This document shows, piece after piece, positions 1 through 64,000 of a stretch of 64,000 bases of DNA (within the stretch, counting starts at the first letter, position 1; the number at the start of each line of letters is the position of its first letter). The position numbers were made by a program, and so were the translations under genes. The stretch covers positions 620,001-684,000 of the forward strand of contig OZ237738.1 of assembly GCA_965178125.1 (NCBI GenBank), given 5' to 3'. The notes beneath the pieces are model-generated. The model saw nothing but the letters and a program-made list of their open reading frames with translations. It searched no databases and was not told where the DNA came from. The stretch comes from Bilabrum cf. latius (taxonomy: Eukaryota).

Positions 1-3000
1 TTCCTGCGGTGTGATCACCACGCTGCTGCCTGCGTCCGTACCGATATCGAGCTCCGCGGGCCCCCCGCTCGCTCCCCGGAAGCCGCGCCCGTGAGGCCGG
101 TGCACTGGCGTGTCTCCCAAACCCCCCATGCCGGACGGGGTACCAGACGGAGATGGATACGAGTCCCTGCGAGACTCCTGAGGGTCCTGCCCTCCAGCCG
201 CCGCCCCCCACACGCCCGCCTATGCCTTCCCGTCCCCACCATGACCTACCGCCCGTGCTACACCAGGTACATCCTCACCGGCAGCACCCCCAGCCCCGGT
301 GTGGTCTGTGACGGCGAGGATGCCGGACCTCGGTCCAGGCGGGTACTAGTCGAGCCCCTGGCCCTGCCCCTGGCCCTGTGCCGAGGCACGATACAACTCG
401 CTCCCGGCATCCGAAGCGCGATCCAGCGCACTCATGTCGTCTCCGGCCCCGGCACCGCCCCCGCCCCACGAGCTTCCCCGCCCTGCCCCAGCCAGCCCCT
501 GGGGATACGCATGGAAAGACGCCGGATCCGCGCCGGAATCTCCCGCCAGCAACCGCTCCAGTGCCGCGTCCACGTCACCGCGGGTCATCATGCCCTTAAG
601 CGCGGCGGTGAAGCGGCGACGATGACCCTTCTGCGTGATCCTGATTGCTGCGGCAACCGGCTTGAAGGTGGCTATTCCGCGAGGCGCAACCCGCAGCTCT
701 GGTCGCCCAAGGTGGCGCGCAGCCCCATACCCCGCGTTAAAGACCATGTCCACCATCACCGCGCCAGCAGGACCCTCCGCCCCGGCCAGGTCGAGGGCAC
801 CGTGGGCGTACTGGCCCATGTGCAACCGAGCATCAAGCCAGGCGGCCACCTCGGCGCCGTTCCAATCCACCAGTCGCCGCCCGTTTCTCGCGGCATCGGA
901 CACCACGTTCTTGGCAGACCGGCCCAGGTATGCCGCGGGCGCGCCATCTTCCAGCGCACGGGTGGCCGCCGCGAAGGAGGTTGGCCTGGGCTTGCCTGCA
1001 GCGTCTGCAGCCGCGAACGACGAGGTTCTACGTTCCCTTTCACCCACCGATTCGCCGCCGGCAACGCCGGTCGCGTACATCTGAGAGCCTTCGATGGCGT
1101 CAGCAGCATCTGCTGCTCGCTGGCGATCCGTGACTTGGTGCACGCCGGCCCACTCACCGCTCACCACGCTCCCGCTGGCGCTGCTCCCGCGCCTCCTGCT
1201 GCGGCGGCTCCTCCTCCTGTGCCGATCGTCTTCGATGCCCTTGGCGCCCAAGCCAGTCGCGTACATTGCCGAGGCATCCACGTGGTCCTGGCTCTCTTCC
1301 TTGCGCAGAGCCAGCTGCTGCGTGCTCTGCTGGCCCACGTGTTGCGGCGGATTGTAGCCCGCGAGACCGCCGCCCCCTTCGTCGTCCATGGTGCCGTACG
1401 AGCCCGCACCGCCGGAGCCAGGCGCTGCCGCCTGCTGGGCACTTTGTTCCAGCCCCACCTGGTCCTGGTCCTGGTCCTGGTTCTGCAGCAGGGGCGCTTT
1501 GAGCCCGGCATCCTCCTCTGCGGATCGCGCTCGGCCCACCGCCGCGGCGCCGTGGCTGCGCGCGGACCGAATGCGGCCGCGACCCATCCGTCGCGAAGGC
1601 TGGGGCTGCTGCTGCTGCTGCAGAGGAGTCGTCGGATCGATCGCCTTTGCTGAGCTGTGCACCAGCGCCTGCGAGTCTGAGCCACCAGCGTCAGCCCACC
1701 CGTCCCCCATGTGCACGGTCCTCACCCCTCCCTACATAGCTGCCTGCGCGTCCACGGTGGCACCGACCCTCACCGCCCATGCGCCCACATCTGTTCCGGA
1801 TCCGCCGGTGGAGTTCACCGCCACGCTGCCCGAGGTGACCTCGTCCAGCCCCAGGCAGAAAGAGCAAGTCCTCCGGACCTCGCCGCGGGCCAGAACCATG
1901 GGATCATCCTGGATGCACGACCCCTGGGTGAGCACAGTGGCGGCCAGCAGCACCAGGTCGTGGATGAGGGTGCAACCCCCGGCTGCCAGCAGCGGCATGA
2001 ACACCCACACCGGCCTGAACTGGCCGGCGTCAGAAGGAACGGTCTGACTTACGCCACTAAACAATTCGCTTTGAGCATCGGCCGAGTCTTCTGGAGCTTC
2101 TGGTCCAGACCCCGGCTTGAATGGAGACCAGCCTGCGTTCAGGGACTCTGCCGCCAGGCACAGGCTGATCCCAGCCGCGAGCGGGTAGGCGGCATCGACT
2201 GCAAGCACCCTCCACCGCCCCGCCGCAGGTGCGAAGAGAGCGTGGGCTGCGATCATGGCCACACCTACCGCGATGCACAGGGCGATGACAGGCGCAAGGA
2301 CAGCCCACCAGTCCACGCCAGACAGCAGGCCATCACCTCCATCCAGCCACGGACCAGCGAGACCGGGAAGGAGTGCGCTCGCAACGCAAAGCATCCCGGA
2401 GAACAGGACGCCGGCTCCGATTCCAATCGTCACACCGGTGGAATTTTCGTCGCGAACCGACACGAATACGGCTCCTGCGAAGAGGACGAGGGCCAGCAGG
2501 CCCACCTGAGCAGCCAGGGGCACCGCGATGACGAAAGCGGAGGCGGCAGCGGAACCGGCTGCCGTGTACCCGTCGGCGCGCAGCGCCCATAGCACCAGTG
2601 TGACGAGTGCCCCCGGCCCGGCCGCGGTGGGCACGCCGACGGCCCACCCGCCCGCCAGCTGCATCAGTCGCATGTTCCTGTCGGCGCCCCCCCCGTGTGC
2701 CCCTGCCTCCCTCACTGCGACCAGTCCCTGGACCAGCCCCACCCATGCGAGGCCGATGCTTGCGAATAGTGGGGCGCTGAGCTGCATCCACGACCAGGAG
2801 GTGACGGAGGAGGGGGCGCGATCCCGAGCGGCGACACCGTCGCTCCACTCGGCTTCCAGCCGGCAACACACCAGCGCCAAACCAAGGAGCTTGGCGAGGC
2901 CAGCCGAAGCTCGCAAGCCGTACAAGCCTAGAATTGGCGTGGCATCATCCGCTGGTCCGATGCTACCGAGTGCTGCTGGGTCCAAACGGCCCTTGCTCCC

Positions 3001-3613
3001 AGATCCCATCGTGCGCCGACCTGTGGACCCAAACAGCGTCAAGAGCACGTATACCGTGCTTCCAGCCATCAGCGCCCAGGTCTGCGACGTGTAATATTCT
3101 TGTGATAAGGATAATGTGCAGATCGCGCCGGTGTCCGGAAATAATTGGGCACGCATTGTATGACTGCAAACGGCTCGCACTTACACACGCCCTCTCGGCC
3201 TCCGTGCCATACTTGGTGCTGCTGGCTAGCCTCGGAAGTCCCAGCACCAGCGTCAAGACCCATGCTGATTTGAGAGACAAAGGTTCAGCCACCCCAGCTG
3301 CAACAAAATAGGCACATGCGCCTGCATGAGCTGCAAGACAGACGATCTGGAGTATGTAGTCGGCATAGTGCACTGACCAGTGCGATGATATCGTCGCAAG
3401 GGCAGCACATGGGCAGCCAATTAGTAGGATGGCAACAATCAGGCTCAGCACGGCCCGGCGACGATCCAATAGAACAGTGCGAGGCGATGACGAGCAGGCG
3501 AAGCGAAGCGAATGCACAATGGCTGCTGCCGCTGCTATCAACAGCCCTGCATCAAAGATGAACGCTTCATAGACCCAGTTGTGCCTATCTTGCAACGCTG
3601 ATGATGGATTCAT
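1..3613 (-). CDS. Multi-pass membrane protein (TMEM185-like motifs) with C-terminal SAM-like domain; 3' end lies beyond the window start
   Basis: Exon 3185-3613 (start could be 3736), intron 3082-3184 (GTAAGT...TCGCAG, phase 0), then one frame to base 1 across TAGs at 1732, 346 and 220. Several hydrophobic segments with SWSWMQLSAPLF and VDWWAVLAPV motifs. LVDWNGAEVAAWLDARLHMGQY resembles the start of a SAM domain. Confidence 0.65.
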
Positions 3614-4110
3614 GCTGGTGCCTCTACCCAGCAAATTGTGCGGCGGAGGACGAATGGATCGGCCTCTGATGGCTCCGAATCGAACCACAGCCACACGCAT
3701 GAAATGTGGTGGCCGGCACGATTGGCGTTCATGCATCGAACAGTGGTGTCAATTCGCTACAAACCTCATCCTCGAAGCCGCATCGAAAGCCGCCCCGCGC
3801 ATCCGGATCCGTGATGGAACCGCACCGTCACGGTGTCGCACCCCTGGCCGGCGTGCGCCCCCACAGACCCACCGTGACGTGCCAGTGCCAGAGCCCCCTT
3901 CATCTGCGATCGTCACGCAGCACGGGTGCTCGCTTGCCTGAGATTAGGCGAGACCAGCTGGGGTCAGTACTCACGGCAGGTCTGGGGATTGCCAGCACAC
4001 TGGCAGTGCCCGCAGTCAAGAGCACGGGGAACCTCAGAACCTTCAAGAAGTTCCGCGATATTGCACCTCCGAGCCAGAACAAGCGCCGTCAACCGGTCAC
4101 ATCTGCCACA

Positions 4111-4613
4111 ATGTGCAAGTGCTCGGCCACCACTAAGGCGTGGACAGGGATTGTTATATCTTGCTTTATAGGCTTTGCTATGCTATTGGCGGCTTCGAGT
4201 GCGGAGAATCGTTGGTAAGACTCGGCCAATCTGCTGTATCTGGACATTGCTCGTTTGTACACCAACTTTGGATGCATGTTTCTTACTCATCGTGCGATTG
4301 CAGGTATCCTATGCTGTTACTCCTAGTTATTCTCGTGCTACCGGCGCCAGTAGTTCTACTCGCCTCCCTTGAGGTAGATCTTGAGCAAACAAAAGGCGTA
4401 AACTAGTATCAGAATTTTGGGGTTTGCTTATTAGGCATGACTGCGGCATTCACAATCGGATTTCCTGTATTTTTGTTCCAGTTTGGCGTGGCGTCAGCCA
4501 CACAGCTTGGCCTAATGCTCGGAGCGCCGCCAGTGATTGGGATCGGAGCCGGGATATCCGCCTAGTGGTTCCCTAAAGTAGATGACGATGAATCAGCGGG
4601 ACTGATGATGTAA
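4111..4613 (+). CDS. VPS55: Vps55/LEPROT-family endosomal membrane protein, 137 aa
   Basis: Exons 4111-4214 and 4304-4613; intron 4215-4303 (GTAAGA...TGCAG). Spliced product ...FIGFAMLLAASSAENRWYPMLLLLVILVLPAP...FGVCLLGMTAAFTIGFPVFL... has the four-TM Vps55 pattern and size. It needs TAG 4404 and TAG 4563 read as sense, and ends at TAA 4611-4613. Confidence 0.75.
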
Positions 4614-4930
4614 TGCAAGCATTGCGAGTGATGGAGGGATGAGGTGAACGGCGGATTCAGCTGCGCCTGGAATTGGCATCCATGTCGGCGTGCTTGCATT
4701 GCAACCACGCATAGAGAGGTCGAAGTCGCAGCAGGCAGGACCCACGCGCAGCGGATGGTTTGCTCTACTGACAAACGATGATAATAGCTGCTGATGGTAC
4801 AGTGCTTGGTAAAAATAGGTGATGTGCAGCGAAGTGCAACCGAATTGAACAATGGTAATGATCGTATCTTTGGCCCACGCCGTCAATGAATGGTCACCTA
4901 ACCCCACACCCAATCCATTGGACACAACGA

Positions 4931-5656
4931 TCAGTGGTGCTCAGCCTCAGCCCGCTTCTCCGCCAATGTCTTGAAGTGGTGATCGTGGGTGCCGTTAGCA
5001 AGCTCCGGCTGCAAAAAGCAAGTTGGCAACGGGAACGAATCGATCGCGCAGTTGTGTTCAGCATTGCTGGGACGCTTTAAAACCATTCAATTGTGCTAAT
5101 GTCTCACCAGACGGAAGACTGGGCTCTCAAACTCCTCCTGGAAGTTCTCCTTGTAGAACGCGCTGGACTTCACGCGGGATTCGTCTGCGATGGAAGAGAT
5201 GTGCGCTTATAACTAGCAACAGCTGCATACCATGTGAACCAGCAAAAAGAAAAGAAAGCTTGCGCTTGTGCTCACGAGTGGCATCGTTCCCAGGGTTCAA
5301 GGCCATGGACAGCAACACAATCGCAGACCTGCGGGGCATGAACAAGCTTAAAGAAAGACGCTGAAGGTGGGAGGGTTGGGCCAGTTCATCTAAGTACGAC
5401 TAATCGTCTTGTTGCATTTCCGAGACGCTTCCACTTGCGCCTCTGGTGTCAGTAGCGCATGGCTCTGAGCTCCTGACACTTGCGATTCCGCCAGAACTCA
5501 CGCAGCAGAGACGCCAAGTGCTTGGAATCCCTTCATGTGTGCAAAAGTAGCAAAGTGCCTGTACGTTCGGATGCCAACATGCGAAAATAGGCTACCGTTC
5601 ACCATCTTTTCAGCCAAAAGCGCGAATGTCCTTCGCAGCTTGAATCTGCATTTCAT
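4931..5656 (-). CDS. Small 4-exon hypothetical protein (~120 aa), single hydrophobic segment, possibly mitochondrial
   Basis: Exons 5502-5656, 5276-5328, 5108-5184 and 4931-5008. All three introns are GTGAG...GCAG with consistent phases. Product ends ...SAIVLLSMALNPGNDATHESRVKSSAFYKENFQEEFESPVFRLPELANGTHDHHFKTLAEKRAEAEHH-TGA. Start codon uncertain. Confidence 0.6.
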
Positions 5657-5746
5657 GTCGATAGCGTGTATTTAATCTATGGTAGAACGTTCAGCTGAAG
5701 TTCGATCTTGGCACCTCCCGCAGAGCTTCTCATATTCGCTGCCATC

Positions 5747-8700
5747 ATGTCGGCAACCGAAGCAAAACATGCAAGATTTCCAGTAGAAGGGCTTATGCCT
5801 AGAACCGAAACACGAGTGAGGTTTGCCTACGTGCTTGACAGAAAAGATGCCTCCTGGATCGCTCTGGAACGCCCTCCCCATCCGATTCCATTTCGAATCC
5901 TATCCCGCAGGCCGATGAATTCACTCGCGCCAACCCATCATTCGATGGACGCGGTGTAGTAGTTGCTATTTTCGACACTGGAGTGGATCCGGCGGCACTA
6001 GGCTTGCAGAAGTGAGATAGTGGCATTGGGTTCTGCTCCGCGACCGGCGCCTCTGTGGGAACCGTTTTTCTTGTTAGCAAATGGGTTGTACGGTCTAGTT
6101 CAAGTGTTATTTTGAATATATTTGGCGCAGGACTTCGGACGGACGCCCAAAAGTCGTCGATGTGGTGGAGTGCACAGGCTCGGGCGACGTGGCAATGGCC
6201 AAGCCGCAGAAGTCCGTGCCGCAGTCTTCAGGAAGCGGTCGAACGATCAAAGGCATCACTGGTCGCGATCTGCTCCTCAATCCCGAATGGAACAACCCGA
6301 AAGACGAGTGGCGCGTCGGCGCCAAGGTCGTCAAGGAGCTGTACGCCACCACTTTAGACCGACGTATGTCCAGCACAGCGAAGAGCGAGCGCGCCAGGAG
6401 GGTGCAGCGCCTGGTGGGCGAAGCCAAGCGTGCACTGCAGGCATGGGACGCATCCAATCTCGGCGGCAAGCCCTCCTCCACTCTGACAGGCACGAAGAAG
6501 CAGGACAGGGAGGAGCTTCAGGCGCGGGTGGACGCTCTCTCCAAGCTGGACTCTGCGCTGTCCAAGGACGACCCGGGCCCGTGCGTGGACGTCGTGTGCT
6601 GGCACGATGGGGCCGTGTGGAGAGCCGCGGTGGATGCCTCGTTCAGCGGCAACATGCGGAGCTCGCCCGGCCTGGCCAATTTCAGGGTTGAGCGCCAGTA
6701 CGCCACCCTGGACGAGGACTCCCAGCTGTCGTACTGCCTAAATGTGTACGACGACGGCGACGTGGTGTCGATCGTCACGGACGCGGGCTCCCACGGCACG
6801 CACGTCGCCTCTATCACCGCGGGCTGCCACCACGACGCCCCTGAATACGACGGCGTGGCGCCGGGGGCTCAGATCGTCGCGCTGAAGATCGGCGACACTA
6901 GGCTGGGCAGCATGGAGACACTGCAGGGCCTGCAGCGGGCTCTCAGGGCCGTCGTGGACAATGGCTGCGACGTAATCAACATGAGTTACGGCGAGCCCAG
7001 CCTGTGGCCCGACTGGGGCAGGTTTGTGGAGCTGGCCAACGACACCGTCAACGACAAAGGTGTCGTGTTTGTGGCAAGGTGAGAGCTGCTTTTCGTGGAC
7101 TGAGCGCGCGTGCGTCTAAGTGCCTGTGCTCGGCTGTTGTGGGTTTGTGCTTTCACTCTTGCGTCAAAGTGCTGCTTTTGCTGGCTGTGTGCTGCTTGGC
7201 TAGTGTGTATATCGCGGTGGTTATCCTCGCGCTGGCAGTCTCCATTGCGCCGCTGCTGCCCTCTGGGCCCGGCCCTGCCTGCGTGGGGAAGCCTCGCGAA
7301 GATCAATGGGACCTTTACCGGTCCCGACTCGCGTGACGACCTTGATGGGCCACTCCCCGCGCCTTAAGAGGATAATGCGATGAGGACAATCCGCTTGAAA
7401 TTCTCCTGCTCTGCTGCGCTTGTGGTGCTTGCTGCGCCGCCTTTGGCATGGCCGGTTGCCTCATGTTCATTGTTGGTGCGTATTCTAGCGCTGCTTCCGA
7501 TGTGGCTCGCCTTTTCGTCCCGTTTGCCTTGACACTATATTCCCTTGGCCTTTCCGATCCATTCGATCTCACAGCGCCGGCAACAACGGGCCTGCCCTGA
7601 CAACGTCGGGGTCCCCTGGTGCTACCAGCTCGTGCATCATTAGCGTGGCAGCTCTGGTGTCGCCCACCATGGCAGAGGCAGAGTACGGGGCCCGCCGTGG
7701 CACCGCCCTGAAGCCGTACACGTGGTCCTCGAGGGGCCCCACCATGGACGGCGAGCTCGGTGTCACCGTGGGCGCGCCGGGCTCCGCCATTGCAAGCATC
7801 CCGACGTGGAACCTCCAAGGCAAGCAGCAGATGAACGGCACCTCCATGAGCAGCCCGAACATGGCAGGCTGCGTGGCTCTCCTGCTCTCTGCAGCCAAGG
7901 CGTCGGGCCTCTCGTGGACCCCTGCCTCCATCCGACGCTGCATCCAGAACGCCGCCGCGCCCGTGCCCGGCGCCGAGGTGTGGGCCGTGGGCCGGGGCAT
8001 GGTGGACGTCGTTGCGACCTGGGACCTGATGCAGGCCGCTGCAAAGCGGGCCGACGAAGAGGCCCAGCGGGCGCTCCAGGCTGCCCGCACGGACGAGAGC
8101 GACGGCATCGTGCAGTGGGCTGGCATCGCCGAGACTGCCCCGGAGCCTTCTTTCTCCCCGTCCAAGCGAGGGGCGGCGGTGTCGGCCGATCCCGGCCAGA
8201 CAGCCAGCACATCTCCCCCTGCCCCTCCTTCTGGACCTGCGCCTGCCAGCGGGCGGCAAGCCGCGTGGCAGCACGGCCTCACCCGGGAGACGAGGCTGTC
8301 GGTGGACGGCGAGGCGGCCCAGCGAAGGGGCATGGTCACGGGCAAGGGCGAGGACTTCAGCTTTCCCGACATGGTCGTCAGCGTAGGATACCAGGGCGCC
8401 GGTGCTGGTGCGCCGAAGGGAAGGGGCGTCTACTGGCGGGAACCGGCGCAGTCTGCCAGCAGCCAGGAAGTGACGGTTTCGGTGCGTCCGCAGTGGAAGG
8501 CGGGTGTGCACCCGCGGGTGAAGACTGCCTTTGACCGGAAGTACAAGCTGGTCAGCACGGCCGACTGGGTGGAATGCGCCGGCCACCTCCACGTCTCCTC
8601 GAGGGGTGCCAACTTCTCGGCGCGCATCGACGCGGATCAGATCGGCCGGACGGGTGCACACTACGCCGAGATCCGCGGGTTCTGCCTAGCCCACGGCAGC

Positions 8701-11235
8701 GCAGACGAGTGCGAGCAGACGGGACCTGATTTCTTCGTACCGATCACGGTGGTGATTGCGGAGGGCGCCGAGTCGCTGTCACCCAACGGGGTTGACACGG
8801 GCTACACCTTTGTTTCGCAGACCAGGGGTGATGCCACGTCGACCCAGGGGCATCCCGGGCAAGCAGACGCGGCTGCAGCCCGCCCTGCCTCGGGCGCACC
8901 AACCACGATCGCGTTCGGGCCCGGCCATCTGGAGCGCCGGTTCATCCTGGTTCCTCCCGGCGCCTCTTGGTGCGACATCTCGATCAAGAGGGTGGATGCT
9001 GGGTCCGACGAAGACAACCTTGCTGCAGGCACGGCAGATGAAGGCGTGGCGTCCAGCGGCGCTGGCGCCGACGGCGGCAAGGCATCCTTGTTCGGCACGC
9101 CAGGCCGCCGCGCGCAGCTGGGATCCACGCAGGCGTCGATCTTGGACGAGGATGCCCGGTCTGGAGGCGCCCTGGTGACGGCCACTGGCACCGGCAGCGG
9201 CACCGCGTCAGGTGCCGGCGGGGAGTAGCCGGTGGTGGACGCCTCCTCCCGGATCATCGCCGTGCATGCCGTGCAGGTGCGACCGCACGTGTCGCTGCAC
9301 CAGTCAGGCAAGGAGCGCTACATGAGGCTGCGGCCCGGGGAGGAGAACAGCATGGGCATGGGTGTGGTGGCGGGCCTCACGCTGGAGGTGTGCGTGGGCC
9401 AGTACTGGAGCAGCCTAGGCTCTAGCGGGCTGCAGGTCCAGGTGCGGTTCCGCGGCGTGAGCGTGCAGGGCTCGGGCACGTTCTCCTCCGGGTCTGGAAT
9501 GCTGCACCTCAGGCCGCAGCCACTGATGCACGACGTGCTGGTAAAGCCAGAGGCAAAGCTCACCCATTGGCACATGGCTGTACCCCCCAGCAAGTTCGTG
9601 GCCGAGGCCATGGGCGAGCGGGATACCCACACGGACGGTGCTCGGCTGTCTCGACTCGAGGTCAGGTACGAGGTGACTGCGCCGGCGTCGGGGTCTTTCG
9701 TGCCTCGTGTGGGCGGGTTGCACGGAGGCAGGCTGCTGTACGAGGCACCTTTCGACTCGCACCTGGTCGTGGCGCACGAGGCAGACACCGGCAAGATCAT
9801 CGGCACTTCGGACGCGAAGGGGGACGCGATCTCCCTGTCGTCGGGCACCAAGTACGTGTTCCGGGTGCAGGCCGTCCTTCCCAAGGCGTCCGATCTGGAG
9901 CAGCTGAAGACGCAGCCTCTTTATCTGATGCACAAGCTGTCGAGCGCCATCACTCTCAAGGCGCACGGGTGCAAGGGAGACGCACTGACCGGCGGGAGCG
10001 GCTACTCGATGCGCAAGCTCCGCCGGTACGTGCAGGATGATGTTTTCTTCGGGCTGCCTGCCTCGTCAAAGCTGCCTAAGAAGGCCAAGGCTGGGGATTA
10101 TCTCTCTGGCAACGTCCAGTTCTGCGACTACGAGAGCGCTGCCGGTGCGCTGAACAAGGGCAGGCACCCCAGCGGCGAGCAGAGCATCGCGTTCTACCTG
10201 GGGCCGTCGGAAACTCCCAAGGAGGCATCCGCCGAGCTGCCTGCCGTACCGAAGGCCTCGGGCGGCAGCAAACCTGCCTCCTCGGAGGCGTCGTCGTCGA
10301 GTGGGGGAGCAGCAGCGTCCGGTGCTGGCAGCGACGGGGACGCAGGTTCGAGCCCCGATGCAACGGAAAAGGAGGTGGCGGAGGCTGTGCGCGACGCGTC
10401 CGTGAGTGCTCTCAAGAAGCTCAAGTCGCGCGCCGCATTTGACCTGCTCCACGATGCGCTGCTGAAGGAGCACCCGGAGCACCTGCCGCTGCTGCAGGCC
10501 CGGCTTGACTTCGAGGTTGATGCGCTGCGCAAGGAGGACCCCCAGGGCACCGGGCTTGACGTGGCGTCCGTGCGAGTGGCCGTGGCGGCTGACGCGGTGG
10601 TGGCTGCGTGCAACCCCGACGAGCTGGCGGCGTACTTCGGCCGCAAGGTGTACGAGGACGAGCTGGAGGGCGACGAGCTCAAGAGGCACAAGGACATGGT
10701 CAGCAAGAAGAAAGACCTGGTCAAGGCTCTGAGCGCGAAGGCGAGCGCGTTTGTGAGGTGCGTGCCTGCACTGGCTCGGGCTGGCAAGGAGTCCAGCGCT
10801 GCGGAACTCCCGGCCGCTGCTCGCTCTGTGCTTGCGACCAGCGGCAAAGCGGACGGGGGCGCGGGTGCGACTGCCGGGGGCAATGCAGCATAGGAGGCCG
10901 AGAACAACGCGGTTGCTGAGGCGTTTGGTGATGCCGTGCGGGAGCTTGGCGTGTGGAAGGACTTGTCGGGGTCAGACAAGAAGGGAGAGCTGGCGGTGCT
11001 GCTGGCCGAGAGGCACGTGAGGGCGGGCCGGCCCGCGAAGGCCCTCATGCTCGTCCACGGCTGCATCGATGACGGAGCAGCTGCTTCCTTCGAGCACCTC
11101 GGCGGGACTGCGGCCGCAAGGTCGTGCCGCGCTGCTCTGGTTGCTGCGCTCGGCTGGGACGTCTTCAGTGAGTCCATCGAGCGAGCTGAGGCTGGTTTGC
11201 GCGCGCACAAGGCCCAGTGCGCTGCACCCCTTTGA
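5747..11235 (+). CDS. TPP2: Tripeptidyl-peptidase II (subtilase S8), ~1592 aa
   Basis: Exons 5747-5815, 5911-6011, 6131-7078 and 7575-11235. Motifs [16 protein letters not shown] (Asp), HGTHVA (His), SAGNNGP (across the splice junction) and [12 protein letters not shown] (Ser). In-frame TAG at 9226 and 10891; ends TGA. Confidence 0.95.
7079..7574 (+). other. TPP2 intron 3 (496 bp, unusually long for this window)
   Basis: GTGAGA...TCACAG; splicing restores FVAS/AGNNGP. The other introns in the window are about 70-175 bp. Confidence 0.9.
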
Positions 11236-11665
11236 TCGCGTGGTGCAGTAGCTGGTGCAGCTAATGGTCCGCACAGCATGAGGACATCTCGGCGATGCAT
11301 CGATACGATCAAATTCATGCATCAGAGTTGTGCAATTCACTCCAAGCGATTGCTGCTAGGCCTATACAGTCAAGTGTTTGTTTTGCAGTGGAGCGAATCT
11401 CAGGCTGTACTCATCACCCCAATCAAGCATGTCTCGAGTGTTTCCAGCCCACTTCACAAGGCGATCAGGTGTCAATGAACCAATGAACCCTGAGATTTAA
11501 CAATATCCCAGTACTTACTATCCCGCTGGGCATCGCTGGTGTTGCTTCAGCGCTTACTGCCAGTCGCGAGCTCGAGAGCAAGGACTCAGTACAAGCAAGT
11601 GCTCTGTTCAACCTGGGCCGTCGCTAGCCCGGTCCTGCCTGGTATCCGTCCTCTCATACTTGAAA

Positions 11666-14600
11666 ATGGAGATTGGAGATATACAGTACGCCGAAATCGA
11701 TACAGAAGACGCCCGGGGAGCCGCTGTAGTTGCACCTCAGACCGGCCTGAGCAAGCGCCGCTCCCTCAGGCGACGACGGTCGCGTGCTCGATCCCCGATG
11801 GTGCCAATCGTCATCCCAAGCGCTAGCAAAAAATTAGAATAGAGCAGTTCAGAGCCGTAGGATATTATCCGGTCCGTCCAGCCAGCGGAGGGTGCAGAGG
11901 CACGGTCGAGTTCGAATGGCAACGCGAGCAGCGCTTCCGATGCAGCCGGTGGCCAACTGGGAGATCTTGCGAGCCAATCCCACGTTAATATGATACTTCC
12001 AGAGAGCCCGAGAGAAAACATATCAGCCGAGTGGGGTGGCGAGGTGGTGAGGTAGGATGGCCTGGGCAGTGCCGCGGACGGCCAGGGTGCCACACTGCCA
12101 GCAGACATCGTCGATCTTGAGAGGTAGAGACGAAAGGAAATTGCCGAATTTCAAGCGGTGGTTTAGGCTCGCCTGCCAGGTCACCGGCATTCGCCGGCGC
12201 GTGCGACGAAGCCGGCGGCCCGATCGGCTCGGGGATATGCAGCTCAGTCCGATTTGAGAGCCTTGCGAGCCGGCGGCCGGCAGGTCGCCAGAACGTTTGG
12301 GGCTGCGGAGGAGCTAAGCGCAGCGATGGATGGATTCGGTGGGGCAAGCCGAGCAGCGTCATCCTCGGCGGTGCCCGCCGCTGCAGGCAGAATCCTCGGC
12401 GCACGGCAGGCGAGCAGAGGCACGGGCAGAGGCAGACGAGGAAGAGGCGCTGCGGATCAGCCAGGTAGCCAGATTGCAGGGGCCACCTCTCGATTGCGCT
12501 CCGCCGACGATTTCGACCTGGCGCTAGGCTCTGCTCCAAGTAGCAAGGCAAGGCAGCCAGCGCGGCCGAAAGGGCGGTCGCCCGCAAGGGCCACCAAGCC
12601 TGGATATGATGCTGATGCTGCCACTGGTACTCGTACTACGCACGACTTGAAATTTGATTCTCTAGCAGGAACTGCATTCGAGAGCAACGCTAAGAACGGC
12701 ACGAAAATGGGTGCAACCGGGCGGCTTGATATGGAGGCAGAGGTCCGTGGGCCCTCTGATGGCGGTGCTGACGACTCTGGTACCGATGCTGATGATTATT
12801 TAGGGGCTGGTGGTCGACGCGGTAGCAGCGTTGGGCTGGTAGCTCCTGTTGAAGGGGCGAGAGCATCGCGAAGCCAGCGTGGCGGATCCATCGAGCAACC
12901 TGGTACGGAGGACACTGGCGCCAAGAGCGCTTCCGCATCCGATGGCGAGGTTCGCCTGGACCTGGACTCGCCGTCTCAAGAGGATGAGATGCATGCACTC
13001 AGCCCGGCGTGTCGCCCCGCTGCACGACAGAAAGGCGAACGCACAAACTCGCAGCAAGCCCAGGCCACAGGATTTGACGCCGACTCGACAGAACGCCTGA
13101 TTGACGACCTCTTCCAAGCAGCACCATCCTAGATGCAGGTGGCGGCACAGCCAGCAGGGTTGTCCTCTAGGCATGATACGGCCTCGCCAAAGCTTGCAGA
13201 GGCCCGTGCTGGCCAGCGCAGGAAGCGTGCGCCTGAAGATGGCGGTGACCTGAGCGAGATGGCAGAGTTCTCGGCCGGTGGGGGAAGCAGCCGATCCAAG
13301 AAGCGCAGGCGGCAGTCCAAGCTTGCCCCCGCAGGAGAAACAAGCTCGCGGAAGGCATCGGCCGCGCGGTAGCAAGGTGGGCCCAGCAGTATCCTGGACG
13401 GCGAGTCGAATGCAAGGTCCGGTGGCAACACTGCCTCGCGACGATCGTCGAAGCAGCCGTCGTCCGCTGGGGAGCTGCCGCGCACCTCGATTCTGGAAGG
13501 TGAAGGCGCACCCTCGAAGGCAAGGCCAATCATGTCCATGCAGGCGTTCCTGCAGAAGAGGCACGCGGGCGTGCTTCCTAGCCGAGTGCCAGCCAGGCAG
13601 CAGCAGCCCTCGAAGCAAACTGCCACGCTAGATCACAGAGGCACCAACGCACTGTCAAAGACTCCCACCAAGTCCGCGGCTGCTCGAGCCCGAGGTGCAG
13701 CTGCATCCAGGCGGCTGCCGACCAGGATTGACGCGGCTCTGATGGCTGCCGCCAGTGTGGCGCAAGGATTCTCCGTGAATGCCATCCTGCGAGGCAGCGG
13801 ATCGTCTCTGTCGTCCACGCCGACAAGCGCTACCACTGCCTCGCAGCGGCCCGGTCAGCAACACCAGCCTCCTTCCCGCCATGCAGCTGCTGCCGGCGCG
13901 TAGACTCGCGAAGCCGAGACCCTGCCACCGATGCTCGCTGCACATGCACAGCTGCAGGCACGCATGCACCGCGACCAGTCGCGGGCTGCGGACCACGGAG
14001 GGGGTGCCATCACGACCACCCAGATGCTGCCTGCCACGCTGCGAGCCGCAATCGAGAGGGCCCGCGGGTCGCGTGCTGAGGCATCACAAGGGGCATTCGC
14101 AGCGGGCGGCAAGCTGCCCATTGCCTCCATGAAGACCGGGGCATCCCTCTCGTCACCAACGCAAGCCAGCGCGGCAATCGCGCCAAGCGGAGAGTCGTCC
14201 AATGCTGAAACGAGCGGGGTGCAGCTGGCAGCCCTTGCGGTAGAGCAGGGCTAGGCCAACGACCATTCGAAGTCCAACGGGTACTGGCAGCAGCAGCGCG
14301 GAGAAGCCGGCCAGCACCAGCACCACGTCGCAGTGGGTGGGTCGTCCGTCAGAGGCAACTCCGGGTCGCCTACCCGGAGGCTTGCGCGCGGGAAACAGGC
14401 AAAGGCAGGTCCGCTGGTGGCGATGCTGGCGAGGTGCTGGCGGCAGACAGCCCAGGATGCCGCACTACTGGACCACTACCACATGCAGCACGGCGCGCGC
14501 AAGCACCCGTCTCCCACTACCGGCTTGGCTCCCTCCTTCTCTTCGTCGTCAGCTTCGTCTGCTTCAGGTGCCGCCGGATCGCCTGTCCTAAAGGAGACCC

Positions 14601-15439
14601 GAGCCCCGCAGCATCGACCGTGGGTTGTGCTGGAGGCGATCGATTCGCGGTGCGTCGGGCCTCACGCATGGGTGCGGTGCTTGCTGCGAGCCACGTCAGA
14701 CGACGACGGCAAGCTGAAGCGCTCTAGTGTCGGGGGGCAACATGGGCGCGAAGGAGCCGATCGTAGCGGGGCGGGAGAGGCTGGGGAGGAGGAAGACTTG
14801 CTGCAGAGCATGTTGGATCAGGAAGACGCTACAGGTGGTGGGAGTAAGAGCCCGCTGGGTCTGAGGCTGACAGCCGAAACGCACGACGCGGAGCGATTGC
14901 CCGCAGCGGCAGCAACAGCACCGACGGCAGCGGCCCGCCCAACAGCTCCCACCGAGCCTGCAAGCTCGTGCATGGCACGCGGTCTGACCCCAAAGATCGT
15001 CGGGCTGGCAGCGGGGCAGGAGGTGGTGGCCCTGTTCGGGGCATCGCGCTGGAGCTGGCTGTGCAGCGCGGGGAGGGCGCCTGCCTGGCTCCGAGCAGGT
15101 ACTCGAGGGGAGGATGCTCGCTCCAGGGGATCTGGATTTCAAGCTAAATCGGTGGCGGTGAATGTGAGCGGTGCGATGGATGGCGATGGAGAGGGGAGGT
15201 GGAGGGAGCGGGCTGGGTTCTGCGTGAGGGTGCACGGCCCGTTCTCCGTGCTGACCAAGGGCTCAGAAGAGGGGGGCGGGGGACAGAACTCTCTCAAGCG
15301 AGTGGGCGCTGCCGATCCCGGGGGGGCGGCAGGAGCATCATCTCGGTCCAAGGGAGTCGGTAGGGAGGAGCGGCGCGGGCTGCCGGTCCTACTGTCGACC
15401 GCGATGAGTGTGGCTGTCAGGACGACGGTGTGCCTATGA
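11666..15439 (+). CDS. Hypothetical 1257-aa single-exon protein, mostly low complexity; C-terminus weakly SPIDR-like
   Basis: One frame from ATG 11666 to TGA 15437, interrupted only by 9 TAGs (11840, 11858, 12053, 12125, 12164, 13130, 13370, 13901, 14252). Six ORF-track fragments fall in this frame. Confidence 0.75.
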
Positions 15440-15819
15440 GCCGAACTGGGTATTGGCATCCGTCGTCACCAATGTATTTCCGTGTCATTTCATACCCACT
15501 ATCATTTCCTGGCATGGAAATAGGAATACCAAGAGAGGCCGGTTCCCCAGATGAGTGCGGTTGCAACCGCATCGAACCGCTTTGTCTCTATTTCTGCTAG
15601 CACTTGGCATTTTTTGCCGGATACGGAACGGCATTATATTGTTATTTGTAATACAAATAAGTTGACACTGCGTTTACAAGGTGAGTACTGCTCTGCCTGG
15701 GTTTCGAGAGGTGAATCGATGCTGCTAAATATGACATGATCGCTCTGGGGCCCTTCAGATTGTCCTTCATGTGCATGTTTGGCTTCTTTAGAATAGAATT
15801 ATCAATTATTATCATCGGG

Positions 15820-18800
15820 ATGGCTCAAAGTTGGCCGAATACGTCGCGATAGGCCGCATAGAGGATCGGCAGGGGCACCCGGCTGCGAAAACTGTGACGT
15901 AATTTTGCGCTCGTCACACTCTTCAGTTGCTGTTGCAGTTGGACTTCTTACCCTTCTACGCAGGCGAGAGATAGGAATGGAGCTTGATTAGGGATCGAAT
16001 GGTATGGACTTGATTCAAGCTCTGGAGCACACTGGGCTCTCGTTGTCCCGTGGCCATGCGACGCTGATATTTAGCTCACCAAGGCGCATCTGCAACATCC
16101 TGTTTGAGTGGTGCTGTAGGAACTGTATCACGCAAAATCCGGTTCCATTATCGTCTGAAATGCTCCAGTATGCCGCCAGAGTGCGTGAACTGGTCACAAA
16201 CTACACCAACGAGAAGTTACGAGCAGCGCTGCAAGCATAGTTGCAGAGCCCACAGCATGCTTCATCCGGACAGAATCGAGACCAACACCCAGAAAGCACC
16301 GAATTCCAAGGCGCTACATTTGCACATGCGCACGAGGCTGCGCGAGCAGTGTCCTTCCCTGCATTACCAGACCCGCCTGTGATGCCAGACCTCTGTGCGA
16401 TGGGTGTGCGTTGCATCTCCTGCGGTGCCCCCGCGAACGTATCTGGCCGCTGGATCACATCCACTAGACGCACAATGCGAAGAGTTAGACGCATGGTCAA
16501 GCCTGGTGCCAGAGTAAGCAGCAGCAGCGCGCCAGTGGCTGGCAGTGGTGCAGCTACCAGCGAAACCGTCGCCGGCAGTACAAAGACCGGCCAGGCGCCC
16601 GATTCACAGCCCATGTCAGACGGTGCTGACAGCGGAACCGGTGCCGCGACAGCCGCAGAGAGCGATGGTAGCACAGCCCCGATGTCCGACGAGGGCATCC
16701 AGGGAGAGCGCTGGAGGGGCGCTGGCAGCAGCAGCGCGGCAGGAAGCAGCGTCGCCGCGCAAGCCTCCAGGGCCGGCTCCGCAAGAGCTGTACGCCCCCT
16801 CGTCTCGGAGCTCCGTGACTTGCTACCGCTGACCCTGCCGCGCACGCTGGATCCCAACGCTGTCGCTCCCCCTGGGCTCGGTACCACAGGCGTACTCGAT
16901 TTCGGCACCGATGCCACGGAGGTCGACCCGTCGAGCAGTCTGGCAAAGGTGGCGAGGCGACAGGCGCTGGCCGTTGCCACGCAGACGATGGTTTCCTCAT
17001 CCGGAAGCGTGGATCGAGCGGATGCTATGGCGCGAGGGGTGGGCAGCTCCTCTACAGCCAACGGGACTGACGGCGGGGCAGCCAGCCGGCGGGGCAGCAG
17101 CGGTGCGAGCGACGTGGGGGACAACGACCGACGCCTGGGCGACGATCGGGATCGAATGCCTGCCGATGCACCTAGTGTGATCGCGAGGGCCTCCTAGAGC
17201 GGTCCAGTGAAGGACCTGGAGTCGTAGGGGGCGGCAAGCGCGCCTCGCAGCGTGGCTGGCTCGGTGAGGTCTTCGAAGGGCTCTGCCAGGTCTGCATCGT
17301 CAGTGTCTGCGGCAGATGATGACGATGATGAGAACGACGAAGACAGTGAAACCGATTTTAATGATAAAAAAGCAGGCGGCGAGGCCGGCAGCGCCAGTGG
17401 TGCCGCTCAAGCGAGGGCCTTGCTGGCTCCAGGGGGGTCGGTGCCTATGGAGGATGGGGAAGACGCCCGACTGAGGAGAGGAGACAGCGACGCGTTTCCA
17501 TCCAGAGCGTCTGAAACGAGCAGGCCTGGGGTCGATCGGCCCGCCAGTCCGGCAGCAGCCACAGCCGGGACGCACGTCAGCGGACCCCGTGATTTGGAGG
17601 ACAGGGACCCTCTGGAGGCGGACGACGAGTCGCTGTGGCACGTGATCGACGAGGGCCTGCCGCGCTGCGACGTGGCAGAGCAGGGCGACTCTTGGATACA
17701 GCGCTGGGCTTCGCGCGGCGGCGCGGGCTCCTGGTTTGATGGCGTGAATGGCGGCAGGAGAAGGGCCTCGGCGGAGCTCGAGCTGGACTCGGCCGGGCTG
17801 GAGGGCGACAAGTCGCAGAACCAGTACGGCCTGCAGGCCATCGTGGAAGCGCCCCCTGCCCCTTTGAGACCCGACCCAGTGGCAGCTCGTGCCATTTCAG
17901 AGATACGATCCAACAATAGGAGGCGCTGGACGGGCAGACACGGGAGGTTCTCCTCGACCTCTGCCGGCTTCCAACCGGTGGTGGCCCTCGGTTACGACAG
18001 CCGCATGCTGCTGCACGACGAGATTCCCAAGAGGAAGCGACCTCTTGTTGATGGCATGCCCGTCCCGCCGATTGCCCCTCACCCAGAGAGGTCTGATCGG
18101 CTGCGGGGCATTGCCGGCCACTTGGCCGCCACTGGGCTGTGGCAGCGGTGCTGGAGGGTGCCCACCCGCTAGGCTCGCAGAGAGGAGTGCGAGCTGGTCC
18201 ACACGTCGTCGCACATGGACCAGGTGGAGAGCCTGCGGGAGGTGGGCGACGCCGGCTCGAGCCTGACTCAGGACACGTTCGCCAGCAAGCACACGCTCAT
18301 GGCTGCGAGGCTGGCATGCGGGACGGTGCTGGCCGCCACGGAGGCCGTCTGCCGAGGCCACGCCGACTCTGGCCTCGCGGTCGTGAGACCGCCGGGTCAC
18401 CACGCCGAGCCGGACGTGGCAATGGGATTCTGTCTTTTGAACAACGCAGCGGTGGCAGCAGCAGTGGCAAAACGGGACTGGGGCGCCCGCCGCGTGCTTC
18501 TGCTAGACTGGGACGTGCACCACGGCAACGGCACGCAGGCCATATTCGACTCTGACCCAGACGTTATGTACGTGTCAGTGCACCGGCACGACGACGGCAA
18601 ATTCTACCCTGGCACCGGGGCTGCACAGGACATTGGAGAGGGCGAAGGTATCGGCAGGACCGTGAACGTGCCTTGGCCCGGGGGTGGCATGGGCGACTTG
18701 GAGTACACGGCTGCGTTCGAGCGGCTCATCATGCCGGTAGCGCGGGAGTTTGCTCCCGACCTTGTGATCGTGTCTGCCGGTTTTGACGCAGCGGAAGGCG

Positions 18801-21406
18801 ACCCCTTGGGTGGCTGCGCGGTGACTCCTGCAGGTTACGCACACATGACCTCGATGCTGATGCAGCTCGCCGGTGGCCGCATCGTGCTTGCTCTCGAAGG
18901 CGGGTACAACGTGCGTTGCATCGCGCGATCCACGGAGGCTTGCCTCCGTGTGCTGCTGGGTGGCTCCCCGCCCCCGCTGCCTTCGCCGGAGCAGGCAAAG
19001 GCGAAGTCTCTCTCAGCCTCAAGGCTTGGGCTGGGCAAGCTTGGCATCCCGCCTGGCCTGGAGGATTCGGCGCACGCCCTGGCCGTCATCCAGCGTGCAA
19101 GAGAGCAAGGACACGACGTGCAACTGCAGAAGGCAAATTCGGACGACGAGGACGACGACGACAATGAGGCAAGCCGAGGGCAACGCCGTGACGTTAAAGC
19201 TCTGCAGGCCGAAGAGCAGGCCGTGAGGGCGGGCGGCTCGCATGGCGACACAGCTGCTGGGTAGATCGAAACCGACCGACACACGTCTTCTGCTGCGGGA
19301 TCGGATGCCATTAGCCGGCCGGCAGAGGGTGCTGAAGCCAGAAGCAATCCTGCCGCAGGGATGATGTCGGGCGCTATTTCGCAACGGGGCAGTGACGATG
19401 AGTACAGCGGGCACAGCGACTCCATGTCTGGCTCCGTGCAGGCATCCGAGCTGGTTGCTCTCGTCCCGGGCGCGGCACAAGCCATTGAAGCCGCCACCCA
19501 GGCGCTCCGGCCTCACTGGCACTGCCTCGGCGCCCTGGTGGCGCAGGGCGAGAGCGTGGCAGCGACAGCGTTCCGGCGAAGCATCAAGCAGCGGCTGCAA
19601 AAGCTGGCGAGCCGGTACTAGTCAGAGCAGCAGCACCGGGGTTCAGCTGTGGGAGGGGGCAAGCCTGTCGCCATTCCGGGCTGGGGGGCTGCTGCCACTG
19701 CCATGAGTGCTTACGTGGGGCAGTAGCCAGGTCTCTTCGGGGCGGGTTCGATGTCTCCAGGCAGGCTGCCCAGCTTCGATTCCGCGCAGCCGCGGAGCGC
19801 GGGGACAACCGGGGGTGCTTCTCTGGAGCAGCCAAGCATCAACTCCGTGGGTGCCGTCGGAGCTCACGACGATCAGCAGGTCGGGCTCGGGGGCCGGTCC
19901 GAGCGGAGGCTCTCTGCAGCTGATTCCATCGGAATGGTGACGCCTGGGGACGGCACGCAGGAACTGCTCCCCTCTAGGAGCAGTCGTGGCGGGTCGGGTG
20001 GGTCGGGTGGCCTGCAGCAAGCGGAACCGTTCGTGCCTGGCCATGCAACCAGCGGAGAGATCCCGCTGGGGACTGTGCCGCACACTAGCCGCCCGAGCAG
20101 CAGCGAGCAGCTGACACCCCGGAGCCCATGGGCAGCTGGCGTGGGAGAATCTCCCACCAATGGCAGGCCGAATGAAGTGCCGGCTTCGGCTGCTGCCGCC
20201 GTGCAGGCGGCCCAGTTGCAGAGTCTCAGTCCAGCCATGCAATTCCACCACGAGCACATGGTGTCGCCATCCTCGGGCGGTCTGCAGCAGCCGGTGATAG
20301 CAGCGGGCCAGAGCCTGACCGGTGTGGCCAACGGAGGTGCAGGAATCGCGGGCGGCGCGCTGGCTGCTGGGCTGCCAAATGGCAGCTCCTCGACTGCTGG
20401 TGGAGCTGGTGGCAGCGCTGGCATGAGCGCGCCTGCTGGCACTGTGGCTGGGCACTGTTCGTCTTCGAATGCATCCGCGGGTGTGCCACAAGGCAGTGCA
20501 CCGATGACCATGGGTCTCGGCTTGAGCCACGGAATGCACAGCGTGCCCATTGGTGGCCTCTTGCATCACCGTATCGGTGGGCCGCAGCGTGGCGGGAAGG
20601 CATACCTCCCGGTAGCACTCCCTGTCCCCAGGCAAGCCATCATGGTGCCCCTCTCGGAGGTGGAGAAGATCATCGACATGGTCCTGGGCGACCCCGACGA
20701 GGTCGGTCCGCTGTCTAGTGCGCTGAGCCAGGGCGGCGCAGATACATCCAGCGAGCTAGAGTCGATGAGACCCGTGCCTGGTGACGGTGACGAGCCTGTC
20801 ACTGGCGATGTCGGCGGGGCGCTCACCCCCACCACGGCGCACGGCAGGGGGTTTGGCTCCTCGAGTGCTGGGGCCATGGGCTCCGTAGATGAGTCTAGAA
20901 GTGACAGCCGCGGGGACGGTGAAGCGGCTGAGCCCGTCGGGGCTGAAGCCACCGATCCTACTGGGGATTCGCAGGCTCGCTCCTCGGCAGGGGCACAGGC
21001 TGGGGAAGGGGCAGGGGCAGAGGCAGGGGAAGGTGGTCCTCCCCACGGCACGCACCAGCTGCAGCACGGTGTTCAGGGCTCTTCGCACTCTGTTGGGAGC
21101 TCTCTGCCGGGGTCCCCTGGCTTGCGGGGGCTGGGCGGCGCTGCCGGCGAGGAGCTTGTCCGGTCTGGCGAGCTGTCTCCAGTGCGGCTGGGCGAGAAGA
21201 GAAGCAGGCCAGTGCCAGGAGGAGACGTTGGCAGGGGCTCTGAACCAGGGAACATCGCGAGGGGCCTTCTCCGGGCTTCCGCGGAGGAGGTTTCTGAACG
21301 AGGTCCTACCGCGGGAGACGGACAGAATTCCACCGGGACGGGTGGCACCATCGAGGCGGGGCCAGGCGCTGGGCAATCCGACAGCAAGCGGCCACGGGTG
21401 GAATGA
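15820..21406 (+). CDS. Class II histone deacetylase with long disordered N- and C-terminal extensions (~1840 aa)
   Basis: Motifs HPERSDRL, RPPGHHAE..AMGFCLLNN, LDWDVHHGNGTQ, SAGFDAAEGDPLGG and LEGGY. One frame 15964-21406 with TAGs only; ends TGA. Putative first exon 15820-15893 plus intron 15894-15963 is less certain (alternative ATG 15977). Confidence 0.9.
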
Positions 21407-21617
21407 ATCGGCACGTTCGCTGCGCAGGCAACTTGAAGCTATCCATGCCAACTTTGTGTACAATCTCAACACAATAAGCATCAAAATTATACCAATCGCT
21501 GTGTTTCTATCGAGCCCCGACTTCTGCTGCGTCTTTTGAGCGACCCGACTGCTCGCTGCTCGCCGATCGGCCGTCCGGAGCGGCAGGCAGGCTGCAGCAG
21601 CTTCATACTTTGTAGCC

Positions 21618-24600
21618 ATGAATGGCCCCGAAGTCCCTGTTGGCTCCTTACCGCCGCAGTGTAGATTAATAGACTATTTCGCTGTGCTTAGCAGGAAAGC
21701 AAACGGTTAGAAGCCTTGCGTTCTGCTGTAGTTGACTGATCCACGAGCTGCCTGAACCGTTGCAAATGCTCTTCGGTAATTGCGTCCCGCAGATGATGGC
21801 CCAGGGAGGCTGCTGGAACGAATACCGAGATGGGACCATAAAGATGCCGAATTTTCGCCGCAAGCTACATTAGTGAGCAGCTAGTGCCAAACAATGAGTG
21901 CAGACCACCAATGGACTGGTGTATCGCAGATTCCCCTACATTACAACCTAGCCGCAATTTCGCAGTTCTGCTTCCCACCAGTATCCCCTTGCCCTGACGA
22001 ACCGCACTTCTATGCTATTCGCTTGACGGATGGTGAATACAGGCAAGCATACGCGTGCTGCTTAGCATTCACTGATGCAGGCTCGGCTCTCAGAACAGTG
22101 TCTGGGCATGCGAATAAATCTTTTGAAGCCTAGAATAGTGATCTTGCTGACCATTAGAAGATTCAAGCTCCTTCAGTGCTTCCTGCGGCTGAATTCAAGT
22201 CAGGCCTCGATACGAAGGTATTGATGCTGATAAGCCGGCTCCCTCTCTTTTCTGTTTGGGAGACGCTTCTGCGGGCCATCCTGAGGACTTATTCTGGAAG
22301 GTTCGAACTAGATATCATGTCGGCGTACACACCAGCAGGATGGCTCTTGCCTAGCTGGGCGCCACCAGGCGAGGGCGAGTCGCATGGACGCCCCGCTGCC
22401 AGGCCACGAGCGAACGCAGAAACGTCTGCATCGCGCGCTGGGCTGCCTGCTGGCCTTGATCGGATCGAAGAGAGCTCTCAAGATCGTAGCAGGTCCACGG
22501 AAGGCCGCAGTCCCACCGAGTCAGGCACGCCTTCCCTGTCCTCCCGCGGTACCAGCGGCGCCCATGGTGCCAGCAACGGACTCGAACACTCCAAGGGGCG
22601 TGACAGCCCTTCGCAGTTCGCTTCAGAGGGGCTGCAGCCGTTACATTAGCGTAGCAGCGCTGCCTACGATTCCTCCGGGGAGCAGTCCGTCGCGTCATCA
22701 GCAAGCGAGGGGGCGGACAGCAGTGAGTCCGGGCCGCACCACGGGCAGCATGCAGGTGGCAAGGATAGCATGATGGAACAAGTTCCAAGTTTGGTGGAAC
22801 TCGGGGATGAGGCAGCTTAGAGGTTCCACGTGCAGCAAGTCCTGGAAAGTGTGGAGAACGAACGGTCGAGGCGGTTGCGTCGATGGTCGAGGCGGCTTTC
22901 CCAGCTCTCGAATCGAGACGATGACGGCAAGGCTAGTGGTGTGGCGAGAGGCGGGACTGAGGGGGAGCTGACCGAGCGGTTGGCGGGGGATTCAATCGAT
23001 GGTAGCAGTGAAGAAGAGGATCAGGATGGCCTCGGCGTCGCGATTGGTAGTAACGCTGGGTTGAGACCTTCCCCCCCCGGGTCATCGCTTCAGTAGGCGA
23101 GCAGTCCAACTGGCGCCTAGTCCTCGCAGATTGAGCCGCGCCTGTCGACTCGCCGCCGAGAGTCCACCATCGGTCCGCTTGTCAGTCTAGGTGCCGGTCG
23201 AAACCGAGAGCTACCAGGCCTGCTTCATTCTAGGTCACGTGGAAGCATAGACAGCAGGGCGTCCTCTGGTGCCCCGCCTAAACGGATGCTGCGGCGAGCA
23301 GACAGCGGGGCTGGTAGCACTGCTGGTGGTGCCTACACTAGCATTGCATCAAGCGCTTACGGAGGCGACTACGAAGATGAGGACGATATGACTTCTATAG
23401 GCGGTGGTGAGAGCGTGGCTCGACCGGGCAGGAGGCATTCACGAAGGTCTGTAGTACAGTAGTAGCAGCCAGTTCCTGCTGACGGTGTCTTTGCAGAAGA
23501 GGATGATGACATCACGGATAGCATCACGGTAGCAAGCACCACTCGCCCACCAGGAATTCCAGGACCCCCGCCCCGACCGCCCAAGCTGAATGCCATGCGA
23601 GCTTCCAAGGGTTGGAGCCAGAGCTCCAGACTCGTTGGTTCCAGACGGCCGGTGGTGCATGCTGCCGGCAAGGTACCCATCCGTGCGAGGTCGCAAGCTG
23701 ACCTTAAAGCTGCAGCAATTGGTATCAAGCTTAACATTTCTGACGACTAGCTTGCAATACCGTCAGTTGGAAGCAACAGCCGCAGTGGCAGCGGCAGCGG
23801 AGATGCTAGCGGTGACGGGAGCGAAGCTGATCAAACAGGAGTCGATGACACGGCTGAGCTGTCCGACGTCGATGCAGCTAATGGTGCCGATGAAGCCTCA
23901 TCTACCAATTCAAAGCATCGCAACCAAAGCGAGCTGCAGGCCATCATTAGGCGAGATCCTGTCTTATCGCGAATTGCTGCCGAGGAATCGCTGAGCCTCG
24001 TGCCACGCTGCCTTCTCAGACTGAGGCCAGCACCCCCAATCTTGGATGCAATAACGGTGGCTACTGCTGCTGGAGGGCCATTTGATGCCCTTGAGCCTGG
24101 AGATGGATCTGCCATGCCAACGGACCACCGGCTCGCCGACGAGCACCAGGACGCCTCCGGAACTCAGCCCCTGCTGCTCGGGCTTGGCACCCCACCGCAC
24201 CCGCCTGGAATACGACGATCGCGCGTTGGATCCGGCTCTAGCTCTCGCTCTCTGCTGAATGCCAGCAATGCATACGTCAGCAAAGAGGGATCGGTGTACG
24301 ACGCCGGGTAGATAAGTCGCCGCCACAGTGTGAGAGCCAGGACGCAGAGTGTTGCCGCTGAAGAGCTGGAACTGGTTGATCAGTCCAATGAGGCCAACCC
24401 CAAAGCTGTTCGAACCCAGACGGTTCAATCTGATACTGATTTCGCTGAGATGGATGAGGAGACTGCAATGCAGCCCGTGACAAGACGTGCAGCCGCTGGG
24501 TATTCGGGAGCGGGCCCTAGCCGGCTCCTGGTGTCGTTCGCAGGATGCTACTCGGTCGTGCAGTCATTGTTTCGAGATGCGCAGAGCGACCAAGCCGGAA

Positions 24601-27600
24601 TCTCAAGCCAAATCTCCAGGTACGCTGTTGCTGCGCCCATGCGCGGTCCTAGCGGAGCCCCACCTAGGCTTTTGGTGGGAATCAACCGTCTCCTGCGCGG
24701 GTCAGCACCTGCCTGGCTTGCACGGTTTAGTTCTGGTGCAGGGTGTGGCAGCTGCTTGGATTGCGGCATTTCAATCGCAGGACACTCGCAGATCGGTGCG
24801 TTGGGAAGGCGTCGAAAGTCAAGCTAGCCTGATGCTGCAGCCTCGAGTGGCTTGTTGGTGCAGAGGACCGCAGCTGCCCTCCTCGCTGGTCGGGTCGATG
24901 CGGCGACCCAACAGCCACTGGAACACGTACTGATGGCATTGATCTTTGATTTGCCAGCTGCTATCGCCAGCAACAGCTCGATTCAATTCAGACCAGAGGA
25001 CCCGATCGAGGTGGCGCTGCAGGGGGTCAGCGTGAACGTGACCCTGCCCTTGCTCCCGCCGCTCCCCAGGAGCGTGCAGTTCCGAGGACTGCAGTACACG
25101 GGCAGACAGGAAAACAAGGAGCCTGGGGCCGATGTTGAATCCTTGTTCGGATCATCTTCATAGCCGGGGCTGGGAAATGAAGGCCGAAAGGAGGCAGACT
25201 CACCGCAAACGGAGCAGAAGGCAGGGATGCTCGCGGATCTGGCGCTGGAGCAGGAGGGGCGGCGGGTCTCGCCTGGGCTGAACCTCAGCATTCGACTGCC
25301 AACAAATGCCGGGCTGCCATACGTCGATCCGAGCTGCCTGCTTGAGCTCTTTTAGTGCTTGTCACCGGAAGTCGTGTGCGCGTGCCTTGCCGCCATCCTC
25401 ACTGAGCAGCGGACCGTGCTGTTTTCGAAGCACATGTGGAGGCTGACTGCATGCTCTGAAGCGCTCCTTGGCCTGATGTACCCCTTCCAGTGGCCCGATG
25501 CCTTCATGACTAGCATCCCGCCCATGTAGCAGCTGCAAGAGGTGCTCACAGCGCCCTTTCCAGTGTTTGCCGGCGTGCACGAGGACACCATCACGAAGCG
25601 CGAGCAGCTCCGAAAGATTGCTAGGGAAGCTGTCACTGTCCGCCTTGACGCAAACCGAATGTACTTTCCGAAATTGGGGGGAAACGGCAGCGAAGACGAC
25701 AGCAGCAGCGAGGATTCTGACGGTGGCAGGCCAGCAGCTGTCGAGCCTGAAGTGTACGGCGCACGCAAGAAGAGCACCTTTGCTCTCTTCCCTAGGTCTA
25801 TTGTGCACCGCCTATGCATGCGTCTGCGCAAGATACTCCCGCCAGTCCGCTGCGCTCCCCTACAGGGCGAGTGGGAGTGCGAGCACGAGCTTGGTGACAG
25901 CGGGGAGGCACCAAACCCTGTGCAGGACGAAGTTGTGACTGGAGACTCGCTGTCGCAAGAGCTGCTAGACCGTCGGCTTAAGACGGGCACCAGCGCATTT
26001 CAGTGCTGGGCTGAAGAGGTTCGCATGGCCTTTTTGGAATGCATGGTAAGCTTAATGCGAAACGTCGAGCACTTTGCTGCACAGCGAAAAGGTGCAGAAA
26101 CCCCTGGCCCGGACGTATCGAGGCAGGCAGGCATGCCAGTCTCGGCGGAGGAGGAAGGAGGGGCAGAAGCCCTCGGGTCAAACGAAGGTGGCTCCTCCAA
26201 GCACGTTGCTAATGATTCGAGCTCGTCTGCTGCAGGCACCAAGGGAAAGGCAGCCAAGTCGCGGCAGCGAGCATAGAGTAGAGGCAGAATCGAAGTGACC
26301 TTCGAAACGAAGGCATTCGCCAAGTCGGCGGCTTCTCGGGAGCACGCGAAGTTTCTTCGAGAGTTTGCAGACCCGCAGCGGAACACGGTATTTACGTTCT
26401 TTTTGCAGTCTTTTCGAGGATGCACCGAGCACGCCCCTACGCTGTCCCTGACCAAGACAGCAGCCTCCTAGGCGGGCGTGCAGCAGTTCTTTGACTTGCC
26501 ATCTGCCATCAGAGCTGTAGAGACGCTCTCGCGCAAGTATCGTCGCGGCAAGCAAGCAGACATGAAAGGATTTTTGAGCGCATTGGCACGTTCGATTGGC
26601 GTGTCCCAGGCGCGGACTGGTGAGAGTCGGGACAGTCGACGTGCCGACAATTCAGCTCGCGGGACACCATTCAGGGAGCCCCCCGGCAGCCGCCGCCGCA
26701 AGAAGAAGCAGACGCTGAGCTCTGCAGATCGAAACGCCATTTAGTTTGTTCTACTGCTCCGCGCACACAGGATAGCTATGGCAGCGCGAACTGGCTGGAG
26801 TCGCCTGGCTGAGCTTGGGCTGCAATCTGGAGCGGCAGGTGCCAGTGGGTCGATGCCAGCGCATGCTGCTCAACCGCGACTGCGAGGAGTGGCTGGCCGG
26901 TAGAGGCGTCTGACCCTCAGTCTTGTCATTCCTAAGGATACGCCTCCTAAGCAAGCAGTTGCAGGAAATAGCGCAGCGGGTACAACAGCAGCAGGGAGGG
27001 CCAGTGGCCGGACAGCCCCGCCCACTGTTCCCCGTGGCTTGCTCGGGTTTGCTGTCGGCTTTTTTACTGGAAATAGAGCCACTCCTTCGGCAGCATCGGT
27101 TGCGGCGTCGTCCAGTATAGTTTCTGGCACTACGCAGGCAGAGAGGTATGCTGCTCTGAAGAAAGCTCTGTGGTCAGAGCACCTCTGGGCACCGTGCAGC
27201 TCTAGTTTCGTGGGTGGTTTGTTGCAGCTCGCACTCAGAGCTCATTCGCAGTCGCAGTTACCTTCTCCTCCAGGTAAAGGGAAGTCCGGTCCATTTGGCT
27301 AGCCACTAGAGCTCAGACCCATACTGCCTTCGCTGTTCCGCACACCGAACAGAAGTCCGGGTCTGACTCATTCGGTTCCACCATCTGCAACTAGACTGGA
27401 GAATCATCGGAAGTCTGCTCTTCCCGCAACCATATCATCTTCATTGGAGTCGTACGGTTAGGGCTGCTTGCTTCTCGACTATGGTGATGACGAGGCACTG
27501 GCAGACTAGGTTGAGGTGGGGTCACCACTGGCAGGGTTCCAGCCAGCCTCCCGAAGCGAGGCAGAGACGCTCCAGAGATTCTCAGGGAATACGGCTGCTG

Positions 27601-30600
27601 GGTCACCTAGCGCAGCTGTACGCATCTGTCGCGACGCAAGGCCGCGTGCCTTGCGCAACCTGGCAAGAGTTCAGTTGCAGTCGCGCTTCTCACCCGTTCT
27701 TGTGTTTCCACGGTTGGATCCGACCCTGCTGCCCGTTGACAAGCTTGCACTGCAAGACTAGTCGCAGCTGCAGGTACTCCCCATCCCACGACTGCTCCCA
27801 AGCGCTATCCGTGTATCCGAAGGACTTGCCCCGAGGCGCGTCGGGGATCTTGAAGCGAGGAGCAGATCCGCTGCGGTGGGACAGCTGTTCTCACCTCAAA
27901 CGAAGCCTTTGCATTTGCTAGGCTCGCCTTCGTCTGCTATTGATGAAGCCCATGATGCGACTGTGGGATCAGATGCGCACGTCCCCTTTCACCTCATTCG
28001 TTAGGCCGAGGCATGCGTTGCCGACGGTGTTTCTGATGCTCAGGCAACCAAGCGGCTCCTATACGACGTTCTGCATGCGCCGGTCGCCCCGGATGCCAAG
28101 AGCAAGAGCAGCCTATCGCGGCAACGAGGGGGCCTTGCCGGTGGATCGTTTTCATCGTTTTCAATTCCTTCGAGAGGCGCCTTATTGGCCGATGCGAGCA
28201 CTGGCTCCACCGGACTCGCGGCAGTTGACGCTATGAACATGACACGGGTGGCATCAGCTGGTACGCACAGCCCCGTCCCCAGTCGTGACACTCTCTCCAG
28301 TCTGTGCAGGGCTTTAATTCACGCGATTCGCCAAAGAGATGCTGCTGTACAAGAATCCAAGGCCATTATGAGAGACCGCAAGCGAAGGATCTCACACAGA
28401 GCTACGATCTCGCTGGCTGCACGCAAAAGGAACTCTGGGAGGCGGGAGGTATCAGACACAAGTGACTACCAAACGACTGCTAGCACGGAAATTGGAAGCT
28501 CGGCCGTCGTTGCAGCGGCATCTCGTCTTCCAGTTGATTCTACTCCTAAGCAACGCATGCGTCGCGCTCTCCAGCGCCTCGTGGCCTCAGGCGACGTTAA
28601 CCGAGCTCTGGCGCTCGCAAGAACCGCCTCCTCTGCAGGCACCAACTCGCCTGGCGGTGGTGCGCAGTTGCAACGAGATGATGAGCACCATGGGGCTGTG
28701 GATGCTCGATCGACTCCACGAGGTGGCCGCCAGACGGGGATAAGGTCTGAGACTCTTGCCTCGGTGGCAGCCGATGCTGCAAGCGCTGCCAAGCGACGCC
28801 TGCGGAGGATTGCATCGTCACAGAAAAGCGCATTGCAGCTTGCCATCGACACCTCTATCAAGTCAGACGCGCTAGCTGAAATGCTGCAGCATAGTCCAGA
28901 AGGAGATGAGAAGGAAGAAGATAGCTTCCGATTGCCGAGGCGGTCAACGGTGGGCGATGGCGACCGGAACGTGATGCGGAGGCGCGGTCGCAAAGCCAGC
29001 GCGATTACTCCAAGCCAGCTTATGCTTGACAGCAAAGATGGCGGAGGCTAGTCGTTCATTCTAAAAGGGGAAGGTGCGGACAAATAGGCCGTAGCCAGCA
29101 AGCAAGCCCGTGCAAGCGCAGGGGCGGCTCTCGGATCTGTGGACTAGAAACGCCGTCGGCGATTTTCAGCCGGTGGCATCCTTGAGCCGTCTGCTGTCGC
29201 GCAGTACAGCGCATCTCGCCGATTGTCGGCACTTGTCCGACAGGTCGCGAATAGTAGTGGCAAGCCCACGGCGCAGCTGTCTGGATTATCCGAGGATCAC
29301 GCCGGCGCTGGTGCACATAGTCCTTCAGCCCTCCCCATTGCAGATGCCACTAATGTCCATCGCACCATCCGGGCTCTCATTGAGCGGGCAAAGATGCTTG
29401 AAGAGAGGTGCGATGCGTTTGGTTTTGCCTACCGTGACACGCTTGCTGTGCTAGGAGAGGCACGGCAGGAGCTGCTTGGCACGCATACGAAACTCATCAA
29501 CTCAGAATCTGTGGCATCTCTTGCGGTGCGAAAAGAGTTGGAGAGCTCGGACCGTGCGCTGAAGCTGCAGAATGAGTCGGACCAGCTTCGTCGCCGAGTG
29601 AGCATGCTGGAACGGCAAGTGGCTCAGCTGCAGGAGAGTCGCTCTCACTCCGACGAGAGCCTGGTGAAGCTACAAGGTGCAGTTGTGCATGCCATGGCCT
29701 CTCGATTCCGCAGAGACCCGCGCAGCAAGAGTGCGACAGCCGGTGAACTCTCCCGGGATCAGATTGCTGCGATCATGGAAGCAGCCGAATCGGTACGGCA
29801 AAGGGGTTATGATGGCATCGATGTGGCTAGCGAGGCAATCTCTGAGTTTAGGCTTCTCCCCATTGATGAAGTCTAGGCTGACCAGCCCAGCCAAGATGCC
29901 GCTGGACACTCGCTTCGCGCCTCGCACGCCATTCTATCCCCGAGCCCAGGCAGAATAGAAGACCCTCTTGCCCTATCCAAGTCGCCTACGCGGCCCCCAC
30001 GGCAGTCTCCTTTTACACGAACGCACAGCGGCAGCAGCATGGCCCCGCTGCACGCTCAGCTACACGAGGAAATCAGCTCTCGTAAACGAGTCATCGCGCT
30101 AGCCAAGGAGGCTACAGGAAAATGGATCCCAGGCTCTGGTAGACTCGAGTCCGCATCGGCTCGCTCTCGTATTGGAACGGCAATCGGCGCATTGCGTAGC
30201 AGGGTAGAATCGCAGGCTGCGATTGCTCGGGCTAGACTCGTTCAGTTCAATCGAGTTTTCGGGCAGTCCGACTCTGGGGGAGATCGGTCGGGGCAAGCAA
30301 GCCTGCACGCAGCGAGCAAGTCTCGCCATACGAACGTATCGACACGCTCTCGCATGTCTGCTACCAGTGGCCGCAGACTCAAGGCTGCGGTTACAGCTGC
30401 CACTTTATCTGAGAATCCCCTGGTTCTTGATGCCATGAGACGATTCGGTGGTGCGTCGTACGGCCAGTACCCTGCAACCGAGGCCGACGTAGAGTTAGAG
30501 ATGGCTTCTAATGCACGCGGTTCGCAGTGGCTGAAAGCTCAGATAGATGCCATCCAAGGTGTCTCATCCCGTCAGTCAACTTCATCTCGAGAGACCAAGG

Positions 30601-31400
30601 GAGCTAGCTCAGTTTCAGGTGCAGGAGTGGGTGCACGCGGTGTGCGGCTTGCGTGGTCTTCGAGTGAGGCTCTGTCAGCTCTCTGGGACGAAATACTGGT
30701 ACAGATGGAGTGCATACAGAGATGTGTGGCAATCCTCGAGAAGGTTCACGAATCAGGTCGCAAATCAGGTGGTTCATACCCGGATAGTCGAGGCGTAGTT
30801 GCACTGGGACAGCGTGCCAGTCCACCAGCGAGGAGAGGCATGCGGTCGGCAACATCGAGGGAGACGCCGGAGCGAGGCTCGAGCTTGGCTGCAACAACAA
30901 ATCATGCGGCTCCACCAACCGTACCTGACAAGCAGCGCCGCCAGCCCAAGCAGCTTGTCCTTACCAATGGGGAAGCGGTTGCCCCAGGGCGACAAGCAGG
31001 CTAGGCTACCAACGGACAGATTGCGAGCATCGAGCCAGCTCTGCAGCTTGAAGACCTCGCCACGGGCCATTCCATGAGCTAGTGGAATCGAGGGGATGCC
31101 CGTATGGTCCCGCCAGAGTTAGCGAGACGAGGCACGCGAGTACCGAACGACCGTAATGCAAGTAATCTGGTGGTCGGAGGGAATAGGAATGGCTGCGCGA
31201 GGCAAGATGCGTCTCAACCGTTTGGTCGCGGTCCAGCAGGACTAGATGCTGCAGGCAAGACTGCCGGGCACTCGACCGCGCGAGTTGGCTCAAAAAGGGG
31301 TCACAAGAAGACTGAGGGTATGGCAGTGTCGAGCCAAGAAGCAGCCGCTGCCAGAAAGAAGCGGCTGCTGCAGAACCTCAGACGGTCTGGGTCTACCTGA
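21618..31400 (+). CDS. Giant DENN-domain protein (Rab GEF family), ~3200 aa, with C-terminal coiled coil
   Basis: Exons 21618-21705, 21793-21872 and 21966-31400. uDENN: LIDYFAVL...FCFP...LTDGEYRQAYACCL. cDENN: LF*CLSPE...ILTEQRTVLFS...LMYPFQW...APFPVFAGVH. dDENN: EVRMAFLECMVSLM...FLREF. The 9.4-kb last exon has ~29 in-frame TAGs and no TAA/TGA until the terminal TGA. Confidence 0.9.
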
Positions 31401-31432
31401 TTCTGGAAGTGCCAACCGGTTGTACCATGGGT

Positions 31433-31822
31433 GTGCCTCATTTGGGCAGCCGCTGCGAGTGCTGCTTGTGTACGTGGGAGAGAGCCTAGCAGGCCCACTA
31501 CTGAGTAGCATGCAAGCAGCTCGGCGGATCCACGGAAGCGTAGACCAGCGTGTGGAGCCTGTGGCACGAGCCTCCTCGGACAAACATGGCTGTTGTGTGG
31601 AGAGGGCATGAAATTAAATAAAATTCTCACATTGGCAGCAATTGTAAGCCACCTGAGCAACACCCTGAGGACCCACTCCCCCTACCAGTGGACATTAGCA
31701 TTCACGTCCCCCGAACACCTGAAATTTCAACACCTGCTGCCGGCACCCCGTCCTGCCTGTCCGTTGGCTACCGCCCCGGCGAGGTTGTTGTTTTCGGCTG
31801 TCCCGCCAGGTTGGGCCACTAC
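31433..31822 (+). pseudogene. Partial duplicate of the 5' region of the secreted-protein gene at 33328
   Basis: 31433-31519 matches 33435-33521 and 31736-31822 matches 33554-33640 (87 bp each, few mismatches). The spacer differs, the splice acceptor is lost, and similarity ends at 31822. Confidence 0.6.
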
Positions 31823-32570
31823 TAGTTGCGTGTGCTGAGTGATATTGATTGGTACAGCGTGGCTATCCAGTCACTGGCACGCTTGCCAGCTCCCATCCCA
31901 GACCCCACAAGAGGCGAGCACCGTGGCACTGCCATTTCATATCACTGGTATTTCATGCTACTCTCGCAGGCTCTCGTAATTGCGTTGGCTGCATTGGCTA
32001 CATCGACTGCATCGCCTGGCGCGGCATTAGACATGCCAGCCAGCAGCAGTAGCACTCGCATCAGCCTCCGTAGATCTATGCAGTCGGCCCTACAGCGCTA
32101 AAGGATGAAAAGTCTGCTCACAAGCAAACAAGAGCGCTGTTGCGCGGCGCCGCGCCCAGCCCTCGATAGCCTTAGTAAAAGAAGCGCGCGTGCCGAAATT
32201 CCCCCCAGGGCTGTATTGTAGCCAGGAGTGCATCGAGTTGTCGTTTGCATCTCCCGGCCGAGGCCTTGTGGAGTGAGCACCACTAGCACGGGGTGAATGC
32301 CAAATCCAGCAAGTGCGCATTGTGCAGCGCCTTGAATGGCTGCCTGCAGTGTAGCTTCGGAAGTTGATGCCAGACATTTGATTTCGAGTAGCATCTTTGC
32401 TCAGCCGCATTCAAGCCCGGATCTACGGGAAGAATCCTATGTCTGGCACTCCCCACAAAGTACGGCCCGCGAGGAGGTCCTGTTTTCACAAATGAACTTT
32501 GCAAATTCAAGCTGTGACCCATTCTGATAGTTAGAATTGACCGTCGCACAACCCAAATCACTGAAATTCA

Positions 32571-33152
32571 TCAGTCGCGTTTCGCTCTATCAGTCGAGGT
32601 CGGAGCCGCAATTACCGGATACGATCCGCTGCAATCATCACAGATGCTACCCGCCCCAAACTTTTTGTGTCTCATTATATTGATCAAAACGTCATCCATG
32701 TCACTTGCATCTTTGCACTCATCGAGCCATCTTTGTACCACGGAAGCGCAATTCGGATTCGCACCCTCATTCAAGAAAGAGTGCAGCGATTGTACAGATT
32801 CCAGAGAGAAAAATGCGAAGAACTTTGGAGCACCTAAGCTCCCTACTAAAGCCTTGCCCTCCTCCGGACTCTTGATGTCGACGTCGATCCTCTACAAGTG
32901 TCCACGTGAGTCGAAATAGTGAGACACCAGCGCGATGTGTCCCTCATCAAAGTACTGCACCAACTCTCTCTTCACCTTGTTGGCAAACTTAGGATTAGTT
33001 ATCGCGCAATCAGTGCACGAGCTTTCCAGACCTGGTGATGCGGACAATTTCTTAATGTCGTCAGGACATGCTTTCGCGGCATCGCTGCTGTCCAAACCTG
33101 ACCTTGCAGAAGCCGCCGTCGATTCCGTTAGCTCGAACCAAAGCGACGACAT
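32571..33152 (-). CDS. Hypothetical 193-aa intronless protein, lower GC than its neighbours
   Basis: ORF-track pieces 32892-33152 and 32571-32774 are in frame and joined across one TAG (32892). Ends TGA TGA. No family recognised. Confidence 0.55.
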
Positions 33153-33327
33153 TGGCAGAACACAGAAGTGATTATGGTCGCATGCGTAGTCTGCTCAGCT
33201 CCTGTGGATTTGCCTAAAGCACGATTCTGGCGCCGCCGGCCCGCCGGTGCTTTGCGGAACCAGCCGGCGCTTCGTGCCTGTTGATGCAGATCCACCGAGC
33301 TTTGACACCTGAAATTGACCTTGGGAA

Positions 33328-34165
33328 ATGAAACGGCGTGCATCTATTGCGCTAATTCTAGGTCTCGCTACGCACGCCATGTATCACCAGGCGTTCCAGT
33401 GCGACTCACAGGCTCCACCGCAGGTTGGCACGCAGTGCCTCATTTGGGCAGCCGCTGCGAGTGCTGCTTGTGTACGTGAGAGAGAGCCTAGCAGGCCTAC
33501 TGCTGAGTAGCATGCAAGCAGTGGGAGACAGCACTCATGTCCCCCTAGCGCCCGCTGCCGGCACCCCGTCCTGTCTGTCCGTTAGCTACCGCCCCCGCGA
33601 TGTTGTTGTTTTCGGCTGTCTCGCCAGCTTGGGCCACTACAGCCACGCCAACAAAAGCGCCGCAAGCTGCATGCCAGCACCTGGCCCCGCGGTGCTGTGG
33701 CACCCCATGAACGCATCGGACACTGGACTGCAAGGCACCATCGGCGCCACCCGGCTGACCGCCGTGGACTTCGAGGGCAGCGTCACGCCCGACTCCCAGG
33801 ACGCGCCGCTCACCACCACCCAGATGGTGCTGCTGGCGCCCAGCGTGTCTGCCGGCACCGCCATCAGCGTCACGGAGCGGTCGCAGGGCCCCGGCGACTG
33901 CCCCAAGGACACGCCCAATGACCCGCCCACGTACATGTTTGACGCGGCCACCACCAACAGGGGCCTCAAGAAGGTGTGCGACCCCAAGCCGTGCGACGGC
34001 GCTCCGTGCGGATGCATCACCGGGTGCGCGCTGACCGAGGACATGGTGGCTCTGGAGCTGACGGCCAGCACGCAGGCAGATCGCAAGAGCTAGAGCGTGC
34101 AGCTGGGCGCGGCCTGGGGCGCCTCGGTGACGTGGTGCGCATCGGAGGAGGAGTGCGGTGAGTGA
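33328..34165 (+). CDS. Putative secreted cysteine-rich protein
   Basis: Signal-peptide-like MKRRASIALILGLATHA; intron 33476-33548 (GTGAGA...CCCTAG) with consistent phase; strongly GC3-biased exon with CDPKPCDGAPCGCITGC. TAG at 34091, TGA at 34163 (a further intron at ~34158 is possible). Confidence 0.55.
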
Positions 34166-34390
34166 GCGCGTGAGCAGCTGATTGCGAGAGTGCGAGCGTG
34201 CTGGATGGAGCCATGAATCTGCCCATAGCGAGGAGGAGGAGGAGGACAACATTGGCAGATGGGTGCATGGGCTGACCGTAGGACGATGCGGAGTGATTTC
34301 CAATCAGTTCTCGTCAAAGTGACTCAGTATTTAAAAACAATGGCCCAGTTCCAATCAAGCAACAAACACCTTGCCGACTGGACCACGAGC

Positions 34391-37300
34391 TTACTAAGGC
34401 TCCCACATTGAGAGAATTCCAAGAGCAGTCAACGTGCACAACACCGGGCGTGTCTGCACCCACTCCACCCCGATCACCGGGTCCACGGGTGCTCGCTGCC
34501 CTGTACCTGCCAAAGCGACCCTTGGATCTAGTCGGGCTATGGCCTCCAGCTTCCTGGTGTCGTACAGCCAGGCGCCATCCGTGGATGCGACCGCAATGTA
34601 CCTCATGCACGGACTGAAGGCGATCGTAGATCTGGATCCTTGTGGTGCATATGAGCCGAGAGGAGCATGCCCCTTGCAGTAACCGACGGGGCGATCCGAA
34701 GAGCTCCGTGCATCCCATAGACGCACCGTTGCATCGCCTCCCGCATGGCTACTTGCAAACACCGAAAATGCTTCGTGTGGGACATCTGCATACGCGCACG
34801 CCCTTGGAGAGGCCAAACACTCCACCGCCGAGCTAGGACCGGATGCAAACGTCCGAATCGTGACGCCGATCCCACTGCTAGATCCGGGGGCACCCCTTGG
34901 GCTACCCATATCAACCACATGAATGATTCCGTCTGAAGACCCGCACGTGAACTTGGTGCATCGCGGCACATTCACTGCGTCCAGTGCAGATATGCTCGGT
35001 GCCATAGAGGGCGGCGGCGATGCATGGCTCGCAGCAGTCTTACTGCGGGTCTCATAGTAGCCAAGCGATGTGCCAGACGAAGCTGGCACCGAGCAGCCCA
35101 TGCACTTCAGTGACACTGCGCCATCAGAAAGATCTTCACCTCTGTGTGACGCATCGAGAACTACGCCCGATGCCGATTGCTTTGTCGCGGCATGTGCCTG
35201 CAACCTGCAGGCGTATACGCAAGGGCCGCGGCTTACCAACGCTATGCGATCCTCCCAGAAAAAGGAGCAACTACCGAAGGACCAGCCATCCGATCGCGAG
35301 GCAGCCACTCGGCGGTGCGAACGATTCCAAGGCGAGAGCGCCTCGGCGGCTGGAACTGGCAGCAACTCCGACGGAATAGACGAAGCCCGCCTCCCGCTAG
35401 ATGGGGGCAATGTGGCAACTACCTGACACAGCGTGTCCTTCCGCCCAGCTGCCATCACCCTGACCCCGGTGTTTGGACCCCAGCTCAGCAGCAGCGGGAC
35501 TTCGCCGGCACCAGACATGCCACTGGTACGCGCAGCAGCCAAGCTTCCACCAGATGCCTGCTTCAGGCGCCGCTAACCAACCTTAAATTTACCGTAACTG
35601 AACGCAATCCCGGTTTCTCCGCTTGCTTTGCTACTCGACAGTGCATGCGTTGATGAGTCAAGTCCAGAAGCCACCGTCAATGACGCTGCACTTAGCCGCT
35701 AGTTTGCGTAGTTACATACACGGACCCGCGATGCAGTTTCAGCGCTAGGTCTTGAGTGGGACGCCTTCAATTCAACTCTGGGTTCATAGACACCAGCAGA
35801 GAATCCAACGGAGGCCGTCCCCCCTTCAGCCGCGCACACAGCGACGTGAAAACTCTCTGCACCTCCCCAGCAAGCCAGCGAAAGGCCGCCCTCACCGCTC
35901 GGGGCTCCACCATACTACGGCCTCCTCTCCGTTCGAGCAGCCGGAGCTAATCCGTTTTGCCGCGGAGCTCGTACTTGCTTCGAATTTTTGATGTTTTCGA
36001 CAGAAGCTCGTAGCTGCTGTGTATAGCTTGCCAGATTGACTGGCAGGTCACACAGTTCCCCATCGCCTGCGTCTTGCGAGCTCGACATGGGATAGCTGAT
36101 GTCACCACCGATCTTGCCGAACGACGCACCTGTGTCGTGTGGATCGTGCGCCCACGCCGATGTCTTGCAACCGGATGTCGATATTGTCCCAGTTTCGCTA
36201 GCACCGCGAGCTATAGAACCTGCTAGTACAGCAGCGAGTCCGCCCACGCCGGGCTCTCTACGGTCAGCCGGAGGTCGACGCGAGCTGGGTGCTGGCTTGG
36301 CTTTCCTGTCGGCGCCGAACATCTTGCGGGGTTTGACAGCACCGTATCCGCTCGATTTTACGGCGCCTTTCAGGCGAAGCTGGCCGGTTCGAGAGCCCCT
36401 GGAGACCTTGCTTCTTGATGGACGTGCAGCGTCCATCAGTGCGCCTGGTTGTTGCCCCGCCGCCCTCCGCCGGGCCTTGGAGGTTCCACGCAGCTTGCAC
36501 AGCACCGACATTGGATCAAGCGAATCAGTGGCGACAAACACCCCTTTGCCATCCCGGTCGGAGGACGCTAGTAGCTCCCACACGCCGGCTAGCTTAGGCT
36601 CGCTGACCGCGGACTATCGCGTGATGGTGCTCGTGCTTGCAGCTGCCCCACTGTCATGGATGGACAACAGAGCTGCAGCCAGGCCCGAGTGAGATACCTT
36701 GGGCTCCTTTTGCTACGATACACTTGGCATGAATGATGGCTGCAATGCTGCTGAAGCGAGCGCCCTGCGTTCCGACCAATCTACGTCACCGGATCCGGCG
36801 CCGCTTCTTGCACCCACAAATGATCTCGTTCCCGGCGCACGCTCCGCTACTTCTGGAGCCCGCCGTGGTGACTCAGGGACCGGAAATTCGGCGGTAGTGT
36901 CCTCAGCTACAGCGCTAGTGGCGTGAAATGGCAAAACGTCTATCGGGCCGGGCGCTGACTCCTCGCCTGATGTAGAGGCCAGTGGACCACTGCCGCCACC
37001 GCTCGGCGGGGAGATACCCCCGGTGTTGGGATCTGTCAGTGACCTTGTCATACCATGCGCATCTCCTCGTTGCATTTCTACGACATCTAATTTTGTACCT
37101 AACTTACACGCAGACACCACGGATGCTAGCGCATGTTCCAGTGGATCCCCAACTCGAAGCAGAAACGAGAGCTTCGTCTCTGATGCTGCATGTACTACTC
37201 GAATTCCATCGAGTTGTATTCCTTTGGTAAACTTGCTACTATCTCTTTGATAGCTGGGTAGCAACTCCGATATGCTGCAAGTGCCAATGCTCTGCAGCGT

Positions 37301-37729
37301 GGCATGCGATCCTAGAACCTCGGCCTCAAACACCATAACCTTACCTCGACTGTCGCATAGCACTAGCAATGAGCGCTCGCCTTGCTAAGAGGTAGCATGA
37401 AAACCAGCTAGGTGTACGCCCTACGCATCTGTTGTGCGTCCCAAAGCCCACTCTCCATCAACTGCGCCAAGCTGTGATTCACTGAGGTCGGCTGCCCCAT
37501 CACGCAGCCACGCAGGAAGTGTGTCATCGGAATTGAGCACTTTGGCGGCATTTAAATCAGGAGTGATCACGTCTCTAATCGTCGATCGCCCTATACCGAC
37601 GTGCACAGGCGGTACAATTGGACAAAGTGATGGAGGCAGCTCAAATTGAAACGACCACGAATTGTCACCATGGCAAACGTTTAGCCCTACTGAACCGGCT
37701 CCACGAAGCACAACAGATGCACGCATCAT
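34391..37729 (-). CDS. WDR27: WD40-repeat protein, WDR27-like (~1112 aa)
   Basis: One frame with 8 TAGs. VKSSGYG...PRKMF motif and C-terminal VRLWDARS...GH...IAFSPCMRYIAVAS...AWLYD resemble WDR27. Ends ...MWEP-TAG-TAA. Confidence 0.7.
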
Positions 37730-38153
37730 AAATTAGCGAGCAAATCCATGAAATAATGGATGGTTGGTGTGTGATTACAAATAATTGATTGAAGCTGCAA
37801 GAGAGGTTCCTCGATCAATGGAACGTTCGTCATTAATGGGATCACCGTAAACTTTGAACGGAAGGAACAGACAATTGAACAGAGTATGATGGTACAATAG
37901 GCTTCGCATAGGATGTTAAGTAATGTAAGTATGATATACTTGTGCAATGTAAACGCCGATTTGCTTGTCATGAGAGTTAGCGACACGGCCACGCCCACTC
38001 ATGCTATTAGTTCGGCTACATTGAATCTGCACCCCGAGGTCATGGGTTTCCTGATTGGTGACTATCAAAACGACTCAGGATTGTGGCCGGGGACAGCTTG
38101 CTGGATTTTATTATCCCAGTCTTTCGTCAACGCAGGCAGGAGGCTGAGACACT

Positions 38154-40742
38154 ATGCGTAGACTCCAGCCCGTGTTCGATATCGCGAGATATGGGGCTAT
38201 TGAAGCAATCAGAGTCGGCAAGTTCAACTTTGCACTGAACACAAGGGTGCATGCATTCCGTATCGGGAACACGATGATCGATACCGGATGTCCAAGCGCA
38301 GCCAACAGCGTTGATCAGTACATTCAGGCTCGAGCTGGCGTCCTGAAGCAAGCTTTGGCTTCGCATTTCCACGAAGGTGAGTCAATGCTTTTCGTAGTGC
38401 TTGCATCGCTGCCGTGTTCATATGACCAGCCGCAGATCTTTGCGTGTGCTTATCGCATCCTCCTTGATGGTTCGCAGACCACAGCGGAAACGGCTTGCTG
38501 CTGCAGCAGCGTGGTATCGAGGTCATGGCTCCCTCAAGAAGCATATCTAGAATTAAGAGTGAGCGCGCAAAGATGTGCCTGTGCGAGAATCAAGAATCGG
38601 GTTTGAACCGAGGCATCGACCAAAGCAACTCGCTCGCTCGCTTCGCCCGGTCTCGCAGATGGCTACAAGATGGAGTGGTACAGGCGCATGATATGGGGGG
38701 ATCCAGCACTGTACGATGCATCTCCGGTAGCCCGAGAAACTCCCGTCGCGCTGGATAGAGAGGCCGAGCTGGAACCGGCAATGCAGGCAATACCGGCTGG
38801 GGCAAAGCAGCGGAAGCTGCAGCCAGCAGGCGCAGCAGGGGACATCCCAGGCATCGAGGAGTGCCCCAGCAGGCTAACCGTGGTGCACGTTCCTACCCCC
38901 GGCCACAGCGACGACCACTCCTGCTACTACGTGCCGGAGATCGAAGCGCTGTTCTCTGCTGACCTGTTCGTGACTGCCAAGCCCACCGTGGCGCGCTTCG
39001 ACGAAGACGTGCTGCTGCACATGGCATCGATCGAAAGGGTGCTGGCCCTTCCGTTCAAGCACCTCTTCTGTGCCCACAGAGGCTTCGTGCCCAACGGCCG
39101 ACAGGCGCTCCAGGGTCGCTTGGACCACCTCAAGAGCCTTAGGAAACAGGTGCACCGTGTGCTCGCAGACGACATCGAGGACAAGGAGAGTGCGCGGTCG
39201 GTCACCCGTAAGGTTCTCGGCAGGGAGCCTTTCCTGGCCTGGTTTACCGGTGGTGACTTCTCCCAGTTGCACCTTGTGCAAGGGCTGGCTCAAGGGTACG
39301 GTTCACAGAGCTTGGCCCGCATGCAGATCGGGCAGGTGGACTCCACAGCCCTGATGCAAGCAAAGATGTCGGGACCGCTGAAGCAGCACCTAGGTGTGTT
39401 TCAAACGAGCTACGGACCATTCCGGGCGAGCGAGGGTGCCGATTATAAGGAGTGGATGAGACTTGCAAAGCTCGGCGGGACCATTCCCGACGAGTGGCTG
39501 CAGACGCCCGAGGAGAAGGCAGAGGAGGAGCAGAGGGACGCAGTCGCTGCTCGTGGATTCGCCGCCATAAACAGCGAAGAGTCAGGCGTTGTGGATTCCT
39601 CCCTGCTCGGGTCATCATGGCGCGCCAGCATCGAGGCCAGGGGTCCGCCGCTCCCGCTAATTCCAGGTGCCGCGGCGTACGAGCGCATGGACACGATCCA
39701 CGCGCTTGAAGAAGGCAGCGATACCGACGAACGTCGATTGCTCGCCACGAGTGATTATGATGAGGCCGGGAGAAGCGCAAGCACTGGAATAGACGGTTCG
39801 AATGCAGCGCAGGAAGATCAGCTGCAGACCGTGGCAGACTCCGCTGCGGATGCAGTTGATGAATCGTAGGAACAGCTGGAATGGGCCCCGCTGGTGTGGA
39901 GGGACAGCAGCCGGATGCGGCTCGGAAGCGTGCCCGGCGGCGGCGTCTCTCTAGCCCCCGCTGCTTCTGTGCACCCAGACGTTGTCGAAAGGAGGCTCGC
40001 TCGGCTGCAGCTCCGGGCCGCTGGCCTTGCAGACGTCCATCGCACCACGGGCCAGCGCGCCAGGGCCGAGATAGGAAGAAGGCTCCGCCCCGCGACTCCC
40101 GTGGCCATCGCTCCAGAGACCGTGTTCCTGGCTTCTATGCGCGACAGGAGCCCCGACGCCCACGACCCGATCTTCCCCGAGAACGAAGCGGACGTGCTGG
40201 AGCGCCGGGGACGCGTGTTCGGGGGGTATGCTGTGAGATCCGATGTCGTGGATCGCGAGAGGGCCATTGGGATTGGGGCGAGCAGGGCGAGGCCCGAGCA
40301 GCTGCTTCAACCGAGCAGCGATCGGAGCTAGGCTGCGCTGGGGGGCGGAAGCAATGACATTCGCGCCATAGTTGGTCTGGTGGATTCGGGAGACGGCGCT
40401 CCTGGCGGCTCCTCTGCGAGACAGGCTGCACCGTGGGAAGTGAACGCTCTCGAGGGCATGCCGACGCATGCCCAGTTCGGGGGTGTCCCTGGGGGATCTC
40501 GCGGGGCCATTGCGGGGCCTGGCGCGTCTCAATTGTCTCTCCCCTCTGACTCGCGAAGCCATGAGGAATCCCCCGTGACACTGGCTGACGAGCTGGCCGA
40601 CATCTTTACATCCAAGCAACAGAAAGCAGAGCAGCTGGAAGCCGTGAAGCACGAGAGGGATGCGGTGGATGCTCAAGAGGAGGAATTTATGAGGCGCAGA
40701 GGGAAGAAACCCAGCTCTGGTCGGCAGAAGTCGGGGGATTGA
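38154..40742 (+). CDS. Metallo-beta-lactamase-fold hydrolase with long C-terminal extension (~795 aa)
   Basis: Exons 38154-38376, 38478-38558 and 38659-40742. Motifs IDTG, SHFHEDH (across intron 1), TPGHSDDH, LFSADL and CAH. TAGs at 39867 and 40329; ends TGA. Confidence 0.85.
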
Positions 40743-41399
40743 TTCACCGGTCTACTACAGCTCGTGGCAGACGAGCCGGAACTCATTGAATGAGCCACTT
40801 TTTGCGACCAATATGCGTGTTGCAGAGGACCCCACGTTGCTCACATACACAGGTTTGAACGAACTCTCAATCAATTCAAGCTCACATTTCTAAACTGTGA
40901 GTAGATTTAATGGCATTCTAGCGCACAAATGTGGCTGCTGCGCTTCGATTGGCGCGCAGAGCCGTCGAGCTCCAGCTGCAAGACGGACATGCCGAGCATG
41001 TGAAGTGTTCGATATCTTCCAGGGGAAAGCGCGCATGTTCCCATTGCTTCAAGAATTTAATGGAATGCCTGCTGTGTGGACGCATTGACTTTATGTTAGC
41101 GTAGCTCCCGCTGCCTTGGTGGTGCGGCGGCGTATTCATGATCGCTTTTCGATTGTTACGGCAGCCGTTCTTGCTGTGCAACCGAAGCTGGTACCGCCCT
41201 GCCCCGATTTGCGCGCTCAATTTATCACTGGTACACACTCTACGGCGAAGCTGCCGCGAAATTTTCCGCGGAAGGAGGAAACCCGTTCCGGTACAATTCT
41301 TGGCAAGAGCTCTCCGCGTGTACGTAGCACCGCCTCACTCGCCACCAACTCTCCTCGCAGATATTTGTATCGGCTCAACCGTAAACTTTAGAGTTTTTG

Positions 41400-44300
41400 A
41401 TGTCCTCTGGGCATCCACGGCAAGGTGGAGGCAATACGTTGCCATCAACGCATGCAGAGACAGATCGATTGCTGGGATGCAATTCGCGACAAATCGCGGC
41501 CCTATTCTCTGTCTACTCAGATGACCATCGTAGCGAAGGAGCCTTACGCAACGGGCTACCCTCACTTCCGCCTGCTGCATAGCGTGAAGGCAGAAGGGTG
41601 GGCGAGCAAGATTCGCGGTTGCTACGAAGCAGCAACCAAGGCGAACTGAGCGGCCGCTCATTGTGTGAAAAGCCTTCAGATGATACTCATGGTGGTATTG
41701 GAGGGATGGTCCTTGGTCTTGTCCCGTTTAGTGTCGCTGGTGGCAGTGCTTCGGGAGATCTTCGGCACGCTGAGCGTGCAGTCTCAAAGCTGCATCGACT
41801 TCGGAATTCAAGCCGCCACAAGCATAGGAGAAGCTCGCAACCCGACCCAAACGAGGTTCATGCTGCACTCTCTCGGAGCAAACGCTCTGGGTTCCGAAGA
41901 TTCCGTGGCCAGCCTCCCGCAAAGAGCCGGGCGGGTGACAGGGGCTCTGGCGTGCAGGATCGAGGCTGGCCGGGCACAGAGGGGTCAACCACTGGAATGG
42001 AAGCAGCGCAACAGCTGCGTGAAGCAGCCGGCATGAGCGTGTCGGATCGCACCACCGCGCTCGAGCACAAGGAGGCCGACCGCCTCACTCCAAATCTCCC
42101 CGAGCAGCAGCGAGTCACGCCACGGAGCGAGTGCGCGTCGCAGCACGGAGCTGCTGGCGCATTGGGAACCCAAAGACGAGCTGCAGCGGGCATTTCGCCG
42201 AGCCACGGGTCCCACCCCGCTGGAAGCCTGGACGGGCGGTTCGGCCCTTCCTCGCGGAGGGGCTCTTCCCCGTTCGCCGACGGTGTCTCAGCTACCGGCT
42301 CGGTCCCAGCAGCAGATGGATCCAAGGGGACGGGGACAAGCCGGCCACGTGGTGACACGGTTGGCACGGGTACGGGCACCAGCGGCACGATGACGTCGCC
42401 GCGGTCTGACGGGGGCAGGTCGCGCTCCAGCGCCCTCGATCGGGTGCGGAAGCAGTCGATCGACATGCAGAGGGATGCGGGGGAGCAGATGACTGCCATC
42501 CGCACCACGACGCAGGTCCGGCAGGCCGCTAGATAGATGCAAGTGCGCTCTGGCACCAGTTCTCCGGGCGATGTTTCGTCGCCAAGCCGGCACCTGTCTG
42601 CGCAGCAGCAGACGAAGTCTTCTCGTGCTGCCAGGCGAGCCATGGGCCGGAGGCATTCCGTCGCCTCGACGGCCTCGTCTGCGTCGCAGCCGTCTCCACT
42701 CAAGCGTGCCGTGCGTCTTGTAGATAGAACAGGCGAACAGAGCAGCGGTGCCAAGGAAGAGTCCCGGGGCCGCTCCGAGCAGCAGCAGCAGCAGCACCCG
42801 CAGCTACAATTGCAGTCGCAGCAGTCCCGCCTGCAGATGCGCGTGCCGCACCTTGATCTCTCTGGGACTGCCACTGGTCCAGGTGGCTCTGGACGGAGGC
42901 CGAACATTAGCCCCAGTCGCAGAAAAGGCAGCGATGACTCTTGCTTCTCTCGGCGGACGGACAGCCCAACACGGAGCGGGCTGGGCATTGCAGAAGGGCG
43001 CAGGCAGAGCGGGGGCAGCATTTAGCAGCAGATCAGGGGCTCGAGGGGCGGCTCGGGCGCTCGGCCTCACGTCATGTCACCGGCATCGCCCGCTTCGAGC
43101 CAGCAGCATCGCAGCAGCAGCGGGCATGTGACGCCCCTGTCGCCTGCCTCTGCAGACGGCTTCACCAGGCGTGGCAGCTCGGGCGGGCCGCAGCCTCACC
43201 GCATCAGGTCCCAGGCCGGTTTCGAGCAGCGCAGCTCAGCCACAGAAGAGCACCAGTCAGAGAACTCCTCGCCGTACGCTAGCCCGGAGTCCAGTCCTTC
43301 CAGTAGTCCGGGGCACACACCGCCGTCCCAGCTCCGCAGGTTGTAGGGTGGCGCAACCACTGCCATGCCCTCGAGGCTCAGGCAGGTTGTTGCGGTTTCT
43401 CAAGAGAGTGAAGGCCAGCAGCAGCCGTCTTCGACTGTCGATGGCACAGGGGGCAGCAGCGGTGGCACTCCTCCTAGCGGGAGTGCGAGCGCGGATGGCG
43501 GAAAGCGAGCAAGCGCCGGGCACTCGTCGCGCGGAGGGAGCTCTCGTCGCCGCCTTCACAATCGCATGGGCATGGGTCAGCCGTACGCGCAGCCTAGCAC
43601 GAAGCCTGACCCGTCGAAGACTGTGCCGGTGGCCCCCCATGGCACCGGCATGGCCGGTGCTGCGCCCGGTAGCAAGATGGCGCCGGGCGTTCCGGCTGCT
43701 GGTGCACGAGAAGCTATCCACTCCAAGACGATGGGTGGTCGGTAGGACGCAGCAGATCAGGTCGGCTACCGCCGCAGCCTTGGGCAGCTCCCCGTAGTTC
43801 ACTCTGTGGGCTCTCTCACTGACCTTGCCAAGCAATCCGCCGGTGCCGCCGGTCAGATGGGCGCAGCGGTCGGGGCTCCTCAAAGCAGCGCATCGAGCGG
43901 TGCGTCGGCCTCTTCGGGATCTAAGGGCTCCTCATCCCATCGCGGACAGCGTGGTGCGATCGCAGTTGACGGGAATCGCCGGAGGGTGCAAGCGGCAGGG
44001 CGCGGCGGAGACAGGGGCAGCCTAACCCCACCTAGAGCTTCACCAGGACCCGGGTCTGTGGACAAGGGCGTGGGTAGGCAAGTTTCGCGAGAGAGCCGGG
44101 GTGTTCCTGCGCATGAGGCACAGCAACGTCGGGATGACCACGGGAGTAGGCAGTCAGGCGGTCTTCGCGGTAGCGACCGCAGCCCTTCTCCCGCTCGTGA
44201 AATCACGGGTCTGTCCGAGATGAACAGCGACGACGACAGATCCCTTCCGTCACCGACTCCCGGCAGTCACCTGAGGACCCAGCACAGCTTCGACGATGAC

Positions 44301-47300
44301 CCAGAGCGCAGCGGCGGGTCTGGCTATACCGACGACCAGGCTGTGAGGTTCGCCGATACCTCCTACCCCAGCATCATGGACGCTTCGGTAAGAAATAGGG
44401 CCAAGTCGCAACCTCACAGGGATGTGGCGGCGGCACAGGCCCTTGCGCAGGTTCAGAACTCCAAGGCTGGGGGCAAGCGGCGTGAACACGCTTACTCGAT
44501 CGCTGGCACGGGCCAGGGCGACGCGAGACCCGGCGAGTCGGCGTCGCGGGGTATGACTGGGAGGATTCTGAGAGAAAATGGGGGCGTCGGGGCAGCTGGA
44601 TTCCCAGAGATCTAGCACTCGAGCTCTGCCGGTCTTAATGACGCTCACATCGGTGAGGCAAGACCTGGCGGTGGCAGCAGCGGCGCGCCGAGGCCCGCGC
44701 TTGCTGCTTACAACCCATTGCTCGGGAGGGTGGCCAGTGAGGCAGCCCGGCAGGAAACTGACGAGGGGGACATGCCAGCTAGGGTAATCGAGGAGGTGTA
44801 GGCGCAGCGCCGGATGGAGGTGCTTCACATGCAGGGCTTGGCAGAGCAAGCGAGGAGCGTGATCAGCGGCAGAGGAAGCATCATTGACGAGTCCTGCTTC
44901 GACACCTCAGCATCCGTGGCCGGTGCAAGCGTCATCGATGACGTCGCTGCCCCTGAGAATCGAGTCTTTGGCGACCTGAAGCAGCCCGAAGTGCCCCATG
45001 ACAGCTAGCAGCCGGAACAAGGGGCACTGGGCGGGATTGCCGTGCCCCCTGATCCCAACCAGTCTGTCAGGCCCGCGAATTCGGGCAGTACTGGCGGGTC
45101 TTCCCGTTTCCGGCCGAACGCGTGGTCTACATCATCGCTGAGCCAGCAGTAGCCGCCGCCGCAGCATCGTCCAGCGGACACAGGATCTGCCGTGCTTGGC
45201 TCACTGCCGAGGTCAGAGCAGGCGCCAGTGACGCCGCTAGACGGCGGCGCCGTCCCGTCCGAGCCCGTGGCTCACGAATCGCGCGGAGACATAAGCCCTG
45301 CCAGGCAGCTGCCACCCATCGTTGAGACAGACCACTATGGTGACGGGGTGCATCCGGCACCCCCGCTCGGCGGCACTGCCGGCGAGGGTGAGGCCGGTCG
45401 CCGCGGCCGCGAGCGCAACGCACTCACGCAGGGCACGGAGGACGACCGCGAGGAGGAGGTGGGCCAGCTGGCACCGGAGTGGCACGCCATCCCCGAGTAT
45501 CTTGTGCGTGATAACATTCCACGTCGGCGGGCGCATAGCGGCGGGGACCGTCCTGGCACGGGTAGCGGCTCGCGCCGGTTGCTCGGCTCTGGTCCAGCCG
45601 CCGCTCACGGCGCAAGCAGGCTCACAACAGGTGTACTAGAGTAGAGTGCAAGCCTGCAGCAGGACCAGGCACAGAATCAACACTCAGCTGCTGCTGGCAC
45701 GCAGTCCACTCCCTCCATCCCCGCTGTCGCGCCCATCGGGGCGACCCGGCCACGGACCAACTCCAGCCCGGCACTGCACATCCCTCCCCCGCGCATCCCC
45801 TCGCTGACCAGGAGCGCTAGCGGCAGGCAGCTGAATCCACCTGAGCTGGGGGGTGGTAGCGCGTCCTCGAGCGCAGACGGGCACACGAGGGATGGGACGT
45901 CTCACGGGAGCGGATCTGCCCCGGACCCTTCGATTGTCAACGCCTCCAGGCACAGCATTGCCACTTCAGAAGCAAGCAGCGCGGCTGCTCGGAAATCAAA
46001 GCGAGAGAAAGGAATCTGCGAGCCGACGGCTGCCATCCATGGCAGCGATGCCGTGGATGCCTCGGAGAGCGACAAGACAGGGTCGGCTCACCAGCACTCA
46101 AGCCAGCCTATGCGAAGCAGGCCCGCCACTCAGCTGCAAGGCAGGGGTGGGCAGACCGCTGGTACTGGCCAGCTTCCTGCTGGCATGGGCAAGAACAGGC
46201 TTGGACTTGGCGGCCTTGCTAGCGCGAAACACGTCAAGGTGCCGATGATGCTGCGCCGGGCAGTCGCAGGAGATGGTGCGGCTGTCAAGGCATTGACCGT
46301 TGGAGGCCGCAGCCTCATGGGTGACGATGATAGGGCAGGTGCTGCGATCAATGCAATGGCAGCCATCGCTCCGTCGGTGGGTCCATTCGACGATGAGACG
46401 GGTGCGTCTCGTGCGGACTCTGCCGCTGGACTGTCTAGAGATGAGGAGGCTATCGGTTCGGGTGTCCACGGCGCTCATGTCGTAGCAGAACGGAGCGTCG
46501 GGTCGGGCACGGCATCGCCTGCGATGACTGGAAATGCGGACTCGCTAAGCGAGTCAAGGAGACCCACCTCCGCCGCAGCCGAAGACGTAGCGGAACCAGT
46601 TGCTACAGAGGCGGTCGGTAACAACGATGACAGCGCATCAGGGAGTGCCTCGCTCTCCAAGGAAGACCGTGAGGCTCTGGCTGCCACGGCTGCAGCGGCT
46701 GGCTGGTCCCAGCAGAAGTCTTAGTCTCTTGGTCGCGGCAAGCTGCCAGCCGGGGATGCACCAGGTGCGCCAACGGAGGACATGAAGTCAGCCAAACGAG
46801 CACGCCGCAGCCTGGTCCCACCGCGCCGCGCGGCAGTATCCACAGAGGCCGTGGTGCCACCACCAGTTGCAGAGCCGCGGAGTCCCATCCGTTCAAGCGT
46901 GTCAAACGCCATGGGGGAAAGAAGCCCCAGGCTGTTCGTGCTTGCGGAGGACGGCATGCCGGATGACCGAATGGATGAAATGCCTCTGAACCAGCCGGGA
47001 AGCATGGCGATGAGCGTGCAATCGGCCAGAACAAGCGCCAGCGCCACGTTGGATTGGAGCAGTACCCGCGTGTCACGGTTGCCTCTCGTGGACCCCCCGC
47101 GGCAAGCAGTCGGCCCTGGCCAGGCAGCGGTATCCCGAGATCCATCTTTGGTGTCTGGGCTGCTGAGCACAGGCGGTGGAGGGCGGCCCAGTGGCCGATT
47201 GAGTCTGGGAGGGGCCAGAGCGGGCCTGCGGCGAAGGATTGGCAGCGACGCGCAGAGCGTAGGTGGCTATCGCAGGCCTCTCTCACCCAGTGGACTGGGA

Positions 47301-50102
47301 TCCAGGTCTCGTTTCTACGCCGGAAGCAAAGGGATGTCTGCTTGGGGACAGGGCGGGTTTCAGGTTGGCGGACGGGTGGGCAGCCGGGTTGGATACGGCG
47401 CTGGGTACGTCAGTGGTGCAGGCTCCGTGAGTGGCCGCAGCATGGCAAGCCAGAAGTCGTCTCACAGCATCAAGAGCGAGATACCCATGATCGTCAACAA
47501 GAGAACCGGGTCAATCATGCCCCTGGCTGTGGCTAGAGCAAGGAAGGAGTCCATCGATGAGACGGCGGCGCCACTTGAGACCACCTTTGGGGCACTTACC
47601 CGGGTGTCTGGTAGCAGGCGGGCTGGTAGCGTGAGCGGCGCGCGCTCTGCGATTGGCGGTCCGATGGCCCAGCGAAGCGGGTACACCTATGGTCAGGAGG
47701 GCTGGCAGCACGGCCACAGCCCATCGCAGTCGGCGTAGTGGGAGCGGAGCCGTAGGGCTGACGACGCAGTCAGCGTGAGCAAGTCCACCTACACTGCCCT
47801 CGGCGACCGGCGCGGGCGAGGCCGTTCTTCCGCACACAAGCTCGCCAGGATCCACAGCTCTGGGCCAGATGGAGCCATTGGACAGCACCCTGCGGGGGTG
47901 GGGGCGGGGGTCTCACGCAGGAAAGGGTCCTATCCGGGAGACGCCTTGGTGCAGCAGCAAAGCCCGGGGGCGTGGGAGACGTACGAGTCGCCAAAGGAGA
48001 AGCAGCAAGATCCCGCAGATGCGGCAGGGCACGCCCCGCGACCATTGCAAGCGCAGAGCGGGCACGAGGAAGACGACAGAGACGCACTGCGCCGAGGACT
48101 AGAGTCTGCGAACAGCTACCGCGACTCACCGACGTATGGTGTGACGTCGAGCGTGATGCATGACTCACCCAGGCGGCCAGGCATGGACGATTCCAGGCGA
48201 GCTAGCCCAGCCATGGTAGGAGTTCTGCATGCGCAGCATGGCCAGTCTCCGGCAGGCTCGCCCTCGCCCGCCGTGGAGCGGCAGCTAGCTGGTTTTGCTG
48301 GTGATGGAGAGTATGGAGCAGGCTCGGACGGCGACTTTGGAGAGGAAGGAGGGCTGCCGCCAGAGGGGCTGCTGCAAGCCCAGCTGCTTATCGGGGCGCA
48401 GAGTGGCGAAAAGCAGCCCGGTGGTGCGCTTCACCCGGTGCCCGAGCACTCAACCATGGACAAAGGGAAGCCTCATGGGATGCTTCACGCCTCTCATTCG
48501 GACGGCAGCATGCGCCCTACTGGGCAGACCTTCTTGACGGGATCCAAGGCTTTACCTCTTGCGAGAGTTGTGTCAGATGCTGGCGGTGCGCCCAGGGTAC
48601 AGGACTCGTTGGTGCACACCGCCAGGGCACCCGCAACGCGCACTGCTGCCGACGTGGCGGCACCATTCTGGCCCAGTACATACACGACTGGGCAGGCAAG
48701 GACACTGCCATTGCGCGGTATCCTTGCAGGTGGCGGAGATAGCAGCCTGCAGGTGGTCACGAGCACGATGGGTGGGCATGCCAGTGGTGCTGACCATCCC
48801 ATGGAGTCGCCCCAGTCTGACCTGGACGTGGATGCTGGGCTGCTGGGTGAGATCTATGCCTATCGGGTGCAGACCCCCAGTCCCATGCATGTGTCTAGCT
48901 TGGGCCAGGAAGCGGGAGTGGCGGGCTCGGGGCAGTACGATGACGTGTACGGCGGCTCACCTGCGACGGGACGCGTGCAGGCAGTGGCCAAGTCGAGACA
49001 CGGTAGCAGCGTTGGGGGGTAGTCCGGTGAGCCGGGCAGCGCCGCAAGCGCGTTGGACAAAGAAGAGGAGCCTGCCACGATGACTTCCACCGGCGGAGCC
49101 GTAGTTTCGCTCTCGACTCGCGACGAAGGAACCGGTGAAGGGCAACAGCAAGCTTCAGGATAGGCCGCGCAGGGGGGGCCTCAGCCGCAGGCCATTGTGA
49201 AGCCACAGGCAGTGCCACCAGGTGTAGCACCCGCAGTGGAGTCCCTTCAAGTCCGCGCTGCGCCCTCTGACTCGCTCCCACCCCCAACGCCGCAAGCCAC
49301 AGGGACACCGCTCTCGAGGCGCAGCGGGGCTGGAGACGATCTTCGCATCCGCGCGGGCAGCGGGTCGGTTGGCTACCACCGCAGAGGGGGGGGCTCCTCC
49401 ACGGGTGGATTGTACGTCTCGCAGGAACTGACCCTCACGCACTCCGCGCGGCCCAGCACGTCTGAAGACCCAGCTGCAGAAGACGATGAAAGCGGCTCTC
49501 AAGGCAGTGCCGGTCAGCTGCGTCGTGCGCGGGACAGTCGACTTGCGTAGACCAGAGAGGACAGCCACTGCAAGAATCGAGGGACTTCAGAGCGATCAAT
49601 CTCGCACGACATTCCCTCGGGAGGTCTTTCACATGGGAGAGGGGGTCTTGCCACGGCCCTGAGGGAGTCCCTGACGGACGCTAAGGACCAGCCTATCAGC
49701 ACTGCGGTCGGTGCCGTGAGCGTGACCCGCCTGCGAGGAGGGAGCAGCGGGTGCTTCTCGGGGGGAGCAGCGACTCCAGGGGCCAATCGAATGACCAACA
49801 GAGGCGTGCTCCGCATGTTCCGTGACTTTGGTATCGCGCCGCGGCTCGTGCCGCGTGCTGCAGTCGAAGGCATCCTTCGGAAGCTTGCGGGAAGCGGCAG
49901 TCAGCCGGATGGCGATCTGTTTTCGAGCAAGGACCGTTGGATCACATTGGATGTGTTTCAGCGCGTGCTTGCTGCCGCCGTGGATGACTCTGGGCTATCT
50001 CCCGCAGATTTCTTCGCAGCAATGAACAAGAGCAGGCGCATGGCGGACCTGGCGAGGCGCACCCAGGCCGCCAAGGGGCTCAAGGCGTTCGTTGCATTCT
50101 GA
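41400..50102 (+). CDS. Giant (~2900 aa) mostly disordered S/G/A/R/Q-rich protein with a small p25-alpha/EF-hand-like C-terminal domain
   Basis: Thirteen ORF-track fragments share one frame. Reading the gaps shows only TAGs (15 counted) up to TGA 50100. C-terminal MTNRGVLRMFRDFGIAPRLVPRAAVEGIL...ITLDVFQRVL. Confidence 0.75.
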
Positions 50103-51169
50103 ATCCTTTGTTTTGCTTGTGTGCGTCAATGTGTGCTGCTGGGTTGCATCTCTGGGAGCTGCACGGAGTGCTAAGCCTCTTTTGTGCTTCGCTGCTGCCC
50201 AAGATAGCGATTACTTCGGTGGCGTGCATCCGGATGGTGCTTGTAAAACCATACTTTTGGATCAAGGTGCACCTTACTCGAGGACAGGCACATTTCTTGG
50301 CAACCTGATGCCGGGGATCAGAATAGAGGGAGGTCGCCCGCCTCTCTTCGGAAGGCATGGGCGAAGACAGCTCTCGCCCTGGATCCCTGGGACGAGAAGC
50401 TGGAGTACACCAACAGGGCCAAGCCAAACGTCGAAGGCGCGCTCATTCGGATAGAGCGCACGATTGCACGGTCTTCGGAACGTACAGCTGTCAAGGTGCT
50501 GGCCAACCGAGTGGTTCAGGTGCTCAGAAACCAGCTGCGCCAGCAGGAGCAGCTGACATGCAGGCAGTGGATGCGTGGTGATGCGGCGGCTGCCTTAGCC
50601 GCCACGGCCACGCAGGAGCTGATAGCGGCAACCAATGCGAACGCCCGACTACAGCGACGGATTTTCAAACCCCACGGCTTGCTAAAGGATATAGAGAGGC
50701 AATGGGCCAAAGGCATGAGCGCGTGCATGCTCGCCTCTCTGAAGGATCGTGAGACGCAGAGACGGTCATGGAGGAGGAAATGGTGGGTCTCGACCGGGGA
50801 CCCTGATGTGGGACTGGACCGCGCCTTGTGCCGGGCACACGCTCCGCACCTGTATGCTTTCTCCTTGTGAAGGCAACAGGCTGGGGGCCTGTGGGGGACC
50901 ACATTGATGGCAAAGAATGGGAACTCGGCGGCATAGGCTGAGAACGGGGGGCCCTTGGCCTGAAAGGGTCGGGGGTCTTGTAGTCCTTTGTTTTAGGGCT
51001 CCTCTGGATCTAGGTGATCACCCAAACCCCCTCGGGGGCGACGGTGCATCTGGGTGCTTACGGAATCTTTACCCAACAATGTATTTCTGTATTTCTGTAT
51101 TTCATTTCTATTTTTGCAACGAGCGATACCGTTAGCCCAGTTCACTTATCCGTTATACTTGTTTATAGC

Positions 51170-54100
51170 ATGCTACCACTGCGTGACCCCAGCGTGGAGC
51201 GCAGGGTACCGCCAATGAAGAAGGTTTTGCCCAAGCTTGTTGCCCCCATCGGACAACCCAGTTGCATGACAGCTGCTGAGCTCCGAATGATGCACCAGCT
51301 ATGTGATAAACTGAGTGATGATGGGAAGTATCACAGCGTGGCTATCGAGAAGGCTGAGGTGGACTTGCTGTGCGGCAAGCTCTTGGGAAGCACACATGAT
51401 TCGAAAGTGCTTGTGCTCGACTTGGTGCGGACTCTGACGCTCGTATCGAGTGCAAGGGGCGCGCTAAGCTCAAAGTGGGTGCCGATTGTATGTGTATCCC
51501 TGGGGCCATTGGGAGATACATAGTCACCTACGGGCTTGCGACGCGTGTGCTCGGAAGCGCTGGCTGCGATGTTCGCCGCGTCGCCGCGTCGGGCATTTCG
51601 AGATATATCTGCCCCAAGCGCATCTCATGAACAGTATAAGCTAGTCGCCGATCAATCTGGTTCGGGGGGAAGTGTATAGACCGCTGGAGCGGAGCTTGCT
51701 GCTGGCGATGAGTCAACGGGAGTCATGTCCATGCAGTCGGTCGCACGTGCTGTTGACGGAGGGAACGAATGGAAGTGCTTCGCCCTCCAAGCAACCAAAG
51801 CTGCCACACGAATTCTACTCGCTCCTCGCACTGGTTCACCATCTGCTGCCGACAAGAAGCTCATGCTGGCAGCCGGCCGGTTGCTGATGACGGTATCTTG
51901 GTGTCTCGGCCAAGAGGCCGGGAAAGAGGAGTCGAAGGGATCTGGGAAGTCGCTGGCGGTGGGCAACGGCATCGTCGAGGCAGCATGCGGTGTGATCGAG
52001 GGCTTTATAGAGGCAGGGGATGAGGAGGAGAAGGAGGCTGGGTTTCGGGATGGGCTGAACCGGACGGTGCTTCTGGCTGCAGGGACGGCGTGCCACTGGG
52101 TGCCTGAGGCCAGGAAGAGGATGGAGGAGTTCGAGGTGGCAATGGCCTGGCTGGAGTCTGTAATAGATGGCATAGACGATGCAGAGGGTGATATATCAGG
52201 CAGGTGGGGCAAGCAGGATGCCACATCGGTGGGTGCCATCGCGAGTGGCGTGCTTCGTGTGCTGCGGGCTGAGGAGGAGGAGCCGGCTGCATCGTCCGGT
52301 GCTGGAGCAGATGACAGGGGGTATGCGCCTGCAGCTGGACGTGGGAAGTACTCGAATGGTGGATACTAGCCCATTGATGCTCCTACTCTGGCTGTCACTC
52401 ACAGGCAGGAAGCCAGGGAGCTGGAGTTGGAGCGAGCCAGAGCAGAGGAGGGAGTGGTTGTAGCATCAGCTAGCCGGGCAAGTGCAGCCATTCCGAATGC
52501 ATCCAATGCTACATAGCCCAAGGATCCTCAGCGCGACTTCGACGAGGCCCGGCAGATGGTGGCTCTGTCTCTGCTGGAGGCCAGGGAGCGCAAGGAGGCC
52601 ATCGAAGAGGTGGGCCTGGAGTTCCAGAGAGACGCTGAGGAGGCGGCCAGGCATGTGCCGGAGCTGATGGGGCTGGGAAAGTGGAGTAAGGGCCAGCAAG
52701 ATGAGGCTGTACAGGCAGCAACTGGGCATGCTGGGTAGGATGCAAGGGGTAGGGTCGCACTGCATGGTCTAGAGAGAGTTAGCGGTGGTATTGCAGGTGG
52801 CGCCAAGGCCATCCACAAGCAGCATGGGCTCTTCCTCAAGACTCCCAGCGATGAGCACGGTCTCTACGGCAGCGATGTCATGGCGGCCAAGGTAATGAAG
52901 CTGGAGATGAAGGCAGCCAGGTGGGTGCACGAAATGGACTCCATCCACGCCAACGGAGCCCTCACCACAGTGGTGGATGTGCCATATGAGCACAAGGATG
53001 GAGGGGGCATGGGTGTGTAGCGAGTGCTGGTGCAGGCACGACTCGGTGTGGGATCTACCACGCTTCGGTACGGGTCATCGAATAGTGGCAGGACGATCCA
53101 TCAGGACGAGGAGCAGGAGCGGGATGTTGTGGATGAATTGGCGGATCACTTCTGGCTGGCTCCAATCGGTCAGGCTTTGTGCGAGAAGCTGGTGCTGCAT
53201 AGGTACAAAAACCCGGCAGATGATACTGAATGTGCGTTCAACTGGCTGGACTACATGAAGTCAAAGGGCCACGACATGCGTGAGATTGAGGAAGCGTTCA
53301 TTCCCACGGACATCTCGGACAGGTCCGTGGAGTCGATGGTGTTGGAGGCTGGGGCTGATCTAGGCGCATCGTACCAGCCACGGAACGATCCACACGCATA
53401 GAGCGAGATAGCGCTTGCCTCACCGGGTCCACCAGTCACCGTTCGGTTGCAAGATGGCAGCTTGAGCCACAAGCTTCCATTCGACGTGGAGGTGCACCAG
53501 CTATCGAGTGGACGTCGGATGGTGCTCGATTCGCACCGTCTACTGATGCCTGACTTGGCCTGGATCAAGTGGTTGCGGAAGAGCGATGAATCCAGGCCTA
53601 GTGTATGGGCAGTGCAAATCAAGACCTCCGGTGAGCCGATGCCTATTGCTGATGAAGATCGCAGATTGAATCTTAGAACTGGACAGTTAGATGATATTCG
53701 AACCTGGGATAAGGTCAGTGCTGGCAGGCTGCCAAACAGTGTCAGAGCGTGGGCTCAGGGAATGGGCTTGCTTGACCTGTCAGACGATGTGCAAGAAGTG
53801 TCCAAGCACCGAGGTGCGGGTATCGTGCTGCTCAGTAGCAAGCCATCTAAGGAAAAGCCATCAGTGCTGTTCGTGGTATCGTGCCCGGCCTGGTACTGGG
53901 GCAACACACCCAGTCTGACCTGCATGATGCCACCGGAAGCAGCGAGGGTGGTGCGGGAGCTGAAGGATGGGGATGGCAATGCACTGCCTCGTGTGAGTCC
54001 TGACTGCATGCTAAGGCAAGGCTGCGATCCAGCTGGTAATCACAAGACCGCCCTGCTTCAAGTGACAGGAGCACTGTAGTCGGAGGGTCGATTGAAGCAA

Positions 54101-56092
54101 GTGCACAGGGAGCTGCTACATAGCTGTGAGCAAGTTCCGCCAGAGGATGATGGGGTGACTAGATCTCGCTCTGACCGTCTAGCGTCACTTCGAGCTGCTG
54201 CGAAGGCTGTTTTGAAGAAGTACGGTTTGTGTCTCCGTCACATCGGCATGGTGCACCGGCTATCCGAGAGGGGATTACAGCAGCTGACAGCCGACATGCT
54301 ATGGGCGTGCTGCTTGCCATTACCAGGAACGCAATCAGGCCGTGCACTGGCTGATGCGTTGGCCGCTGCAAAATCAGCTGTATCGTGTGAAGCAGGTAAA
54401 TCGCTGGACATCACTGCCGTGACATGGGCAGTTTGCAGTGCCCGTTCGTTTGCCGCCCGCGGGCTTTTGCTGCCGGGCACATCAATGGACGATTTCGGTG
54501 GAAGCGAGATGTCTCAAAGCAAGATGGGTCGCTTCAATTTTGATGCAGAGGTGCCGCTGGGCGCAATCGCGCTTGCCCAGCATGACGATGGGCATAATTT
54601 GGCGGCACATGAAGGACCCTGCCTGCCAAACCATATTGCCGTCGGTATCAGTCAAGCTGCTGCTGGTGGCTCCATTACTCGAAGAAACGATGGCAGCATT
54701 GATTTGGAAGGAGGCAAGTAGCGGGTGCTTAAACTCCTGACTGAGCTGGGCCACGTGCAGCGAGTGCATGGGTCGGGACAGGCGCGATTGCTGAAGCAGC
54801 TGGCCTCCGTTGGAAAGCACGGGGGGCATCTGCGGTCTATGGCGTTCCGGTGCATCGCACGAGTGGGCAGTTGCACTATGTCTGGAAGAGATGAAGCTGA
54901 GTCAAGCTCCAATGCTTGGATGTCAAGGTCCCTGCAAGGTTTGGGATCTATTGAAGCTGCCCTTGGATGCCACATTTAGCGCAGAAAGGACCATTCCTAG
55001 TCGATTGGGGTAGTTGATACGAGCAACATGGCCAGTTGCTTGCACAGCATGGGTCGACATGGAGAGGCGCTGAAGCTGCATGAGGAATGCAAGGAGGTCA
55101 TGGCCCGTGTGCTCGGCAAGGAGCATCCTCACTACTTGAATACTGTTGGCAACATGGCCAACTGCTTGCACAGTATGGGTCGGTATGGGGAGGCGCTAAA
55201 TCTGTACAGAGAATCCAAGGAGATCATGGTCCGTGTGCTCGGCAGTGAGCATCCTCACTACCTTCAAACTGCGGGTAACATGGCCAGCTGCTTGGACAGC
55301 ATTGGCCGGTACGGGGAGGCGCTGAAGCTACATGAGGAATGCAGGGAAGTGCGGGCCCGTGTGCTCGGCAGGGAGCATCCTGACTACCTGCACACCGTGG
55401 GTAACATGGCCAGCTGCTTGCATAGCATGGGAAGGCAAGGGGAGGCGCTGAAGCTACATGAGGAATGCAAGGAAGTGAAAACCCGTGTGCTTGGCAGGGA
55501 GCATCCGCAATACCTGCACACTGTGGGTAACATGGCCAGCTGCTTGCATAGCATGGGTAGACATGGAGAGGCGCTGAAGCTGCATGAGGAATGCAAGGAG
55601 GTCACGGCCCGTGTGCTTGGCAAGGAGCATCCGGACTACTTGAGCACTGTGGGCAACATGGCCAACTGCTTGCATAGCATGGGTCGACATGCGGAGGCGC
55701 TAAAACTGCATGAGGAATGCAAGGAAGTGAAAAGTTGTGTGCTCGGCAGGGAGCATCCATCCTACTTGCGCACTGTGGGAAACACGGCCGTATGCCTGTA
55801 GGACATGGGTCGGCATGGAGAAGCGCTGAAGCTACATGAGGAATGCAAAGAAGTGAAAATCCGTGTGCTTGGCAGGGAGCATCCTGACTACCTGCACACT
55901 GTTGGCAACATGGCCAGCTGCCTGTACAGCATGGGCCGGTATGGGGAGGCGCTGAAGCTGTATGAGGAATGCAAGGAAAAGCAGGCCCGTGTGCTTGGCA
56001 GGGAGCATCCTGACTACCTGCGCACTGTAAGCAACATGACCATATGCTTGGAGAGCATGGGTCGGTATGGGGAGGCGCTAAAACTACATTGA
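51170..56092 (+). CDS. Clu (clustered-mitochondria)-domain protein with N-terminal PUL-like region and C-terminal 42-aa TPR array (~1640 aa)
   Basis: One frame with 12 TAGs; ends TGA. Clu motifs GIAGGAK...GLFLK..SDEHGLYGSDVMAAK...TLRYGSSNSGRTIH and PFDVEVH...GRRMVLDSHRLLMP; CLU-central-like LKKYGLCLRHIG; PUL-like KYHS...LLCGKLL...VLDLVRTL. Start uncertain. Confidence 0.8.
55022..56089 (+). repeat. Coding tandem repeat, 126-bp unit, 8 full copies plus a partial ninth (kinesin-light-chain-type TPR)
   Basis: Unit GNMASCLHSMGRHGEALKLHEECKEVxARVLGREHPDYLHTV recurs at 126-bp spacing with high DNA identity. Confidence 0.95.
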
Positions 56093-56093
56093 A

Positions 56094-57315
56094 CCTAGAC
56101 TACAGATCAGATTTGTCCCTTCAACCACAACCATTGGCTCATCTTCACGGCTGCTGCAATCCCCACTGGTTGGCAGTTACCAAAAAGAAAATTACTGTTC
56201 CCGGTCCCGCGGACCCACTGGGCTTCACCCCGAACGACTGGTTCTTCACCGGTCCACGTGAATGCGGTATTCATCTGACACTACGAATGAACACGCCACT
56301 TTCCCAATGCACCCGACTGGCCTCGTCGCCACATGGCTTGCTGTTCCTGTTCCCCGCCCTAGGAACCGTGTGCTTTGCTCCCTGCATTGCCACCTTGGCC
56401 CTATCCTTTCAGCTTGCACGCGCCGGTCCTGGCCGACCTGCCGTGCGCCCCATCTGTCCACCCACCTGTTGGCCCTCTGCGTGCTGCTGGCCGTGCAGCC
56501 CGCTCCCGCCCGCGTCTCCCTCGTGCCTTGCACCTGGAGCCCCCATTCCTCCCGTTGTGTTCTTCCTGTTGACACCGCACTGTCGTCGCCTGTGCCGGTG
56601 TCCCCCTCTTCTTCTCCACCTCCTGTCCTCCTGCGCCCACCTCGTCTTCCGGCTCACCTCTGCTCCCCATTGCTTCAATCCTGATATACGAGTACATATA
56701 TTATATAATAACATGATCCTAGACTGCAGATCAGTTAATATTACCCCCAAAAGATCTCTGCCCCCAGTCCCGGAGACCCACTGGGATTCACCCCGAACGA
56801 CTGGCTCTTCACCAGCCCACGTGAATGCGGTATACCTCAGTTTCTACGAATGTACACAAGACTTTCCCCATGTGCGTCGACTGGCCTCGTCGCTGCATGT
56901 CTCCCCGTCCCCGTTCCCCCCTCGACCTTCTTCACCTAAGGGTGCACGTATAGGTCCTGGCCGTTCGTGCTCTCGAGAGCATCAAGTGCTGGTCAGCCCA
57001 CAACAACGCCCATCTCCTCGTCTCGATTTTCGACAAGAATCGGAACACGGAACATCCCGACCTGCCATGCGTCCCATCCATGCAACCGCCTGTAAGCCTC
57101 TTCTGCGCAGTGCTTGCCATCCAGACCGGTGCCACTCGCGTCTCCCTTGTGCCTGGCACCTGGAGCCCCCCGTCCTCCCCTTGTGTTCTCCCATTGACAC
57201 CGCACTATCGTCGCCAGTGCCGTTGCCCACCTCTTGTTCCTCTCCACATCATGTCCGTCGGAGCCGACCTCCACTTCCGGAATCTGAAATCCGCATCATC
57301 TCTGCTCCCCGTACG
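56094..57315. repeat. Diverged tandem duplication, unit ~620 bp (56094-56717 and 56718-~57315)
   Basis: Shared blocks CCTAGACT(A/G)CAGATCAG, GACCCACTGGG.TTCACCCCGAACGACTGG, CACGTGAATGCGGTAT, CACCTGGAGCCCC and TTGACACCGCACT.TCGTCGCC occur in the same order in both copies. Confidence 0.85.
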
Positions 57316-57674
57316 TATATACCAAGGCTCAGCTCAAGGCAGAGAGCGGCGCATGCGGCCAAGGCCCCGCTCCTTGGGACCTTGAGGTGCGGATGGTGGA
57401 TGTGGCTTGCGCCACTCTTGCGTACTCCCAGGTGGCTGCATCGACTGGATCGAGTCTGTCGTGCGAAGTTGGAGATGGGGAATCCCAGAGGAGTCGCTCC
57501 AGCTCTGGTTGTGCCCCCCTGCGGCACCTGACAAAAAAAACGAACAAATTCGGGTTAAATTTGGATCAATGTGCACCTTACTCAATTTGAAATTCCGGCA
57601 ATTCAGAAATTCCCGGCATAGCAGCTCGATTTGGAATTTTGATTTGATTTTTTTAGTTTTCGCTTGAGTTCACG

Positions 57675-60600
57675 ATGATTGCTAGGCCTTCTCGGTCCGC
57701 TGCATCTCGTGGTACTGCAGGTGGTGATCAAGACGATGTTGCAAGACAGGCATACGAAACGAAGTCTGGCAGGCACACAAAGCGCGTGAATTACAATTGG
57801 GAAGACCAGGAGGCAGATATTTCCGACGACGATATTGTTTCACGCGGTAGTGTGGCGCACGAATCGTCCGAGGAAGAGCCTGAGATAGATGAGTGGATCA
57901 TCGACCAGATTGTGGCTCGCAGAAGGCTGCACTTGACGCCGGCCGAGATTGCGCGGAAAGCCACGGAAGAGCACGACGCCTGGGGCATGGGAGAATATGC
58001 TTAGTTTGAGTACTTGGTGAAGTTCCAAGGGCGCTCATACCTCCACTGCAAGTGGTGCGACATTGCAGTCGTTGCTGAGCACGGCCCCGATAGGATTAAG
58101 ATGATGCTCACTCGGTTCACGAAGAAATGGGACTAGGAGCATGGTGACGAAGAGGAGTCTGGGGAGTATATCGACCCGTCGTTTTTGCAAGTCGACAGAA
58201 TCCTTGCAGAGAAGGAGGTCGAGCGGCTTTTCCCGGTGGACAGTCCTCTCCCCCCGCGCCTCGCCAAGGTGCTCGGCTTGTCCTCCTCCGCGGGGCATTC
58301 TCCGGGCCCCAGCTCATCTGCAGGGTCGACAGCTGCAGCGATCGCCAGCCCAGGGTACACAGACATGTCTTCCAGACCCTCCTCCAGTGATGGCACTGGG
58401 GCACTGCAGGCAGGCACGAGGGCTCGGAGGTCACTGGGCACGACGAGCGATGGAGACGCAATGGAGGGATCCAGTAGCCTGGACGCTGAGGCAGCTGCAG
58501 CTGACCAAAAATCTGCGAGCGATTCATCCAGCTCTGCAGCCGCAGCAGCCGATGAAGACGGCGAGGATGAGGATGGCTCGCCCACCGCAGAGGCAGGAAT
58601 AGGACACTCTTCGTCGGCTGCATCCGCTGCTGCAGAGTACATGCCAGAGGAGCTGGCAAACAAAACGAGGCTAGTTGCTTACGAAAGCGTTTCGGTGAGG
58701 CAGGCGCAAAAGCAAGGTGGCAAGTACCGCGTGATCCGAGAGCGAGCCTTCCTGGTCAAGTGGATGAACCTGCCCGACTCGTACAACACCTGGGAATTCG
58801 CAACTGATCTCGATGACGACGCCAAGGTGCTTGCTTACAGGCGAAGGTCGAAGCCACCGTCCACTGCGAGGCTGGACCCAGGCAGGCGGCTCATGGGCTG
58901 CTAGCCCACGCAGACCGCCATGCAGCTGGCGGGCATGGGCTCGGGAAGTGCTGGTCTGTTCGCATCAGGCAGCTCCGGTGGAAGGCCTGGCCAGCGTGCT
59001 GGAAGCAGCGCAAGGGAGAGGAAGGCGCAGGAAGATGAGGACGAATACGATGCCATGGATGCTGACCTTGATGACGCCCACGAGGACGATCAGGAGCTCG
59101 ACCATTTGGTGGAGGAGGAGGACGAGGACGGCGGCTTGGACCAGCAAGGAGCGTATGAGATGGACTCTGACGACGAGGCCGACTACTCGCAAAAGCTCGG
59201 TGACTTTGATCGGCAGAAGACGGTGTTTCTTTCTGAAGCGCTGACGATCGCAATGAAGCCGGAGAATCTGGCCCAAGTAGGCGTCAGCATGCCCCAGCCA
59301 GCCGAGGCTGCCCTGTGGCCAGACGAGACGGACAAGGTGGAGGAGCTTCGGGCAAGCGTGGAGGACCTGGAAGACGAGTGCGAGCACCAAGAAGACGAAG
59401 GCAACGATGCGAGCGAGAGCCGCGACAAGCTAGAGAAGCTGCAAGAGGACCTCTCTGCCACTGAGACGAGGATGAAACAGAGGCACGAAGCTCTGATGGA
59501 CTTCCAGCAGAGACATGAAGCATACAAGCTGAAGCTGTAGATGCACGAGAACGCGGTGCGAACTCACTTGCAAAACTAGGTGCAGTTGGAGAGGCAACAG
59601 TTCATCGTGCAGCTGCAGGCTCAGCTAAGCAAGTCCAAGCACGAGCGCGGGCCAGATGGAGGGCATGCCTCGCGCCGCAGGCAGTCCTCGAAGAGAGGCT
59701 ACGTGCCGTCTAGCAAGTACGAGCTGCCGGGCGCAGAGAACCTTCCGGCCAAGTACCACAGCCAGAACAACCTGCCTGCAGGACTCGGCCGGGACGATGA
59801 CGTGAGGCCTTTGCTCTCGAAGCACGCGATGCGGTCGCTGGAGTTCGCAAAGAACATCGGCAACTTGGTAATGTACGCCTACGTCAGGTCCTTGGCAGTG
59901 TCGGGCAAGCGACAGCGCGACATCTGCAAGGCCGTCGGACTGAACCACAGCGGCATCAGCACGTACATCAACGGCCGCAGTCGGTTGTCGAAGCGCTGGA
60001 CCACGGCTCTCAGAGAGTGGCTCAGCAAGAATCTCGATCCCGCACTGGAGGCTCACCGATCTGCCATCCTCAAGGCTGAGCCCAACGTGGACGTCGACTG
60101 GGGGGTGATGACGAATGAGGAAAGACAGCAGGAGAAGGAACGGCTTGAACAGGAACGTATCCGACAGGCAGGTATTGAGATGGCCGACGACGAGGGGCCG
60201 ATTGGGTACGACCTGACCGACAGCAGAGCTGCCGTCACAGAGCAAGTTAGGGCGGGCGCGCTGCAGCAGGGCATCGACCCTGTCGCGAGGGCGATGGAGG
60301 GCGTGCGGCGCGACCACCGTGGCGTGTCCCGGTTTGAGGCATACGGCGTCAGCATCATCGACGGCATGACTGCGGATGTGGAGGTGGGCGACGACAGCAA
60401 TGGTGGTACAGGCGAGGCAGCCGGCAGTGGTAGAAATTTTAATTTGTTCTCCGCTCCCGTTGCAATGAGTTATGATGCCCGAGCAGGCTCCAGTGATGTA
60501 CTGAAGCGCGCCGCAGTCGCGGATGCCATCGCGGTGATGGCAGGCAATGCGCACCCTGGCACGCGCGAAGATCTGCCCGCTCTCCCCACCGAGCGTTCAG

Positions 60601-63600
60601 GACTCACCGAGGAGCAGCTGGCCGACCGCAGAGTACACCTCGAGCTTGCGCAACAAGCCGCTGCATATGTTTCTAGCGACTGCGTCGCCTTGGTACCAGC
60701 TGGTGGCCTGCATCTGCTGCTGGACGGGTTGGAGCCTATGCTTGCCGATTTGGAGATGCAAGCTGGGCCTCCTCAGACCAGCGAGCAGTCCTCCAGCTCG
60801 CCTCTCGAAGAGAAGAAGGAATCCAAGGATGACGAGGAGGATGCTGCGATGCGAGATGACGGCGACGACGAGGACGACGAGGACGATGAAGACGAGGCGG
60901 GGGGCGCTGCAGATGCTGCAGGCGGGAAGCACGAGCACCGTGGCAGCTTGATTTGGCTCAGGAGGCTCTACGCTGCGGCATCCGCCGAGGCCGTCCGCAC
61001 GCTCAAGCGGGTCGATCGCATGCGCTCAGAACGAGAGGCGCGTCGGGAGGAGCTAGGCTTGGAATCCAGCGAGGAAATGGGGGCGGGTGCGACCGAGAAT
61101 CCAGCGCTTGAGGTTGTACTGGCCACCGTAGCTGCCAGAAAAGACACTTGGTCCGGAGCCAGCGATGCTGCTGCTAGTGCTGCTGCGGCTTAGGTTGCAC
61201 GTAGTATTGCTCCGTCCACGGTAATTGCTGCCGGCTTGCCTGGCCCTGATCAAGGTGGAAGCAGTCCTTCAGCAGATGCCGGAAGTGCCGGCGACGGCAG
61301 TGAGGCTGGTTCAGCCAGCGATGCGAGAGGCAGTGCCCCTGCAGATGCAACATCCAGTGGTACCGCCGGAGCTTCCGGCAGCTCGCATGCCGGGGCATCC
61401 GCCCAGGCGGCCATGGAGGAGGACGAAGATGCGGGATCGCTCTCCGATGTCAAGGCAGAGCCGACGGGATTTTCAACCACCGAGGCAGCGAGGGAGGTGA
61501 TTGCGGAGGCGACGGCAGCCACTGCTGCCAAGTCCAGAGAGATGGTGGCCCACCAGCTCCTGCCAAGAAACGAAGCCATGTCTATCATCTCGCCAATCCC
61601 TGCATCCTTGATGTGTGCATCTTTGGGGCACGTTTTTCTTGGCGGGAGGTGGCTCTCAAGAGGTCTCAGTGAGCACAAGGTCCGGGTCGCTTTCCGCGAC
61701 ATTGGGCCAGAGGCAGCGTCTGTTCTGTACCCGGTGTATCTGCAGCTGTGCGATCAGACAGACAAGGGGTCGAGGGCAGGCATTGCCATGTGGGACCCTC
61801 TAGACGGAGACTATGCGACTGCGCTGGCAGCTGCCAAGAAGGGCGATTCAGCGCAGGCGCCGCACTCAAGAGCCATTGACAAGGTGGTGATCGCCTTGTA
61901 TGAGGCTAGGCGGTAGCAAGAGGACACCGCAATGCTGTTGTCCTCTGCATCGGCAGCATCCGGCGAAGCGCTTGCAACGCCACCGAGGGGCAAGGGCGCC
62001 GCATCTGGGGCCGGCTCCTCCCTGTCCTCACTGGACGACATCACTGCCTTGCTGGCAGATGCAGGATCTCCGCAAGGCGGCATGATCGGAAGGTCCCAGG
62101 CACTTGCGGCAGCTGCACAGGCAGCAGCGCTTGGTGGCTCCGCGCGTCCTCGGCAGGTGCGTCTGTGGGACTCAACAGACGACCCGGAGGATGGTCCCGT
62201 GGATTGGGACGAGGTGCCCATCATCATCGAGTCCAAGAGCAAGCAGCCGCCTCCCACTCGCAAGGCTCGTGGGTCTGGCTTTATCCCCTACGATCAGAGC
62301 ATCGAGTACGGTGGTGGTCGCACGCTTCGTAGCTATCAGGTGGAGGGTCTGAACTGGTTGCTGGCTGCGTGGCATGGTCGGCGCAACGTCATCCTCGCTG
62401 ATGAAATGGGCCTCGGGAAGACGGCTCAGATCATCTCGTATTTTGAGCACCTGCACCGAGCCGACGGAGTGAAGGGTCCTTTCTTGGTCATCGCTCCCCT
62501 GAGCACGATTGCCCATTGGAGGCGAGAGACCGAAGCGTGGACGGATATGCAGGCTTGCGTCTACCACGGCAGCGGTGGCCTCGGCAAGACAGGTTCTGAG
62601 GTCCGCGCGATGATCCGGGAATGGGAGTGGTACTATCCTGGCTACGCCAAAGAGCCGGCCGCACTTCGGTTTGACGTGCTGATCACAACGTATGAGATCG
62701 CCATCCAGGACGTGGAGCACCTGGCAAACATTCCGTGGGTGGTCATGGTAGTTGACGAGGGTCACAGGCTGCGGGGAGCAAGCAGCAAGCTGAAGGAGGT
62801 GCTGCAGGGACACCTCTACAACGACCGCGGTGACATTGCCGAGAAGGGCATCGAGGCAGACTTCAGGGTGCTGCTGACCGGCACGCCCCTGCAGAACAGC
62901 ATGGCTGAGCTGTGGTCTCTACTGAACTTCCTTGAGCCCGATCTCTTCGACAACTTGGAACAGTTCAACGACGAGTTTGGCGAGCTGCGCACCCAGGAGC
63001 AGGTTGGCAAGCTTCAGCGCATGCTGGCGCCGCACCTCCTACGCCGAGTCAAGGAAGACGTGGAGAAGAGCATCCCCCGCAAGGAAGAAACCATCATTGA
63101 GGTGGAGCTCACCCTCGTGCAGAAACAGTACTACCGGGCTATTCTCGAGAGGAACCGTCTCTTCTTGTACCGTGGGTGTGACAAGAGCAACCTTCCGGGC
63201 CTGTCCAACATCGAGATGCAGCTAAGGAAGTGCTGCAACCACCCGTATTTGATCAACGGCGTGGAAGACAAAGACGTGATAGACTTTGAGCAAGGATTGA
63301 GGCAGCAAGTCAAGGAGCGGAAGCCGGAGCTTGAGGAATTGCGGCGCAAAGAGAAGGCGGCCGCAAGGGGCATGCCAGTGGATCTGTCAGCTGCGACCGT
63401 GGCATCTGCGTCCTCTGCAGCATCATCTTTGTCTTCCTCGTCGGCAAGCGCGTCTGCCTCTGCCACTGGTGAATCCATGGGCGGGCCAGACGCCAAGCGT
63501 GATGGCTCCGGTCATGTAGCAGAGGATGCCGATCTCTTGAGGCTCCATCGCTTGCGACGTCTGCCGGGACAGCACCGTCGCATCGAACGCATGATCGAGG

Positions 63601-64000
63601 CATCTGGAAAACTTGTTTTGCTGGACAAGCTCTTGCCCAAGCTCAAGGCAGAGGGCAAGAAGGTGCTCATTTTCACCCAGATGGTTCGCGTGCTCGATCT
63701 CCTGCAGGAGTACTGCCACTACCGCAAGTACAACGTGGAGAGGCTTGACGGCAATATCACAGGCAATGCGCGGCAGGCGGCCATCGACCGGTTCCAGACA
63801 CCAGGCAGCGACTCTTTCGTCTTCATCCTAAGTACTCGCGCGGGTGGGGTGGGCGTGACATTGACTGCAGCCGAGATTGTGGTAATCTTCGACAGTGATT
63901 GGAACCCACAGAATGACTCTCAGGCGCAGGCTAGGGCACACCGCATCGGACAGACGAAGGAGGTCAAGGTGTATCGGTTGCTGACCCGTGACACATACGA
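57675..64000 (+). CDS. CHD-family chromatin remodeler (CHD6-9-like): tandem chromodomains plus SNF2 ATPase; truncated by the window end
   Basis: Chromodomains FEYLVKFQGRSYLHCKW and FLVKWMNLPDSYNTWE. ATPase motifs LRSYQVEGLNWL, ILADEMGLGKT, VDEGHRL, LLTGTPLQN, LRKCCNHPYL, LSTRAGG, DSDWNPQND and RAHRIGQ. One frame with 7 TAGs (58002, 58134, 58902, 59538, 59577, 61191, 61914). Confidence 0.95.

Follow-up and report, generated by a model that had tools for sequence, protein, structure and literature searches.

Changes of the nuclear genetic code are rare, and codes in which UAG and UAA differ in meaning are rarer still. Both codons are read as glutamine (UAR = Gln, NCBI table 6) in many ciliates, hexamitin diplomonads, oxymonads, ulvophyte algae and the aphelid Amoeboaphelidium. 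UAG alone is read as leucine in the rhizarian exLh and some ciliates, and codes in which stop and sense meanings depend on context occur in Condylostoma, the karyorelicts and Blastocrithidia. Two reports (PMC11687900, PMC5304391) list as cases of uncoupled UAG and UAA a rhizarian, a few ciliates, Iotanema and Scotinosphaera, with UAG as serine cited for Scotinosphaera (PMC11687900). UAG as glutamine with UAA as a stop is a variant already published for other lineages (PMC5304391, PMC11687900). It is described there for Iotanema spirale (Metamonada: Fornicata), which stops at UGA and, as its primary terminator, at UAA (Panek et al. 2017, PMC5304391), and among ciliates for Protocruzia tuzeti and some phyllopharyngean MAGs, where UAG only is read as glutamine (McGowan et al. 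2024, PMC11687900).

The window analysed here, meaning the whole stretch of 64,000 nucleotides, resembles Iotanema in that UAG alone is reassigned, apparently to glutamine, that UAA is still a stop and that the organism does not look like a ciliate. It differs from I. spirale, an endobiotic anaerobe known from a transcriptome, in having TGA rather than UAA as the usual terminator (7 of 8 genes), a GC content of 57–66%, very long genes of low complexity and one gene of the CLU type. It is unlikely that the window organism is Iotanema; the nearest named sequence to its tripeptidyl-peptidase II (TPPII) is that of an oomycete, in a tree without fornicate or ciliate sequences. The code table of Protocruzia and the phyllopharyngeans is the same, UAA not being reassigned, whereas the window is GC-rich, on a long contig and with genes of up to 3200 codons. 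That the organism is not a ciliate is judged from genome style, ciliates being absent from the trees. The UAR = Gln codes are similar in reading a stop codon as glutamine, presumably via a mutated tRNA-Gln, but the window has no in-frame TAA against about 32 expected. In exLh and Scotinosphaera UAG and UAA are likewise uncoupled, but leucine and serine fit the aligned TAG sites far worse than glutamine, and the window TPPII does not group with green-alga and plant sequences.

Genes and reading frames of the window

Pfam confirms TPPII, a class-II-type histone deacetylase (HDAC), a DENN-domain protein, a CLU protein with TPR and a CHD/SNF2 protein. The features are as follows.

1..3180, minus strand: long ORF that runs off the window, without Pfam family; 3 in-frame TAG (first bases 1734, 348 and 222)
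5919..7079, plus strand: upstream exon of TPPII, Peptidase_S8 profile positions 26-148; the initial ~60 codons of the open frame (3 TAG, uncounted) are probably intron
7570..11235, plus strand: main TPPII exon, S8 profile from position 149, then TPPII Ig-like, GBD, TPPII and TPPII_C domains (Pfam); 2 in-frame TAG (9226, 10891); TGA stop
11501..15439, plus strand: low-complexity ORF without Pfam family; 9 in-frame TAG; TGA stop
15679..15961, plus strand: HDAC gene, GT..AG intron within the 5' leader (283 nt), which a run X5 contig skips
15977..21406, plus strand: HDAC gene (Hist_deacetyl, E=3e-95); 8 in-frame TAG (15989, 16238, 17195, 17225, 18170, 19262, 19619, 19724), of which 4 precede the catalytic domain and 1 falls within it; ends in TGA
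21705..21791, plus strand: DENN gene, GT..AG intron at its 5' end (87 nt)
21873..21965, plus strand: DENN gene, GT..AG intron at its 5' end (93 nt), containing one TAG that seems in-frame in the raw ORF
21966..31400, plus strand: DENN-domain protein gene of ~3100 codons; 29 in-frame TAG, with the DENN domain following 12 of these; ends in TGA
34391..37732, minus strand: ORF of 1113 codons, labelled 'WDR27-like' in the initial annotation; 8 in-frame TAG
38607..40742, plus strand: ORF of 711 codons without Pfam family; 2 in-frame TAG; TGA stop
41385..50102, plus strand: giant low-complexity ORF of 2905 codons without Pfam family; 15 in-frame TAG; TGA stop
50942..56092, plus strand: protein of the CLU (clustered mitochondria) type; 12 in-frame TAG, counted from the first Met; 8.4 tandem 126-bp TPR units at 55023-56079
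57648..63998, plus strand: CHD-type chromodomain/SNF2 helicase gene, cut by the window edge; the helicase domain follows all of its 7 in-frame TAG

The 3' portion of the ORF at 11501..15439 is uncertain past 15026, where contigs have loose ends, and the loose-end sequence was not found within the window. TAGs of raw ORFs that lie within introns or 5' leaders were left out of the count, for example that at ~21882. A tRNA scan and an Rfam scan of the 64-kb window gave no matches and no tRNA gene.

In the 10 long genes, each taken from its first Met, there are 95 in-frame TAG codons, no internal TAA, no internal TGA and no frameshift over 16,932 codons. The initial annotation had read UAG as a sense codon in the window and had called the DNA GC-rich (GC is 0.57–0.66), both of which hold. 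Its hand count of about 100 TAGs is close to the 95 found: the figures for the DENN gene, the giant ORF and the CLU, WD-like and CHD genes are the same, whereas the 10 given for HDAC come down to 8 after the Met, or 9 in the whole ORF. The 'WDR27-like' label is not confirmed, as 34391..37732 has no Pfam family at E<=0.001.

The density of TAG in frame is 5.6 per 1000 codons, near the 6.6 and 8.4 obtained when the same DNA is read in its other two frames. TAA occurs at 0.1 per 1000 in frame versus 2.4 and 3.3 out of frame, and TGA at 0.4 versus 16.4 and 23.0, so that TAA and TGA are depleted ~30–50-fold in frame. Chance is excluded by this purging of TAA and TGA from frames in which TAG remains at about its out-of-frame density. 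The sole in-frame TAA and the seven TGAs of the counted ORFs are the terminators of the 8 complete genes. When TAG is read through, fragments of 250–690 aa become ORFs of 711 to 3206 aa. Some of the TAGs precede conserved domains, 4 the HDAC domain, 12 the DENN domain and 7 the CHD helicase, so that translation has to pass these TAGs. The TAG share of Gln codons is no different within Pfam domains (6/67) and outside them (52/367; P=0.33).

From CAA and CAG counts of 176 and 521, ~32 TAA are expected beside the 95 TAG, and none is observed (P ~1e-14). There are also none in 1527 codons of the HDAC orthologue of a related organism. TAA is therefore not a sense codon in the window genes, and the UAR = Gln code was rejected, UAA not occurring as a Gln codon. 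When the window is read by table 6, ORFs grow only in leaders and by 12 codons past the single TAA terminator.

Independent contigs and a related organism

The same letters are present in contigs of runs X1, X5, X6 and X7, which come from three studies. A single X1 contig spans 11501-31400 with 0 differences; the contig holding these 19.9 kb is part of a 42-kb record and may be the source of the window. The X5 contigs, from a different study, are letter-identical to the window and skip the three GT..AG introns. They retain 46 of the 46 counted TAGs of three genes (9 in the ORF at 11501..15439, 8 in HDAC and 29 in DENN), with no joints at TAGs. Parts of HDAC are covered by X7 contigs, and the comparison with X5 and X7 applies to the stretches with cover. 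The TAGs of the window are therefore not an assembly artefact. Run X5 is flagged 'RNA? (probably DNA)', and the cDNA origin of its contigs is deduced from the three intron-skipping joints. The listing of sequencing runs with the window sequence named none as RNA, and its rows of small share ('algae metagenome', 'protist metagenome' and others) play no part in the evidence.

Two contigs from two metagenomes (L001 and L002), 100% identical to each other, carry an HDAC orthologue. Over the catalytic domain L001 has 91% amino acid and 75% nucleotide identity with the window. Its HDAC has 17 in-frame TAG, with 0 TAA and 0 TGA in 1527 codons, and none of its TAG sites is common to the window HDAC. 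The orthologue is under purifying selection behind several TAGs in both organisms, and reading through UAG is a trait common to the window organism and a second, related one. More distant relatives are the sources of the proteins P0007 to P0009 and of L003. Another homologue is P0006, a 96%-identical TPPII protein, which has Gln at TAG 9226, where the flanks are fully identical, and Glu at TAG 10891.

The DENN segment gave 0 matches among 8000 candidates scored in a protein collection at near lengths, and 0 relatives among 478 pattern matches in metagenome contigs or when aligned in genome contigs (37 pattern matches) and viral contigs (21). In public protein collections the window's own DENN gene is present as pieces of 42 to 244 aa. 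An ESM Atlas search with the CHD helicase part returned generic SNF2 clusters only, and PDB matches of the CHD protein left its TAG sites in unaligned or variable stretches.

The evidence supports UAG having become a sense codon: TAG is the one stop triplet that breaks the frames, several TAGs precede catalytic domains, and independent data sets agree, spliced contigs included. It is likewise supported by the related organism with TAGs at other sites and by the predominance of Gln at aligned TAG sites. The evidence for the code covers the 64-kb window and 5.3 kb from the related organism. The earlier claim of a genome-wide reassignment stands as regards sense UAG, 'genome-wide' being an extrapolation from these sequences.

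The amino acid at UAG and alternative readings

One residue was taken opposite each of 17 well-aligned TAG sites, giving Gln 9, Arg 3, Glu 2, Ser 2 and His 1. Window TAGs face Q, Q, E and S in L001, and L001 TAGs face Q, R, R, Q, Q, R and Q in the window. The TPPII sites contribute the Q and E of P0006, and the DENN sites S and H from P0002, a 58% identical DENN fragment. Where the ORFs of P0002 and of the CLU fragments end, the window has Gln in 5 of 29 cases. The CLU sites 53018 and 54077 have Q in the nearest homologues, from which their residues were taken; over all matches the two columns hold Y 19, Q 12, I 8 and F 6 of 60, and L 8, Q 5 and C 5 of 33. The probability of at least 9 Gln in 17 sites, given 4.1% Gln, is 6e-9. 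The residue most enriched beside TAG is Gln (1.73x, with Gln self-clustering at 1.91x), and the neighbour-profile likelihood is not discriminating, Ala being 0.9 units better than Gln. The aligned residues suggest that UAG is most likely read as glutamine, in a small sample of 17 sites: Gln predominates, at 9/17 sites and ahead by at least 3.9 log10 units. Pyrrolysine was rejected, since this is a eukaryote with TAG at 5.6 per 1000 codons, and its TAG sites vary and align with Gln.

It is improbable that UAG, though sense, encodes a residue other than Gln (Glu, Arg, Ser, Leu, Tyr or Lys) or that its decoding is ambiguous. The partner is not Gln at 8 of the 17 sites, including the best-conserved, HDAC site 18170, where it is Glu and 18 of 20 flanking residues are identical. 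The residues observed at these 8 sites, R, E, H and S, are however the usual exchange partners of Gln, while Tyr, Leu and Lys are found at 0/17 sites, and P0006 has Gln between fully identical flanks. In a BLOSUM62-based likelihood Gln leads Arg by 3.9 log10 units, Glu by 4.1, Lys by 5.5, Ser by 7.5, Tyr by 10.8 and Leu by 12.9. Codes that read UAG as Leu, as Ser or as Glu are known among other eukaryotes (PMC11687900); the first two were rejected for the window on these likelihoods, with Leu at 0/17 sites and Ser at 2/17. Only a little less doubtful is a dual UAG, sense inside genes and a stop near the mRNA end. Among only 8 gene ends, that of 34391..37732 reads ..CCT TAG TAA, its last TAG adjoining the only TAA terminator, and an X5 contig stops ~40 nt past the HDAC TGA, a distance compatible with short 3' UTRs, though contigs do not reveal where an RNA ends. 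In the other 7 complete genes, all ending at TGA, 98 to 560 codons separate the last TAG from the terminator downstream; the TPPII C-terminus is conserved in P0006 up to the TGA, and the base following a sense TAG shows no bias (P=0.10).

It is very improbable that the TAGs are not translated as such, whether through sequencing or assembly errors, pseudogenes, small introns or U-to-C editing to CAG. Editing would likewise yield Gln at the aligned sites, and the RNA nature of X5 is a guess, not a recorded fact. Decay or errors would however be expected to bring TAA, TGA and frameshifts as well, of which there are 0 in 16,932 codons. Also against this reading are the identical letters in contigs of three studies, the X5 contigs, which lack three introns yet keep the 46 TAGs with 0 differences, and the 91% amino acid against 75% nucleotide identity of the HDAC orthologues. 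Bisulfite-like C>T damage was rejected, as TAA and TGA would arise too.

Proposed code and its relationships

The window is very probably nuclear DNA of a GC-rich, intron-poor eukaryote in which UAG is a sense codon, most probably for glutamine, with UGA as the usual stop and UAA as another. A sense UAG, read as Gln, with no in-frame UAA or UGA gives a code of the NCBI table 15 type; UAG stands in frame before conserved parts, Gln is the partner at 9 of 17 aligned sites, and UAA and UGA are not read as sense. By analogy with other UAG = Gln lineages, as treated in Panek et al. 2017 (PMC5304391), UAG would be decoded by a tRNA-Gln that bears the anticodon CUA, arose from tRNA-Gln(CUG) and pairs with UAG but not UAA, while recognition of UAG by eRF1 would be weakened. 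In Iotanema the altered stop-codon recognition of eRF1 involves its GTS motif; the window contains no eRF1 gene. New TAG codons could then be generated freely by C>T changes in CAG, with fast turnover. Such free origin and turnover is proposed as the reason that the two organisms have no TAG site in common, and that even the 96%-identical strain lacks those of the window.

A tentative proposal, to which we give somewhat less than even weight, is that this is an independent, undescribed change of UAG to Gln in a GC-rich lineage that is neither ciliate nor fornicate, perhaps affiliated with the stramenopiles, an oomycete being the only named neighbour in the TPPII tree, and that the trait is present in at least two organisms, which also occur in environmental metagenomes, with UGA as the main stop. 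No GC-rich non-ciliate with UAG = Gln besides Iotanema was found in the literature searched, most subscription journals lying outside that search. If the proposal is true, this would be among the very few non-ciliate cases with UAG and UAA uncoupled. A further lineage would be an independent replicate of eRF1 losing UAG yet keeping UAA, and of whether tRNA-Gln(CUA) suffices. It would also offer a tractable system for how eRF1 tells UAG from UAA, as culture-derived DNA and RNA data apparently exist. Distinctive here are the high GC content, UGA as main stop and a turnover of TAG sites that is seen even among near-identical strains. If the standard code is used for annotation, almost every long gene of this organism or its relatives falls into fragments.

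In-frame TAG codons and their probable retention in transcripts

Under the standard code the longest frames of the window, which has a G+C content of 57–66%, are 250–690 aa. When TAG alone is read through, these shorter frames fuse into ten of 711, 1060, 1113, 1278, 1312, 1716, 1888, 2117, 2905, and 3206 aa, two of which belong to genes extending past the window edge. The initial annotation had claimed about 100 in-frame TAG codons and no internal TAA, TGA, or frameshift. This is borne out by the 95 TAG present in 16,932 codons, each frame being counted from its first Met, with the single TAA and the seven TGA occurring solely as terminators; its per-gene TAG counts were reproduced to within one or two. 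The frequency of TAG per 1000 is 5.6 in frame and 6.6 and 8.4 in the other two frames of the same DNA, compared with 0.1 against 2.4 and 3.3 for TAA and 0.4 against 16.4 and 23.0 for TGA. The similar density of TAG in and out of frame and the depletion of the other two stops indicate that there is selection against TAA and TGA in the coding frames and none against TAG.

Pfam supports the presence of genes for tripeptidyl-peptidase II (TPPII), a histone deacetylase (E = 3e-95), DENN- and CLU-type proteins, the latter with TPR repeats, and a chromodomain/SNF2 helicase of the CHD type. No Pfam family was matched by four long frames, among them the one previously labelled 'WDR27-like', a name that is not confirmed. 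Upstream of the conserved domain there are 4 TAGs in the deacetylase gene, 12 in the DENN gene, and 7 in the helicase gene, a position that supports translation through them. Random decay or sequencing error does not account for the TAGs, because TAA, TGA, and frameshifts would be generated as well and none are present.

Contigs from public sequencing runs were compared with positions 11501–31400, which contain a low-complexity ORF, the deacetylase gene, and the DENN gene. A single contig of run X1, possibly the origin of the window sequence, spans the whole region without a difference. Contigs of run X5, from another study, are letter-identical and omit 15679–15961, 21705–21791, and 21873–21965, each bounded by GT..AG. 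The label of this run is a guess, 'RNA? (probably DNA)', and its contigs are read as cDNA-derived because they drop these three introns precisely and otherwise match the window letter for letter. They include every one of the 46 TAGs counted in the three genes (9 + 8 + 29), and at none of these is there a mismatch or a joint, which argues against both editing and the splicing out of TAGs. On this reading of the intron skips, UAG would be kept in mature mRNA at all 46 sites, one of the checks proposed in the initial annotation. Parts of the deacetylase gene are also covered by run X7, which belongs to the X5 study. The sole difference listed in any run, T>G at 12663 in one low-depth X7 contig, probably reflects strain variation or an error.

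At 15026, 17071, and 21145 the X5 contigs and the X7 contigs alike depart from the window sequence, and the 30 nt that follow 15026 in them are found nowhere in the window. These loose ends could come from transcripts alternatively spliced to an exon beyond the window, from a paralogue, or from chimeric contigs. Because of those at 15026, the 3' part of the ORF at 11501–15439 is uncertain.

Related loci and the remaining stop codons

A scan of metagenome contigs for the deacetylase domain returned 14 loci. Two of these, L001 (5306 bp) and L002 (2533 bp), belong to separate metagenome records, are 100% identical over 2533 bp, and have a G+C content of 60–62%. Across the catalytic domain they match the window at 91% of protein and 75% of DNA positions. 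L001 has an open frame of 1527 codons that contains 17 TAG, one of which precedes the likely Met, and no TGA. L003 and L004, which follow in similarity (50–54% identical), have no TAG in 590 and 257 codons, respectively. TAG read-through is common to the window and L001, and the trait therefore predates the split of the two organisms. Among 29 cases of fragmentary ORFs related to CLU (25–70% identical), 5 end exactly at a window Gln, where 3.3% is the expectation (P = 0.002), a hint that the trait may reach beyond these two organisms.

Were TAA synonymous with TAG, about 32 in-frame TAA would be expected from the CAA/CAG usage of 176/521; none are observed (P about 1e-14), and L001 likewise has no in-frame TAA. 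UAG is read through in these genes and UAA and UGA are kept as non-sense codons. Reading with table 6 (UAR as Gln) gained only leaders and 12 codons past the single TAA terminator. Of the eight complete genes, seven terminate in TGA, with 98–560 codons between the last TAG and the stop. The WD-like gene on the − strand ends ..CCT TAG TAA (34391–34396). No other gene of the window terminates in TAA, and the preceding TAG is either a sense codon or part of a tandem stop. The base after sense TAGs has no bias, and TAG is not significantly rarer as a share of Gln codons inside Pfam domains (6/67) than outside (52/367; P = 0.33).

The residue at UAG and its possible decoder

Only TAG sites in a well-aligned context were counted, with one observation each. 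Window TAGs correspond in L001 to Q (17195), Q (17225), E (18170), and S (19619), and L001 TAGs correspond in the window to Q, R, R, Q, Q, R, and Q. P0006, an uninterrupted TPPII of 1189 aa from a Logan assembly (96% identical), has Gln at 'GGE-TAG-PVV', where the flanks are identical, and Glu at the other TPPII site, where the following residue is swapped too (TAG-E in the window, E-Q in P0006). P0002, a 305-aa DENN fragment (58% identical), has S and H. In a search of the CLU protein against 1.84 billion representatives, 8 of the 12 homologues that match best have Gln at site 53018 ('GV-TAG-RVLVQA'; all 60 hits: Y 19, Q 12, I 8, F 6), and 4 of the best 12, the top hit included, have it at site 54077 (all 33 hits: L 8, Q 5, C 5).

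The residues opposite the 17 sites are Q 9, R 3, E 2, S 2, and H 1. The earlier reading had been made to depend on a consistent amino acid at conserved TAG columns, and Gln predominates with 9/17 (P = 6e-9 for nine or more, with Gln at 4.1% of codons), in a small sample in which the 'nearest' homologues for the two CLU columns were the author's choice and which without these columns gives Q 7/15. With BLOSUM62-derived exchange probabilities Gln has the highest likelihood, ahead of Arg by 3.9, Glu 4.1, Lys 5.5, Ser 7.5, Tyr 10.8, and Leu 12.9 log10 units. On the alignments of this small sample, UAG corresponds to Gln in homologues. Within two positions of TAG, too, the strongest enrichment is that of Gln (1.73-fold, close to its self-clustering of 1.91-fold), although the full neighbour profile of TAG does not discriminate among amino acids. 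Between the window and L001, 4 of 6 Gln codons opposite TAG are CAA, though CAA is the minor codon (176 vs 521 CAG) and the numbers are small.

The decoder would be a tRNA-Gln(CUA), a single anticodon change from tRNA-Gln(CUG), which would pair with UAG and not with UAA because of the C:A mismatch, together with an eRF1 that recognises UAG inefficiently. Such a scenario is set out in accounts of the fornicate Iotanema, where T32G alters the GTS motif of eRF1 (PMC5304391, PMC9161772). A scan of the 64-kb window found no tRNA genes. Once CAG and TAG were synonymous, C to T exchange between them in either direction would be neutral. The fast turnover of TAG sites fits such exchange: none are common to the window and L001 (1395 aligned columns, 57% identity), and both TPPII sites differ from the 96%-identical strain.

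Placement and gene structure

The code variant is already known: a code with UAG as Gln and UAA as a stop has been described in Iotanema spirale, in Protocruzia tuzeti, and among phyllopharyngean ciliates, in some of them (PMC11687900). It corresponds to NCBI table 15. The novelty may lie in the lineage and in its style, with GC-rich DNA, very long low-complexity genes, and UGA as the main stop. Iotanema is described as using UAA as primary terminator (PMC5304391), whereas the window mainly uses TGA, which speaks against Iotanema as the source. Scotinosphaera (UAG as Ser) and the rhizarian exLh (UAG as Leu) are disfavoured because the amino acid does not fit the aligned TAG sites. In an incomplete body of full-text literature, no description of such an organism was found. 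An independent, undescribed reassignment is a substantial possibility that falls a little short of being probable.

A single-gene TPPII tree of 30 rows, arbitrarily rooted and containing no ciliate, rhizarian, or metamonad rows, places the window with P0006 and then in a fully supported clade of seven sequences (P0007–P0010, P0012). This clade joins (SH-aLRT 97%) a group with the oomycete [Pythium] brassicae (29% identity), the only named neighbour, and is separate from the green-alga/haptophyte/plant clade, from fungi, and from arthropods. An affinity with stramenopiles is a lead suggested by this tree and no more.

Two features concern the structure of the TPPII and CLU genes:

7075–7569, + strand: TPPII intron of roughly 490 nt, interrupting the subtilase domain, with the break in the Pfam S8 profile falling exactly at positions 148/149
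55023–56079: tandem repeat in the CLU gene, 8.4 copies of a 126-bp unit with 82% matches, encoding near-identical 42-aa TPR repeats at the CLU C-terminus

Since S8 profile positions 1–25 are absent, an additional upstream TPPII exon must exist. The CLU frame ends at the TGA at 56090–56092, in the middle of the array of TPR units, and the gene may continue beyond an intron or be truncated. Long TAG-free open frames at 56014–57531 (+, 505 aa) and 1–1653 (+, 550 aa) have Pro/Ser/Cys/Arg-rich translations matching no Pfam family, and are probably non-coding and held open by the high G+C. Within a stretch of lower G+C (3300–5900), a weak Vps55-like match under the Pfam cut-off (~4305–4542, +; E = 0.004) may be a small intron-containing gene missed by the ORF view.

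What the first reader, a model, noticed from the sequence alone, without database searches (positions are those of the whole stretch)
4111..4613. UAA remains a stop while UAG is recoded: a split UAR pair
Seen: Vps55 reads through TAG twice and ends at TAA 4611 at the expected family length. The WDR27-like gene also ends at TAA, and the other complete genes end at TGA. No in-frame TAA was found. Known: eukaryotic reassignments usually move UAA and UAG together (table 6). UAG-only cases are rare, e.g. Iotanema spirale (Gln), an uncultured rhizarian (Leu) and some ciliates. Inference: a table-15-like code needing an eRF1 that rejects UAG but accepts UAA/UGA, plus a tRNA with a CUA anticodon.
Basis: partly seen in the sequence, partly recalled or inferred. 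Interest (0 to 1): 0.85.

Follow-up and report, generated by a model that had tools for sequence, protein, structure and literature searches.

The report
TAG is sense, TAA still stops
In this GC-rich protist nuclear DNA the codon TAG is read as an amino acid (probably glutamine) while TAA and TGA still end genes, a rare split of the TAA/TAG pair seen before only in a few unrelated protists.

Summary
Vps55-like gene: exon 1 4111-4214, intron 4215-4303, exon 2 4304-4613. It has in-frame TAGs at 4404 and 4563 and ends at TAA 4611. A spliced RNA contig identical to the window keeps both TAGs.

Across the window, releasing TAG raises the longest ORF from 694 to 3206 aa. Releasing TAA changes nothing. 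Eleven coding ORFs (17,408 codons) hold 103 in-frame TAG and 0 TAA. If TAA were synonymous with TAG, 18-45 TAA would be expected.

Of 11 gene ends, 9 are TGA, 2 TAA and 0 TAG. TAA as a stop therefore rests on only two genes plus its complete absence in frame.

The amino acid is probably Gln. TAG sites lie in Gln-rich context like real Gln codons. Aligned homologues show polar residues, never a conserved Leu, Tyr or Trp. This stays uncertain.

A one-gene CHD tree places the organism among stramenopiles. I found no such code change in print for them. All described UAG-only codes use mainly UAA as stop; here TGA dominates.

Verdict: a new member of a known kind.

The parts
4111..4214 (+). Vps55-like gene, exon 1 (ATG at 4111; last two bases start a split TGG codon)
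   Evidence: RNA contig X5 record 9 covers 4109-4213
4215..4303 (+). GT..AG intron, 89 nt
   Evidence: joint 4213->4303 (cut +1), GT..AG, in RNA contig of run X5
4304..4613 (+). Vps55-like gene, exon 2, 102 codons plus stop
   Evidence: Pfam PF04133 E=1.6e-4, 22.0 bits, cut-off 24.6; homologues P0001 (68% identity over 53 residues) and P0002 (35% over 94)
4404..4406 (+). first in-frame TAG, in the loop before the third hydrophobic segment
   Evidence: kept in RNA; aligns with Ala in P0001 and P0002
4563..4565 (+). second in-frame TAG, 16 codons before the TAA
   Evidence: kept in RNA; aligns with Asp in P0002, and similarity goes on for six residues after it
4611..4613 (+). TAA, end of the Vps55-like reading frame; next in-frame TGA is 5 codons later
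   Evidence: the RNA contig continues to 4800
34391..37732 (-). WD40 gene, 1113 codons with 8 in-frame TAG; ends TAG (34394-34396) then TAA (34391-34393); next in-frame TGA is 12 codons later
5693..11340 (+). tripeptidyl-peptidase II gene: exons 5693-5815, 5911-6011, 6131-7078, 7575-11235; 2 in-frame TAG (9226, 10891); stop TGA 11233-11235
11501..15439 (+). unknown protein ORF, 9 in-frame TAG, stop TGA 15437-15439
   Evidence: RNA contigs 11466-13124 and 13098-15171 with no differences in run X5
15740..21406 (+). class II histone deacetylase gene ORF (intron 15679-15961 upstream of the main exon); 8 TAG inside RNA contig 15962-21445; stop TGA 21404-21406
21780..31400 (+). DENN-domain protein ORF, 3206 codons, 30 in-frame TAG, stop TGA
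38607..40742 (+). metallo-beta-lactamase-fold protein ORF, 2 TAG, stop TGA
41385..50102 (+). unknown protein ORF, 2905 codons, 15 TAG, stop TGA
50942..56092 (+). CLU-domain/TPR protein ORF, 14 TAG, ends TGA (true end not verified)
57648..63998 (+). CHD chromodomain helicase ORF, 8 TAG in the ORF (7 after the first ATG), runs off the window
4931..5536 (-). small spliced gene (80 codons, 3 introns), no TAG, stop TGA 4931-4933
   Evidence: joints in runs X5, X6, X7

Best explanation
The window is nuclear DNA of a GC-rich protist, stramenopile-like by one gene tree. Its cytoplasmic translation reads UAG as an amino acid, most likely glutamine. UGA (the main stop) and UAA (a minor stop) still end translation. 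The UAA/UAG pair is therefore split, as in NCBI table 15.

Shown here:
- TAG is frequent and evenly spread inside long, expressed reading frames.
- TAA and TGA never occur inside them.
- Every gene end seen is TGA or TAA.

Inferred, not shown:
- A dedicated tRNA with anticodon CUA pairs with UAG but not UAA. It would probably derive from tRNA-Gln(CUG) by one anticodon change.
- The eRF1 has lost or weakened recognition of UAG while keeping UAA and UGA.

Both TAA-ended genes have a TAG 1 and 16 codons upstream. At least the WD40 end may be an old TAG stop that is now read through to the next stop.
For: (1) Longest ORF: 694 aa under the standard stops; 3206 aa with TAG released; still 694 aa with TAA released instead. 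Total length in ORFs of 500 aa or more goes 3,978 -> 19,591 -> 3,978 aa.

(2) 103 TAG, 0 TAA and 0 TGA in 17,408 in-frame codons of 11 ORFs. A-ending share of CAR, GAR, AAR and TTR codons is 0.26, 0.31, 0.19 and 0.15. A synonymous TAA would therefore be expected 18-45 times (my arithmetic). The other two frames hold 43 and 58 TAA.

(3) With TGA as the only stop, the 10 sense ORFs of 600 codons or more gain only 8-126 codons. Every TAA in them lies in the first 114 codons (upstream side) or, in WD40, 12 codons from the end. The TAGs are spread along the whole length.

(4) The ORFs are real genes by Pfam: TPPII, Hist_deacetyl (E=3e-95), DENN, SNF2/Helicase_C/Chromo, TPR_12.

(5) Spliced RNA contigs from three runs of two studies match the window. 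Run X5 shows no other letters. They carry 20-21 of the TAG codons unchanged: Vps55 2, TPPII 2, unknown protein 9, HDAC 7-8.

(6) Gene ends: 9 TGA, 2 TAA, 0 TAG of 11.

(7) Gln: 6.7% of residues within 4 positions of a TAG are Gln. The figure is 7.2% around true Gln and 4.1% in the background. A neighbour-composition classifier ranks Q first by 4.8 ln units. Sets of 96 true-Q sites are called Q in 81% of 300 draws; sets of any other residue in at most 3%.

(8) At the two CHD TAG columns the homologues carry D/E/S/N/H/K (21 rows) and K/S/A/R/L/E/D/Q and others (33 rows). The Vps55 columns carry A, A and D.
Against: TAA as a stop rests on two genes only. In both, a TGA follows in frame within 5 and 12 codons, so the protein ends barely differ between the readings.

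Both TAA ends have a TAG shortly upstream. The window cannot exclude that TAG itself still terminates there.

Only 11 gene ends were seen. Splicing after the stop was checked by RNA for only four of them: Vps55, TPPII, HDAC and the small minus-strand gene.

The Gln call is not robust. Leaving out the TAG sites of one gene (the 2905-codon ORF) makes Y, V, Q, H and L nearly equal. The context signal could also reflect the mutational origin of TAG from CAG rather than its meaning.

Summed BLOSUM62 scores over six aligned columns put D, A, E and S above Q. All six columns are variable.

No tRNA gene and no eRF1 gene could be examined.
Confidence: 0.8

Rival explanations
1. Ambiguous code: TAG is sense inside genes but still terminates near the 3' end of some mRNAs. 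This would resemble the context-dependent codes of Condylostoma, karyorelict ciliates or Blastocrithidia. The TAAs behind it would then be back-up stops or untranslated.
For: Both TAA-ended genes have a TAG 1 codon (WD40) and 16 codons (Vps55) before the TAA. None of the seven long TGA-ended ORFs has a TAG within 97 codons of its end. Ending Vps55 at the second TAG would still fit the Pfam profile length.
Against: Similarity between the Vps55-like protein and P0002 continues past the second TAG. The 3' untranslated parts are not minimal: RNA contigs run at least 187 nt past the Vps55 TAA and 105 nt past the TPPII TGA. The described ambiguous codes go with very short 3' UTRs (recalled, not checked here). 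No gene end in the window requires TAG as its stop (0 of 11).
Confidence: 0.08
2. Both TAA and TAG are sense (table-6-like) and TGA is the only stop. TAA would just be very rare because the genome is GC-rich.
For: Both TAA-ended frames reach a TGA within 5 and 12 codons. 9 of 11 ends are TGA.
Against: 0 TAA against 103 TAG in frame, where A-ending partners make up 15-31% of comparable codon pairs. The only two in-frame TAAs downstream of a start lie within the last 13 codons of their TGA-delimited frames (Vps55). By my arithmetic the chance of that for two random codons is about (11 x 13 / 17,408)^2, or 7e-5.
Confidence: 0.03
3. The split code is right, but TAG stands for another polar residue, Glu being the best alternative, and not Gln.
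For: Homologues at one CHD column are mostly D/E (13 of 21). The second Vps55 TAG aligns with D. E ranks above Q in the summed BLOSUM62 score of six columns. GAG is one base from TAG, and one TPR repeat has GAG where another has TAG. UAG=Glu is on record in a ciliate (PMC10553269; search listing and start of abstract only).
Against: The context classifier puts E 8.7 ln units below Q. Sets of true E sites are called Q in 0.3% of 300 draws. Gln, not Glu or Asp, is the residue enriched around TAG (6.7% against a 4.1% background; Glu 6.6% against 5.6%).
Confidence: 0.2
4. There is no dedicated suppressor tRNA. UAG would be read by a near-cognate tRNA (for example tRNA-Gln CUG) because eRF1 no longer recognises UAG.
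For: None from this window; no tRNA gene is present. Panek et al. note that the decoding tRNAs remain unknown for most variant nuclear codes (PMC5304391, section 9).
Against: TAG makes up 0.59% of codons, including sites in enzymes and helicases. That calls for efficient decoding. Suppressor tRNA genes were found in two of the ciliate genomes with UAG=Leu (PMC11687900, abstract).
Confidence: 0.1

Closest known systems
Iotanema spirale (Fornicata): UAG = Gln, UAA and UGA stops (Panek et al. 2017, PMC5304391; abstract and sections 6 and 9 read)
   Same: UAG alone is reassigned and UAA is kept as a stop. The likely residue is Gln. The same mechanism is predicted: tRNA-Gln with anticodon CUA plus an altered eRF1.
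   Different: There UAA is the primary stop; here TGA is (9 of 11 ends) and TAA is the rarest (2 of 11). This genome is about 60% GC. The lineage is unrelated (metamonad there, stramenopile-like here). The Iotanema evidence came from a transcriptome with many conserved alignment columns; here the residue is only weakly determined.
Rhizarian exLh (Sainouroidea): UAG = Leu (same paper)
   Same: UAG is sense in all cases and never a stop. Ends are only UAA or UGA. Fewer UAG codons occur in highly expressed genes; here the strongly covered 80-codon gene has none.
   Different: There, UAG sits at conserved Leu positions (82 of 86 hyperconserved sites) and stops are 56 UAA to 15 UGA. Here the aligned columns are polar, Leu scores poorly, and TGA dominates.
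Phyllopharyngean ciliates: UAG = Leu (three TARA genomes) or Gln (Hartmannula sinica, Trochilia petrani) (McGowan et al. 2024, PMC11687900; abstract and section 10 read)
   Same: UAG-only reassignment with UAA kept as a stop. If TAG is Gln here, it makes up 12.7% of Gln codons (103 of 814), near the 18.5% reported for H. sinica.
   Different: In those ciliates UAA ends 92-98% of genes and UGA is the rarest stop. Here the order is reversed, and the organism is not a ciliate.
NCBI translation table 15 (TAG = Gln; the translate tool labels it 'Blepharisma nuclei; some phages')
   Same: Same codon table, if the residue is Gln.
   Different: That table is a formal code, not a lineage, and membership depends on the untested residue.

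Membership tests
UAG-only stop-to-sense nuclear code (UAA and UGA kept as stops) | Many in-frame UAG codons inside genes that are otherwise intact and expressed | tested here: met
   103 TAG in 17,408 codons of 11 ORFs. Pfam domains span them. 20-21 TAGs are seen unchanged in RNA contigs.
UAG-only stop-to-sense nuclear code (UAA and UGA kept as stops) | No in-frame UAA (or UGA) inside coding sequence | tested here: met
   0 TAA where 18-45 would be expected. TGA-only ORFs add only short end pieces.
UAG-only stop-to-sense nuclear code (UAA and UGA kept as stops) | True gene ends are UAA or UGA, never UAG | tested here: inconclusive
   9 TGA, 2 TAA and 0 TAG of 11 ends. The sample is small. Both TAA ends have a TAG 1 or 16 codons upstream, and no homologue fixes the C-terminus firmly.
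UAG-only stop-to-sense nuclear code (UAA and UGA kept as stops) | A tRNA that reads UAG but not UAA (anticodon CUA) | not testable with these tools
   0 tRNA genes in the window; no genome is held.
UAG-only stop-to-sense nuclear code (UAA and UGA kept as stops) | eRF1 N-domain changed at the sites that read the third stop-codon base (GTS, NIKS, YxCxxxF, position 69) | not testable with these tools
   No eRF1 gene among the ORFs scanned.
NCBI table 15 (UAG = Gln) | UAG stands for glutamine | tested here: inconclusive
   Context classifier: Q is first by 4.8 ln units, with false Q calls in at most 3% of draws. The call is lost when one gene's sites are left out. Six aligned columns are polar but do not single out Q.
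Vps55 / LEPROT family (Pfam PF04133) | Score at or above the Pfam gathering cut-off | tested here: not met
   Exon 2 alone scores 22.0 bits against a cut-off of 24.6, E=1.6e-4, matching profile positions 26-107 of 120. Exon 1 alone gives no hit. The joined protein was not submitted. Treat it as Vps55-like.

The most novel reading that the evidence does not exclude
This would be the first nuclear genetic-code change in a stramenopile, and the first UAG-only reassignment in a GC-rich genome where UGA, not UAA, is the main stop. Before the change, UAG would not have been a rare stop in such a genome. The change therefore could not have come from UAG simply fading out under AT pressure. That points to a route through an ambiguous intermediate. 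The TAG-TAA tandem at the WD40 end looks like a leftover of that route.
Probability: 0.45. Interest if true: 0.78.

Novelty: new member of a known kind. Interest (0 to 1): 0.62.

Why it matters
Splits of the UAA/UAG pair are rare. The papers read here list one rhizarian, one fornicate and a few phyllopharyngean ciliates, all with UAA as the dominant stop.

A further, independent case in a GC-rich, TGA-terminating genome would do two things. It would widen the conditions under which eRF1 can be made to drop UAG alone. It would also test ideas on how stop codons get reassigned (codon capture versus an ambiguous intermediate).

There is a practical side too. Any standard-code annotation of this genome truncates most long genes. 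Here 10 of the 11 ORFs counted contain TAG; the separate 80-codon gene has none.

Tried and rejected
- Whole genome: none is held. No genome-wide tally, tRNA search or eRF1 search was possible.
- Earlier notes of this scan: none found.
- tRNA and Rfam scans of the window: 0 hits.
- A 15-nt GT..AG mini-intron that would remove the first Vps55 TAG: rejected. The RNA contig is continuous over 4303-4800.
- RNA editing of TAG: rejected for the covered genes. Run X5 shows 0 other letters; the single difference, in run X7 at 12663, is not at a TAG.
- Runs on record as RNA: no RNA holder was listed. X5-X7 are taken as RNA only because their contigs are spliced.
- Close relatives for decoding TAG:
  - The non-TPR part of the CLU/TPR protein found nothing at near or shorter lengths.
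  - A HMMER search of 1.84 billion representatives with Vps55 exon 2 gave only 2 hits.
  - A metagenome scan with the HDAC region gave 80 loci at 37-60% identity and no close relative. They served only for one variable column.
- PDB alignments: HDAC and TPPII align at variable positions or in insertions. DENN aligns once with Val and once in a gap. The CHD chromodomain region found nothing.
- The TPR tandem array: the TAG copy stands where other copies have CAC/CAT, GAC, TAC or GAG, which does not decode it.
- Pfam on six further ORFs or exons: 0 families. One search failed because one reference held stops.
- ESM Atlas: not used.
- The full 121-row tree did not finish. A FastTree run was made on 44 rows instead: WINDOW, the 28 rows that carry a source name, and 15 unnamed rows that I picked. 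The other 77 unnamed rows were left out.
- Supplementary files of the two papers, including the eRF1 alignments, were not seen.

Full report
**1. The gene in the finding**

The sequence at 4111-4613 is a two-exon gene.
- Exon 1 is 4111-4214. A GT..AG intron of 89 nt spans 4215-4303. Exon 2 is 4304-4613.
- Exon 2 has TAG at 4404-4406 and 4563-4565, and its frame ends at TAA 4611-4613.
- A 603-nt contig of run X5 lies on 4109-4213 and 4303-4800 with no other letters and no gaps.
- That contig confirms the intron and shows both TAGs in the mature RNA. It excludes editing. It also excludes removal of a possible 15-nt GT..AG piece around the first TAG.

Exon 2 alone matches Pfam Vps55 (PF04133) at E=1.6e-4 and 22.0 bits. 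This is under the curated cut-off of 24.6. Residues 1-80 match profile positions 26-107 of 120. Exon 1 alone gives no hit. I therefore call the gene Vps55-like.

A HMMER search of 1.84 billion representative proteins found only two relatives:
- P0001: 64 aa, 68% identical over 53 residues.
- P0002: 137 aa, 35% identical over 94 residues.

The first TAG aligns with Ala in both. The second aligns with Asp in P0002, and the similarity continues for six residues behind it. That continued similarity is the best sign that the second TAG is read through.

**2. TAG is a sense codon throughout the window**

| Stop set | Longest ORF | Total in ORFs of 500 aa or more |
|---|---|---|
| Standard | 694 aa | 3,978 aa |
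| TAG released | 3206 aa | 19,591 aa |
| TAA released instead | 694 aa | 3,978 aa |

The long frames are real genes: tripeptidyl-peptidase II, a class II histone deacetylase (E=3e-95), a DENN protein, a CLU/TPR protein and a CHD helicase.

Contigs of runs X5, X6 and X7 (two studies) carry GT..AG joints. They must therefore derive from RNA, although they are not on record as RNA. They agree with the window and cover 20-21 TAG codons unchanged.

**3. TAA is not a sense codon**

- In 17,408 codons of 11 ORFs there are 103 TAG and no TAA. The ORFs were cut at TAA and TGA, so the zero alone is by construction.
- The test is therefore what happens with TGA as the only stop. The ten sense ORFs of 600 codons or more then grow by only 8-126 codons.
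- Every added TAA lies in the first 114 codons, upstream of the start, or 12 codons from the end of the WD40 gene. The TAGs are spread over the full lengths.
- A-ending codons make up 15-31% of the CAR, GAR, AAR and TTR pairs. A TAA synonymous with TAG should therefore appear 18-45 times (my arithmetic).
- The other two frames of the same DNA hold 43 and 58 TAA.

**4. Gene ends**

Eleven ends were seen.
- Nine are TGA: the small minus-strand gene (4931), TPPII (11233), the unknown protein (15437), HDAC (21404), DENN (31398), the ORF at 32571, the MBL-fold protein (40740), the 2905-codon ORF (50100) and CLU/TPR (56090).
- Two are TAA: Vps55-like (4611) and WD40 (34391).
- None is TAG.
- The ends at 32571 and 56090 are uncertain as true ends.
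- RNA contigs run unspliced across the stop for Vps55, TPPII and HDAC. The spliced contigs of the small minus-strand gene place its stop in the last exon.

TAA as a working stop thus rests on two genes. In both, a TGA follows within 5 or 12 codons.

Against the idea that TAA is a very rare sense codon: the only two in-frame TAAs lie within the last 13 codons of their frames. For random codons the chance of that is about 7e-5 (my arithmetic).

Both TAA ends have a TAG just upstream, 1 and 16 codons away. The seven long TGA-ended ORFs have none within 97 codons. This fits old TAG stops now read through to the next stop, at least for WD40. It also leaves a small chance that TAG still terminates near 3' ends.

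**5. Which amino acid**

No tRNA or eRF1 gene is in the window and no genome is held.

*Context evidence*
- 6.7% of residues within four positions of a TAG are Gln. Around true Gln the figure is 7.2%; the background is 4.1%.
- A naive-Bayes classifier on neighbour composition ranks Q first, 4.8 ln units ahead of H.
- In 300 draws each, sets of 96 true-Q sites are called Q 81% of the time. Sets of any other residue are called Q at most 3% of the time.

*Weak points of the context evidence*
- Without the 15 sites of one gene the ranking becomes flat.
- TAG codons born from CAG would sit in Gln-rich context whatever they mean.

*Alignment evidence*
- Two CHD columns: D/E/S/N/H/K in 21 rows, and K/S/A/R/L/E/D/Q and others in 33 rows.
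- Two Vps55 columns: A, A and D.
- One HDAC column, variable: A 21, P 13, E 11 and others, over 78 loci.
- One DENN column: V.
- Sources.

These columns are variable and mostly polar or small (the DENN column is Val). They score poorly for Leu, Tyr, Phe and Trp, but do not separate Gln from Glu, Asp, Ala or Ser. I put Gln at about 0.65 and Glu at about 0.1-0.2.

**6. Who it is**

The best CHD hits are oomycetes, thraustochytrids (Hondaea, Mucochytrium) and diatoms.

A FastTree tree of 44 rows places the window's CHD inside a clade with 97% local support. The named members of that clade are all stramenopiles. The window is sister to an unnamed environmental protein, P0005 (99% local support), and lies outside the named oomycete, thraustochytrid and diatom groups. 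The 44 rows were the window, 28 named rows and 15 unnamed rows that I picked; 77 unnamed rows were left out.

This is one gene and a quick method, so it is a lead only.

**7. Comparison with what is known**

UAG-only reassignment with UAA kept as a stop is described for:
- the rhizarian exLh (Leu) and Iotanema spirale (Gln) (PMC5304391; abstract and sections 6 and 9 read);
- phyllopharyngean ciliates (Leu or Gln) (PMC11687900; abstract and section 10 read).

In all of these UAA is the main stop: 56 UAA to 15 UGA in exLh, and 92-98% UAA in the ciliates. Here TGA is the main stop and TAA the rare one, in DNA of about 60% GC.

Five full-text searches listed no nuclear UAG reassignment in a stramenopile or labyrinthulomycete. 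That holds only for the library searched.

**8. Verdict**

The tRNA and eRF1 mechanism is inferred from the literature, not tested. The case is a new member of a known kind of code. Its unusual setting (GC-rich, TGA-dominant, stramenopile-like) makes it worth a genome-wide follow-up.

Noticed in passing
window 34391-34396 (minus strand): The WD40 gene ends with TAG directly followed by TAA. Both TAA-ended genes have a TAG within 16 codons upstream of the TAA, whereas the seven long TGA-ended ORFs have none within 97 codons. This may be a trace of former TAG stops.
   Followed up: partly
window 4931-5604 (minus strand): A small gene of 80 codons with three GT..AG introns (5009-5107, 5185-5275, 5329-5501), seen spliced in three runs. 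It has no Pfam match for its pieces, no TAG, and a TGA stop. It converges on the Vps55-like gene, whose RNA contig reaches 4800.
   Followed up: partly
window 55023-56089: A tandem array of 8.4 copies of a 126-nt unit (82% matches) encodes kinesin-light-chain-type TPR repeats. One copy has TAG where the others have CAC/CAT, GAC, TAC or GAG. The frame ends at TGA in mid-repeat, so a further exon cannot be excluded.
   Followed up: partly
window 31433-31822 and 33435-33640: Two direct repeat pieces of 87 and 90 nt (97% and 92% identical), about 1.8-2.0 kb apart, flank a possible 207-codon minus-strand gene (32571-33194, one TAG, TGA stop, no Pfam family).
   Followed up: no
window 57648-63998; proteins P0005, P0011: In a 44-row FastTree tree the CHD helicase groups with stramenopile sequences. 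It is sister to an unnamed environmental protein (P0005) and not inside the oomycetes, thraustochytrids or diatoms.
   Followed up: partly
window 18506-18540 and 20986-21033: Short GC-rich low-complexity stretches (one a 24-nt tandem repeat) recur in several other contigs of the source run. In the read-laying output they cause false joints and depth peaks.
   Followed up: no
window 4001-6000: GC falls to 0.51 here against about 0.6 elsewhere. This is the stretch holding the two small intron-rich genes.
   Followed up: no

Follow-up and report, generated by a model that had tools for sequence, protein, structure and literature searches.

The window studied here, a stretch of 64,000 nucleotides (G000:C4:620001-684000) from an assembly of 48.6 Mb in 111 contigs, belongs to a genome with intron-poor genes and holds ten ORFs with a total of 16,899 codons (Table 1). 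Pfam matches are present in five of them (tripeptidyl-peptidase II, histone deacetylase, DENN, CLU/TPR and CHD) and absent from the other five. Within these ORFs 95 TAG codons occur in frame, alongside 519 CAG and 175 CAA.

Table 1. Genes, introns and codon motif of the window, with in-frame TAG codons
Feature	Position	Strand	Details
ORF without Pfam match	1..3156	-	3 in-frame TAG; runs past the window edge
Tripeptidyl-peptidase II-like ORF, 3' part	7669..11235	+	Pfam match; 2 in-frame TAG; TGA stop
ORF without Pfam match	11666..15439	+	9 in-frame TAG; TGA stop; X5 contigs cover 11466-15171 unchanged
Intron upstream of the histone deacetylase ORF	~15679-15961	+	Spliced contigs
Histone deacetylase ORF	15977..21406	+	8 in-frame TAG, one within the PF00850 match; TGA stop
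Further intron	~21705-21791	+	Spliced contigs
Intron, GT..AG	21873..21965	+	Contigs X5, X7
DENN-domain gene, last exon	21966..31400	+	~3,140 codons, 29 in-frame TAG; PF02141, E 1e-19
CAG TAG TAG CAG	23457..23468	+	In-frame; reads as Gln-Gln-Gln-Gln, within a low-complexity region of the DENN-domain protein
ORF without Pfam match	34391..37729	-	8 in-frame TAG; terminal TAG TAA
ORF without Pfam match	38670..40742	+	2 in-frame TAG; TGA stop
Low-complexity ORF, 2,900 codons	41400..50102	+	15 in-frame TAG; TGA stop
CLU/TPR-repeat ORF	51170..56092	+	Pfam match; 12 in-frame TAG
CHD-type chromodomain/SNF2 helicase ORF	57675..63998	+	7 in-frame TAG; runs past the window edge

The structure of the central part of the window is supported by spliced contigs. 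Over 11450-31440 the X5 contigs contain three GT..AG joints, two of which are also found in X7, and on account of these joints X5 and X7 are taken as RNA, no run being recorded as such. Away from these joints the X5 contigs agree with the DNA letter for letter and without a gap across 11466-15171, 15962-21445 and nearly all of 21966-31440, the last being the DENN exon and its 3' flank; this amounts to 0 differences over ~18.6 of 20 kb, with all covered TAG codons retained and the TAG TAG pair included. The tetracodon at 23457..23468 is covered by X5 record 12 (23350-24742) and by X7 record 19 (23365-23696), both with 0 differences and 0 gaps. An apparent ATG (21894) and a TAG (21882) lie inside the intron preceding the DENN exon, so that neither is part of the coding sequence. 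The DENN-domain gene is closed by the TGA at 31398-31400, and the X9 and X10 contigs, which come from a ~90%-alike relative, end at this same codon (31400). In public protein sets this gene appears as fragments, P0364 and P0367, each ending exactly at a TAG codon.

The motifs in which the preliminary description had seen TAG next to CAG or CAA are all present at their positions and in frame. The 11 plus-strand motif positions, all of which were tested, lie in long ORFs that are open only with TAG readthrough, among them those at 43023, 45006 and 45144 in the low-complexity ORF and the TAGs at 59538, 59577 and 61914 in the CHD helicase ORF, whose helicase domains hold none; on the minus strand, the TAG CAA near 36713 belongs to the reading frame of the 34391-37732 ORF (X340 followed by Q). 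The argument that a poly-Gln context points to the meaning of TAG did not hold up. Gln accounts for 12 of the 187 neighbours of TAG against 7.7 expected, a ratio of 1.56 that is not significant (p=0.086 by both binomial test and within-gene shuffle). Ser surpasses Gln as a neighbour (29 against 20.5 expected, p=0.035), the ratio of Gln neighbours is higher for the Leu codons CTG (1.82) and TTA (1.74) than for TAG, and 19 dynein heavy chains give 30 Gln among 542 neighbours where 23.0 are expected.

The meaning of TAG was instead read from conserved columns. The two TAGs within the DENN domain fall in variable columns (R26, E25, S16, Q16 of 145 homologues) and are uninformative. In the 19 dynein heavy chains, TAG occurs 272 times among the 60,152 codons of the motor region, and TAA and TGA never occur in frame. 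In a tally of these dyneins against one set of 120 outside homologues, with paralogues mixed and, as in all the dynein counts, columns with fewer than 60 homologues left out, TAG stands at Gln in 28 of the 42 columns conserved at 90% or more, at Glu in 7, at Arg and Lys in 2 each and at other residues in 3; the controls at Gln columns are 330/482 for CAG and 32/49 for CAA. Since the 7 Glu columns exceed the 1.7 expected from CAG/CAA of the same genes (Fisher p=0.005), the tally was redone with true orthologues alone, namely the axonemal subfamily of one dynein (L055) and cytoplasmic dynein 2, with 120 outside homologues each and six ORF pieces, two of them from a related species (109 of 115 TAG aligned). 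With the conservation threshold at 90%, 18 of the 19 columns holding TAG are then Gln, one is Glu and none is Tyr; at 70%, Gln takes 22 of 29 (controls at Gln columns: CAG 55/60, CAA 14/17). The log-likelihood is +95 for Gln and -60 for the runner-up, Glu. The columns are thus not mainly Leu, Glu or Tyr, the residues that the preliminary description had set against Gln, and a Gln/Glu ambiguity of UAG was rejected because Glu drops from 7/42 to 1/19. In a decoding of all codons, 61 of the 61 sense codons are standard and TAG, as Gln, is the sole departure.

Two further lines of evidence agree with this assignment. In 20 Ras-family small GTPases (30 loci were examined among 65 matches, and the 10 without a Cys end motif were excluded) the switch-II Gln, the catalytic Gln, is encoded by TAG in 8, CAG in 8 and CAA in 4, and the TAG is aligned with Q of Rab31 and Rab22A (alignments at E 1e-22; a PDB search at E 1e-30 gave 0 matches). 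A metagenome relative (L108/L109), with 89% amino acid and 76% nucleotide identity to L055, also has in-frame TAG, mostly at other sites: the 16 TAG sites of the genome under study are CAG or CAA in the relative at 12, TAG at 1 and His, Cys or Val at 3 together, and the 29 TAG sites of the relative are CAG or CAA in this genome at 20, TAG at 1, Ser at 3, Lys at 2, and Leu, Glu and Thr at 1 each. The genes neighbouring L109 were rejected for this codon comparison, as at 33-36% identity they are too far apart. TAG is a third, minor Gln codon, with ~10-13% of the Gln codons and a larger share in GC3-poor genes: its share falls with GC3 in the dyneins (rho -0.87), and for 28 further ORFs the trend is not clear (rho -0.22, p=0.27).

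Taken together, UAG is very probably a general sense codon for Gln in the nuclear genes genome-wide (probability about 0.96), with UAA and UGA staying as stops. The synonymy of TAG and CAG proposed at the outset is upheld by the orthologue columns, the Ras-family Gln, the codon swaps with the relative and a tRNA with anticodon CUA described below, and not by the neighbour argument.

The gene ends are in keeping with two remaining stops. All 33 recognisable ends are TGA (25) or TAA (8), and none is TAG. They comprise 20 GTPases with a Cys prenylation-type end motif (followed by TGA in 16 and TAA in 4), 12 dyneins ending at the family terminus (TGA 9, TAA 3; L063, with an off-family end, and six dyneins running off the fetched stretch were left out), and the eRF1 gene (TAA). 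In the 10 of 30 Ras-family loci lacking the Cys end motif, no Cys motif followed by TAG was found. A code in which both UAA and UAG specify Gln (NCBI table 6) was rejected, as TAA directly follows the conserved terminus in 8 of 33 genes and is absent in frame from the dyneins.

One eRF1 gene was found (C35, L031), the other PF03463 match being pelota-like. It contains two in-frame TAG codons. The first, at Gln44, closes exon 2 and falls in a column with Q in 116 of 120 homologues; the second is at Leu69 (L 106, Q 4, N 2). Residues follow human numbering (PMC4381064), and exon borders derive from GT-AG and homology. GTS, NIKS, T32, E55 and Y125 are unchanged, and the changes are N30D, S60V, L69Q (the TAG codon), N129S and K130H. 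L69 and N129 have been linked to reading of a third-position G, while N30A is without effect in yeast (PMC4381064). The changes at L69 (Gln) and N129 (Ser) would weaken termination at UAG, and whether they are causal is, from the sequence, an even bet: L69Q also occurs in land-plant eRF1 (P0124, P0125) and 10 of 120 homologues carry N129S, which keeps either change from being proof by itself.

As to the source, the best named dynein match is Cafeteria roenbergensis (66% identity), and in a FastTree phylogeny of this one gene (31 sequences, 1,836 columns, with mixed paralogy at deeper nodes) the genome under study and L109 together form the sister group of the Cafeteria clade (support 1.0). The mitochondrion-like contig C111 carries a UCA (TGA-decoding) tRNA, a type described in bicosoecid mitochondria (PMC6723347, PMC6972860). 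The dynein match, the one-gene tree and this tRNA point to a bicosoecid-like stramenopile related to Cafeteria. The Cafeteria roenbergensis/burkhardae clade (P0004-P0006, L110) is its nearest named relative in the dynein tree, and the mitochondrial TGA-decoding tRNA is a feature in common with bicosoecids. The Cafeteria-like dynein L110 (69% identity) lacks TAG throughout 3,057 aligned codons, which is compatible with a standard nuclear code. With TAG in both the genome and L108/L109 and none in L110, this one gene suggests that the reassignment came before the two recoded species diverged and, most likely, after their line had parted from the Cafeteria clade.

A single tRNA gene with anticodon CUA was found (G000:C23:907607-907679, minus strand), which ranks second among 48 matches with 69.8 bits and has a T run after it; Rfam matches and pattern searches gave no second copy, the tRNA list being a lower bound. 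This tRNA would pair with UAG and not with UAA. A tRNA with anticodon UUA was not found in 46 of the 48 Rfam matches, three pattern searches and 16 candidate stretches, a search in which 63 of 780 candidates were scored and which again gives a lower bound; a possible match at C34:139372 and 15 other pattern matches are not tRNAs by ARAGORN. The ARAGORN label tRNA-Pyl for the CUA gene derives from the anticodon, and a pyrrolysine system was rejected because UAG occupies ordinary Gln columns genome-wide. The search for synthetases yielded one gene of GlnRS type (C33:559564 region) and one of GluRS type, told apart by their motifs.

Over its whole length the tRNA(CUA) is identical to tRNA-Tyr(GUA) at 48 of 70 positions and to tRNA-Gln(CUG), tRNA-Gln(UUG) and tRNA-Glu(CUC) at 42 of 70 each, 48/70 being within the background range (maximum 0.76). 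Over the acceptor stem and the anticodon stem, two stems picked after inspection, it matches tRNA-Tyr at 20 of 24 positions, with both differences compensatory, against a maximum of 16/24 among 290 different-isotype pairs. tRNA-Phe is included in the stem comparison and missing from the whole-tRNA one; tRNA-His and tRNA-Glu(UUC) were not found among the recovered tRNAs and are thus absent from both. Features of the tRNA(CUA) are C1-G72, G2-C71, G10, U35, A37, G73 and a D stem with the same sequence as in tRNA-Gln(UUG), with the proviso for G73 that ARAGORN can alternatively fold an 8-pair acceptor stem with discriminator A. From the eukaryotic Tyr determinants, which include A73, C1-G72, G34 and U35 (PMC9976931), it keeps C1-G72 and U35 and has G73 and C34 instead of the other two; from the bacterial Gln determinants, which include G73, G2-C71, G10, U35 and A37 (PMC9976931), it has all five, and lacks U1-A72, G3-C70, G36 and U38 of the bacterial set. 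For eukaryotic Gln determinants no data are listed in that 2023 review (PMC9976931). A copy of tRNA-Tyr(GUA) probably became the tRNA(CUA) through G34C, losing Tyr identity by the change of A73 to G73, and with the Gln-type G73 and G2-C71 and the D stem of tRNA-Gln(UUG) it would be charged by the one GlnRS found. Since no Tyr signal is seen at TAG columns, a Tyr-derived suppressor would have to have become a Gln acceptor; judged on tRNA features, such an origin, with charging by GlnRS, is moderately probable.

The competing origin, in which UAG is Gln and a single change of anticodon turned a tRNA-Gln or tRNA-Glu into the tRNA(CUA), with chance or gene conversion behind the Tyr likeness, is less probable and still carries real weight. 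It draws on the D stem shared with tRNA-Gln(UUG), on G73 in both and on a D region alike at 15 of 18 positions, and the two Gln tRNAs of the genome match each other at just 9 of 24 stem positions, so that a lost or fast-evolving Gln parent is conceivable. Its difficulty lies in the stems, where the tRNA(CUA) agrees with tRNA-Gln(CUG) at 12/24 and with tRNA-Glu at 9/24, far from the 20/24 with tRNA-Tyr and from the 21/24 of a same-isotype Lys pair, and in C1-G72, confined to Tyr and CUA among 21 tRNAs compared. The bases after position 72 (G-ATTG in CUA, ATTG in Tyr) lean the same way, a likeness of four letters that is weak and was rejected as evidence of origin. The closeness to tRNA-Gln(CUG) expected of the route predicted elsewhere (PMC5304391) is not seen in these whole-tRNA and stem figures. 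The earlier remark that TAG is one C>T transition from CAG fits the codon; its decoder looks nearer to tRNA-Tyr than to either tRNA-Gln.

Other explanations bear on the reading of UAG itself. Decoding of UAG as Glu, as Tyr or as either of them mixed with Gln is very improbable: the Glu excess of the paralogue-wide tally, the C1-G72 and Tyr-like stems of the tRNA and its likeness to tRNA-Glu(CUC) in the D region (15/17) and loop flanks (4/4) are outweighed by the orthologue columns (Q 18, E 1, Y 0) and by the comparison with the relative, where one of 45 compared sites pairs TAG with a Glu codon and none pairs it with a Tyr codon. Site 764 of L055, mostly Glu in homologues, is CAG in the relative, which shows that the lineage truly has Gln there. 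A dual UAG, Gln within genes and stop near the 3' end of some mRNAs as in Condylostoma or Blastocrithidia, is unlikely. The 34391-37729 ORF, the sole one whose end (TAG TAA) could use TAG as a stop, would allow rare dual use, and the retained T32, E55, Y125 and NIKS of eRF1 and the single tRNA(CUA) gene are in line with it; against it stand the 0 of 33 recognisable ends at TAG, a dynein (L058) that reads through TAG ~20 codons before its stop, and the absence of an excess near 3' ends (6 TAG in the last 30 codons against 4.7 expected, and 0 in the last five against 0.8, in a small, GC-rich-leaning set of 28 ORFs from which the TAG TAA ORF was left out). An artefact without recoding, with the TAGs due to misassembly, pseudogenes, very small introns or editing of U to C, is scarcely credible and is ruled out as far as contigs can show. 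A second 18S gene in the assembly (C95) is merely 77-83% alike, so the assembly may not be pure, and contigs drop rare variants, so minority editing could escape; yet the spliced X5 contigs are unedited throughout their ~18.6 kb, the dynein codons hold TAG and neither TAA nor TGA, the independent metagenome relative uses TAG at other sites, and a Rab exon with TAG sits on C23 at 10 kb from the tRNA(CUA).

With UAG as Gln, this Cafeteria-related, bicosoecid-like stramenopile and one or more species related to it have, on this evidence, a code of the NCBI table 15 type. An earlier nuclear reassignment in stramenopiles was not found in the literature searched, whose supplementary code tables might hold one; no such case appears in the available text of PMC11412368, PMC10120064, PMC12153298, PMC9656049, PMC13768787, PMC12152300, PMC10553269 and bioRxiv 10.64898/2026.06.25.734631. 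The finding is a known code type in a lineage without a report found, with a tRNA whose origin is probably unexpected. The fuller proposal, of a first stramenopile nuclear reassignment by way of a tRNA-Tyr amber suppressor switched to Gln identity, with the code locked by the UAGs of eRF1, is given slightly less than an even chance. Should it be true, the route (G73, G2-C71 and a new D stem) is not described for natural codes in the literature examined, would run counter to the single-step derivation from tRNA-Gln(CUG) that has been assumed and would give natural access to the identity rules of eukaryotic GlnRS, and the reassignment may have passed through a stage in which UAG was Tyr or ambiguous. 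The two UAGs in the eRF1 mRNA, one at the stop-reading residue 69, would make eRF1 synthesis dependent on readthrough and so lock the code. Codes splitting UAG from UAA are rare, and outside ciliates the decoding tRNA has so far been just predicted (PMC5304391); here tRNA, eRF1 and GlnRS are found together in one long-contig genome. A recoded relative and a near outgroup without in-frame TAG make the order of events testable, and as public protein sets cut the genes of the clade at TAG, its proteome and metagenome signal is under-annotated.

Among known systems, Gln-inserting amber suppressors of Escherichia coli have been obtained from tRNA-Trp, fMet, Ser, Asn and Lys with G73, and as in the tRNA(CUA) a CUA anticodon with U35, combined with G73 or an altered acceptor stem, confers Gln identity (PMC9976931). 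Those suppressors are laboratory mutants charged by a bacterial GlnRS, whereas the tRNA(CUA) is a natural eukaryotic gene known from its sequence. A G73 mutant of the tyrosine suppressor supF is also said to insert Gln. The suppressor tRNAs treated in the available text of PMC10553269 resemble the isotype inserted. Among natural codes, the rhizarian exLh likewise splits UAG from UAA and has an eRF1 changed at L69 (to Ala), but reads UAG as Leu (PMC5304391). The fornicate Iotanema spirale, like the present genome, reads UAG alone as Gln and keeps UAA as a stop; it belongs to another supergroup and its eRF1 carries T32G, while here T32 is intact and L69 and N129 are changed, and it has no genome, its tRNA(CUA) being merely predicted to derive from tRNA-Gln(CUG) (PMC5304391). 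Under NCBI table 6 (Tetrahymena, hexamitins, ulvophytes, Streblomastix, Amoeboaphelidium) UAG is also Gln via a CUA tRNA (PMC11687900), unlike the present case, in which UAA is a stop and a UUA-anticodon tRNA was not found. The same code type occurs in the ciliates Hartmannula sinica, Trochilia petrani and Protocruzia tuzeti, which use table 15 (UAG as Gln, UAA and UGA as stops) and, in the available text, show no sign of dual use; in them UAG makes up 18-32% of the Gln codons and UAA is the main stop (PMC11687900), whereas the present genome is GC-rich, gives UAG the smaller share of ~10-13% and has UGA as its main stop (25/33).

Among Ras-family GTPase genes of Bilabrum cf. latius (loci L112–L141), read with UAG as glutamine and with UAA and UGA as stops, the conserved switch-II glutamine is encoded by TAG in 8 of 20 genes (40%), as against 33 of the 162 glutamine codons (20%) across all of these frames, and several of the switch-II TAGs stand directly 3' of an intron acceptor. 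Two public protein records identical to the DENN gene of the window (P0364 and P0367) terminate exactly at TAG codons, which shows that gene calling was made without a code in which UAG is sense. The eRF1 gene (L031) itself contains two in-frame TAGs, at residue 69 and at one exon end, and it is possible that the eRF1 level is under feedback from their readthrough.

Within the window, a minus-strand ORF is closed by TAG TAA, where the TAG may be either the final glutamine or one half of a tandem stop. The TPR ORF is cut mid-repeat by a TGA, and the GC skew is reversed over 1.5 kb adjoining this end; an intron or an insertion is perhaps the cause of the mid-repeat end beside the reversed-skew stretch.

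Positions of features in the window and on contigs (C numbers) of the assembly
Feature	Position
eRF1 gene (L031)	C35:455550-457423
Terminal TAG TAA, minus strand	window 34391-34396
Last part of TPR ORF	window 55001-56092
TGA of TPR ORF	window 56090-56092
Reversed GC skew	window 56014-57531
Second 18S gene (L106)	C95:6099-7900
tRNA-like repeat, examples	C6:2445, C9:4362, C11:1340304, C23:7854, C25:7343
Dispersed repeat, examples	C2:1623409, C3:50357, C4:552233

Elsewhere in the assembly, many contigs carry close to their ends a tRNA-like sequence, about 17 in all and nearly identical to one another, in which A and B boxes are present and the spacer is longer; these make up a putative subtelomeric tRNA or SINE-like repeat. 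A dispersed repeat sharing one 29-base AT-rich word, found at about 28 places on many contigs, is likely a mobile element. A second eukaryotic 18S gene, 77–83% identical to the main rDNA array on C12 (L107), probably belongs to another organism in the assembly.

The axonemal dynein heavy chain gene (L055) and its two downstream neighbours (L142, L143) keep their order in a recoded metagenome relative (L109), whose counterparts of the neighbours are only 33–36% identical. Several tRNA-Met(CAU) genes (L022, L035, L039, L047–L049) closely resemble tRNA-Pro(UGG) (50/68 in one pair), one of them 250 bases from a tRNA-Pro(UGG) gene, and may perhaps represent another anticodon-shift recruitment. A34-type genes are present for Ala, Thr and Pro, and the nuclear tRNA-Ile genes L008 and L044 carry the anticodon GAU, which is unusual in eukaryotes.
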